DNA of 64,000 nucleotides from Chiloscyllium plagiosum (Eukaryota), in assembly GCF_004010195.1 (NCBI RefSeq), contig NC_057755.1, positions 2,059,803 through 2,123,802 on the forward strand. The letters are read 5' to 3'. Position 1 is the first letter of the stretch. Every line of letters begins with the position of its first letter. Both the position numbers and the translations under genes were made by a program. The notes below the pieces were generated by a model that made no database searches, had not been told where the DNA came from, and worked only from the letters and a program-made list of their open reading frames with translations. Shown one piece after another: positions 1 to 64,000 of this stretch.

Positions 1-92
1 AAGGGTATGTCGGCTAGTTTGACCTTCTAGTAGGATAAAAGGTCGGCACAACATTGAGGGCCGAAGTGTCTGTACTGTTCTGTGTTCTCTGT
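1..92 (+). mobile_element. CR1 LINE 3' end (UTR and short-repeat tail)
   Basis: ggtcggcacaacattgagggccgaag...ctgtactgttctgtgttct matches the 3' tails of the CR1 copies at 18640-18720 (-) and 54660-54720 (+). Confidence 0.65.
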
Positions 93-94
93 AA

Positions 95-925
95 CCCAAT
101 CCTGCGGCTGTGGTATTCTCTGTATAAATGCTCGTGATTACGTCGATTAGAATCCAGTCAATATCTCACTCCCGGATATCTGTTATTCTATATCTAAACT
201 ATCCTGAAACCCTCGATTAGATTCCAAAATGTATCTCACTCCCGGCATCTATTATTCTATACACAACCTACCCTGAACCCTTCCATTAGATTTTTGTCTG
301 TAGCTCACTCCCACTATCTCATTCTATAAATAAACTACTCTGAACCCTTCGATTAGGTTCCTGCCTGTATCTGGCTCTCTGTATCTGTTATTCTATGCAT
401 AAGATACCCTGAACCCTTTGATTTGATTCCAGTCAGTATCTCACTCCTGGGTATCTGCGATTCGATATATAAACTATCCTGAAGCTTTTGATTAGATTCC
501 AGCCTATAACTCACTCATGAGTGTCCGTTATTTTATAAATAAATGCTCCAATCCCATAGATAAAATTCCAATCTGTAACCTATTTTTCATTTACCTGTTA
601 CTCCACACATAACACCAGCCCCTGAAACTTTCCATTAGATTCCAGCCGATACCTTATTCTTGAGTATCTGTGGTTCCAAAGATAAACGCCCGAAACACTT
701 CAGTTACATTTCAGTCTGTATCTCACTTCCCAGTTTTGTTTACTTAGTTATGAACCACATCGTATCCTTCGACGATACTTTTATCCGAAACTCACTCCCT
801 GGTACCTATTACTCTGTATATTAATCCCCAATCCCTCAAGTAGATTTCAGACTGAAACTCCCTCCGCGGTGTCTTACAATACATAAACTCACTGCGACCA
901 TCGATGAGATTCCAGTCACTAATTC
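95..925. repeat. Degenerate ~70-bp tandem satellite, about 12 units
   Basis: Motif ccctgaaccc-t-cgattagattccagtc-gta-ctcactcc-g-gtatctgttattctat recurs at ~144, 215, 284, 351, 420, 490, 559, 633, 702, 771, 840 and 903. Confidence 0.85.
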
Positions 926-1769
926 AATATAAACTAAATGGTTGAATATTAAATTGGGAGCAGAAACACAGAAAGTAGAATTTCACTTCTGCCTCATTTT
1001 GTTGCCCCAAAAAATATTAGTTTCTTGGAGTGCAGTGGTTTAAGAAGACCTCTGATGTGAGATGGATGTGCAGAGGGATTGCACATCCATGGAGAAGAGG
1101 ATGCAGCTAGGACCAAGGAAGAAAAATCTACAAATTTTGCAACTAACTGAAAGCTTCAGAAGAATCATGGATATGAGTGCTTTTTCAATTGTTTTCCATT
1201 TCAGTAAGTCACAGCACTCCCATGCAATAATTTCCCACTGTACCTCGCATCTTTATTTTCTGCCATGACCTTTGATATGTCAATTTATTTTTAAGAAATG
1301 AAGCTTTTTCACCATCATCATTGGCACATGTTCCACCCTCAAATAAATGCAATAAAATCACAAAACAATGTTGACTCTGCCAGATTATCTTGACCTGCTC
1401 CATGTGGCCTGTTGAATAATATCTTCCCACAGTTTCACTTTGACATGTTAAGCTAACTGGTGTATGCTTTCTGCCTCCTGATTGCCTTTTAAATACAGGA
1501 CTTCCAATTGCGATCTTCGAATAGACTGGGACTGAATCATGAATCATCAGGAAGAGCATTAGTTTGAAGAAATCATAGTAAGACTCTTTCACTCGCAGGG
1601 TAGCGGTTTCCCCATTCTCCATCAGAATGGATTTTTTTTTGAGGAGATTAATGATTCTAACAGGTGTATTACCAAAGCAATGGAGGTGAATCTGCATTGT
1701 TGCAAACATGTTAGTTTTGAAATTTGCTGAATTCCCTTGCAGATATGCTCATGCCCGTTCCCGTACAAA

Positions 1770-2032
1770 AACCACACACCCACAAACACGCACACAGATG
1801 CACATACACAGAGACGCACACAGACAGACAGATGCACACGCACACACCCACACACTGACAGGCATACACACATAGTCGCGCACACACAAACAGATGTGCG
1901 TGCACACACACAGACAGACATGCACACATGCTCATGCGTTCGCACAGAAAAACACAAGTGTGTGCACACACAGACACCCGCACATGTGCATAGACACGCA
2001 AACACACATACACATACACCCACATGCACACG

Positions 2033-2086
<54 letters not shown>

Positions 2087-2090
2087 CTGC
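1770..2090. repeat. (CA)n-rich microsatellite / low-complexity tract
   Basis: Pure (CA)n at ~2035-2080 within a degenerate CA/GA tract; explains the overlapping HT/VC-rich ORFs. Confidence 0.95.
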
Positions 2091-2384
2091 TTACATACCA
2101 ATTTTTTTATACATTTGCCCGAACCTTTTTTAGCAATCAAATTCTTGGCTGTCTGTTAAATGTTATATCCAGACGTATTTCATCAATTAATTAAGGGGAC
2201 CTGGTGTCGATGGCTGGACAAGAGTTTATTGCCCTTGATAATGTCGTGGGAATTGCTTTCCTCTGCCCCTGCACTCCTGACAGTGTAGGAACAGTCAGTG
2301 GTGTGCTGGGGAAGTAAAGACGGATTGTCCAGGATTTTGACAGAGGGACACCGAAGGATTCACCCTAGTTCCAGAGAGCTGTTA

Positions 2385-2700
2385 TAGTGTCATAGAGATG
2401 TACAGCACAGAAACAGACCCTTCAGTCCAACTAATACATTCCGGCCAGATATCCCAACCCAATCTAGTCCCATCTGCCAGCACCTGGCCCATATCCCTCT
2501 CAACCCTTCCTATTCATACACCCATCCAGATGCCTTTTATATGATGCATTTGTACTAGCCTCCGCCACTTCCTCTCGCAGCACATTTCACACACATCTCT
2601 CCCTGTGAGTGAAAAAGGTGCGCCTTAAGTCTCTTTTATATCTTTTCCCTCTCACACTAAACCTACACCCTTTAGTTCTGGACTCCCCTATCCCATGGAA
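2385..2700 (-). mobile_element. CR1 LINE 3' fragment
   Basis: Minus-strand translation GESRTKGCRFSVRGKRYKRDLRRTFFT matches the CR1 ORF2 C-terminus (RTRGH..K..G.R.....R..FFTQRVV); 3' UTR follows. Confidence 0.8.
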
Positions 2701-2764
2701 AATTCTTTTCATTGCGATGGCGGAATCCAGAACTAGAGGGCATAGGTTAAGCTGTTCTGTCACA

Positions 2765-2806
<42 letters not shown>

Positions 2807-2807
2807 A

Positions 2808-3060
2808 CTGGCGGTGAGTTTAAACTGAGGATCACGTCGCCTGTCTGCATCTCACACCAGCCGTCCAGCCAATTGTGCTAACTGACCTCCTGCAGCAGTG
2901 TTGGCTGGACGGCTGGTTTGTGATATAGAGTGATACCAACAGCGCAGGTTCAATTCCCACACAGGCTGAGATCACCAGGAAGGTGCCACTTTCTCAATTA
3001 CACCGTTCCCGTGGAGTACAGTGATCCTCAGGTTAAAATAATGACCAGTCATGTCTCATT
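2808..3060. mobile_element. tRNA-derived SINE fragments, head-to-head
   Basis: Inverted pair caccagccgtccagccaa / ttggctggacggctgg; B-box-like ggttcaattccc at ~2947; related minus-strand copy at ~18335-18470. Confidence 0.5.
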
Positions 3061-3364
3061 GATGAGAAAGTAGCTCTACGGTCCTCTGGGACTATGTGGA
3101 TTTTACTGAATGAATACATATCCAAGTCAGGATGGTGAGTGGATTGGAAGGGAACATACAGGTCGTGGTGTGCCCATGCATCTACTGCCCTTGTCTTTAG
3201 GAAAGCAGTGGTCTTGAATTTGGAAGATGCTTTCTAAGGTGCACTGCTGAACATCTGCAGCCTATGTTGTCAACGAGACACAATGCTGCGACTGAACACC
3301 AGTGTTGGATTCACTGCATGTTCGTAAATATGGTGCAAATCAAACTGATTACTTAGTCTTAAAA

Positions 3365-3560
3365 CAAAGTCCTGGAAAACTCAGTAGGCATGATACAACT
3401 ATGAAGAGTAAAAGAGAATGAATATTTCTGGTGGAATTAATGACTCCTCTCCAGAACTGTTCTGTAGAACAGTTACATTGAACTCAAAAGTCTAACTCTT
3501 TATTTCTGTCCATAGATGCTGCCAGGTTTGCTGAAATTCTCCAGCACTTCATGTTTCCAT
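3365..3560. mobile_element. Palindromic Penelope-derived non-autonomous element (older subfamily)
   Basis: ctggaaaactcagtaggca... and ...gatgctgccaggtttgctgaaattctccagc form an imperfect inverted pair; related copies at ~49795 and ~61820. Confidence 0.5.
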
Positions 3561-3708
3561 GTTACATTTCCAGTGTACGCAACATAGTGTTTTTATATGA
3601 TTGCTTGCTCATGCTTGTATCCCATTTGGTGAGGATTGTTGGGTATACACGTGTCCAGACAAGTGGGGAGTAGTCCATCACTTTCCCAATGAGAGCCATG
3701 CATATGGG

Positions 3709-3960
3709 AGCTGGAAAAGCACAGCAGTTCAGTCAGCATCTGAGGAGCAGGAAAATCGACGTTTCACAAGTCTTGGGGACGGCTGAGCTGGAAGTTTGGA
3801 ACTGGGGTGAGGTGGGGAAGGGGAAATAAGGAAACTGGTGAAGTCCACATTGATGCCCTAGGGTTGAAGTGTTCCGAGGCAGAAGATGAGGCGTTCTTTC
3901 TCCAGGCGTCAGGTGGTGAGGGAGCGGCGGTGAAGGAGGCCCAGGACCTCCATGACCTCC
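3709..3960 (-). mobile_element. Penelope-like element 3' fragment (GIY-YIG C-terminus plus terminal repeat)
   Basis: Minus strand reads EVLGLLHRRSLTT*RLEKERLIFCLGTLQP*GINVDFTSF, typical of the PLE GIY-YIG tail; adjacent to the gctggaaaagcacagcag repeat. Confidence 0.7.
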
Positions 3961-4453
3961 ATTTCCCAAATGTGCTGTAAAACTGAATTAACAAGAACAG
4001 CCCTGGGATAACAGTGTGCAGTAGATCAGCTCTCAAGAATCTGTACAATATGAGGGATTGAATGACTGAATAACCGCAACAATATGAAGATCAATCACTT
4101 AAAATAATATCAAAAGATATTTGATTGAGACTGGTAGTGAGTGAAATAGTATTGCTATTTGACGACAAGTTGAAAGTCACATTTGTCACCTTATAGGATC
4201 CGATTAATCCAGTCTTTGGGGGAACCAAGTACAGATTTAAATTTCAATGATATCATATCATTAAAATAAGCCTGTTGTCACAATTTGTTTGCTTTTTTTA
4301 AAAAAAAAATGAAGATGTAATCACAGATTCCCAGTGGAAATATTACACAATAGAAAGTATCTGGAACTGTGTCAGCTCCAACTTCGAGAGAATTCTCCAA
4401 TTCCAAGAGATTGACAGCAGCAGGGAGGGAGAGGTTGTTTCACAAACAACACA

Positions 4454-4520
4454 ATGAATCTGACAAGGGAAATGATCGCTAAAGTGTATTACACCATCTT
4501 TGCTATTGTTGGTGTTCCTG
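4454..4520 (+). CDS. GPR139-like orphan class A GPCR, gene A, coding exon 1 (MNLTREMIAKVYYTIFAIVGVP)
   Basis: ATG at 4454; 67 nt ending in CCTG|gtaagt donor (phase 1); same length and homologous to gene B exon 1; encodes the N-terminus and first half of TM1. Confidence 0.85.
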
Positions 4521-7500
4521 GTAAGTCTTCTTACAATTTAGTTTGTATAAATCTCTGCATTACATCAGACTCATTTCAGCTTAATGACTAATAATTATTT
4601 TATTTCCACTCAGTAAGACAAATCCCGATGCCTGATAATAGTGTTCTCACTGTGTTTAAAACAAACAGTTTGTCAATTATGAGGCTCCTCAGTAGTGTCC
4701 AGTATTGTCTGTTTCTCTATACTGCGCAGAATGTCCTGAGGTCACATTGATTGGGTTTGGCTGAGCACGGGCCCAGGCTGGTCGAGAAAGTGTTTAGCAA
4801 AACCACTTTCTCTCTCTGTGGGAGTTCAAAGCCTGCTATTGGTCAGAGGGGTTTTGTAACAACTCACCTCTTAGTGATACCTGGTGTTTTCCATTCCTTG
4901 ATGTGAAGGGATTATGTTGGTGGGTTTTGCACAGGGAGCTCGCTCCAAGTGGGAGCCCAGATTCAGCAGGTGGGCAATGGGTGCATTGCGCAGGTCATTA
5001 TGGAATGATAAGCAAAGGGCAGATGACCTTAATGATCTTGTGTGCTTTCCTTCGTCAGTGGATGCGTGGAGGAATGATTTTGAGGGCAGATAATTATGTT
5101 AATATGAGTTCCAAATGTGTGATAGAAATGTAGATAGTTAACATTTCTAAACTAACTCTGTGGTGTAATTTCTCAACTGAGAAAATAAAATATCTATCTG
5201 TAGTTCATACACACTTGACATTATCCAGAGATAGATTAGATAGTAGTGGACTGTTTATCAAGATTTCCAGGAATCACTCTGAATGAAGATATTCCTGATC
5301 ATGGAGTTGTACTGAGTGGGGAATAACCTCTTATTACTGTTTTCTCATGTTTCTCAGAGCATGTGTCATTGTAGAATTGTACTGAGCATGGATAACCGCT
5401 CAGATGTGAACTTCTGACCAAGTATTGTTGCTTTTCTCGGGTATCTGTAAACACAGCATTGCTGTCAGTGTGTGGCACGAAGGGAGGAATATCCATGACC
5501 TTAATTGTAAATATTATTGGGAATATATTTCAGTGGAGAGAGCTGTATAGAATGTGGGTCAATAACATGAAGGCAACATCCTATTCCCGTGGCAATGTGA
5601 TGCAGTGAGCAGCTTTCTGTAAAATTCTAACTGGGTCTGGGATCTTAGCCAAAGGAGGACAACAAGCCCAGTCTCCAAGTGTTACTGGGAATAGCTGTCA
5701 AAATACAATTACACTGAGTATGAGTTACCAACAAGTCGGAAACAATTCACCACAATGCTCTTGCAAAAGAAGGAGTATCTCTGAGGTTAGAATATAACTC
5801 ACGGGGAACTGAATGAAAGGGAATACTTGAATGTAATTATAATTAGGAACATAATTTGTCTGAAACCATGCGATGCTTCTTTTATGCTACATTCCTCATT
5901 TCACATTTCTGATCTGTTCACTGATTGAGCTATCAACGTAGTTTGGAAATATGAGGGCGTACAAGTGGGAAAATCTTTGGTTGGTACATTTGATACTTAG
6001 TTTGCAGTGTTCTATTGGAGATGAATAGTTGTGACCTCTTGCAAAAAATGAAAATAAGCAAACCACAGTGTGAATTCAATTAGTTGCTTCAAGGACATAC
6101 AACGTTTCCTTAAATAATATTTTTGGGAGCGATTAATCTTCCAGCAATGTTAGGATAGACTCTGGGACATGACTATTCTCAATCATTATCCATATGTTAA
6201 TGAGGATGGATATCACCTCGGCTGGTTACCACTATTTCACCTCTGTGTCTGATTAGATCTATTGTTTATTAGATCTACAATAAACTGTAGATCTATCCAC
6301 AGTTAATGTTACAGTGATCGCTGCTTCACGACGCATGTTCTCCTTGGGAGTATGAGGATTTGATGAGGGCCATGCAAAAATCAGTCATAAGGCAATACAG
6401 AAAAATAAAGAAAATGAGCATGAATACGTTGTTTCATCAAATAACTGACTAGTACCTGCAATATTATGACTGTGGTGAATAATTGTGTTGGACAGCATTA
6501 CAGAGAATTAACAGTACAGCATACAGAACATGTTACATTAAATACAGAAACTGTGAATGAGACATTGTCCTGATTCGGTTATACCCACCATCCATACACA
6601 CTATGTCAATAACAGAGCTCACAAAGTCATTTCCAGAACTGTGAGAGATTTTCTGTTCTTTTTGTGTGATAATGACAAACAGGCTGACTCTGAAGGGTAT
6701 CCAACCTCAATCACACATTGTACAGTTTTGTTCCATCGCCTCTGACATTCCAGCACAACCACATGTTCACTCTAAATTGTGACGAAATCAGGATTGTCTT
6801 GCATTTACAGAAACATTGATTACCTGTTCTTCAATTATATTTGCCTACTTTTATAGTTATATTTTAATGACTGAAAAGTAATATTCAGCTCTTAAGCATA
6901 TTAATTATGAACCCATATTCACAAGAGCAAGCCCTCAACGACCTGAACTCAATAAGATTACAGCTTGTTTCGGTTTCAATTCTGAATGCAGGACAGGATG
7001 GTATGGCTGATGAAGGTCAATAACCTCAGCCATGGGACATCTCTGCAGGAATTCTTCAGGATTGTATCCTCGACCACAGATTAAAAAAATGCCTCATCTC
7101 ATCCATTCCCTCCATAATCATTTCTGAGGTAAAGAGGTTTGCACATGGTCATGCAATATGCAGCACCATTTACAACTCCTTAGATAATGAAGACATCTGT
7201 ATCCATATACAGTGACATAACACCGAATTTTGGCTGACAATTGGAAAGTAACATTACCGTCCCACAAGTACCAGCTAACAACTGTCTCGAAAAATGAGAA
7301 TGTACCAATCTGCCATTAGCTTACTATGTCGTTACCGTCACTGAATGCATGACCTGGGCCAACCATGGACAAGAAAATGAACTTGTCTGGCCATAAAATT
7401 GTTATATATCAGACACCATGAATCCTGTAGCAATACGCTGCCCGCCTCCCTCTCCAATCCATCTCCTACGTCCAGAAAGCCGAGCTCTGGGATGGGATGG

Positions 7501-8711
7501 AATGCTATCTCATGGATCTGGCTGAGTGCAACATTCACAGAACTCCTCATTGGTTGTTTGTAATGCATAATCACCACATTTAGTCCTCACACTCTTCACC
7601 ATCCATGACCAAAAATGGGTACCACCTACAAGATGCAAACTAGGAACTCCCCAATTCTCTTTCAACAGCACCTCATAAACACATGACCCATGGCCAAGGG
7701 CTGCAGGTGATCAGAAACACTGTCACATACAAGTTCACTCTCAAAACAGATTTCATTCCGACTTGGAAATGCAGTATATGGTTGTATCATCACCGTTGCC
7801 GGGTAATATTTCTGGAACTCCCTTCTGAAAACTCTGTGGAATTTCCTGCATCCCTGGCATTACAGATATTCAAAAAGCCAGATATCCAACAGCATCAAAA
7901 TGGCGATTAGAGCTGGGCAATCAACACTGGCCTGGCCAAAGCTTACGTTGCATGAGCACATTTAAAAATGATCACGATTACTATCTCTTCAAGAAAACAT
8001 CTGTGAATCCAAAGGGGGTTTGTGTCGATGGGAATTTCCTGTACAATAAAGAACAGGAGAATCATTCAAAGTGAAAGATTGGATGCTTTGTGCTGAGGTA
8101 TTGCTAAATTCAGAGCGTCTATTATCCCAGAGGACAGTTCGTGTTATGTCTCAATTGGTTGATTCCAATGGGTTACTGAACTCTTGTGAGTATCAAAGCC
8201 AAGAGACAAATCCTTTTCCCTCAGTTGTCTGTGCTGGAACATGGCTTATGTGTTACTGTGATGAATCGAGTGAACGATCTCTTATCTTCAAAAGTGGATC
8301 GATTTTGGGAGTTGTCACAATAAACTTAGATTCGGAATATTCATTTCAATGGGACGCTGTAAAAAGGGGAGGAGTTGTCTATACTGGAGAGTTAGGTATG
8401 TGTGGGGAACTCCATTTCCTGTTATATATTCAATGCATGTTGGTGTCACTGCCTCAACCAGTAATGACCGCCCATCCCTAATTGCCCAGAGAGCACGTAA
8501 GAGTCACCAGTTTGTCATGTGTTTGGAGTCATCTATAGGCCAGTCCATGTTAGGATGAAAGATTATCTTCTCTAAGGGACGTTTCTAATGGAGATGTATT
8601 TTGTTTTCATAACAATTGACAACAGTTTAATGGTCACCATTAAACTATTACGTCCAGATTTTGATTGAACTCAAATTTCATTGTCTGCCAAGCAGACATT
8701 GAGGCGAGAGA

Positions 8712-8865
8712 GTGATGCTGGAAAAGCACAGCAGGTCAGGCAGTATCCGAGGAGCAGGAGAATCGACGTTTCAGGCATCAACCCTTCATCAGTAATGCTG
8801 TACTTTTCTCCCACCACACTCTCGACTCTGATCTTCTGCATTTGCAGTCCTCACTTTCTTCTCTC
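8712..8865. mobile_element. Penelope-derived short element with hammerhead core on the - strand (intron of gene A)
   Basis: Minus strand of 8761-8792 reads CTGATGA-AGGGT-TGAT-GCCT-GAAA-CGTC; flanked by the family consensus gctggaaaagcacagcaggtcaggcagcatccgaggagcagg. Confidence 0.7.
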
Positions 8866-10009
8866 ATCTCCCTAAATGCTTGACATTGGACTGAATCCAC
8901 AAAAAAACAGTCTCTGATACCAAGCAATCATGCAATGTATGGGTCGCCAGAACAAGCTGGGATACAATTCCGGTGACCTCCATAGAGGTTGCTGCTTACA
9001 TTACGGGGATTGCTAGCCCCAACTTCTGCTCTGAATCTGGGAGGGGGATCTCTGTTCACAAGGCGAACTGCAGGAGCCTGGACATCAGACAGGAAGCTTT
9101 GCGTCATCTCATGATTTCCAAACCAGAAATTTGCAATGACCAAAGTTGCATCAATTCAGATTTTGCTTGAGTGGGGGCGGTGGTATACAATCATTAACAT
9201 TGTGGGAGGAGTCTATATCAACTATTAACTATTCTTCTGATTGCAGTGGGTACCCAACTTGGGACATGGTGGTTGGATTCCATGCTGAAAACTTCCATGT
9301 TTCAGCTTGTCGTTACTTTCAATACTGTACAAGTGGGATTGTGGGGGTGGGGTGGAAATGTGAAGGGTGGTAGTTCGATGACCAGTCATTTCTTCATTCA
9401 CGTTGTAGAGAGCATCCATTCCTGAACACTGGAAGGATTCACTGCCCTGTACCATAGTTATACAGTGTGAATGTGCAATCCTGGAAGCAATCTGAGCTTT
9501 GGAGACTCCACAACGAAGTGCAGGAAGTTTGTAATCAATGTCCGTCCTCTGTATCTGCCATTGCTCCTGGGTGATTTTGTTTGGATGTTGTGGTCTTATG
9601 AGCATCTCCAGCCAGTCGGAGTCACCTGCAAATCAGAAGAAATTAATTGTTTAGATCAGAGTGGTGCTGGAAAAGCACAGCAGATCAGGCAGCATCTGAG
9701 GTGCAGGAAAATCGATGATTTGGGCAAAAGCCCTTTATCAGGAATAGAGGCAGGGAGCCTCTGGGAGTCTTTTGTCTAGAAGAAATTAATTACTGACCAT
9801 TTCAAAAATATTGAGAATGTATCATGTTCCTGGGAGTTATTTGATCCTCATGCAATTCCCTACAAATTTAAAAGTGAAAATAATCCATTTGACAGTGAGA
9901 ACTGTAATGGTTCAGGTGGTCTGACATATAAACATCTTTGTGTTAAAACCATCTGGCACGGAGAATATTCGATCAGTTAACTTCAAATCTTTTTTTCTTT
10001 CTCTTGCAG

Positions 10010-10890
10010 TTAGTCTAGCGGCGATTGTATTCTTGTGTGGTGACAAGTGTGGACTTTCGACATGCACCACTCGCTATCTGGTCGCGATGGCTGTATCTGA
10101 TCTACTGTTCATTATTTTTGAGGTCATACTTATTCAGTTTAAATACTATTATTATCCACGGTGTTTCCTGGACATCACTCCTGTTTGTAGTGTAAACTGG
10201 GTCCTGACTGACTTCACAGTTGATTGTTCTGTCTGGTTCACTGTCGCTTTTTCTTTTGATCGATTTGTCGCCATTTGTTTTCATCAGATGAAATCTCAGT
10301 ATTGCACAGAGAAAACTGCGAAGAGAGTTCTGGAAACTATCTGTATTGTTTTTTCTGTAAAGAGCATTCCCAACTATTTTCGAATTGAACCTGGAAGGAT
10401 CATCGACAATGTTCCGTGGTATTGTTACACCAGTTACAATTACTTTAATGATCATTTGTGGGTGACTTATAGATATCTTGAATCATTTATAACACCACTT
10501 CTTCCATTCATTTTGATTCTCTTTCTCAATGTTCTGACAGTCAGACACATCTTTGAGGCCAATAAGGCGCGTAAGGGACTGAGGGGTCAGACAAAAACAG
10601 GGAATGACCCAGAGATAGTGAGCAGAAATAAATCTGTGACTTTACTGTTTGCTATATCTGCCAGCTTCATACTGGTCTGGTTGGTGTATATTATATATTT
10701 ATATGGTATTGGATATTACGTGGATGATTTTTATCTCTTTGAAGAAGCTGCATATATGCTGCGGAACCTCAGTTGCTGCACCAATGCAGTGATTTATGTG
10801 GTGACACAGAAAAGTTTCAGAGACCAGTTAAAGAATGCAGTGAAATATCCAGTTATAAAAATAATTCAATTGGTGAATAAATCCAAGTAA
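10010..10890 (+). CDS. GPR139-like orphan class A GPCR, gene A, coding exon 2 (spliced product 315 aa)
   Basis: Polypyrimidine tract + ttgcag acceptor ending 10009, in phase with exon 1; intact 7TM frame with YLVAMAVSDL (TM2), FDRFVAIC (DRY-like), TPLLPF (TM5), CCTNAVIY (TM7), KSFR helix 8; stop at 10888-10890. Confidence 0.92.
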
Positions 10891-11644
10891 CTGAGTGACA
10901 ACATTCGCTGCAGCAGCTAATGGAATGAGGAGTCTACATGAAAAATGGCCCGAAAGGAGAAGGAGGAGCAGCAGCATGAAAACACTCCTTTTCTCAGGGG
11001 CAATGACTTACTCCATCTGAGGAACATCATGAGATACCCTACAGGAGTGAAGCCAGAGTAAAGGAGAAACCGTTACAAAGGAGCAACAGTCAGGAGAAAG
11101 CTGAACAACAAAAGCATAACCAAAAGTGGAATTATGTGTGCCTTCCAAAAAAGTCATCCCTAGTATTCAGTTCACAGCAAGTGACAAGGATACAATAAAC
11201 AGACCTGGAGGAAAGAATCAGCCTTCATTGCAGGGTGAACAGCAATGACAGGCTCCTGTCCACTCTTCCTCGTGGAATACTCTGGTCTGTATAAAAGTAA
11301 AAAAAAGAGAAGTTTGACCTCCATCTGGAGTTTCATTCAGCTGCCCCCGGTTTAATGCTAATATCACTCCCTTTCTTTATTTGTTTTTATTTCCACCAAT
11401 CAGCTGCTGTGTTGATGGAGAACCCAAGGCCCAATCAGAGGTCTCGGGGGTAGTTGGGAACTGAAGCTCGGGAATGGTATGTGGGGGATGAGCCGATATC
11501 CTCCGTGCTTCTATGAAAAGGTTGTGTGGCTCTCACTGACTCCACCGAACTCAAGGGGAATTGACTCTGAATGAAGCCTGTTCGTTTGTGGCTTCATAAT
11601 GGAGCTTGAGATTAGTTCAATCCACATCACCTCCAAGATGGCTG

Positions 11645-11995
11645 TTTCCATCTGTCAACCAGCTCCTAAACACACCCATTGCCTCACAGTTCATCATCGC
11701 GGAAACAGTCATTCATTCCATTGTGTCCATGTGTAACACAGCTCCTAAACCCATCTCCCTGCCTCACAGCTCATCATCGGGGAAACAGTCATTCATTCCA
11801 ATGTTTACATCTGTAAACCAGATCCTAAACCAAGCCCACTGTCTCACAGCTTATCATCGGGTAAGCAGTCATTCAGTCCGTTGCCTCCATCTGTAACACA
11901 GCTCCTAAACCCATCCCCTGCCTCACAGCTCATCAGCAGGGAAACTGTCATTCATTCCATTGTTTCCATATGTAACACAGATCCTAAACCAATTC
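11645..11995. repeat. ~79-bp tandem minisatellite, about 4.5 units
   Basis: cctaaac...gcctcacagctcatcatcggggaaacagtcattcattcca recurs with cctaaac at ~11665, 11745, 11824, 11904 and 11982. Confidence 0.9.
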
Positions 11996-11999
11996 CCGT

Positions 12000-13130
12000 G
12001 CCAATTTTGGTCTCCTTCCTATCGGAAAGACGTTGTGAAACTTGAAAGGGTTCAGAAAAGATTTACAAGGATGTCACCAGGGTTGGAGGGTTTGAGTTGA
12101 AAAATGTGGTGCTGGAAAAAACACAGCAAGCCATGTAGCATCCGAGGAGCAGGAGAATCGACTTTTCGGTCAGAAGCCCTTCTTGAAGCCCGAAACGTCG
12201 ATTTTCCTGCTCCTCGGATGCTCTCTAGCCTGCTGTGTTTTTCCAGCACCACATTGTTCAACTCTGATACTCCAGCATCTGCAGTCCTCACTTTCTCCTG
12301 GTTGATCTTAACCTCCTGCGAATCCTCTTGCAAGAATGCCTACCTTGAAGAAGCTCTCCTCCTCCCTCTACAAGGACCTCAGTGAGTCCCTCTCTCAATG
12401 CACACCCCCTCCAGGTCACCTCCTTTGTCCCGAATTTCTTCAGCCATGTCCTGAAACAGACTCGCTACCACAGCCACAACTCCTTCCTCAGCACCTGCCT
12501 ATGGAACCGACTGACCCTGAATGGACTCTTTTCAAAAGATTCCTGAAGAAGGACTTATGCCCGAAACGTCAATTCACTTGCTCCTCGGATGCTGCCTGGC
12601 CTGCTGTGTTTTTCCAGCACCACATTTTTCAATTCTGGTACTCCAACATCTGCATTCTCCCTTTCTCCTTGGAGGATTGAGCTATAGGGAGAGGCTGAAC
12701 AGGCTGGAGCTGTTTTCCCTGAAGCGCCGGAGGCTGAGTGATGACCTTACAGAGGTTTACAAAACCATGAGGGGCATAGTTAGGATAAATAGATAGAGTC
12801 TTTTCCCTGGGGTGGAATAGTCCGGAACTAGAGGACAGAGGTTTAGGGTGAGAGGGGAAAGGTATCAAAGAGACCAAGGGGCAACTTTTTCAAACAGAGG
12901 GTGGTATGTGTATGGAATGAGCTGCCAGAGGAAATGGTGGAGGCGAGTACAATCACAACATTTAAGAGGAATTTGGATCGGTGTATAAATGGGAAGTGTT
13001 TGGAGGGATATGGACTGGGTGCTGGCAGTTGGGACGAATTCGGTTGGGACATCTGGTCGGCATGGACGTGTTGGACCGAAGAGTCTGTTGCCATGCTGTA
13101 CACCTCGATGACTCTATGAATCTATGATCA
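12000..13130 (+). mobile_element. CR1 LINE 3' fragment interrupted by a Penelope-derived element (~12100-12670)
   Basis: QFWSP.YRKDV..LERVQKRFTRM at 12000-12095 resumes as GLSYRERLNRLELFSL..RRL..DL.EVYK at ~12670; ttggagg.tt.gag is duplicated on both sides of the insert. Confidence 0.85.
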
Positions 13131-13369
13131 TTCACTGACTACAGTGACCTATGCAGGCATGTTGTCCTCCATATTCTCAATTTTACCTCCTCATTCATCT
13201 ATTCAAAATGTTCCAAAGTCATCCATTGATTTACTTGAGTTATTGGAGTGATGTAAATCATGATTTGTAAAATCTCTATGAAAGTGTTAAATATTCTGCT
13301 GTAGTGTAATATTACTGGTGTGGTAGTCAAAGATATGACAGATGTCATAGAATTTAGGTTTCGAATCAT

Positions 13370-14300
13370 ATAATCAAAGAGATTTTCACCACGGAAACAA
13401 GCTCGTTGGTCCAACTCAGTCCATGCCGATCAGATATCCTGTCCTAATGAAGTCTCTTTTGCTAGCATTTGTCCCATATCCCTTTAAATCCTTCATGTTC
13501 ATATACCCATCCAGGTGTATTTTAAATGTTGGAATTGTATCACCTTCCACCACTTTCTCTGGTAGCTCATTCCATACACACACTACCCTCTGTGTGAAAA
13601 CGTTGCCTGGTAGATCCCTTTTAAATTTTTCCCCTACCCTAAACCTATGCCCTCTAGTTATGGTCTTCCTCCACCTCAGAGTAATTACCTTGCATATTCA
13701 CCCTATCTATACCCCTCATGATTTTCTAAACCTCTAAAAGGTCACCCTTCAGCCTCCGACATTCCAGGGAAAACAGCCCCAGCCTATTCAGCCTCTCCTT
13801 ATAGCTCAAATCTCCCAACCATGGCAACACACTTAGAAGTCTTTTCTGAACCCTTTCAAGTTTCACAATAGTCTTCTGATAGGAAGGAGATTAGAATTGC
13901 AAGAAATATCCCAAATATGCCCTAACTAATGTCCTGTACAGACGCAACATGATCTCCCAACTTCAGTACTCAGACCAATAAAGGAAAGCAGACCAAATAT
14001 CTTCTTTACTATCCTATTTACCTGCAACTCCTCCTTCTAGGAACTGTGAACCTGCACTCCAAGGTGTCTTTGTTCAGCAACACTCCCGAGAACCTCACCA
14101 TTAAGTGTATAATTCCTGCTTTGATTTGCTTTTCTAAAATGCAGCACCTTGCATTTATCGAAATTAAATTCCACTCCTCAGTCTATTGGCACACCGAATT
14201 AAGATTCCATTGTAATCTGAGGTAACCTTCTTTGCTGTCCACTACAACTCTAAGTTTTGTGTAATCTGCAAACTTACTAATTATAGCTCCAAAGTTCAGG
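13370..14300 (-). mobile_element. CR1 LINE 3' fragment (RT C-terminus and UTR)
   Basis: Reverse complement of the CR1 ORF2 3' region seen in other copies (ccctctgtgtgaaaacgttgcc, cctttcaagtttcacaa). Confidence 0.8.
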
Positions 14301-14679
14301 CTTATTCATGATGAAGGGCTTTTGCATGGAACGTCGATTCTCCAGCTCCTCGGATGCTGCCTGACCTGTTGTGTTTTACACTATCACACTCAACTCCTAT
14401 GTTCACATCTAAATCATGCAAGGCCAGAAAGAAATAGCAGGGAAGAATGCCAGAAACAACATTAACTCTGACAATGGGAACAATCTTGCGTGCCTGAGGT
14501 GTGTTCGCTTCTGGACCCCAACTCTCAGTTCTTCCGATTACCCAGCTCCCTCTCTGAATTAAGATACACCTTAAAATTTACCTCCTCGACCACGTTATTG
14601 CCAAATGACCTAATATCACCTTCTGTGGGTCAGTGTAAGTTGATATGATGTACGTCTTTTTAAGTACATTTTTGAGAGA

Positions 14680-15260
14680 CAGAGTTTTACACCTTGGAAA
14701 CAGGCCCTTTGGTCCAACTCATCCATGCCAACCAGATATCCTGATTTGATCTGATACCATTTGCCTGCAGTCGGCCCATATCCCTCGAAACCCTTTTTGA
14801 ATCATAAACCCATCCAGATGCTTTTTAATGCTGTAATTGTAACAGCATCCACCACTTCCTCTGGCATATCATTCCGTGCACACACAGCACTCTATGTGAG
14901 AAAGTTACCCCTCAGGTCCCAGTTAAACATTTCCTCTCTCAGCTTAAATCTGTCTAGCTTTGGACTCCTCTTCACTGAAAAAAGTCTTTTTTACTTACCT
15001 TACCTATGTCCCTTACAATTTTATAAAGTTCTGTAAGGTCAGCCAACTCCACACGCACCCCGCACCCTAGTCTCCGACACTGCAGAAAAAAAAAACAGCC
15101 CTAGCCCATTCAACCTCTCCCTGGAGCTCAAACCCTCCAATCCCAGCAGCATCCTTGTAATTTTTTTCTGAACCCTTGCAAGTTTATGAGCATCTTTCCT
15201 ATAATAGGGAGACCCGAATTGAACACACCTCACATTTATCTAAATTAAACTCCATTTAAA
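14680..15260 (-). mobile_element. CR1 LINE 3' fragment
   Basis: Minus ORF VQFGSPYYRKDAHKLARVQKKITRMLLGLEGLSSRERLNGLGLF. Confidence 0.8.
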
Positions 15261-15289
15261 AAAAAAATACTTACCGCTAGCAGGCAGCA

Positions 15290-17230
15290 GTATTTACTCT
15301 TTCACAGAAGGAGCGGGAGCAGCGGAAGAAGTGACGCGGACCAGAGGAACAGCCGGGAAGGAAGGTAGTGACTCTTTCTATCAGCAGGGAAGTGCATCCA
15401 ACTCCAGGTCCTTGAAAACGTGTAAGGGAATTGGAGCTGGAGCTGGATTAACTCCGGATCATTCTAGAGGCTGAGGGGGTAATTGAGAGGAGTTACCGGG
15501 AGTTGGTCATTCCTACGGCTCAGGACAAGGATAGATGGGTTACATTTAGGGGGAGGAAAGGGGACAGACAGGCAGTGCAGAGATCCCCTGTGGTCATTCC
15601 CTTCAGCAATAAGCATACAGTTTTGGATACTGCTGGGGGGGATGACCTACCAGAGGAAAGCCATAGTGGTCAGTTCTCTGGCACTGAGCCTGACACTGTG
15701 GCAAAGAAGGGAAGGGGGCAGAATAGAAAAATACTCGTGGTAGGGGACTTAATAATTAGGGGAGTCGACAGGAGATTTTGTGGTCACGATTCGGATTCCC
15801 AGAAGGTATGTTGCCTCCCTGGTGCCAGGGTCCGGGACGTCTCTGATCGTGTGTATAAAGTTCTAAAAGGGGATTGCGAACAGCCAGAAATTGTGTTACA
15901 TATTGGCACTAATGATATAGCCAGAAAAAGGACTGAGGATATAAAAAGTTATTTCTGGGAGTTAGGATGGAACCTGCAGGACGAATAGAGTAGTGTTCTC
16001 TAGTTTACTACCGGTGCCACGAGATAGCGAGGCGAGGAACAGGGAGCGGGCACAGCTTAACACGTGGCTGCGCAGCTGGTGTAGGAGGAAGGGCTTCAGA
16101 TATGCAGATAATTGAGATGCCTTCTGGGCAAGGTGGGACTTGTACATGAAGGACGGGTTGCATCTGAACTGGAAGGGGACCAATGTCCTGGGTGGAAGGT
16201 TTGCTCAAGTAGTTCGAGAAGATTTAAACTAGTATGGCAGTGGGGTGGGAACCTGAGCTGTATACCAGAGGTGAGCGGTGATGCAGATGAGGCAATAGCA
16301 AGAGGTAGACCAACTAGTGGGAAGGATTTTCCTAGGAAGGAATCAAGGGATCAGATAAAGTGTGTTTGCTTTAACGCAAGGAGTATCAGGAATAAAAGTG
16401 ATGAACTTAGAGCATGGATCAGTACCTGGTGCAATGATGTTGTGGCCATAACAGAGATATGGGTTTCTAAGGAGCAGGAATGGTTGCTGGATGTTCCAGG
16501 GTTTAGAACATTTAAAAAGAATAGGGAGGGGGGACAAAGAGGGGGTGTAGCACTACTAATCAGAGAGGGTATCACAGCTATAGAAGCTTCCATTATCGAG
16601 GAAGATCTTCCTACCGAGTCAGTATGGGTGGAAATTAGGAACAGCAAGGGATCAGTTACCTCGTTAGCGGTTTACTACAGGCCCCCAATAGCAGCAGGGA
16701 GATTAAAGAAAGCATAGGTCGACAGATTTTGGAAAAGTGTGGACGTCGTAGGGTTGTTGTAAACGGTGACTTTAACTTTCCCAATTTTGATTGGAACCTC
16801 CTTCGAGCAGAAGATTTGAATTGAGCTGTTTTTGTAAGGTCTGTTTCGGGAGGGTTTCCTAACTCAGTACGTTGACAGGCCGACGAGGGGAGAGGCCATT
16901 CTAGATTTGGTGCTCGGAAAGGAGCCGGGGCAGATATCAGATCCTGTGGTGGGAGAGCATTTTGGCGATAGTGACCCCAACTGCCTCACATACTACATAG
17001 CTATAGAGAAGGAGAGGATAAGGAGGATCCTAATGGGAGGATATTTAATTGGGGCAGAGGAATCTATGATGCGATTAGACATGAGTTAGGAAGCATGGAT
17101 TTTGAGCAATTGTTCCATGGTAAAGGCACTATAGACATGTGGAGACTGTTTCAGGAATAGTTATTGCGAGTGATGAATAAATATGTCCCTCTGAGCAAGA
17201 AGTGGTAAGATAAAGGAAACTTGGATGACA
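15290..17230 (+). mobile_element. CR1 LINE 5' portion: ORF1 (SGNH esterase) and ORF2 APE endonuclease, degenerate
   Basis: ORF1 motifs LVVGDLIIRG, CLPGARVRDV, VLHIGTNDI, DGLHLN; ORF2 motifs CVCFNARSIRNK, VAITEIW, GGVAL, YYRPP, GDFNFP, SD(H/P)N. Confidence 0.9.
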
Positions 17231-17259
17231 AGGTCGGCACTTGTAGTTGGACGGTTCCT

Positions 17260-17625
17260 AGGCGTCGTGTTGCCTCATCTTCCGCCTCAGAACCCTCCAA
17301 CCACAAGGGATGAATGCAGATTTCTCCAACTTCCTCTTTCCCCCCCCACCTTTTCTCAGCCTCAGCACCGCCTTCTTGACCTGCAATCTTCTTCCCGACC
17401 ACTCCGCCCCCAACCCCCTGTCCGGCCTATCACCCTCACCTCAACCTCCTTCCACCTATCGCATTCCCAACGCCCCTCCCCCAAGTCCCTTCTCCCTTCC
17501 TTTTATCTTATCCTGATTGGTACACGTTCCTCATTACTGAAGAAGGGCTTATGCCCAAAACATCGATTCTCCTGCTCCTTTGATGCTGCCTGACCTGCTG
17601 CGCTTTTCCAGCAACACATTTTTAA
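17260..17625 (+). mobile_element. Penelope-like element 3' end (GIY-YIG tail, C-rich spacer, hammerhead-like terminal repeat)
   Basis: LIFRLRTLQPQGMNADFSNF, then ctgaagaagggcttatgcccaaaacatcg (decayed hammerhead core). Confidence 0.7.
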
Positions 17626-18639
17626 GCTCCATTGTTCCCCAGCCTTCTCTTACTAACAGTCACAAATAATAGCACCACGTCAGCCACCCTCCAGTCTCTG
17701 CTGCCCACCCATGGTTGTTGATAGGAATATTTCATCGAGTCAGAGAGTCAGCGAGCCAGAGAGAAGTACAGCATGGGAACAGACTCTTCGGTCCAACTCG
17801 TCCATGCCAACCAGATATCGCAACCTATTCTCGTCCCATTTGCCACCATTGGCCGAGCAATCTCTTCCCTCGCTTCCTCACAGCCCGACATTTTTGAAGA
17901 TCAGAGAATTGTTTTCTGACGGATTGTATGGAGTGAAGTCCACAAACAGCATGGCCTCACATCCACTCCCAAAGTACATCACGGCGACCACGGACAATGA
18001 TACATTGGAGGGGCTAGCAAACAACGAACCCTGGAGAATCCTTTCAGAAGAATAACACTCCCAGAAGCAATGATCCCATGACTTATATTTGTCTCTGTGG
18101 GAATTGACCAGCCATGATTCTCCCGTGGTATGTGAGAGCATGACTTGGAGCATGTCCGAATCCGTGAGGAAAGGCATCATCAAACCTATCGACAAGTAGA
18201 AGGGGGAAGGAGAAGGGAATGACGCCACTGTATCTATATCACTTACCCAGGGAACATTAGACTAACCCCACTGTGTCTCTGTCACTGACCCAGTCACTAT
18301 TGCCCTGCAGTGTCCCTCTCTCACTGTGGACAGGAAACTGGTGGTGGGTTTAACTTGAGGGGGGTCACCACAGGGTTTGAAAGGCAGGACGTTCGGGTGA
18401 CCTCGGCTGGTATGGGGTAACACAGCCCCTACTGTTAGCTCTGTATCACAAAACAGCCATCCAGCTAACCGAGAATCAGAGAATCTCTGCAATGCAGGTG
18501 GAGTCCACTTGGACCATTGAGTCTGCACTGCTCCTCCGAGGATCATCCACCTAAACCCACTTCCCTACCCTGTCCCTTTAACCTGCATTTCCCACGGCCA
18601 ACCCACACCAGCCCACACCTCCCTGGACGCTAAGGATAG

Positions 18640-21600
18640 AACATAGAACACAGAACAATACAGCACAGAACAGGCCCTTTGGCCCGCGATGTTGTGCCGA
18701 ACATTTGTTTTAGCTTAAGCACCCATCCATGTACCTATCCAATTGCCGCTTAAAGGTCACCAAAGATTCTGACTCTACCACTCCCACAGGCAGCGCATTC
18801 CATGCCCACACCACTCTCTGGGTAAAGAACCCACCCCTGACATCTCCCCTATACCTTCCACCCTTCACCTTAAATTTATGCCCCCTTGTAACACTCTGTT
18901 GTACCCAGGGAAAAAGTTTCTGACTGTCTACTCTACCTATTCCTCTGATCATCTTATAAACCTCTACCAAGTCACCCCTCATCCTTCGCCGTTCCAACGA
19001 GAAAAGGCCGAGAACTCTCAACCTATCCTCGTACGACCTATTCTCCATTCCAGCCAACATCCTGGTAAATCTTCTCTGCACCCTCTCCAAAGCTTCCACA
19101 CCTTTCCTAAAGTGAGGCGACCAGAACTGCACACAGTACTCCAACTGTGGCCTAACCAAAGTCCTGTACAGCTGCAACATCACTTCACGACTCTTGAATT
19201 CAATCCCGCTGCTAATGAACGCTAAAACACCATAGGCCTTCTTACAAGCTCTACCCACCTGAGTGACAACTTTCAAAGACGTATGAACATAGACCCCAAG
19301 ATCCCTCTGCTCCTCACCTTACTAAGAACCCCACCGTTAACCCTGTATTCCGAAAATATTTACCATCTCCCACCACTCTGACTTCGACCGGTTAGCCAGT
19401 TTTCTATCCAATTGGCCAAATTTTCCTCTATCCCATGCCTCCTGACTTTCCGCATAAGCCTACCATGGGGAACATTATCAAATGCCTTACTAAAATCCAT
19501 GTATACTACATCCACTGCTCTACCCTCATCCACATGCTTGGTCACCTCCTCAAAGAATTCAATCAGACTTGTAAGGCAAGACCTACCCTTCACAAATCCG
19601 TGCTGGCTGTCCCTTATCAAGCAGTGCCTTTCCAGATACTCAAATCCTATCCCTCAGTACCCTTTCTATTACTTTACCTACCACCGAAGTAAGACTAACT
19701 GGCCTGTATATCCCGGGGTTATCCCTATTCCCGTTTTTGAACAGGGGCACAACATTCGCCACTCCCCAGTCCCCTGGTACCACCCCTGTTGACAGTGAAG
19801 ACGAAAATATCATTGCCAACGGCTCTGCAATTTCCTCCCTTGCTTCCCACATAATCCTAGGATATATATCGTCAGATCCGGGGGACTTGTCTATCCTCAA
19901 GTTGTTCAAAATGTCCAACACATCTTCCTGCCTAACATGTATCTCCTCCAGCTTACCAGTCCGTTTCACACTCTCCTCTTCAACAATACGGTTCCTCTCA
20001 TTCGTAAATACTGAAGAAAAGTACTCATTCAAGACCTCTCCTATCTCTTCCGACTCAATACACAGTCTCCCACTACTGTCCTTGATTGGACCTACCCTCG
20101 TTCTCGTCATTCTCATGTTTCTCACATACGCATAAAATGCCTTTGGGTTATCCTTGATTCTATCCGCCAGAGATTTTTCATGTTGTCTCTTGACTCTCCT
20201 AATCCCTTTCTTCAGCTCCCTTCTGGCTATCCTGTATCCCTCCACTGCTCTGTCTGAACCCTGATTCCTCACCCCTATGTAAGCCTCCTTCTTCCTCTTT
20301 ACAAGACATTCAACCTCCCTCGTAAACCAAGGTTTCCTCTCACGGCCATTTCTTTCCTGTCTGACCGGTACATACATATCAAGGACACGTCGTATCTGTT
20401 CCTTGAAAAAGTTCCACATTTCAATGACACCCTTCCCTGACAGCCTATGCTCCCAACTTATGCTCCTCAGATCCCGTCTTACAGCATCACCTATCTCTCT
20501 CCATAACCAAAGTGAAAGTCACAGAATTGTGGTCACCATCACCAAAATGTTCACCCACTAACAAGCCCATCACTTGTCCTGGTTCATTACCGAGTACCAA
20601 ATCCAAAATGGCCTCCCCTCGAGAACCCATCTCTGTGTCCGCAAGTATTCCCTGTCAGTGCTACCTTCTTCACAGCCTCCCCACACACTTGGACATCCTG
20701 ACAAACAGCTAGACGACTTGCTGGACTACATGTCCGGATCTCATCCCCCTGCCAAATTAGTTTAAACCCCCCCGAAGATAGCTAGCAAACCTACCCCCCA
20801 GGATATTGGTGCCCTTCTGGTTCAGGTGCAACCCGTCCTGCTTGTACAGGTCCCACCTTCCCCAGAATGCAGTCCAATTGTCCAAATACCTGAAGCCCTC
20901 CCTACTACACCATCCTTGCAGCCACGTGTTCAACTGCACTCTCTCCCTATTCCTATCCTCACTGTCACGTGGCACCGGCAACAACCCAGAGATGACGACT
21001 CTGTCTGTCCTAGCTTTCAGCTTCCAGCCTAACTCCGAGGTCTTGAATGACCTCCCCACCTATTTTCCTACCTATGTCGTTGGTGCCAACGTGCACCACG
21101 ACTTCTGGCTGCACACCCTCCCCCTTAAGGATTCTGAAGACACGGTCCGAGACGTCACGGACCCTGGCACCCGGGAGGCAACAAACCATCCGAGAGTCTC
21201 GCCATGCCCACAGAATCGCCTGTCCGTCCCTATAACTAGAGAGTCTCCTATAACTAGCGCTCTCCTCATCTCCCCCTTTCCCTTCTGAGTCTCAGAGCCA
21301 GACCTCACGCCACAGACCCGGTCACTGCAGCTTACCCCGGCTAGGCTGTCCCCCCCACCAGTATCCAAAGCGGTAAACCTATTGTTTAGGGGAATGACTA
21401 CAGGGGATCCCTGCACTGCCTGCTTCCTCCCCTTCCCACCTCTAACTGTTTCCCAGCTACCTCTGTTCTCTGGCGTAACTATGTCCCTGTAGCTTCTATC
21501 TATCACCTTCTCAGCCTCTCGAATAATCCTCAGTTCATCCAACTCCAGTTCCAGTTCCCTAACTCGTTCTGTGAGGAGCAGAATCTGACTGCATTTCCTG

Positions 21601-21975
21601 CAGATGAAGTCGGCAGGAGTATCGGTGGTCACCCCTACCTCAAACATCCGGTAGGAGGAACATTCCACTGCCTGCGCTGCCATTACACTACACTTCGTCT
21701 CCAAAGCAAGAACACTGAGTAGCTTACCTGTGAACTTTAAAGTTAGGTTAGAGGAGGAGGATGGGAGGGAGGCCCTACTGTGTAGGGCCTGGGGTCTAGA
21801 ACACACCCACTCAAATATCAATCACTTACCTTCCCCACCAGCTCTGCGCTCCAACCTCACGTCCGCCCAGTTCGCGCCGCTCTCTGCTGAGAAAAGACCG
21901 TTGGCGTCGAGGTAAGTTCTTTATATATCACTTACCTTCCCGACCAGCTCTGCGCTCCAACCTCACTTCTGCCCA
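18640..21975 (-). mobile_element. Near-full-span CR1 LINE with internal deletions (5' UTR, ORF1, ORF2, 3' tail)
   Basis: ORF1 21072-21821/20757-21059: CSSY..C..C zinc knuckle, LELELDELR coiled coil, VIGDSLV and DGLHLN esterase motifs; ORF2 19640-20419, 19360-19620 (QHGF, YMDFSKAFD) and 18710-19276; (AGAAC)-type tail at ~18640-18675. Confidence 0.92.
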
Positions 21976-22397
21976 GCTAATTATATTAACATAATTATGT
22001 TAAACGTTTGCATCCTTCTGTAGGTCCTAATAGGTACATTTGTCCTGTATTATCGCATCATAGTTATGGTTTAGAGGTGCTGGCGTTGGACTGGGGTGCA
22101 CAAAGTTAAAAATACAACAACATTAGTTTATAACCCGGTATTGTGTGTTCTTCAACTTTATTGTATTGAAGTAATTCATGTTGGTATTTCAGGGTGTGTT
22201 TGCAATCTTGCTACACAATGATGAAAGAAGAATAGAGTAACCCCGTGAGACATTTCTGTTAAAAAAAAGACTAGTTTCATTCATTCAGACAGTAGCTGCT
22301 GATTCCTCCTCCTGGCCGCTGGAGGGAGCCACTCTGCCTCCCCTCACGGCACACTACCTCCTTGTCAGTCCTTCCATGGAAGGGCAGCCAACTCGGC

Positions 22398-22407
22398 GTG
22401 ACGTCAC
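22398..22407. promoter_or_regulatory. Perfect CRE palindrome (GTGACGTCAC) in a locally GC/CpG-rich segment
   Basis: TGACGTCA at 22399-22406 amid CpG-retaining sequence (22300-22550); function not shown. Confidence 0.3.
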
Positions 22408-23599
22408 CGCGCAGCCCCTTGCGCCGTTGAGTCTTTTAGGTCATTGTGAGACTGTCAGAAATAACAGAATGAACAGGGACAGGCGCAAATTGTCCCAGAA
22501 ACAAAAACATGCTGCGTGTGCAGTGGCGCGGGGAGGCGAGCAGAGGGTGACATTGAATTACTTTAAACACAAGAGGGACACAGCATTATATCACTTTAGT
22601 TACAAGAAAAACAGAGAGACAGACAGAAGGAGATTGAAGTTGAGAGTGTGTTGCTGGAAAAGCACAGCAGGTCAGGCAGCATCCGAGGAGCAGGAAAATC
22701 AATGAAGGGTTCTGATCTCCAGCATCTGCAGACCTCACTGTCTCCTAGAAGGAGGTTGAACCACATTTCAATGGATACAGCCCCCAAAACAACTGAAAGC
22801 CTATTGCACAGAGACACAGGTACACAGACAGACACTATCACACACAAGCAGTTAGACAGATACAGAGACAGAAACACAGACAACGTCCGCTAATATCGTC
22901 TGTGTAGAGGTTGATCTTTTTAATTTGTGTTCATTTTTTTCAATAAACTGCTGTCAATTTGAACAATAGCCCTGTGTAATCACTTGTCCATTTTGTTGAA
23001 ATGTATTGAAGCATTTAAAGAAGAAATGTTTAAAAGATTTGGCATAGTCATAGGACACCAGGATATAGTCCAACAGGTTTATTTAAAATCACAAGCTTTC
23101 AGAGCACTGCTCCTTTTTCAGGTCGGGGAAGTCGATCGATGAGATGTGGGATTGATCAACCCGCCCTGGAGGACTGGGCGAACGATAGGCTTGGGCATTA
23201 ATCAAACCCCCTGGAGGACTGGGCGATCGATGTGATGGGGACTTGATCCAGCCCCATGGAGGACTGGTCACTCGAATGCTCCTTCTGCTGCTGCTCTGGG
23301 TCTCAGAGCAGTTCCTCACAACAAAAGATTCTCAAGCTGTCAGCTTCATCCGCTGAAGGTGGGATAGTCAGAGACATAAATTTTTCACTTTTTGATTCAT
23401 TCAGACATCCCTCCGGGACAAACTGTGTCCCATTGCAGACAGGGATAGACCCACACCCACATACTCACATATGGAAACTCACATCAACATGACCATCAGC
23501 ATTTTATCATTTTAAATACCAGAAGGACTGACGGGGTAAAGGGGTTTAACCACATCCAAATGTATACAGCCCCAAAAACAACAGAGACCCCATTGGACA

Positions 23600-24460
23600 G
23601 AGACACAGACATAGAGAGACACACACACTGATATATACTAATACACACAAAAAAGATCATCAGACCATGAAACAGATGCAGGCACACACACACGTGCAGA
23701 CTGACACACACATACACACTGATGCACACATATAGACTGGCACAAACAGAGACACACATATACAGTCCGACACATGGAGAAACGCATCTACAGATTGACA
23801 TACACATATATCTAGACGCACACACGCAGAGACCAACTCAGACCAAACACACATATATACAGACCAATATGCACATACAGAGACAGGAACACATTAAGAC
23901 ATAGGCACATGCACTCATAAACACAAATACATGAATATATATATGTGCAGGGATACACAGACAGGCAGATTCAGAAACACACATACAGACATATATATAT
24001 ATATATAGACACACAGAAACACACATCTGCATATGCACAAGTGCACACAGAAACATATATATACTGATCAAGACACGCAGACAGAAACACACAGAAACGT
24101 ACATACAAGGACAAAGGCACCCATAGAAGAAAGTGAGGACTGCAGATGCTGGAGATCAGAGTTAAGAGTGTGGTGCTGGAAAAGCACAGCAGGTCAGGCA
24201 GCTAATGAGGAGCAGAGAATCGACATTTCAGGTATAATCCCTTCATCAGGAATTATTCCTGATGAAAGGCTTATGCCTGAAATGTCGATTCTCCTGCTCG
24301 TCGGACGTTGCCTGACGTGCTATGCTTTCCAGCACTACACTCCTGACTATGAGACATACAGATACAGAGAGACAGTTATACACAGACAGACACAAAGACA
24401 CGCATATATGCAGGCACACACATAAATTCAGAAACACACACACTGACATGCATAGGACAA
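23600..24460. repeat. CA/TA-rich low-complexity tract containing a palindromic Penelope-derived element (24128-24348)
   Basis: Degenerate (CA)n/(TA)n; inverted arms centred on tcaggaattattcctga at ~24247-24262. Confidence 0.85.
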
Positions 24461-25789
24461 GACTCTGTGTGTAGTAACTGGCACTGCCTTGTGTTAAACC
24501 ATCATTAAGACACATGGGCAGAGATCAATCAAGAGTGAAATTAAATTTGGATGGGACAGACCACTCACAGGTTTCCAACAGCAGGATTTCAACAGGGTAG
24601 ACGTCAGGAAATAAAAGTGTTGCTGAATAAAATAAAATGTGTCCCAATACCAGGTCAAGGAATATAACCAGTCAATCCACCACTGTCACGTACACCAGGT
24701 GATGCATTTGAAGAGACCACTCTTTCTTTGAAAGAGAATCACCATTATCAATGTATTAACTGTGAAGCAGAGAAATAGGCAGTGAAAGTTGACATCAGGC
24801 TGCCAGGTAGAGCAGGCAGTCTGATTCGGGACACTGAGATTTTCAGATGTTGAACAGTGCCAAAAGAAAGAGCAGCATCTATTCAATATGAAAAGCCAGG
24901 AAAGTAAAACCATAAACAGTGAAGATGAGGAGACGGAGGAAGCAGAAGGAGTGAGGTTTTGTGTTCTAGTCTGTCGGGGGATTTTGTCTTTTAGCAGAAG
25001 AATGGCACCTGGGACTTGCTCCCTGGTTTATGACAGTTCGTACCATCGATGAGAGAGTGCCGTGCCTGCAAGAAAGTACCAACTTCTGCAGTGAGTAGGA
25101 GTTTTGGATGAAGGTTTGAGTGACAATAAAGAGCTTTGCACTACCGTCGAAATTAGGCATTGATTCTGACGTCTTTCAGCACGGGGAGGCTGAATTTCCC
25201 CAGCCCTGTGGCAATCTGTAGGATATTCCCTCCAAATGTTACCCAAATTAACTGCATAAATAAAATTATATTGCCCAATTGAAATTAACTTTATTCAAAC
25301 CATCACAGGACAGGATGTGGTTGGGCCACCATCTTTGTCAGAGGCATGCGAGCAACAATGTTTCTGCCTCATTGTGGATGAGTTACTGTTTGAAAATGAG
25401 TTAATTAGTGACTTCAATGTGAACGAGCTCGGTTTTAATGTTCTATTCTGTCGGGGGATGCTTTTATTTCCATTTTGTCTTTTAGCAGAAGAATGGCACC
25501 TGGGACTTGCGTTCTGGTTTAGGACAGTTCGTACCATCAATGAGAGGGTGTAGTGCCTGCAAGAGAGTACCAACTTCTGCTTCTGTCGCCCTCCATGCAG
25601 CGCGCCACCATTAGATTTAAGTCCTGGCATGGAACACTCCAGATGTCAGATTCAGAATGTGTTCAGAATTGGGACTAGGAGGAGGACATTTGGCCCCTTA
25701 TGACCCTTTTATCATTCAGTAAAATCGTGGCTGACCGGATTGTGACCATAACTCCATTCTGCTGCCAATGTCACACCGCCATTCATAGG

Positions 25790-27195
25790 GAGGGAGGTAA
25801 AAGCAGATTAGCCTCACATCTATTGTTGGGAAAATACCAGGATCAATTATTAAGGAAGCAATAGCAACAAATTTGGAAAATAATAATATGATCAAGCAGA
25901 GTCAGCATGGCTTCGTGAAAAGGAAATCATGTCTGGATAACTTATTACAGATTTTCAAGGAAATATCAACCAGGGCCGAGAGAGAAGAATTAGTAGATAA
26001 ATTGTATTTGGACTTCCAGAAGGTGTTTGACAAGATATCGCACACATGTTAACCCTTAAGATAAGCACCGTGGCATTAGAGGTGGTATATTGGTGTGGGT
26101 AGATAATTGTTTAATGGGCGGGAAACAGCGAGTGAGGATAGCAAGGTTCTTTTTCAGGCTGGTGACCGGTGACCAGAGGGGTTCCACAGAATTCAGTTCT
26201 GTGACTGTAACTGTTTCCAATATATATTACTGACTTCGAGGGAGGGAGGAAATGAGCATACTACAGGCAAATGTAAAGATGACACAAAAATAGACAGGTT
26301 GTGAAAGGAATACAAAGAGTTGACAGTCTTTGATTGTTAGGTTAACTAACTGGGCAAAAACATGTCAAATTCAATAGAATGTGCTAAAATATGTTTTTTA
26401 TTAATTTGGGAAGTGCCAACAAAAGAGCAAAATATTATTTAAACTTAGAAAACCTGCAGACGTCTGCAACGCAATGAGACTTGGGGGAAGCTGTGCGGAG
26501 AACACAGAAAGCTAGCACAGAGGATACAGCAGGTAATCAGGAAGGCTGGTCCAATGTTGGCCCTAACTTCAAGGGTGTTGGAGTCTAAGAGTAGGGAAGT
26601 GTTACAGTAACTATACAAAGTGTTGGTGAACTCATAGCGGGAATACTGTGTGCAGTTTCAGTGACTTAATGTGAGGAAAGATATCAAGATATCATTTCAT
26701 TGGAGACCGTTAGGGGAAGATTCCTTAGGATAATCCTCGGTATGGAGGGATTGTTTTATGACCAAGGGTTAAAGAGGTTGGGACACAACTCACTGAAGTT
26801 TAAAAAAATGAGTACCGATTTTACTCAAGCGTACCAGATTTTTAAGGGGCTGGAGAAAGTAAATACTGAGGGGATGTTTCCCCTCATGGAAGGGTCTTGG
26901 ACGAGAGGGACGAGCCTGAGAATAAAGGGGTGCCAGCTTCAGTCTGAGGTGAGGAGTAATTTCTTCTCTCAGGATGAAGATTCTTTGGAACCCCTTGGCC
27001 CAGAACGCTGTGGGGTTAGAGACCTCGTGTGTACTTAAGTCTGACACAGATAGATTCTGAATCAGTCGGGGAATCAAGGGGAAGGGCAAAGGACAGGAGC
27101 GTGGAAGTGACGGACGTCGGATCAGCCATGATCCTATTTAATGCTGCAGCAGCCTCGTGGGACCGAATGGCCAACTCTTGTTCCTGTTCCTTATG
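25790..27195 (+). mobile_element. Old CR1-clade LINE, RT and 3' end, heavily mutated
   Basis: agtcagcatggcttc (SQHGF), tatttggacttccagaaggtgtttgacaag (YLDFQKVFDK), gatgacacaaaa (DDTK), and GMFPLMEGSWTRGTSLRIKG. Confidence 0.8.
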
Positions 27196-27199
27196 GACC

Positions 27200-28140
27200 T
27201 ATTACCCGACATGGTGGGATGTGACCAGTTGGATCCCATAAGGATCTGTGTTCAAATTATTCAAACATTTATTAACAACTTGGATAATGGCAGAGAAGTC
27301 GTATAGAGTCATACAGCCCGGAGACCAGATATTTTGGTCCAATCAGACCATGCTAATCATAATCCCAAATTAAATTAGTCCCACATGCAGAATCCAAATT
27401 TGATCATAATTCAATGTTAGGGAGTGTTTTAGACAGTGGAGGTGATCGCATAGAGTTACAAAGCGTTATTAACAGAGTAGATTAATTCACAAAGCTATGG
27501 CAGCAAGTAGGAGAAAGTGAATACTGCAGATGCTGGAAGTCAGAGTCGAGAGTGTGGTGCTGGAAAAGCATAGGAGCTCAGGCAGCATCCGAGGAGCATG
27601 GAAGTTGACATTTCGGGAGTAAGCCCTTCATCATGAATCCTGCTCCTCGGATGCTGCCTGACCTGTTGTGCTTTTCCAGCACCACAGTATCGACTATGGC
27701 AGCAAGGGTAAGGTTATCCACTTTAGACAGAAACAGTATGGATCAGGAGACTGCCCGGATGTTATGAAGTTAAATAGAGAGATATCCAAAGACAATTGGG
27801 GGTTCAGTGCATCTTTCTTTAATTTTTCACAAACAGCTGCAGAAAATGGCAAAAGTGGCTGTTGGAACGCTGGCCTTTATATCTAGAGGACTTGAGTACA
27901 AGGATGGAGAAGCTATGCTGAAGTTCGACAAGACCCTGGTTAGACCCCACTTGTGAACAGATATAGGCGCCACACCTTAGTCAGGATATACAGTACTGAC
28001 GTTTGGGGAGTTCAACGCACGTGCACAGGAATGATAGCTGGTGGTCGGGCATTAAGTTATGAAAGAGAATTATATAAATTAGGCCGACTTTCTCTCAAAT
28101 TTAGAAGATGAATAGGTGATTAGATTGAAGGCTGCAAAAT
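27200..28140 (+). mobile_element. Degenerate CR1 RT fragment with an inserted Penelope-derived element (27508-27695)
   Basis: gtgaccagttggatcccataaggatctgtg (SGVPQGSVL-like) and ctggttagaccccac (LVRPH); gctatggcagcaag is duplicated around the insert. Confidence 0.6.
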
Positions 28141-28454
28141 ATTATATCCCCAGCCCTACCTTCACACACACCCCCAGTCCAGAACTGCATTTATGTGACT
28201 GTATTTATGAATGTGCATGCTATTGTATTTATGTGTATATGCGCAATTGTGATTGTGTTTGTCATATTATGCGACTGTATCGAAGAATAACTGTGGCTGT
28301 GTTTATGAGCATGAACATGTCTATAGTTGCGATTGTACGTGTTCACCTCTGTGTGAGACGACTGATGTGTATATGTCTGTATGAATATCCATATGACTGT
28401 ATTTATGAGTGCGCTATAAATTTATGTTTGTGAGACATATTATGACTGTGTCAG

Positions 28455-28865
28455 GGCGCCACTCCTCAGCCCATTGGCCCATCTGATCAAGATCCCATTG
28501 TAATCCAAGGTAACCTTCTTCATGGTACACTACGTCTCCAATTTTGTCCTCATCTGTAAGCTTGTTCTTTATACCTCCTATGTTCACATCCAAATAATTT
28601 ATATAAATGACATAAAGTAATGGACACAACATCGAGCCTAGTGGCAGTCCGCTGGTCAAAGGCCTCCATTCAGAAAAACAACCCTCCACCAGTAACACAA
28701 CCTTCGACCCAGATCTGTAACCTAATGGCTAGTTCTCCCTTTATTCCTTGAGGTCTAACCTTGCTAACCAGTCTCCCATGGGGAACCTTGTCGAATGCCT
28801 TACTGAAGTCCATATAGATCAACATCTACCACTCTGCCCTCATCAGTCCTCTTTGTTACTTCTTC
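28455..28865 (-). mobile_element. CR1 RT fragment
   Basis: Minus ORF GCFSEWRPLTSGLPLGSMLCPLLYVIYINYLD...LQWDLDQMGQWAEEW. Confidence 0.85.
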
Positions 28866-29374
28866 ATGTGTGACCCCTTACTCCGAGGTTATGCTGTCTG
28901 GTCCTAGACGTTCCCACGAGGGGAAACAACTTATCTTCTTTTTTTAAAAAAATCTCCTTCCTGATGTGACATTTGAGAGTTTTCCAATCCTCTAGGACGT
29001 TTCCAGGATGACAGGATCCCTGGAAGGTTCTGAACAGTGCATCCAACATCTCCGCAGTTCTGTACATGGGTGAAACTATTTATTGACAACAGCAAGTCAA
29101 TCTCCCCATTGCTGTCAGGTGTCACCTGGTTGGGCTCTGCTATGACACTTTGCAGGAGGAATAAAACGCTCGAAATTGAAGTTTCATTTCAGTCTGCGAA
29201 ACAGGAGGCGAGAGACAGTTCAGAAATGTTCACCCAGCCGTATGTCAGCGAGAAAGCAAAGGGAGCAGGACTCAATCCTCAAAAGATCCGAGGTCGACCA
29301 ATTCCTCATCTCAAACGCCAATCCTATGCCTTGGCGACCAAAAGCAGTTGTTTTTTTTTTTATAAAGAAACGAA

Positions 29375-30000
29375 TGTAGACAGGATAGTAAAGATGCGTT
29401 TGGTATGCTTTTCTTTATTGAGTACAGGATTTGGGAAGACATGTTGCGACTGCACAGGACATTGTTTAATTTACTTTTGGAATACTGTGTGAAATTCTGG
29501 TCTCCCTGTTCCAGGAAGGATGTAGTGAAATTTGTAAGGTCCACAAAAGATTTCCAAGGACATTGCCACAATTGGTGGGTTTGAGCTACAGGGAGAGGCT
29601 GAACAGGCTGGCGCTGTTTTCCCTGGAGCCTCGGAGGCTGAGGGTGACCTTATAGACGTTTATAAAATCATGAGGGACATGGAAACAGTGAATTGCGAAG
29701 CTCTTTTCACCAGGGTAGTGGAGACCAAAACTAGAGGACATAGTTTTAAGGTAAGAGTGGAGAGGTTTAAAATGGACCTAAGGGGTAAGATTTTCATGCA
29801 GAGGGTATTGTGTGTATGAATGAGCTGCCAGAGGAAATGGTGGAGACTGGTACAATTACAATATTGAATTGACATCTACACGAGTTTAGAGGGAGACAGG
29901 ACAAATGCTAGCAAATGGGACTAGATTAATTTCGGATATCTGTTTGGCATGGATGAGTTGGGCTGAAGGATCTGTTTCCGTGCTGGGAAGTTCTATGACT
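29375..30000 (+). mobile_element. CR1 LINE 3' fragment
   Basis: gaatactgtgtgaaattctggtctcc (EYCV.FWSP), actagaggacatagttttaagg (TRGHSFK), CR1 3' UTR. Confidence 0.8.
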
Positions 30001-30404
30001 GTAAATTTCCGTGGAACAGTGAACTCCATGAGGAAGAGTGGGAAAGAGCCTGTCGTTGCTGTTCCCACTCTGGGCCTGCAGTGAACAATGATCCTTTCCT
30101 CCAGGTCATTAGTTTGTATCTGGTTCACCCACTGAGAATGGATTGCTTGGATTTATTTTTTGAGGGGCAGATCTAAGTCCTCTTTCGGTTATGCTTTTGT
30201 TGTTCATGTTTCTGCATACTGTTTCTCCTTGCTAACAGCACTTTACACTGGCTTTACTCCTCCAGCCTCTTTCATGTTGTTCCTCAGATGGAGTCATTCC
30301 TTGCCAATGTGAAAAGGAGTGTGATCACGTTGCTGCTCCTCCTTCTCCTTTCAGGCCATTCCTCACATAGACTACTCGTTCTAATGTCTCATGTCGCCGC
30401 TCAG

Positions 30405-31291
30405 TTAGTTGGATTTATCAATCGCTTTAATTATTCTTATAACTGGATACTTCGCTGCATAAATTAACTGTTCTCTGAATTTTTTCTGTGTCACCACATA
30501 AATGAAGGCATTTGTGCAGCAACTGAGGTTCCGCAGCATATATGCAGCTTGTAGAAAGAGACCAGAAGCAGCAGAATCTATTGAGTAACTGGCATGAAAG
30601 AAAACTAAAATATACATCAACCAGAGAAGGAAAAAGCTGGCAGATATGGCAAAGAGTAAAATCACAGATTTCTTTCTGCTCCCGATCTCTGGGTCATTCT
30701 CTGTTTCGTTTTGGACCTTCACTCCCTTACGCACCTTATTGGCCTCGAAGATGTGTCTGACAGTCAGAACGTTGATAAAGAGAATAAAGAAGAATGGGAA
30801 AAGTGGTGTTAAAAATTGTTCAAAATATTTAAAACTTGCCCACCGGAGGTCATGATAATAACTGTAGGAGGTATAACAGTACCATGGAATATTATTGCTG
30901 ATCTTTGCAGGTCTAAATCGAAAGTAGTTGGGAATATTCTTTAAAGAAAAGAAAATGCAGATTGTTGCTAGAACCCTGATAGCAGTTTTCTCTGTGCAAT
31001 ACTGAGATTTCATCTGATGAAAACAAATGACAACAAATCGATCAAAAGTAAAAGCAGCAGTGAACCACACAGAACAATCAATGATCAGGCGAACCAGGAC
31101 ATAGATCACACTACAAACAGGAGTGATGTCCAGGAAACACTGTGGATAATAATAGGAAGGAAATCGACGAAGTAGGACATAAAAAATAATGAACAGTAGA
31201 TCAGATGCTGCCATGGCCACCAGATAGCGAGTGCTGCATGTAGAAAGACCACACTTGCCACGAGCTAAGGTTATGATCACCATTAGACTAA
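30405..31291 (-). CDS. GPR139-like orphan class A GPCR, gene B, coding exon 2 (spliced product 317 aa)
   Basis: Acceptor ttttctctccaacag ending at 31292; intact frame (V)SLMVIITLARGKCGLSTCSTRYLVAMAASDL...FDRFVVIC...CCTNAFIY; clear paralog of gene A. Confidence 0.92.
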
Positions 31292-33115
31292 CTGTTGGAG
31301 AGAAAAAGGAAAGTAAACAGACTTGAATTTATTCATCAACCATTCTCCATACTTGAGCTGTGATTGTAAATAATGGCACAAAGAGAGTAGTTTTTCATGT
31401 CAGATGAAGCCTAAAGAATTTGAACCACAGCAACAAGCTCTCTCCAAATAAATCATTTGTACTTACAAATGACATAGGGAACATCATGAGCAAAATATGT
31501 CTCGCAGAAACACAGTCATGTCTTCAATTGTTTTGGGGGGATCAGCAGAGGTTTATTTTACCTGTTTTATAGGTTACTCAGACTTCCCTTAAGACCACTG
31601 CATCCACATAAGACATCTGGGATCAACAAAACCAAGAACGGGAGATACCTGACAGACACTGATTGCAATATCTGTATTTGATTTCGGAGTCTCAAAGCAC
31701 AGATTGCTCAAGCATTGTATATCCATACCATATAAACGACACATCAAATCACTCCACACTGTACAGGAATGGATGAACAAATAATCGAGAGAGTCCCTTT
31801 CTCGTGTGCAGCATTTAACATCGTGACATTCTGAACTATTCAGGAGTGAATACAACCACTATGTCTCAGGTTGGATTCCCATTACAATCACAAGAACTTC
31901 AACATTTGGCACGGACTCGCCCATCTGACCAAGACTGTGCACCACAGCCTCCACCAAAACAAAAGCTGAATCAATGCTGCATTGTAACTCTTTGTTTGAG
32001 AAATCAGACTCTCTATCTCGGATTAAGCAAAGTTTTCTGCCTGCACACAGTCAAGCGCCTCTGCTAGGCTCTTTCCTTGTAAACAGAGATCACCCTCCAA
32101 GGTTCGGAGCGCTCTGGTGCCTGGGATCCCCATACTTTACCCAGGAATTCTCCATGGAGATCACTGGAATTGTACCACAGTTTGGCATGAGAGAGTAATA
32201 AATACAAATCTGAATTGATAGCCAAAGACCAAACAACAATCCCAAATAAAGGCACGTGGTAACACCTTCACATAATCCATTATTGTTCAGGGAACATCAA
32301 AGGATAACAGCAACAAAGGGAAAGGTAGGAAACATCCTGTTGGGCAAAGTTGTTTGATCCTGCGTGGGAGAGCTGCTGACACTACACTCCAGATCTCAGT
32401 AGTTGTCTCTTTAGACTCTGCGCAAAGCACTGTGCAAATGACACGGGGAATACGGCTTTTTCACAATCAAATAATTCAATATTAAGCATCATAATTGGAG
32501 CCCTGTGCTCAACAATCCTACCAGTGACCTGTCCTCACAATTATCATGTCTCCACACATCCACTGACTGACAAATACACACAAGATTGTTGACAGCATTT
32601 GTGATGACCCTCACGTATCACTCCATAAGAACATGGTCATCCCACCCATTGTCCATCTGTTTTACCTCGGCTCCAATCTTGCCTGAGCAAGATCCACGCA
32701 AAAATCCCTTCACATCAAGGAATGGGAAGCACGAGGTTTCACGAAGGTTACAAAACCCATCTGACCAATAGCAGGCTTTGGACTCCAACAGAAAGAGAGA
32801 GTGTGTGTGAGAGAGAGAGTGGTCGTATTAAACACTTTCTCGACTAGCCAGGGCCGGTGCTCAGCCAAACCCCATCAGTGTGGCCTCAGGGCAAACCCAT
32901 TCTGCACAGTATAGAGGAACAGACAATGCTGCACATTACCGATGAATCTCCTAACTGACAAACTGTTCATTTTAAACTCAGTAATTGAGGACACGACCAT
33001 ATACCCATCAGTAATTGCCTTGCTAAATGGAAATAAAATAATTATCTGTCATACATTGGAGATAATTACGATTACATGCAGAGCTTTATCCAAGTTAAGC
33101 TGTTCCAGGACTTAC

Positions 33116-33182
33116 CAGGAACACCAATAATGGTGAGGATGGTGTCGTACACCTTTTCGACCCTTTCCCTTAGAAGATGCAT
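33116..33182 (-). CDS. GPR139-like GPCR gene B, coding exon 1 (MHLLRERVEKVYDTILTIIGVP)
   Basis: ATG at 33182, 67 nt, CCTG|gtaagt donor, phase 1 matching exon 2. Confidence 0.85.
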
Positions 33183-34549
33183 TTTATCAAATAACCTCTC
33201 TCTTCCTGCTGCTGGAACTCTGTCGGTACTGGAGAATTCTCTCAGAATTGGTTATGATACAGCTTGAGAGACATTATTTATATTGTCTGCTGGTATCTCT
33301 ATTGGGAAACTGACTAATCGTTCTATTCTTTTTTATGATTTTGAACAAACAGGTTACGTCAACAGGTTTATTTTAATAATTGCTGTACAAGACTGTGCGT
33401 GAATACCCCGAAGACTGGATTAGTCTGATCCTATTAGTGTTCAAATGTGGATTGCAACTTGTTTTCAAACAACAATACTTACATTATTTCACATGAATAT
33501 CGAAATGTCTTTTGATATTCTTTTCAGTAATGAACTTTATTTTGCTGAGATTGTTCAGCCATTCAATACCTCATTTTGTAGATCCCTTTGAGAGCTGTTG
33601 TACTGCCACTGTTATAGCTCTGTATTTCTTGCTAATTTAGTTTTACAAGTTACTTGGGATATCTTATTTGTGAGTGAGCGCTCTGATACAGCGCCTGAAG
33701 CTGATACTGACCATAACAATAGCTGGAATTTCTGCTAAGTAATATTTTTCTCAAAACAAATATGAATAAATTGAAGCTAATTCAGAACCTTAACTTCAGA
33801 ATTCTAGAGCAACTGTAGCACAGAACGGAAGCAACGCTTTGGCCCATCATGCCAAAACTACAATCACTCTACATCAACCCCACTTTCCAGCAATTGGCCC
33901 ATAGCCTTAAATGTCATAACATTTCAAATGCTCATCCACATTTTAAAGGTTGAGAGGTTTCCCATCTCAACGCCCCTTCTGGACAGGGCACGGCCAGCCC
34001 CTACCATCCTCTCCGGGAGAAGAATTTTTCTCATGTCCCCTCGAGACAACTTGCCTTTCACTTGAAAATGAAGCCGCCTTGTTATTGACCCTTCGACTGA
34101 GGGGAAACAGCAGCACTGTTTGAGCTTCCTCGTGTCCTGCCATTCACGGAGTACAGCCTTGTCTTGTTTACTCTGGCAAAATGCATCACCACACATTTAT
34201 CAGGATTACACTTCAACTGCCATTGATCTGACAAATCTGTCGACTTCTATCTCTAACTAAGGATGATTTTCCTCACGTTCTACCACGTGGACAATATTTG
34301 TGACATCCGTAAATGTACTTACAATCCCCAATTTGCCTTCCTGTACACCCACACACACCCGTTTACACCCACCTACACGCACACCCACCCACACCCACCC
34401 CGACACACATTCATACTCACAAAAAAATCCACACACAAATATACACACACTCACACTGCCACACACAGACATTCACTCATTGTTATCATTTATGAATATT
34501 ATAATCAGTAAAGGACCCAGCACTGGTCCTTGTGGTATTCCACTGGACA

Positions 34550-35182
34550 CCAGCCCCCAATCACACAAATAGTCGCTAATTACACAAAGAACCTTCAATT
34601 ACACAAACTGCCTCCAATTGCACAAACAGCCCCCAATGACACAAACTGCCCCCAATTNNNNNNNNNNNNNNNNNNNNNNNNNNNNNNNNNNNNNNNNNNN
34701 NNNNNNNNNNNNNNNNNNNNNNNNNNNNNNNNNNNNNNNNNNNNNNNNNNNNNNNNNNNNNNNNNNNNNNNNNNNNNNNNNNNNNNNNNNNNNNNNNNNN
34801 NNNNNNNNNNNNNNNNNNNNNNNNNNNNNNNNNNNNNNNNNNNNNNNNNNNNNNNNNNNNNNNNNNNNNNNNNNNNNNNNNNNNNNNNNNNNNNNNNNNN
34901 NNNNCCCCAATTTCACAAACAGCTCCCAATCACACCAACTGCCCCAATACCACAAACATCCCCCAATTACAAAGAGCCCCCAATTACACAAACAGCCCCA
35001 ATTACGCAAACAGCCTCTAATTACACAAACAGCCCCAATTGTGCAAACAGTCCCCAATCACACCAACTTCCCACAATTACACAAACAGCCCCCAGTTACA
35101 CAATGAGCCCCCAATTACAGAAACTGTCCCAATTATGCAAACAGCCCCTAATTACAGAAACAGCTAAAATTACACAAATAGC
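34550..35182. repeat. ~20-bp tandem minisatellite (cccccaattacacaaacagc) spanning an N gap (34658-34904)
   Basis: Unit visible on both sides of the gap. Confidence 0.9.
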
Positions 35183-36764
35183 CTTCCATCATTCCCTTCC
35201 CTGACTGAACCAATTTTGGAGCCAACTTGCCAAGTTACTCGAGATATCATATGGTTTTACTTTTTGTTATCAATCTCCCATGTGGGGGCTTGTGAAATGC
35301 TTTGCTGGAGTCCATATAAACATCAATTGCTCTACCCTCATCTACAGACTTGGTCACATCGTCGTAAAACTCCACCAGATTCGGGAGGCATGATCCCCTT
35401 CTGATTAATCTGTGCTGACTGTATATCATGAAACCTTGCCACTCTAAATGGAGTTTAATTCTCTACTTTGGAAATGTCTCCAATAGTTCCCTATCAATGA
35501 TGTGACACTCATCGATTTGTATTCCTGATCTAACTCGACCACCCTTCTTGAGAAATGGAAACACCTCAGCTGCCGTCCAGTCCTCTGGCACCTCCTCTGT
35601 GGCCCGAGATGAATGAAAGGTTGGGTCCGAGTCCCTGCACTTTCTTCCCTCGTCTCCTTCGTTACAACCCCTCCGGACTTGAGGATTTGAACAATTTTAA
35701 GCACCCCATATTTAAAACTTCTGCTTGCATTATATATAAATCAAATGAAGACAGATTAGGATTGAGGGTTTTTTTTTATAGCTTTTCGGATTTTTCCTTC
35801 CCAATGCTGTTCCTATCCTTATTGAGGAGGGGGAAAATATCTTTCTGGAACCTTTGCTTTCAAATTCAAACTTTTCACATGAACACATTCCAAAGTCCTT
35901 TAACATTATTTTATAGAGAGAGTTCTTAATAAAAAAAATGCAAACGAATATCTTCGGTATTTTATATACACATTACATAAACCTCACATATAAACTATTC
36001 TACCTTTCCACTTAATGCCTTCCTTGCACGGGGAAAAATTGACTCAGCTCATCCACAGTTCATTCAAACGTCCCACTGAGTAAATACACGAACCCATCTC
36101 GATCAGAAGCACCCTGGATGGTCTTATCATTGTTCACAATGAATTCAAGTTAATGGAGTTGACAGGCCCAAGTGTCTGCATTCCCCTTTTCAAGAGGCCA
36201 ATCGAGAACAAAATAATATTACACGCAATGAGAAATTGCAACATTTCTTTGTAATTTGTAATTGGAACAGAAATATCAAATTGGCTTCTAAATCAGCCTG
36301 GAAACCAGCCATCAAATTTGCTTTTATTCAGATACTTCCAAATTATTATCATGTGTCATTTATCTCTCACTCTTTCTCTCTCACTCTCTCGTGTTCTCCT
36401 CAGTCCTCCTCACTGGCAGCCTCTCTATTTCTCTCTCTCCTTCTCTCTGTGTGAGTCTCTATCCCTTTCTGCTATTCACTCCTCCTCGTTCTCCTTTTTT
36501 GTTCTTCCAGTGGAAGCCTCTCAATCTCTCCCTCCCTCTTTGATTTTTTCTTATTTTCTTCTTTCTTTACTCTGTCTGCCCTTTTTCTCCCTCAGCGCGC
36601 CCTATTAACACCCCCCCTCCTGCTTCCCACATTCAAACTTTTTTCCTCCCCTAAAGTTTATGCCCCCCCAAAAAAATGTACGTGAAACATTTCCCACTCC
36701 ATTTGTGACCCTCATATATAGCTCTATAAAATCTGTGATCCACATGATTTATGACCCTCAAGTA

Positions 36765-39700
36765 TCAGAACGTAGAACATTAGAGCAAAGTACAGGCCCT
36801 TTGTGAAACCAATTTAAAGCCCATATAACATGCAATATTCCATTTTCATCTATATCTTTATCCAATGACCTTTTAAGTGCCCTTAAATTTGGGCGAGTTT
36901 ACTACTACTGCAGGCAGGGCGTTCCACGCCCTTACTACTCTCTAAGTAAAGAGACTACTTCTGATATCTTTCCTATATCTTTCACCCCTCAATTTAAAGC
37001 TATGACTTCTTGTGCAAGAAATCACCATTCAAGGAAAAATGGCTCTCACTGTCCACCCTATCTAACCTAAATCATCCTATATATGTCTAAAAGCCACATT
37101 TTAAGTTTCTTCGCTTGAATTAAAACAGCCTCAAGTCCCTCAGCCTGTCCCCATGAAACCTTCCCTCCATACCCTACAACATGCTGGTAAATCCCCTCTG
37201 TACAGTTTCAAAGGCTGCTGTGTCCTTCCTATAATACAACGACCAGAACTGTACGCAATACTCCAATGTGAGGCTGCACCAACGTTTTGTACAGCTGCAA
37301 CATGACCTCATGGCTCTGAAACTCAATCCCTCTACCAGTAAAAGGTAAGCAATGTACACATTCTTCACAACCCTATCAACCTGGGTGGCAACTTTCAGGG
37401 ATCTATGACCATGGACACAGAGATCTCTCTGCTCATCCACACTACCAAGAATCTTACCATTGGACCAAGACTCTGTATTCCTCTTACTCCTTCCAAAGTG
37501 AATCACCTCACACTTTTCTGCATTAAACGCCATTTGCCACCTCTCAGCCCAGCTCTGCAGCTTATGTATGTCCCTCTGCAACCTGCAACATCCTGCAGCA
37601 CCATGCACAACTCCACCGACCTTAGTATCATCTGCAAATTTACTAACCCATCCTTCTACAGCTCATTTGTTAAGATTACAAACAGCAGAGGCCTTCAAAC
37701 AGATCCTTGTGGAACATCATTAGTAACTGAACTCCAGGTTGAATATTTCCCATCAACCACCACTTTCTATCTTCTTTCAACTAGCTAATTTCTGATCCAA
37801 AACTGCTAAATCACCTTCAATTCCATGCCTCCGTATTTTCTGCAATAGCTGACCGTGGGTAACCTTATAAAATGCCTTACTGAAATCCATATACACAACA
37901 TCAATCGCTTTACCCTCATCCACCTGTTGGTCACCTTCTCAAATAACTCAATCAGGTTTGTGAGGTCCAACCTACCCTTCACAAAACCGTGTTGACTATC
38001 CCTAATTAACCTATTCCTTTCTAAATGATTATAAATCCTATCTCTTATAACCCTTTCCCACACTTTACCCACAACTACAGTAAGTCTTTAACTACCAGAA
38101 TTGTGTCTACTCACCTTCTTGAGCCAGGGAACAACATTTGCTATCCTCTAGTCTTCTGGTACTATTCCTGTAGACAGTGACGACATAAAGATCAAAGCCA
38201 AAGGCTCTGCAATCTCCTCCCTGGCTTTCCAAAGTATCCTAGGATACATTCCATCAAGCCCAGTGGACTTACCTATTTCTACACTTTCCAGAATTGATAA
38301 TACCTCCACCTTGAGAACCTCAATCCCGTCTAGTCTCATAACCTGTACCTTAGTATTCCCCTCAACAATGTTGTTTTTTTCCAATGTGATAACTGACGAA
38401 ACATATTCATTTAGCACCTGACCCATTTCCTCGGACTCCACATTCAACTTTCTTTGTTCGGCCCTAATCTTACTCCAGTCGTTCTTTTATTTCTGATAGA
38501 TCTATAAAAGGTTTTAGGGTTTTCCTTGATCCTACCTGTTCATGACTTCTCATGTCCCCTCCTGGCTCTTCTTAACACTTTCTTTAGGTCTTTCCTGACC
38601 AGCTTCTAATTTTCAAGCGCACCAACTGAGCCTTCAAATCTCATCCTAACATATGCCTTCTCCTTTTTAACAAGAGATTCAATTTCTTTAGTAAACTATG
38701 GCTCCCTCACTCGACCACTTCCTCCCAGTGTTGAACTGGGGTGTACAAAGTTAAAAATCACACAACACCAGGTTATAGTCCAAGAGGTTTAATTGGAAAC
38801 ACACTATCTTTCGGAGCGCCGCTCCATCATTAGATGATTGTGGAGATAAACGAGCGGCGCTCCGAAAGCTACTGTGCTTCCAGTCAAACCTTTTTGGACT
38901 ATAATCTGGTGTTTTGTGATTTTTAACTTTAACCGTTCCTTGAATAAGGTCCCCATTTCAATTGTGCCCATCCTTGCAGTTTGCTTCTCCATGATATGCA
39001 TCCTACATCTTGCTTAATCGCATCATAATTGCCTTTCCGCCAGCTATAACTCTTGCCCCGTGGTATATACTTTTCCTTTTCCATCACTAAAGTAAACATA
39101 ACCAAATTATGGTCGCTATCACCAAAATGTTCACCTACCTCCAAATCAAACACCTGGCCAGGTTCATTACCCAGTACCAAATACAATGTGGCCTCGCCTC
39201 TTCTTGGTTTATCGACATACTGTGTCAGAAAACCCTCCTGCACATATTGGACAAAATCTGACCCATCTAAAGTACTCGCACTATAACATTTCCAGTCAAT
39301 ATTTGGAAAGGTAGACACACCATAACAACTACCCTGTCACTCTCGATCCTATCCAGAATCATCGTTGCAATCGTTTCCTCTACAACTCTGGATCTTTTAG
39401 AGGTCTATAGAAAACTCCGTACAGGGTGACCGCTCCTTTCTTGTTTGTAACATAACCCATTCTACCTCAGCAGATGAGTCATCAAACGTCCTTTCTGCCA
39501 CCGTAATATGGTCGTTGGCTGACAATGCTACACCTCCCCGCTTTCAGCACCTACCCTGTTCTTACTGAAACATCTAAATCACGGAACCTGCAACAATTAT
39601 TCTTGTCCCGGCTCTACCCACGCCTCCGAAATGGCCACAACATTGAAGTCCAAGGTACCAATCCTCGCTACAAGTTCACCCACTTTATTCCAGATGCTCC

Positions 39701-39790
39701 TGGTGTTGAAGTAGACGCACTTGACATCACGTTCCTGCCTGCCGGTGCATTCTTGTTACTTTGAAACCTTATTTCTGACCTCACTCCTCT
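36765..39790 (-). mobile_element. CR1 LINE ORF2 (EN+RT) and 3' tail, degenerate; palindromic hammerhead-bearing insert at ~38730-38930
   Basis: Minus ORFs FPNIDW...GDSDHN, KSTGLDGMYPRIL, DSQHGFVKGR, LQRDIHKLQSWAERWQMAFN, EYCVQFWS. Confidence 0.9.
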
Positions 39791-40399
39791 CAACCTCCTA
39801 GAAACGTTTGAACAAAGCGAAAGGCTGAGAACACATAATCCTATTTAACTAATGTCTTCAGCACCAACTAGCCCACGACAGGGACAGCAGTTCTAGATTT
39901 AATCTTCTGAAATGATGCTGGGATGCAGATGAATTAGAATGGATGGATTGCTTTTGAGACAGTGACATTAACATGTTTACATTGAGTGTAAATACAGAAC
40001 AAGACAAAGGCAACAAAAGTCAAACATCGATTTTTATTGCAGCCAAATATGATGAAGCTGAGAGATTATCTGGTGAATTCGAGCTGGATCTTGAAGCGAA
40101 TTTAAGAACTAATAAGTCGGAGAATTTCAAAAGTGAGGTTCTGGAGGCACTGTGAAGACAGGACACAACAGCAGAAACTGTTATATTTCCAGATCTCGAG
40201 CCCCATTGGTGTCAGCAGGCAGACAGGAGAGGATGGAACAATCAAAGAATGATTCTTACCATGACAAAAAAACAGAAAATTATAGACAGCCTTACAGAAA
40301 ATCTAAACTAAACATTAATTCGGAAAGGTGAAGGTAGCAGAGGGAAATTACTGGCGGGTAAAGTAGACTAAAAAAACTCACCGTAGAAAGGAAGTAGAA

Positions 40400-42245
40400 G
40401 TGTACTTAAGAGGGAAATCAGGAGGGCAGAAAGGCGACATGAGATAGCTTTGACAAATAGAGTTAAGGAGAATCCAAATGATTTTTACAAACACATTAAG
40501 GGCAAAAGGGTAACGAGGGACAGAATAGAGCCCCTCAACGATCAGCTAGGCAGCCTTTGGGTGAGCTGCAGATAATGGAAGAGATACTAAATGAGAATTT
40601 TGCATCAGTATTTATTGTGGAAACGGATATGGAAGACATAGACTGTAGGGAGGTAAATGCTGACATCTTGCAAGATGTCCAGATTACAGAGGAGGAAGTG
40701 CTGGATGTCTTGAAACGGGTAAAGGTTGATAAATCCCAGGACCTGATCAGGTGTACTCGAGAAATCTGTAGGAAGCTAAAGAGGTGATTGCTGGGCGTCT
40801 TGCTGAGATATTTGTATCATTGATAGTTACAGGTGAGGCACCGGAAGACTGGAGGTAGGCAAACGTGGCGCCACTGTTTAAGAAGTGTGATAGGGACAAG
40901 CCAGGGAACTACAGATCAGTGAGCCTGACTTAGGTGGTGGGCAAGTTGTTGGAGGGAATCCTGAGGGACAGGATGTGCATGTATTTGGAAAGGCAAGGAC
41001 TGATTAGGATAGTCAACATGCGTTTGTGCGTAGGAAAACGTGTCTTACAAACTTGATTGAGTTTTTTGAGGAAGTAACAAAGAGGATTGATGAGCGCAGA
41101 GCGGTAGACATGATCTATATGGACTTCAGTAAGGCGTTCGGCAAGTTCCCCATGGGAGACTGATTAGCAAGGTTAGATCTCATGGAATACGGGAGAACTA
41201 GCCATTTAGATACGGAACTGGCTCAAAGGTGGTGGTGGGAGGGTTGTTTTTCGGACTGGAGGCCTGTGACCAGTGGAGTGTCACAAGGATCAGTGCTGGG
41301 TCCTCTACGTTTTGTTATTTACATAAATAATTTGGATGCGAGCATAAGAGGTGCAGGTAGAAAGATTTCAGATGACACCAAAACTGGAGGTGTCATGGAC
41401 AGCGAAGAGGGCTACCTCAGATTACACAGGATCTTGATTAGATTGGCAAAAGGGCTGAGAATTGGCAGATAGAGTTTAGTTCAGATAAATGCGAGGTGCT
41501 GCATTTTGGGAAAGCAAGGCTTATACACTTAATGGTAAGGTCATAGGGAGTGTTACTGAACAAAGAGACCTTTGAGTGTAGGCTCATAGCTCCTTGAAAG
41601 TGGAGTCGCAGGGAGATAGAATAGCGAAGTATGTGTTTGCTATGCTTTATTTCATTGGTCAGAGTATTGAGTACAGGAATTAGGAGGTCATGTTGCGGCT
41701 ATACGGACATTTTTTCGGCCATTGTTGGAATATTACGTGCAATTCTGGTCTCCTTCCTATCGGAAAGATGTTGTGAATCTTGAAAGGGTTCAGAAAAGAT
41801 TTAATAGGATGTTGCCAGGGTTGGAGGGTTTGAGCTACAAGGAGAGGCTGAACAGGCTGGGGCTGTTTTCCTTCAGCGTCAGAGGCTGAGGGGTGACCCT
41901 ATAGAGGTTTACAAAATTATGATGGGCATTCATAGGATAAATAGGCAAAGTCTTTTCCCTGGAATCGTGGAGTTTAGAACTAGAGGGCATAGATTTAGGT
42001 TGGAAGGGGAAAAATATAAAGGAGACCTAAGGGGCAACATTTGCACACAGAGGGTGGTACGAGTATGGAATGAGCTGCCAGAGGAAGTGCTGGAGGCTGG
42101 CACATTTGCTATATTTAAGAGGCATTTGAATGATATATGAATAGGTGGGACTAGATTGGGTTGGGATATCTGGTCAGCATGGACGGGTTGGACAGAAGTG
42201 TCTGTTTCTAAATTGTACATCTCTATGATTCTATGACTCTATGAA
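40400..42245 (+). mobile_element. CR1 LINE ORF2 RT and 3' end
   Basis: DWRPVTSGVSQGSVLGP..F.IYINNLD, SDDTK, FRTRGHRF; tail ctatgattctatgactctatg. Confidence 0.9.
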
Positions 42246-42899
42246 GACCAAATAATAGCGTTGAAAATTATACAGCTGTTAAAGAATCACATATGACGAC
42301 TGATGTAAGGCAATGTACATTAGTGCACTAATCCACATACACAAACCTTGGTTAATCCAAGCATTAGTTGTTATTTTATTACTCCAATCACTTTGAAACA
42401 TGTGACTGTGTTTGTGATTTATTTCATATTGTGGCTGGACGGCCCACTCAATGTAATGAATTTATGATGAAAGATAATGAGCTTATCATGGAGTTACAAA
42501 AGCTGGACAATGATTAAAGCATGCTGGGAAATGGGAACCAGCTTTGAACAGAGTGACTGCGCTGATCAACATGCTGCAGAATGCAGACAAGCTGCAACTA
42601 CCAACAGGAGAAAATGATGAGTGCAGATGCTGAAGGGTCAGAGTCTAAACGTGTGGCACTGAAAGCATAGCAGGTCAGGCAGCATCCAAGGAGCAGGAAA
42701 ATAAGTTCTTCATCACACTTTGCACTTTATGACACTGCAGCTTGTCACAGACAGTCTGCAAACAACTTGGTAGCTGCAGATCCGAAAGTATCCACCCAGA
42801 TTAGGGTTTGAATGTGACAACAGAATGTTATCCCCAGGATAATCGGAACCATCAAGGTGTGCACCAGACATGGAAGCACCTCCCAACCTGATTTAGAGG

Positions 42900-43020
42900 A
42901 GGTGCAGACACAGGGAGAATACCCAAACTCCACACAGATAGACACCAGAGGCTGGGATTGAACCCAGTTCCCTAGCGCTGTGAGGCAGCAGCGCCAATCG
43001 CTGAGCCACCGTGCCACCCT
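42900..43020 (-). mobile_element. tRNA-derived SINE (HE1/V-SINE-like) 5' head
   Basis: Reverse complement gggtggcacggtggctcagcgattggcgctgctgcctcacagcgctagggaactgggttcaatccc carries pol III A/B boxes. Confidence 0.7.
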
Positions 43021-43022
43021 GT

Positions 43023-43345
43023 CGTCCAGCAATCGATGGTGAGGTCGAAGGCTATCCTGCAGAATTCCTTTGGGATGCTGGAAGTTCCAGAAAAGCCCTG
43101 AATGTCTCTCTGTTTAATAATTTACCTTGGCAAGCCACTGGGGCTATTGTTTCAAGTGGGTTTACTGACCACGTACTCGAGGGGTATGTGACAGAAACTG
43201 ATAGACTTTAACTGGACGACATTACATGCCAGCACCCTGCTATTTCAGTCAACCTTCCCCTAGGCACAGACCACTTCTTGGGGTCGATTATATGACGAAT
43301 CTTCGTTTCGACCCAGTGAATGCCTGAATATGGCAATTAACGCCA
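43023..43345 (+). pseudogene. Retroviral-type aspartic protease relic (endogenous retrovirus/LTR element)
   Basis: RPAIDGEVEGYPAEFLWDAGSS (D-[T/S]-G site as D-A-G at 43074-43082), later SGF flap-like residues and, after a stop and frameshift, LGVDYMTNLRFDPVNA*IWQL (ILG.D-like motif). Confidence 0.6.
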
Positions 43346-43404
43346 GTTATTAATGCCGCATCCATCATCTCAATGGGCCATTATGCTAATTGAGTCAGCA
43401 CGAT

Positions 43405-43615
43405 TGGGGTGGCACAGTGGTTAGCACTGCTGCCTTACAGTGTCAGGTACCCGGGTTCGATTCCAGCCTCGACCCAATGTCTGTATGGAGTTTGTGCATT
43501 CTCTCTGTGTCTGCATGGGTTTCCTCCCACAATCCAAAGATATGCAAGTTGCATGAATTGGCCATTCTAAATCACCCATAATTTTGAGGGATATATAAGT
43601 TAGGTGCATTCGGCC
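43405..43615 (+). mobile_element. tRNA-derived SINE (HE1/V-SINE-like)
   Basis: ggtggcacagtggttagcactgctgcc...gggttcgattcc (A/B boxes), then ggagtttg...gggtttcctcccacaatccaaaga core. Confidence 0.8.
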
Positions 43616-44445
43616 GCATTCCCACAAGATGCAATATCACAAGACGTCTCGTACGGACTAAACAGATGAGCTCAGACTCCCAGACGGTCATTCCATTGCT
43701 CACCACTGGAGGGAATTACGAGATACAAACATACGAACCGAGATGATTCAACATGGCCATGCCGCTGGAGACAGAGGATTGAAAACCTCTGTGGGCTGCC
43801 TACTAACAAACCCATTCACTCACTAATCCAGGAGATGTAACGGATCCTGGCAGCCACTAAAGACAGGGTCCTACTGTTTCTGATAGTCCAATCTCACACG
43901 GATCTCATCTGTCTTCCAACTCGTCTTTCTGTGGACACTGATGGCATTAACCAGGTTACTGTTCTTCGGTGACCCTCACTTCTTTAATTTATATGTAAAC
44001 CACTGGTCTCTTGACACCGTTCACATTGGTACTTCACGTTAAATTGATTTTCGTACTTGATGGTCCACTCAGCAGACTGTCTTCATCGTCACTTGTCTTT
44101 GAAAACATATAATGGTCGGGTCATTGAAATAGTCCTTACCGCGACCACTAGAAAACAAAGTTAGAGCCGACCTGCCTCTGAAAACCCAGCTGAACATGCC
44201 ACCTGGGTTTCACATTAACAAGGTTTCGGGTTGATATTGTTTTCTTGAAAACAAAATTGGGAAGAGGGTCAGTATGCATACGATAGAGTACTGTGTCGAA
44301 ACTAGTCAGCTATTAAACAAAGATTACAACAGAATCAACCTTAATCTCTACCTCGTATAGCCATGACTGCACGAAACACAATCATGATATACCTCATCAG
44401 GATCATTATCGTCATTGGGAATCAGGCACAGGAGACATCAAATTG

Positions 44446-44652
44446 GAGAACTTGAGGACTGCAGATGCTGGAGATCAAAGCTGAAAAATGTGTTGCTGGA
44501 AAAACGCAGCAGGTCAGGCAGCATCCAAGGAGCAGGAGAATCTACGTTTCCGGCATTAGCCTGAAGAATTGCTTATGCTCGAAACGTCGATTCTCCTGCT
44601 CCTTGGATGCTGCCTGACCTGCTGCGCTTTTTCAGCAACACATTTTTCAGCT
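44446..44652. mobile_element. Palindromic Penelope-derived element with ~12-bp target-site duplication
   Basis: Inverted arms; gg(a/t)gacatcaaa on both sides (44431-44442 and 44653-44664). Confidence 0.8.
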
Positions 44653-44681
44653 GGTGACATCAAACAAACCTGGGGACACAT

Positions 44682-45080
44682 CCCCAGGATATTTATAGTT
44701 TGGCCAACTGGATGTTCCCGGGTTATTTAAGGTTCAGTCCACTGGATGCTCCAGGTTATTTATGGTTTGGCTCACTGGATGCCCCATGATATTTATGGTT
44801 GGCCCACTGAATGTCCCCAGGATATTTATGGTTAGCCCACTGAATGTCCTCAGGATACTTATGGTTTGGCCCACTGGATGTTTCCAGGATATTTAAGGTT
44901 TTGCTCACTGGATGTCCCCAGGATATTTATGGTTGGCCCACTGAATGTCGCCAGGATATTTATGGTTTGGCTCACAGGATGTCCGCAGGATATTTATGGT
45001 TGGCCCACTGAATGTTCCCAGGATATTTATGGTTTGGCCCACTGGATGTCCCCTGTTTATTTATGGTTTGTCCCACTGGA
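44682..45080. repeat. 33-34-bp minisatellite, about 12 units (ccccaggatatttatggtttggcccactggatgt)
   Basis: Direct inspection of tandem units. Confidence 0.95.
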
Positions 45081-45787
45081 AGCTAGTGAATGTGGGTACA
45101 TCCCAATAGGAGTATAATGTTTGGATGCGCCAATCAGCGGGTAGCATATGAAAATACAAGTAGAAGCTCAGATGATTGTTAACTGAGCGTAAAAATTGAC
45201 GGGTGATTTTTGGGGATTGTTGTCATTTTGAGTATGTTGGCCAAGTCAGGAAGTTGGTTTGCAAACATTTCAGAATGGAAGAAATTACTAGAATCAGCAA
45301 CCGGAAGGTAGGAATGGAACCAAATAAACTCCACAAGACACAGTACAGCAGCGCTTCACAGGAGGCTCCAAAGCACAGAGGATTTAACATGGACAGGGAA
45401 CGAAACATCTGCAAACCAACTTCCCCGCTCGGCCAACATACCCACAACTATAACAACCAGCAGCCGAGATACAAACCTTCACGTAAACCCTGAGTTGGTG
45501 GGGATTCTCAAAATTTGGGTGCCCTGAGATAAAACAACAGAACCGGGCGCTGTGCAGCATATCCGGACAATGGATGATAGAACAGTTGAGGGAAATCTCA
45601 ATCAGGTGAGGCAGGTTCAGGTTCCATCCTGGATCAACTACGAACACAGGCACTATTCACGAAGGCCTATGCTTCTAATATGACAACACCCTAATGTCCA
45701 CAGTAGAGAGCAACTAAGGCTCATTGGGACCGATTTGGAACATCTATTTCAGGGAAAGAAACACCCCAAATTATCACACTGCCAACA

Positions 45788-45912
45788 TTCCTGATGAAGG
45801 GCTGATGCCTGAAACGTCGACTCTCCTGCTTCTCAGATGCTGCCTGACCTGCTATTCCTGCACCACACTTTTCGACTCGGCCTCTCCAGTGTCTGAAGTT
45901 CTCACTTTCTCC
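45788..45912 (+). mobile_element. Penelope-derived short element with intact minimal hammerhead core
   Basis: CTGATGA (45791-45797)-AGGGC-TGAT-GCCT-GAAA (45811-45814)-C-GTC (45816-45818). Confidence 0.7.
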
Positions 45913-47879
45913 CGGACTGCCTCCTGTGACAACTGACCAAGGTTTGAGTCAATGATGAGTGGTAAAGGACTCCTGGGAAGCATTAAGGATGGTATTAGGA
46001 CTCCAAATAATGACGTACGATACAATTGGAGTAAGGATGTTCGAAGTAGAAAACATAGGCACTATTCACGAGGACCTAAGAATACGATATGATGACACCC
46101 TACCGTGCACAGTAGTGAAGGACAGGAGGCTCACAGGCACCACTTTGGATGAAAGTCAACAAACTAACACTATTGTACCATACCCGTACCCAATTTACTG
46201 AAATGAACATGCACTGTGTGGGTTCAGGACAAACACCAACCTGAATTGCATCATGGAGGCTTATAACCTGGACACCAACATAACCCAGGTACCGACTGGG
46301 GAAGGGCAGTATGGTCTCACAACCTCACTTGGCCATTATCTGTATTGGACAGCCCAATATAATATCAACAACAGCACCCTCAGCATTAGGGTCCACATGC
46401 CTGCCAGCATCGGCCGAGTCCAGCTCATTAATAGACATAAAAGGGAGAAGGGGCTATTCAATGTGAGTGAGGAACTCCGGCAGACTCTGGGGGAATATAT
46501 GGAGAAGTACGACACTGTCCTCCAGCCCCTGCTGGCGGAGTTACGCCAGCGTCGAGCTGGGTTTGTCACAGCCCAGAGAACCCTCCCCAAGGAGAAAATA
46601 GCAGGCCCATGATGCCAAACAGGGAATAAAGGAGATTAAAGTAACGACTTTGTGGGAGGATTTCTAGCAGTGCAGCTCCAACATAGTGATCCATCATTGG
46701 ATCCGCCTTGTCTCATATCTGACTGCGTTGTTAATTCTGGTTACCCTAGTATATCACACCATTAAATTTATCTGGTGGGAACAAGCTGTCAAACAAACTA
46801 AATGTGCAGTTTTCAATCCCTGAGCTTATTGAAGCATTGTAAATATTTGTGAAAAGGGCGAAGGAATCTTAGTTATCATGGTGTGTGAGTAACGTTGGTT
46901 CATTTTTTTTTAATAATTCTGAAGGACCTTTTATTATGTGACTTCATAACGTTTTGCCATTATAAATTTCGCTCTGAACCGTTTTATATTTGCCAATTTC
47001 TTCAATGTCATTATTTATTTTAATTTACTACACTGCCTGTAAGAGTACATTTATTTAAGTAGGTATTATGCTTTACTTGAGCTTGAATGATTGTTTGCTC
47101 ACTACACAGAGATTGCAGACATTGGTTTTTTGTTAGGGTTTAGATTAGTGTGGTACTCGAAAATCACAGCAGGTCAGGCAGCATCCGAGGAGCAGGAAAG
47201 TCAACGTTTCGGGCAAAAGCCCTTTATCAGCCCTTCCAACATCTGCAGTTCTCACTTTTGCCTTCGTCTTTTATGAGGTGATCCAACACCTTTCCTGTTC
47301 AGGAACAAGTGGCCACACAGGCTGCTCAAAATAATTGATGTTTGTCGGAATTTGGTAAAATTGGACAAGGAGTAAAGGATGCTGGGAAATGGAAGCCAGC
47401 CTTGACAAAGTGACTGTGTCAATTAACATGCTGCAGAATGCAGACAGACTGCAGCTACTCACAGACAGTTTCCAAACATCCTGGTAGCTGCAGACCCTAC
47501 AATACTATCCCTAATTTGGGTTTGAATGTGACAATAGAAGTGTGTACCAGACACGGAAGCACCTCGCAGCCTTATTTGTAGGATGGTACGTGTGACCAGC
47601 ACCTCCAGTAATGAACATCTAAGGGCCATCAGTTCTGGGAAACATAGCTGCCTGAAATTCTTGTACCTTCTCCAGTTCCCCCACAATAAAAGTGCACGAC
47701 AGGTTCATGAAGTCTGAGAAAGTCACAGAGCACAGAAGGGGCTCTTTCATCCAACCTTGTCTCGAGCCTGCAATCAGTTACTTGATAACGTACAGAGAAT
47801 GTTTAAGGTTGTTTAATTTCAGCTGTTAGTGCTTTGCTTTAAATTTCCGTTCTCTAAATGAACCCACAAACTTGTTCAA

Positions 47880-49467
47880 CTGTAACAAGGGAGAGAATAG
47901 GTCCCCTCAAAGATCAGCAAGGCGGACTTTTTGTGAAGCTGCAGATGAGAGAGATATCAAACGACTATTTTGCATCAGTGTTAACTGGGGAAAAAGACAT
48001 GAAAGATATAGAATGCGGGGTGACATCTTGAAAAATGTCCATATTACAGAGGAAGAAGTGCTGGATGTATTGAAATGTATAATAGTGCATAAATCCCCAG
48101 GACCTGATCATGTGTACCCGAGAACTCTGTGGGAAGCGAGGGCAATGATTGCTGGGCCACTTGCTGAGATATTTGTATCTTCGATAGTCACAGGTAAGGT
48201 GCTAGAAGACTGGAGGGTGGCTAAAGTGGTGCCTCTGTTTAAGAAGGATGTCAAAGATTAGCCGCGGATCCGTAGACTAGTGAGCCTGACGTCAGTGGTG
48301 GGCAAGTTATTGGAGGGAATCCAGAGAGACAGCATGCATATGTATTTTGAAAGGCAAGGACTGATTCAGGATATTCAACATGGCTTCGTGTGTGGGAAAT
48401 TGTGTCTCACAAACTTGATTGAATTTTTTGAAGAAGTAACAAAGAGGGTTGATGAGTACAGAATGGTGGGCGTGATCCATATGGACTTCAGTAAGGCGTT
48501 TGACAGGATCCCCATTGGGAGACTGGTTAACAAGGATAGATCTTCTGGAATACAGGGAGAACTAGCCATTTGGATACTGAACTAGCTAGAAGGTAGAAGA
48601 CAGAGGGTGATGGTGGAGGGTTGTTTTTCAGACTGGAGGCCTGTGACCAGTGGAGTGCCACCAGAGATTGGTGCTGGGGTGTATTACTTTTCATCATTTT
48701 ATATAAAGGATTTGGATGTGAGTATAAGAGGTATAGTTAGCATGTTTGCATATGACACCAAAATTTGAACTGTAATGGACAGCGAAGAAGGTTACCTCAG
48801 ATTACAACGGGATCTGAATCAAATGGGCTAATGGGCCAATTTAGACAAATGTAGGGTGCTGCATTTTGGGAAAGCAGATCTTAGCAGGACTTTTAAAACT
48901 TAACGATAAGGTCCTCGTGAATGTTCCTGAACAAAGAGACCTTGGAGTGCAGATTCATAGCTCCTTGAAAGTGGAGTCTCAGGCAGATAGGATAGTAAAG
49001 AAGGTGTTTGGTATACTTTCCTTTATTGGTCAGAGTATTGAATACAGGAGTTGGGACGTCATGTTGCAGCTGTACAGGACATTGGTTAGGACGCTTTTGG
49101 AATATTGCGTGCAATTCTGGTCTCCTTCCTAATGGAAGGCTGTTATGAATCTTGAAAGGGTTCAGAAAAGATTAAGAAGTATGTTTGCAGGGTTGGAGGA
49201 TTTAGCTATAGTGAGAGGTTGAATAGGCTAGGGCTGTTTTCCCTGGACCATCGGAGACTGAAGGCAGACCTTCTAGAGGTTTATAAAACTACAAGCGGCA
49301 CGGATAGGATAAATAGACAAAGTATTTTCTATTGGGTGAGGAAGTCAAGAATTAGAGTAAATAGGTTTAGGGTAAGAGTGGAAAGAATCAAAGGAGACCT
49401 AAGGGGTATTTTCTTACAAGGAGAAGATGGTACGTGTGTGGAATGAGCTGGCAAAGGAAGTGCTGAA
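47880..49467 (+). mobile_element. CR1 LINE ORF2 RT fragment
   Basis: KSPGPDHVYPRTL, QHGF, MDFSKAFD, LVRTLLEYCVQFWSP. Confidence 0.9.
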
Positions 49468-49650
49468 GTGGAGCTTCCATCTCTTTTCTGTGCTTCACCA
49501 CCACTTCCCCCAAATTCCTGTACTGTTATTCTGCTGTAACTTATAAAACCTTTTCAGGCAGTGGAGCTTCCATCTCTTTTCTGTGCTTCACCACCACTTC
49601 CCCCAAATTCCTGTACTGTTATTCTGCTGTAACTTATAAAACCTCTTCAG
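49468..49650. repeat. Near-perfect 93-bp tandem duplication
   Basis: gtggagcttccatctc...ttataaaacc.ttcagg starts at 49468 and again at 49561. Confidence 0.95.
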
Positions 49651-49980
49651 GAGCAAATTTCTACTTCCCAAATCCACCAGGAGAAGTCACCTGTAATTGA
49701 TCGAGTTATGTACACAATTTTTGGAATCAGTGCCAGATTGAAGACCCATGAAGGAACCTGCTTCCAAACGAAAACTGTTTCTAATAGCATCAGCACAGAG
49801 AACACTAGAGAAGCTCAGCAGATCTGGTATCAATTGGGAAAAATGAATCAGAGTTAATATTTTCTGCCAGGTATGACTTTACCACAGAACCGCTTGTAGG
49901 AGCGGGGATCTTAGGCAGGAGTATTAATCCCGAGGCGACTGTTGCATTGGGCAAATGGAGAATGCGGACGATTTTGGAAC

Positions 49981-50876
49981 TATAGAGGAAGCTCTATCCA
50001 AATATCAAATATCCGAATTTCAGATTATCCCAAGGAGATCTCGAGGCCCCGATGGAAACATTACATCAAAGAGGTGTTTCCAACAGTCATCACTTTTTTT
50101 GTTCACAGTGATTATATATGAACTTGGCTTACTGAAATGCTGCAGAGAAGAGTCCTGGACATCGATCGGACTGTGGGTGGGATTGGGGGCTTGAAATGGG
50201 GCGGGGTTTGGGGTTTGGATGGAGGGAGGGTTGTGAGCGCATGGAATGCATTGCCAGCGGTGGTGANNNNNNNNNNNNNNNNNNNNNNNNNNNNNNNNNN
50301 NNNNNNNNNNNNNNNNNNNNNNNNNNNNNNNNNNNNNNNNNNNNNNNNNNNNNNNGCGGGGTTTTTGTGTCGGATGGGGCGTGGTTTGGGGGTCAGATGG
50401 GGGTCGGGGTTTGAGGATCAGGTGGGGCGGGGTTTGGTAGTCGACGGGGCGGGGTTTGGAGGTCGGACGAAGGGGCGGGGTGTGGAGAGTAGGACGAGGG
50501 ATTGGGGTCAGACGGGGGTGTGAAGTGGGATGGATACGGTTGGGGCCCACAGGGTGTCGGGGCCTCATGCACGGTGTGCTGCTCCCTCATCTCCTGAATG
50601 GGAAGCGGACATATCAAGTGCTCGCTGTGTCAATGCCATTGAACTGATTGGGGTGGGGATAAGTGGAAGGCTCCAGCAATGTTGAAGTGTGTGTTTCTGA
50701 TCACAAATAAATCCTGAGACTGACAGAGGGACCAAAGCAAGCAGCACGAGGACAAAAGCAACTTCAGAAATCTCCGAGCCCCAGAGGAGAGGCATTGAAT
50801 CAATTAATTGAATAATCAATTATCTGAACGAAATAGTGTCCCTCCATCTTGTTCAGATAATCGAGGTTCCTCTGTA
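49981..50876. mobile_element. Tigger/pogo-like (Tc1-mariner) non-autonomous DNA transposon spanning an N gap
   Basis: Right end gttcagataatcgaggttcctctgTA (reverse complement TAcagaggaacctcgattatctgaac); degenerate left end TAtagaggaagctc..tatccgaa; TA flanks. Confidence 0.55.
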
Positions 50877-51289
50877 TTCAGTGGACACTGGCAAGAAACC
50901 GGTCTTTTCCTGAACTGAATAAGATCAATAGGTCCAGTCAAATCATGTATCATGCCCAAGTCTGACTGGGTTGCAATCCTGTCACGGGACCAAACTGGAG
51001 GTTTTGCAATCCTAGAACAGTTCTAGTCCTGTATGGGATTGATCTTGGAAGGATTCCAGGAAAGGTTTGGAGCTGGAATGGAGTCGATGTTGATGCTGCA
51101 AGGATCGATCTAATCTAAGGAGAGCCTAAAACTGGGGGAGTGGAATCATTTGTGGAGGATTGGATTCAGTGATGACTCGCAGTCTTCGTCATTTCAGTCT
51201 GATCCTGAAATGCATCAAGTTATTGAATGCACGTGCTCATATCTGCATTTATCAAAATTGCGGAGAATTGCGTCCACTTGCTGTTTAAA

Positions 51290-54200
51290 CTAATTCAGCA
51301 GGGGGATGGGAACCTACACTGTAGCTCCAGTGTGCAGAAGATTTAGTGTAGTGAAGTCATACATGAAGTTTCAAGATCACAAGAATGCACTAGCAAGGAG
51401 GAAGGTGGTTTGAAGCAAAGAGGTTCTTCTGAAGCTGTACAGGGCCCTGATGAGACCGCACCTGGAATAGTTTGTGCAGTTCTGGTCTCCAAATTTGAGG
51501 AAAGACATTCTGGCTATTGAGGGAGCGCAGCGAAGGTTCACGAGGTCAATTCCTGGAATGGCGAGACTATCTTACGTTGAAACTTTGGAGCGATGGTTAA
51601 AAGATTGGTTGAAGCAGGTTACAGAGGTTTCAGTAAGAATAGGGACTTGCAGACCCTTAAGTTTAGAAGACTGAGAGGGGATCTGATTGAGATGTATAAG
51701 ATTATTAAAGGATTGGACACTCTGGGGGCAGGAAACATGTTTCCGCTGATGGGTGAGTCCCGAACCAGAGGACACAGCTTTAAAATAAAGGGTAGTCCAT
51801 TTAGGACAGAGATAAGGAGAAACGTCTTCACCCAGAGAGTGGAGGCTGTGTGGAATGCTCTGCCCCTGAAGGCAGTGGAGTCCCAGTCTCTAGATTCGTT
51901 TAAGAAAGAGTTGTATAGAGCTCTCAAGAATAGTGGAATCACGGGTTATGGAGATAAGGCAGGAACAGGCTACTGATTGAGTATAATCAGCCATGATCAT
52001 AATGAATGGTGGTGCAGGCTCGAAGGGCAGAATGGCCAACTCCTGCACCTATTGTGTATTTTCTATTGAAGTATGTCTAATTCAACGCCAGGAGCATCCA
52101 GATAAAGGTGGGTGAACTTGCAGCATGGTTTGGTACCTGGGACTTCAATGTTGTGGCCATTTCGGAAACATGGGTATGGCAAAGTCATGAATGGTTGATG
52201 CAGGTTTCAGAGGTTTCAGTAAGAATAGGGAAGATGGTAATCGAGAGGGAGGTGTGGCATTGTTAATCAAGGATAGTACTACAGTGGCAGAACTTTGATG
52301 AGGCCTTGTCAACTCAGGTAGTATCAGCTGAGGTAAGAATCAAGAAAGGAGAAGTAACTTGTTGGGAGTTCTCTGAAGGCCTCAGAAAAATTCCAGAGAT
52401 ATAGTGGAAAAGATTGCAAAGATGATATTGGATAGGCGCAAGAGTAACAGTGCAGTTGTTATAGGGGTCACTAACTTTCCAAACATTGACTGGAAATGCT
52501 TCAGTTCGAGAATTTAGATGGGTCAGTTTTTGTACAATCTCTGCAGGAGGACTTCCTAATACAACTTATAGATAGGCCAACATGAGGTGCAGCCCGGTGT
52601 TAGGTTTGGAGTTGGGTGAGCACTTTGGTGATAATGATCATAATCTGGTTGTTTACTTTAGCAATGGGGATGGGGAAGGAAACATGCTGGGGCACAACTG
52701 AAAAATGGAGCTGCTCAAGAAACAGCTACTGAGTGACCTTGATAAGTATGGACCTGTCAGGCAGGGAAGAAGTGGTCGAGCAAAGGAGCTGCAGTTTACT
52801 AAAGAAGTTGGATCTCTTGTCAAGAGGAAGAAGAAGGTTTATGTACAGATGAGACGTGAAGGCTCAGTTTGGGCACTTGAGTGGTACAAGCTAGCTAGGA
52901 AGGATCTAAAGAGAGAGCTAAGAAGAGCAAGGAGGGGACATGAGAAGCCTTTGGCGGTTCGGATCAAGGAAAACCGTAAAGCTCTCTATACATTAGTCAT
53001 GAATAAAAGAATGACGAGAGTAAGATTAAGGCTAGTAAAAGACAGTAGTGGGAAGTTGTGCATGGAGTCCGAGGAGATAGGAGAGGCACGAAGTGAATAT
53101 CTTTCGTCGAAAATGACAGTTCTGTCGAGGAGAATAATGAGATACAGGCTATTAGACTAGGCAGAATTGAGATTAACAAGGACGAGGTGTTAGCAATTCT
53201 AGGGAGTGTGAAAATGGATAAATCCCCAGGGCTGGAAGCAATTTATCCAGGGATTCTCAAATAAGCTAGGGAAGAGATTGCAGAACATTTGGCTCTTATC
53301 TTTATGTCATCATTGTCTACAGGTATCATACCAGAAGACTGGAGGATAGCAAATGTCGTTCCCTTGCTCAAGAAGGGGAATAGAGACAGCCCTGGTAATT
53401 ATAGAGCAGTGATCCTGACTTCAGTTGTGGGTAACGTGATGGAAAAGGTTATAAGAGGTCCGATTTGTAATCATCCAAGGAGAAATAATTTGATTAGGCA
53501 TAGTCAACATGGTTTTGTGAAGGGTAGGCCGTGCCTCCAAAACCTCATTGAGTTCTTTGAGAAGGTGACAAAACATGTGGATGAGGGTAAAGTGGTTGAT
53601 GTGGTATATATGGATTTCAGTAAAGTGTTTGATAAGGTTCACCCCTGTAGCCTATTGCAGAAAATATGGAGGCGTGGGATTCAGTGTGATTTAGCGATTG
53701 GGATCAGAAATTCTCAAGTTTGAAGAAGACAGAGTTACTCATGCTGTGCCGCATGTATCTGTTTGGGGCCACCGCTGTTTGCCATTTCTATAAATGACCT
53801 GGATGAGAGCGAAGAAGGATGGGTTAGTAATTTTGCAGAAGGCACGAAGGTCAGTTGAGTTGTGGATAGTGCAAAAAATATGTTGCAGGTTAGAGAGGGA
53901 CATAGATAAGCCGAAGAGCGGGGCTGAGAAGTGGCAAATGAGTTTGATGTGGAAAGATGTGACGTGATTCACATTGGAAGGAGTAAAATTAATACAACGT
54001 ATTGGGCTAATGGTAAGATTCTTGGTTGTGTGGATGAGCAGAGAGACTTTGGTGTCCACGTACATAGATCCCTGAAATTTGAGATCCAGTTTGATAGGGT
54101 TGCGAAGAAGGGATACAGCATGTTACTTTTTATTGGTTGAGGGATTGAGTTTCAAATCCACGAGGTCATGTTGCAGCTGTACAAAATTCTGATGCCGCTA

Positions 54201-54720
54201 CATCTCAAATATTGAGAAAAGTTCAGATTGCCACATTATAGGAAGGTCGTAGGTGCATTGGAAGCGGTGCAGAGGAGTTTTAAAATAATTGTTGCCAGGT
54301 ATGGAGAGAAGGACTTACGAGGAAAGGCTGAGGTACTTGAGGTAGTTTTTGTTAGAGAGACGATAGTTGAGAGGTGACTTCATAGAGACATGCAAGATGA
54401 TTAGACGATTAGATAGGATGGACAGTGACACCCCTTTTCCTTAGATGGTGATGGCTAGCATGAGGGAACATAGTTTTAAATTGAAGTGTGATAGACACAG
54501 AACAGATATCAGAGATAGTTTCAGTAATAAGGAAGTGGGACACCCTGACTGCAACAGTAGTAGACTAGCCAACATTAAGGGCATTTAAATCGTCAGTGGT
54601 TAAACATAAGAATGATAACTATGTAGTGTAGGTTAGATGGGCTTCAGATTGGTTTCACAGATCAACACAACATCAAGGGCTGAAAGGCCTGTACTTTGCT
54701 GTAATGTTCAATGTTTATGT
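51290..54720 (+). mobile_element. CR1 LINE (ORF2 EN+RT+3' tail) with a younger 5'-truncated CR1 nested at 51416-52065
   Basis: GLK|CV.FNARSI is split by the insert, with ttgaag duplicated at 51410-51415 and 52066-52071; insert ORF 51593-51976 is the CR1 C-terminus; host ORFs at 52705-54140. Confidence 0.88.
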
Positions 54721-54779
54721 CTGTGAGATTGTTTCTATTTGTAATTCACAAATTTAATGTTCTGTTATTTCTCTTGCAG

Positions 54780-55669
54780 TTAATGTACCTGCAATTGTGA
54801 TCCTGTCCCAAGGAAACTGCGGCATCTTAACCTACACCAGTCGCTATCTTGTGGCCATGGCGACTGCAGATCTATTCGTTAAATCATTGAAGTCATACGA
54901 TCGCAGATTAAATATTATTATTTCCCGTTGTCTTTCCTTGACATCATGCCTGCTAAAAATATTTTGATTCATTCAGCCACAAACTGCTCGGTCTGGTTCA
55001 CAGTCACATTCTCTTTGATCGATTTGTTGCCATCTGTTTCCAGAACCTGAAAATGAAATATTGCATCCAGAAAAAAATGCAGCTCTTGTCCTCTTAATAA
55101 TCTGCATTCTTCTCTGTTTAAAATAAAATGTCCCCTTCCACAATATATATGACACCAATACAGGTCATTGCCAACCTTTCATGGTTCTGCTATCAAAAGG
55201 AGTCTGGATGGGTTGGAGTTAACTGTTTTGATCGGGTTCAAACGCCATTGCTTCCATATGGTTTAATTCTTTTGCTTAACGCTCTGACAGTGAGACACAT
55301 TTTAGTGACCAGTCAGATCTGTCAGGGACTGAAGAGTCAGAGAAAAGGAGAGAATCCCAGTGACCCAGAGATGGAGAGCAGAAGAAAGTCTGGGATTTAC
55401 TTTTGACCATTTCTGGCACCGTCATAATTCTGTGGTCAGTTCATGTTACCGAAATCTTTTATTATAATATTCGTGGAATATACCTGAGGCATTACAATAG
55501 TTCAGAACTTATATTTGCAATGGCTGGCATTTCACTGGCAAAGTTAAATTGCTGTACAAACATATTCGTTGATGTGGCAAATCAAACGAAGTTCAGAGAG
55601 CAAGTCAGGGAGATGATGAAATATCCTGTCACATTAATAATTCAATTAGTACTTAAACAAAATAACTGA
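54780..55669 (+). pseudogene. GPR139-like GPCR pseudogene (exon 2)
   Basis: ctcttgcag acceptor then VNVPAIVILSQGNCG..RYLVAMATADL; frameshifts near 54880, 55015, 55070-55140 and 55400 plus an in-frame stop (~55123); TPLLPY, DPEMESRRKS and CCTNIF motifs retained. Confidence 0.88.
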
Positions 55670-58600
55670 CAGTAGGCTAGAGGAATGTCCCTTAGTTTTA
55701 TATGTATGAATGTTAAACTGATCGCCAAAATCAAAACTAACACAGTTTGCCGGTTGTGGAGTCGGCAGCATTCAGGCTCTTGTACCCAGACTTCATCCAC
55801 ACTGTCTTGTTTTCTTTGATTTTCCTTTTCTCCTTCTTTTCTTGCCTTGTACTTACATTCTGGGGTGAAATTGGTCATTGTGGCAACAGTAACAAGTCGA
55901 AGGCGAAAACCAGTGAGCATTGAGCGGGACACGGGCATTGGCATAAAGGAGGCATCTGACAAAGTGGCGACCATGGGACCAGGCTGTTACATCAGTGGAG
56001 GCGCCATCGGCGAGTTAGGCCCAGCAGTGAAAGATGTCATCTGAGTAGTGGCAACTTCGAGGATGGTGGCAGCAAGAAAAGTAATGGAGTCTCTTTAAGC
56101 TATATCTTAAATTGTTCAAATGATGCCAGAAAATATCTATGATGTGTAAAATAAAAAGACAATCAAATCAAATTAATTATTCAAAATCTCAATAGATAGA
56201 AGACAAAGAGCTTTATGTAATCAAGTGGGAAAAATGGAAAAATAGATAGTAGACATAAGCGGAGGACATTGGTTCATCAATTCTGCTTCACACTTAACTG
56301 ATCTTAACTGATCCTCTATCCAATTCCATACACCTGTTCTCCCCCAATTCTTCTCGAGGCATTTTTATCTCTAGAAATTTGCCCATTTATTTTATCAATA
56401 TATGCATGATCTGTCTTTCATAGCCTTCTCTGGTAGAGAATTTCATGTGATCATCACTGACCCCCTGCAACTAGAAATATATGTTCCAATCTCAGTCTGA
56501 AATGGCCCATCCCATATCCTGAGATTGTACCTGCTTTATACAGTGCTCCCCCAGTAAAGGGAAGTATTAACAAGGCATCCCGCCTGCCCATCAGAAGGTC
56601 AGGCATTTGAATTAGATCATTGAATTAGATCAGTTCTTATTCCTCCAAATTTCAGTGATAGCAACTGAAATCAGTCCAGTATCTTCTTTCTGATAAAAAG
56701 GAGATGGGATATTCCAGGAAACTACCGACAGCCAAGTCTCACATTTGTGGTTGGCTAGTCATAGAAGAGAATTCTTAAGGTTTAGATTTACGTGCAATTG
56801 GGAAAGCATGTCCTAATTAAAGACAGTCAGCATGGCTTTGAGTGGGGCAGAGATATGTTTCACTAACTTGATCGAAGTTTTCACGGAAGTGACAATGATG
56901 ACCGACAAAGACAGGGCAGTGGGTGTTGTCGACGTGGATTTTAGGAAGGCTTTTGACGATTTCCCTCATGATTAGCTTATCCAGAGAAAAGAAATACCTG
57001 GCATTCATGGTGGCTTGGCCGTGTGACTTCAGGATTGGTTTGTCTGTAGAAGATAAAGGGCAGTGGAGGAAGGGTGCTTTTCAGGTTGGAAGTCTACTGT
57101 TTGTGCTAAGGGATGTGTGTATTGGGAGTGTTGCAAGTACTTTCGGTACAGTATCATTAAGTCGCTTTGGAAAGGAGAAGTTAGCCAGTATTCTGCTTCC
57201 TGTTCTTAGAATTTCATTNNNNNNNNNNNNNNNNNNNNNNNNNNNNNNNNNNNNNNNNNNNNNNNNNNNNNNNNNNNNNNNNNNNNNNNNNNNNNNNNNN
57301 NNNNNNNNNNNNNNNNNNNNNNNNNNNNNNNNNNNNNNNNNNNNNNNNNNNNNNNNNNNNNNNNNNNNNNNNNNNNNNNNNNNNNNNNNNNNNNNNNNNN
57401 NNNNNNNNNNNNNNNNNNNNNNNNNNNNNNNNNNNNNNNNNNNNNNNNNNNNNNNNNNNNNNNNNNNNNNNNNNNNNNNNNNNNNNNNNNNNNNNNNNNN
57501 NNNNNNNNNNNNNNNNNNNNNNNNNNNNNNNNNNNNNNNNNNNNNNNNNNNNNNNNNNNNNNNNNNNNNNNNNNNNNNNNNNNNNNNNNNNNNNNNNNNN
57601 NNNNNNNNNNNNNNNNNNNNNNNNNNNNNNNNNNNNNNNNNNNNNNNNNNNNNNNNNNNNNNNNNNNNNNNNNNNNNNNNNNNNNNNNNNNNNNNNNNNN
57701 NNNNNNNNNNNNNNNNNNTCACAATACTGGTTATGTTACAAGGTTACTATGTCCTTGTGTTTTTTTCAGAGAAGGGGTAATTGGCCAGGCTCTATCATGT
57801 CCGAAGTTTGAATGTTTCATTGGGGCCTTTCAGTTTGCGCTAAGTGATAATGCCTCCAGCTTGAGCTTTGTATTTCTTTAAAAAGGGTTTGGCTTATGGG
57901 GCATGGCTATCCCTCCAGCTGTGCAGTACAGTACTGAACTTTAGTCAGTTCAGTTGCAGCAAGGGATGTGTGAAAGAGGCTGCTGACGTCTCTCTCTCCT
58001 TGCAAACTGTAAGATACCTGTACCATTGTATTCTGTTTGTGCTGAGGGATGTGTGTATTGGCACTGTTGCAATTATTTTCGGAACAGCATCATTAAGTCG
58101 GTTTGGATTGGATAAGTTATGCGGTATTCTGTTTCCTGTTCTTTGCGTTTCCTTCCATCATTTTGAAAATAAGTTTTGTTTGTTTAAAATTTGACAGTTG
58201 ACCCAGCTAATTTACTTCGGGAGTATCCACTATGCACAGAGCTAAACAAATAAAAAAAGTTACAGTCTGGGCTACCTGGTTAAAATATTTGAGGGGTCCG
58301 GCCTAGTGCATAACAATTACACCTGAATGAGTAATGAACTGCCATTCTGTTTTTCTTACAAAAGTGGATAATGTCTCACTTAAGCAAGACAAAAATAGAT
58401 TCACCATACATTTCCACACACATTCCACTTGGCTAAATTGCCTGAGACTACATTGTATCTTTCTCAACACTTACAACTTTTGTGACATTGACAAAGTTGG
58501 AAATATTAGTTTGGTGCATTTTTTGAAATGAATAGCTGGAACTCAACGACTGATCCCAATGATATCCCAACTAGTCGTTGCCGTCCACTCCAAAAAATAT

Positions 58601-59389
58601 ACATTCTGCCTTCTCTCTCACATTTGCTCTTGACATCTCAATCGAATCCAATATATTACCCCAATTCCACTTGCTTTCTTTTTGCAAACTTACGTTTTAT
58701 AGGAGACTATATTAACAGGTTGCTAAAAGTCCAAATGAACTATGACCATTAGATCTCCCTAATCTCTTCCCTGCGTTAATCTTCAAGTAACACCAGTGCA
58801 TTGATCAAGCATGCTTTCCCTTTCATTAATCCACATTGTATCTATGAATCCCGTTGGCTATTCCAAGTGTCCCATTTCCACATCTTTTAGTCTCAATTCC
58901 TACATTTTTCTTATGACAGATGTTTGGCCAAACTGTCTGCAAATGTGTGGATTTCTCTGTCTGTCCACTTTTTCATGTTATAGCTACACTGCTGTAGCTA
59001 CTGGATCTGGTGGATCACTCCTATGTTTAGAATCTACAGAATTTAGGAAGGTGACAGGCAAAATGCTCAAAATCTCCAACTTTACAACAACACTCCCCCG
59101 CCCATCACCAAAACATGCACAAACGTCAGCGAACTGGAATTTAGATTAACTACACTCATAATGTATTAGTCTCATTAATTTCTCCACCACTGTACTAAAC
59201 TGATACAAATTGCCTTCAATTCCTACCTCCTAATGGACAATGGCACCCTTAGCATCTCGGGAAATTATTGGAGTAAGCTACACAGTGCGATCGCACTTAG
59301 GTTCAGATTAGAATTGATGTTTTTCTGTTCTCAAGTGGACACGGGTTCACAGGTCAGAGGTTCAGAGTTTGCAGACGACATGCAGATTG

Positions 59390-60475
59390 ATGTATGAAAG
59401 ATACAGGTAGTCTAGGGAGACAGATACCAGTAAGCTTATCATCTGTGGTGGGCAAGTTACTTGAGCAGATTCTGAGGGATAAGATATCCATGCATTTGGA
59501 AAGATATGGTTTCACTAGAGTAGTCAGCCTGGCTTTCAGCATGGGCGGCCATGTTTCACAAATTTGTGGCAGTTCTTTGTTGAACTGACCAGCAAGATTG
59601 AAGAGAGCTGGGCAGTAGACACAGTCGATATGGATTTCCGTAAGGGCTTTGATAAGGTTTCACATGGTAAGGTGCTCTGGAATTCATGGGGAGCTGACAA
59701 ATTTGATTCACAATTGGCTTGATACTAGGAAGCAGAGAGTAAGAGTGGAAGGATGCTTGTCGAACTGGAGGTCTGTCGCTCGTGGTGTACCTCAGTGGTC
59801 ACTGCTGGGCCGATTGCTGTTTGTTATTTACATCAATAATTTGGATGAGAGTGTAAAGGGAGTGATTAGAAAGTTTGCAGATGACACAAATATAGGCAGT
59901 TCCGTGGACAATGTGGAAGATAATCAAAAATTGCAGCAGATCTCAATCAGCGAGGGAAGTGGGTCTAGAAATAAAAAATGGAGTCTAATAGAGGTAAGTG
60001 TGAGATCTGAAAGTCAAATCTAGGTAGACTTTCATGGTGAATGATGGGCCTTCAGGAGTATAGTGGAGCAGAGGGATCTTGGAGTTCAGGTGAACTGCTC
60101 TCTGAAAGTATCATCACAGGTAGACAGGGCAGTGAGGAAGGCTTTTAGCGCAATGGAAGTGATCAGTCAAGGCATTGAGTAGAGCAGTTGAGAAGTAATA
60201 TTGCAGTTGTACAGAATGTTGCTGAGGCTGCTCCTGAAGTGTTGTGTTCAGTTTTTGTCACCTTGCTACAGGGAGGATGTTGTTAAACTGGAAAGAGTGC
60301 AGAAAAGAATCCGCAAGAATGTTGCCAGGACTCAACGATCTGATTATAGGGAGAGGTTGGACAAACCAGAACGTTTTCCCTTAGACCATAGGAGCCTGAA
60401 AGGGGATCTTGTAGAAGTGTGTATGATCATGAGATAGATGGAAAGTGTAAATACACTCAGTCTTTTTCCAAGCGT
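59390..60475 (+). mobile_element. CR1 LINE RT/3' fragment
   Basis: GVPQWSLLGRLLFVIYINNLD, KFADDT, CVQFLSPCYREDV. Confidence 0.85.
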
Positions 60476-60719
60476 TTCCCAGAGAGGGGGGGAAGGATAG
60501 ATGTGGAGAGGAACTGAATGAGAGGCAATGAGAGATGGGGAAGGATATTGAGGGGCAGTAAGATGTATGATGCAATGTCAAGAAGATAGAGCAAGAGCAG
60601 TCAACAGAGAAGCAGAGGCATTTAGACAAGAAGAGAGTAACTGTGCCCTGAGTCAATTTGCATCAGCTTACCCAGCTGAGCAGCCCTGACAATATGCATC
60701 AAGCATGAGGCACAAATCT

Positions 60720-61335
60720 CCACTCACACACTCCCTCTTCTGGACACTGACTCCCCCTCTCTCTGTCTCACTCTGTCTCTCATGTACACACACACACACA
60801 GACACTCACAGTCACACTCACACACTCTCTCACTGGACATTGTCTCCCTCTCTCTCTGTCTCTCATGCACATACACACTGATTCTCACAGTCACACCCTA
60901 CACACACACACACACACAGACACTCACACTCACACTCACACACTCTCTCTGCTGGACACTGTCTCCCTCTCTCTCTGTGTCTCATGCACATACACACTGA
61001 TTCTCACAGTCACACCCTCCCTCTGCTGGACATTGTCTCCCTCTCTCTATCTGTCTCTCTCTCTCTGACTTTCTGTCTGTCTCTTTCTCTCTCTCTCTGT
61101 CTAGCTGATTTTTTCTCTCTCTCATGCACACGCACATACACAGACTGACTCACACTCACACATTCCCTCTGCTGGACACTCTGTCTCTTTCTTTCTCTCT
61201 CTCTCTCTCTCTGTCATGCACGCACACAGATATATACTGACTGTCACACTCTCAACACTCAGTGATTAAAATCTCTCTCTCACATACACACGTGCACAGA
61301 CGTACGCACACGCACACACACAGACACACACGGTG
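60720..61335. repeat. CA/CT-rich compound microsatellite with degenerate ctggacactgtctccctctc units
   Basis: Direct inspection. Confidence 0.9.
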
Positions 61336-61814
61336 TCTGTCTCATCTGGAAAACAAAAAAAATCAGTTCATTGATGCCCGCAGTAAGGAACCGTAACCTC
61401 CAGTTAACCCCGTGAGAAGGACACATGAAATCCAAACCCAGTGCAATGTGATAGACTCTCACCTGCTATCTGTCATGACCCAGTAAGCCACTCAATTTAA
61501 AGAAAACTAGGATCGGGCAATAAACACTGGCCAGCCAGTGATGCCCACGTTCCATGAGTGAAAAATAATATCAATGAAAAACTGTCAAGGATGGAATTCC
61601 AGTGTTTTGACGCAACCACAGTAAAGGAACAGTAATATATTTCCAAGTCAGGATGCTGACTGGCTCAAAGGCCAATTTTTAAGGGATTAGTGTTCCTATG
61701 TATCTGCTGCCTTTGTCCTTCTAGATGGAAGTGCTCGTGGAAGGTGCTTCCTATTATTCCCCCGTCCGTACTTAAGAGAGGTGGGATTGACTGGAAACTG
61801 TTATCCGAAGAACA

Positions 61815-62380
61815 CAAAATGAAGTTGATGGAAAAGCTCAATAGGTCTGACAGCATCTGTGGAGAGAAATCAAAGTTAATGCTCAGGGCCAGTGACCCTT
61901 CCCCAGAACTGATGTGGCTAGGAAAATGCTGGTTTATTTGCAAACGATAGAGTGACTGTAGCGTGTAAGGAGTAAACTATAGGTAAGGATAAATCTCAAT
62001 AAGGGAGAGAGGAGGAGAGCTGGGATTGTTACCGATCTGAATCGGGCAGTGAATACCTGCTAATTAAAACTATTCGTGGCTAAACAATGGTAGTGTGTAA
62101 AAACAGATTATGTGACAACAAGGCCTGGTGTGTGGGCTTGGGGACTTGGACATGGAGGAGTTCAGGCCCCAAAATTATTGAACTCGATATTGAGTCCAGG
62201 GGCCTGCAGAGTTCCCAAGCAGAAAAGTGGGAGTTTGTTCTTCCAACTTGTGCTGATCTTCACTAGAACACTGCTGCCAGCCTGAGCCAGAGATGTTGGC
62301 CAGGGAACAGTGTCGCGTGATAAAATGGAAGGAAACTGGAAGCTCAGCGTCTTTTTGGGGGATATAACGGAGATGTCCAT
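61815..62380 (-). mobile_element. Penelope-like element 3' fragment
   Basis: Minus ORF KLPLFCLGTLQAPGLNIEFNNF (GIY-YIG tail) plus terminal-repeat-like segment at ~61820-61910. Confidence 0.6.
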
Positions 62381-63990
62381 AAGACCATAAGACATGGGAG
62401 AACAAGGCCATTCGGCCCATCGGATCCACTTTGCGATTTAATCTTGGCTGATGCGCGTTTCAATTCCACTTACCTGCACTCTCCGTAGCCGTTAATTATT
62501 TGCGAGACCAAGAATATATCAATCTCTGCCTTGAAGACACCCAATGTCCTGGCCTCCACTGTGCTGTTTGGCAATGAACTCCATACGTTCACCACTCTTT
62601 GACTGGAGAAATGTCTCCTCATTTCCGTTCTAAATTGACCCCCTCTAATATTAAGGCTATGCCCACAGGTCCTGGTCTCTGCACCAAACAGAAACAACTT
62701 CCCAGCATCCACCCTTTCGAAGCAATGTATTATGCTGTACGTTTCTACTAGATCTTCCATCAAGCTTCTAAACTCTAATGAATACAATCACAGTATCCTC
62801 AGCAAATCTTCATATGTTCGGCCTGCCATTCCAGGGATCATTTATGTGAATCTCCAAAAGACACGCTCCAGTGCCAGTATATCCTTCCTGGGGGGTGAGG
62901 CCCAGAATTGTACACAGTATTCTAATTGGGGCTTAACCAGAGCTTTATAAAGTCTCAGAAGCACATCGCTGTTCCTATATTCCAACCCTCTTGAGATAAA
63001 TGATAACATTACATTTGCTTTCTTAATCACAGACCCAACCTGCAAGTTAACCTTTAGAGAATCGTGGACTAGCACTCACAGACCCCTTTGTACTTTGGCT
63101 TCATGACTCTTTGCACGATTTTAAAAATAGTTCATGCGAGTATTCTTCTTTTTCCGAAAGTGCAATACAGTGCACTTGTTCACGTTGAATTTCATCAGCC
63201 ATTTTCCTAAACTGTCTAAAACTGTCTGCAGCCTCCCCACTTCCTCAGTACGACCTGCCTGTCCACTTAACTTTGTATCATCGACGAACTTTGCCAGAAT
63301 GTCCCCAGACCCTTCATCCCGATCAATTATATATAAAGTGAATAGCTGCAGCCCCAACACTAAACCCTGCCGCACACCACATTTCACCAGCTGCCATTTC
63401 GAAAAAGAACCGTTTATCCAAACTCTCTGCCTTCTGTCAGACAGCCAATACCCAATACAAGCCAATAGTTCACCTTGAACACCTTGGGCCCTCACCTTAC
63501 TCAGCTGCCTCCTGTGAAGCACTTAATCAAAGGCCTTTTGAAAGTCTAGATATATAATATCCACTGGGTTTCCCTTTTCTAACCTACTTGTTACGTCTTC
63601 AAATAATTCCAACAGGGTTGTCAGGCATGGCCTCCCCTTACTAAATCCATGCTGACTTGTTTTAATCTGGCACTGCACTTCCAAGAATTTAGAAATCTCA
63701 TCTTTAACGATGGGTTCTAGAATTTTACCAACAACCAACGTTAGGCTAATTAGCCTATAATTTTCCATCCTTTGCCTTGATCCTTTCTTGAACAAGGGGG
63801 TAACAACGGTTATTTTCAAATCGTCTGGTACTTTCCCTGACTCCAGTGATTTTTCAAAGATCTCAGTGAACACCTCTTCTATTTCCTTAGCCATCCTTCT
63901 CAGAATTCTAGAATGTAGCCCATTGGGGCCAGGAGATAACGATTTTTAGACCTTTTAGCTTTTCTGGCACTTCCTCTTTTGTCATGGCTG
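62380..63990 (-). mobile_element. CR1-clade LINE ORF2 RT and 3' end
   Basis: Minus ORFs ENYRLISLT, SQHGF, YLDFQKAFD, KFVDDTK, LVKPQLEYCVQFW; ccataagaccataagac tail at ~62378-62394. Confidence 0.9.
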
Positions 63991-64000
63991 ACATACCCAA

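Follow-up and report, generated by a model that had tools for sequence, protein, structure and literature searches.

Short repeats with a decaying minimal hammerhead in a 64-kb window of Chiloscyllium plagiosum are probably dead-on-arrival products of Penelope-like retrotransposons

The DNA analysed here, hereafter the window, is a stretch of 64,000 nucleotides from Chiloscyllium plagiosum (contig NC_057755.1). It carries a putative receptor gene (gene A), whose splice structure was inferred from the sequence, and a dispersed family of short repeats. The layout of exon 1, donor and acceptor is common to gene A and a paralogue at 33116 on the minus strand, and both long frames belong to rhodopsin-family receptors.

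4454..4520, plus strand: putative coding exon 1 of gene A, a rhodopsin-family GPCR, with a phase-1 donor
4521-9960, plus strand: putative intron of gene A, acceptor at 9960
9961-10890, plus strand: exon 2 of gene A

The initial annotation had listed a family of about 100-200 bp at 14 dispersed places. With one copy as blastn query all 14 were recovered (E 1e-10 or better at each), and an nhmmer profile of 15 arms, a model built from these copies, found the same places and two weak ones; the reversed window gave one match (E 0.2). The weak matches (3509-3557 and 61824-61903) were regarded as another family and left out of all counts. The sequences at 12100 and 12536 do belong to the family, but they are not separate copies, as one duplication bounds 12093-12668; they form a single insertion, which brings the total to 13. 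These 13 insertions contain 18 alignable arms and occupy 2693 bp or 4.2% of the window, in agreement with the high density that had been claimed. The unit measures ~97 nt, or ~130 nt with a tail, and is numbered here from the A four bases before hammerhead C3 (position 1). The 18 arms are 83-98% identical to their own majority sequence. Family contigs numbered 55,046 and 60,758 in two DNA runs, and by such contig counts this is a very large family in this shark group. The insertions are as follows; duplications are given as matching letters and the positions of the two sites.

Insertion 1, 3690..3961, minus strand: GIY-YIG C-terminal remnant (3825-3959), shortened 3' UTR and a pLTR arm in which the 5' half of the hammerhead is missing; duplication 8/8 at 3682/3962, found in a looser search only
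Insertion 2, 8703..8862, minus strand: intronic; arm with intact core 8765-8792 (minus), joined to a collapsed inverted arm that carries the tail; no duplication found
Insertion 3, 9649..9777, minus strand: intronic solo arm, core broken, extending ~30 nt past unit position 1; duplication 14/14 at 9635/9778; absent from the paralogous intron
Insertion 4, 12093..12668, plus strand: inverted arm 12093-12186 (minus), direct arm with tail to 12300, N-terminus of a Penelope-like ORF (profile match 12376-12555), second direct arm with tail 12539-12668; weaker duplication at 12083/12669; interrupts a LINE-like repeat
Insertion 5, 14299..14394, plus strand: solo arm, core broken, without tail; weak duplication 10/12 at 14287/14394
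Insertion 6, 17260..17629, plus strand: GIY-YIG C-terminal remnant (17274-17351), 3' UTR and pLTR arm from 17533; core broken at G12; without tail; no duplication found
Insertion 7, 22639..22746, minus strand: collapsed inverted pair, tail on the plus arm; duplication 13/14 at 22625/22747; empty site 23497-23608
Insertion 8, 24125..24347, no single strand: inverted pair, both arms from unit position 1 (24253 minus, 24255 plus); tail on the minus arm; both palindromes broken; no duplication found
Insertion 9, 27509..27693, no single strand: inverted pair, tail on the minus arm; duplication 13/13 at 27495/27694
Insertion 10, 42606..42714, minus strand: tailed arm with a partial deletion of the hammerhead; no duplication found
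Insertion 11, 44443..44652, no single strand: inverted pair, arms 97% identical, tail on the minus arm; duplication 11/12 at 44431/44653
Insertion 12, 45784..45912, plus strand: solo arm with tail, core 45791-45818; weak 6-bp duplication
Insertion 13, 47141..47266, minus strand: collapsed inverted pair with the tail on the plus arm; core broken at G8; no duplication found

Seven of the 13 insertions are head-to-head inverted pairs, four of them complete and three collapsed, and in all seven a tail of ~33 nt is present on exactly one arm. The pairs had not been mentioned in the initial annotation. Candidate target-site duplications of 6-14 bp flank eight of the 13 insertions. Four are strong (insertions starting at 9649, 22639, 27509 and 44443), the lowest of their scores being reached by 0.3% of 2000 random site pairs, and four are weaker, including those at 12093, 14299 and 45784, for which random pairs reach the score in 1-4%. 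No duplication was found at the remaining five (8703, 17260, 24125, 42606, 47141). Empty sites are available for three insertions: the joined flanks of insertion 4 correspond to a repeat that occurs six times in the window without interruption, for insertion 7 there is one empty site, and the paralogous intron serves as the empty site of insertion 3. Within the window none was found for 27509, 44443 and 14299. The copies were inserted separately, with duplication of the target.

The end of a reading frame lies upstream of the arm in two of the 13 insertions (3690 and 17260). A 41-residue piece (3831-3953, X at two stops) was used as a phmmer query and gave 11 protein matches; ten were similar short predictions, with the eight that were checked being whale-shark gene models, and one (P0009) was an unrelated repeat protein and was set aside. 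The short predictions led to longer whale-shark and zebra-shark proteins. Such matches by themselves point to a carpet-shark-like fish as the probable host. A whale-shark protein with a reverse transcriptase (RT) motif and a Pfam GIY-YIG domain above cut-off matched the window by tblastn at 3825-3959 on the minus strand (60%, E 1e-9) and at 17274-17351 on the plus strand (65%, E 2e-5), which confirmed both GIY-YIG tails noted beside copies at 3709-3960 and 17260-17625. Pfam found nothing meaningful in two short window peptides. Furthermore, a profile built from 78 of 96 full-length relatives had its best window match at 12376-12555 (profile positions 9-68 of 902, E 5e-5; reversed window, 0.97). 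This N-terminal stub was identified only by the profile, as none of 19 candidates from a word-based protein search corresponded to it, and it is the one case, insertion 4, in which the unit precedes the N-terminus of the ORF. Its presence both downstream of the end and upstream of the start of the ORF identifies the unit as the pseudo-LTR (pLTR) of a Penelope-like element, and the Penelope origin originally proposed for the repeats holds.

The closest whale-shark protein carries a CX4CxxC linker, a feature assigned to the Neptune and Nematis clades (PMC8557442). The linker itself is absent from the window, so that the clade is deduced from a 60-65% identical homologue, and the parent elements are probably of Neptune/Nematis type. 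No full-length parent element lies within the 64-kb window. Insertion units of endonuclease-positive (EN+) Penelope-like elements have been described by Arkhipova et al. (2013, PMC3846280) as two direct pLTRs beside which an inverted copy lies, one pLTR bearing a 31-bp tail, with duplications of 8-10 bp, and the direct plus inverted layout is given as typical by Craig et al. (2021, PMC8557442); the inverted pLTR is 5'-truncated and a tail of 30-40 bp is found at one end (PMC3846280, PMC8557442). Insertion 4 shows this whole layout minus most of the ORF and six more insertions show its inverted-pair core, with the tail on one arm and duplications of similar size. The anatomy of the insertions is already published for the EN+ class. 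Relative to those published units, the copies described here are extremely short and dense (13 per 64 kb).

The hammerhead motif had been written as CTGANGA-GGGC(N4)GCCY-GAAA-CGTC. This motif is present, but the notation omits an extra A between CTGANGA and helix II. The majority letters across arms comprise the CUGANGA and GAAA boxes, an NUH site, an extra base after A9, the G10.1-C11.1 pair and the ACGU palindrome, so that the label of a minimal type I hammerhead with an ACGU palindrome is appropriate for the sequence motif. Minimal hammerheads have been described by Cervera and De la Pena (2014, PMC4209133) in metazoan Penelope-like elements, within the pLTR, and the extra base after CUGANGA is listed there as a hallmark. 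The shark units share with them the core boxes, the extra base between 9 and 10.1, the G10.1-C11.1 pair, the palindrome at 15.2-16.2 and the location in the pLTR; there, too, most copies are single and tied to truncated elements, with some opposite-strand pairs within 100-700 bp. Helix II has 4 bp here versus 7-8 in the Schistosoma families, and helix I consists of three pairs and a mismatch, whereas 4-5 bp are given in that paper and 2 bp for Drosophila virilis. The part of the paper used here names no shark, and its supplementary figures may name shark families.

Nine of the 18 arms align from position 1; two of them run on upstream and seven stop at about position 1. The remaining arms start at positions 4, 5, 10, 14, 16, 25, 33, 34 and 38. 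For those at 22704 and 42702 the alignment begins at positions 33-34, next to the cut site; both arms look like deletions, and a cleaved template may lie behind their starts. The second direct arm of insertion 4 meets ORF sequence exactly at position 1. Loose contig ends were frequent at 17537 and 17542 (552 and 546; 498 and 500, in two DNA runs), and none was at the cut site among the 18 positions listed (780 others). The consensus of the loose ends stops in the first bases of the unit, and the flank beyond consists of mixed AT-rich letters with an agreement of 0.33-0.36. RNA depth is 103 immediately upstream and 1275 over the hammerhead, this step being enlarged by subfamilies whose upstream sequence differs. 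The initiator consensus is YYANWYY, and an initiator-like sequence of this form is present at position 1 in both arms that extend beyond it, one of them with a mismatch at the last position. The Penelope start site has been located in the pLTR (PMC8557442). That many arms start four bases before the core and not at the cut site suggests that the template RNA starts there, a start read from DNA ends only. The three letters ATT at this place are also the preferred cut of the endonuclease of Poseidon of Anolis carolinensis, PAc (Frangieh et al. 2024, PMC11167929), and the position of the ends may therefore have a DNA-level cause.

According to these data the repeats are very probably dead-on-arrival products of EN+ Penelope-like retrotransposons, probably of the Neptune/Nematis type, that consist of the pLTR alone. 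The proposed mechanism is modelled on PAc, in which the tail is defined by two internal start sites of reverse transcription, the hammerhead is situated ~110 nt upstream of these sites, and both strands are cut and extended (PMC11167929); the shark family is known from sequence alone. By analogy, the Penelope protein would nick both DNA strands, and reverse transcription would begin within the RNA, at a distance of ~95 or ~130 nt from its 5' end. On a single-unit RNA the enzyme would soon run off the 5' end and leave a stub of 100-130 bp, and head-to-head pairs could result from fold-back or from the joining of two cDNAs. We infer run-off copying from the arm and contig ends taken together with the known start in the pLTR and the internal RT start of the anole element. 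PAc belongs to the Penelope/Poseidon clade, whereas the shark family is assigned to Neptune/Nematis by its homologue, and the PAc ORF begins in helix II, whereas the ORF match here starts ~75 nt past the tail.

The initial annotation had regarded the short copies as a dense non-autonomous, retrozyme-like family. Such a self-propagating family, SINE- or retrozyme-like, would consist of short units that are transcribed at their own loci and re-copied in trans by Penelope protein, with the hammerhead trimming the RNA. In one run RNA depth was 51 over the ORF end versus 2251 over the unit, and units exceed ORF ends about 20-fold in contig depth, which is a poor measure. Insertion 4 has the form of an internally shortened unit of pLTR, ORF stub and pLTR, and non-autonomous derivatives of Penelope-like elements are on record (PMC8557442; bioRxiv 10.64898/2026.07.22.740005). 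Nevertheless, the short copies share diagnostic sites with ORF-linked arms and group with them in two subfamilies (16 of the 18 arms, as short rows, no starred branch), and no lineage of short copies apart from these was seen; for instance, 44443-44652 is 94-95% identical to the ORF-linked arm at 17533, with a between-locus mean of 82%. The 5' ends also lie before the core and not at the cut site. Sites with many RNA read ends, the GUC site included, were not listed in a poly(A) single-cell library, which is a weak test. Non-LTR retrozymes of metazoans, as described by Cervera and De la Pena (2020, PMC7229834) and by Li et al. (2026, bioRxiv 10.64898/2026.07.22.740005), are likewise short and non-coding, carry type I hammerheads, are kin to Penelope pLTRs and include dispersed monomers. 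By definition they form head-to-tail arrays, in which two or more consecutive units have a complete hammerhead, and give circular RNA. No tandem array of the unit was present among the 39 tandem-repeat rows of the window, in which units are solo or inverted and dispersed. The sole direct pair (12184 and 12539) is split by ORF sequence and has no complete core. In RNA run X21, a poly(A) library unsuited to circles, no go-back joint was found among the 15 joints listed (16 others). As the window holds no tandem array, the repeats are not retrozymes, and a self-propagating family in the wider sense appears unlikely.

Some copies might alternatively be used by the host as ribozymes that cleave transcripts running through them, for instance within gene A or on its opposite strand. 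Two of the 11 arms that span the core have it complete (8765-8792, minus strand, and 45791-45818, plus strand), and both orientations of the family occur in poly(A) RNA (2846 reads, run X21). However, 1.4-1.9 intact cores are expected under neutral decay, when the majority sequence is mutated at flank rates. Four cores had been named as examples in the initial annotation; these two are intact, and the other two are broken by an A-C mismatch in helix II (12543) and by ATGT replacing the ACGT palindrome (24259). Only insertion 12 combines an intact core, helix II and palindrome with three helix I pairs. Non-CpG substitutions in the core (6/128) were compared with those at positions 37-75 (50/656, p 0.35) and with the same positions minus four diagnostic sites (32/586, p 0.83). 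Against the whole flank (positions 37-95, 103/968) the core was better kept (p 0.04); this flank contains sites that differ between subfamilies, and in view of the small sample weak selection may act. Within the limits of this small sample the core mutates as fast as its flanks, the computational outcome that the first reading had named as counting against it. G12, which is part of a CpG, was kept in 67% (RNA) and 70% and 67% (DNA) of family-wide reads and contigs, flank CpG in 71% (RNA) and 74% and 75% (DNA), and a non-CpG site in 96-98%. These shares refer to sequences placed on 17240-17660 at 80% likeness (40 of 136 rows listed), and that of G12 is biased to the decayed letter because the reference copy carries it. 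The hammerhead decays like its flank, with no sign of host upkeep.

Helix I pairs at three of four positions at most, fewer than the 4-5 bp expected, and helix II shows one two-sided change among four pairs in 11 arms (covariation term +0.2). For the best copy the dimeric hammerhead fold was predicted at -2.7 kcal/mol versus -20.9 kcal/mol for a rival dimer, which pairs through a longer palindrome over the cut site, in a model that ignores core contacts and Mg. An in-cis dimer of 12184 and 12539 was absent from the minimum-energy fold, and neither intact core has an intact partner on the same strand nearby. Dimeric Penelope hammerheads have reportedly been treated by Lunse et al. Minimal hammerheads of Penelope-like elements had no activity as monomers and low activity as dimers (PMC4209133), and one of nine frog dimers was cleaved (bioRxiv 10.64898/2026.07.22.740005). 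The Rfam covariance models gave 11 matches at E up to 10, none of them to a hammerhead; the two best matches (mir-2756 and MIR533) were below the gathering score and correspond to inverted pairs. In complete inverted pairs the predicted hairpins bury the motif. Insertions 2 (8703) and 3 (9649) are located within the putative intron of gene A with their cores on the minus strand, in line with the antisense position that had been noted; since gene A is on the plus strand, its pre-mRNA would contain no hammerhead, and the 9649 insertion is missing from the paralogous intron. In a functional sense the repeats thus do not scatter self-cleaving motifs as had been supposed, and host use is very improbable. 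Last, a MITE-like DNA transposon family with the long inverted arms as terminal inverted repeats would suit the four loci that fold as hairpins of about -97 to -148 kcal/mol and the short, numerous, duplication-flanked copies, but it deserves next to no credence, as the arms are unequal with the tail on one side, the duplications vary in length (6-14 bp), many solo copies exist, and the unit forms one continuous sequence with the RT and GIY-YIG ORF, which already contradicts this reading.

If the repeats are dead-on-arrival Penelope products, the ribozyme would serve the active parent elements, as a dimer and probably with assistance of a protein, and not the host loci. Activity of the anole hammerhead depends on protein and is dispensable for insertion, and no RNA reads ending at the cut site were seen for it (PMC11167929). 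A tentative and rather doubtful extension is that an mRNA start at the A of position 1 places the ribozyme at the very 5' end of the RNA, that the stubs are run-off copies, and that the ribozyme is an RNA-dimerisation and leader-removal switch of the retrotransposon. Two RNAs on a dimeric protein, paired via the hammerhead palindrome, would have their 5' ends brought together. All seven inverted junctions are in or beside the hammerhead, a position that such pairing would explain.

The original observation, the Penelope label and the minimal-hammerhead label were all right, and host use has no support. For annotation, Penelope pLTR stubs make up about 4% of the window, and they can be mistaken for microRNA hairpins, as in the sub-threshold Rfam matches, for MITEs or for ribozymes. 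The role of the hammerhead in endonuclease-positive Penelope elements has been stated to be unclear (PMC8557442). Numerous short copies whose ends are fixed preserve a natural record of template RNA ends and could be used for testing this role. If the dimerisation and leader-removal reading were true, they would offer a direct handle on what Penelope hammerheads do.

Several repeats and genes other than the main Penelope-like element (PLE) family are present in the window. Two two-exon GPCR genes are inverted paralogues of each other, with blocks of 66-77% identity among which long non-coding stretches lie. In the intron downstream of exon 1, about 600 bp are kept at approximately 70% between the two genes. 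A third fragment was identified by eye.

3976-11287, plus strand: two-exon rhodopsin-family GPCR gene, inverted paralogue of 30014-33647
30014-33647, minus strand: two-exon rhodopsin-family GPCR gene, inverted paralogue of 3976-11287
55364-55669, plus strand: third GPCR fragment

Three minisatellites were found, and the two located beside insertions of the PLE-derived pLTR unit bear no relation to this unit. A Pfam search with an open stretch of 136 codons (46202-46612, plus strand) gave no meaningful match.

143-543: minisatellite, 69 bp
11643-12002: minisatellite, 80 bp, adjoining insertion 4
44681-45080: minisatellite, 34 bp, adjoining insertion 11

A further Penelope-like family, distinct from the main one, was detected at 61816-62375 (minus strand).

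62144-62375, minus strand: GIY-YIG C-terminal remnant of the second family (tblastn E 9e-7)
within 61816-62375, minus strand: 3' UTR of the second family
near 61875-61907, minus strand: decayed hammerhead-like motif of the second family, with a helix II unlike that of the main family
3493-3555, plus strand: arm related to the second family

At 1049-1126 (minus strand) 20-24 residues are similar to a PLE reverse-transcriptase motif, a weak and isolated match (E 0.015 and 0.06).

Within the main family, the bases over the cut site of the insertion 12 copy form a perfect 6-base palindrome (45814-45819), which in the predicted dimer folding rivals the 4-base palindrome of helix III. The tails of the unit, including 12270-12300, end immediately upstream of the ORF start in a stretch of pyrimidines, and in some copies AG comes after it. 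This end resembles a splice acceptor, and introns in PLE 5' UTRs are described in PMC8557442. At 17469-17542 in insertion 6, 72 bases including the unit start are skipped by 21 reads of the poly(A) single-cell RNA run X21; the ends are not splice-type, and the skip probably stems from a single deleted copy located elsewhere.

The protein of a zebra-shark gene model (P0014) extends at its C-terminus beyond the GIY-YIG end, and the added residues resemble the translated hammerhead region of the main family, hinting that the element encoding P0014 may carry the same hammerhead motif downstream of its ORF.
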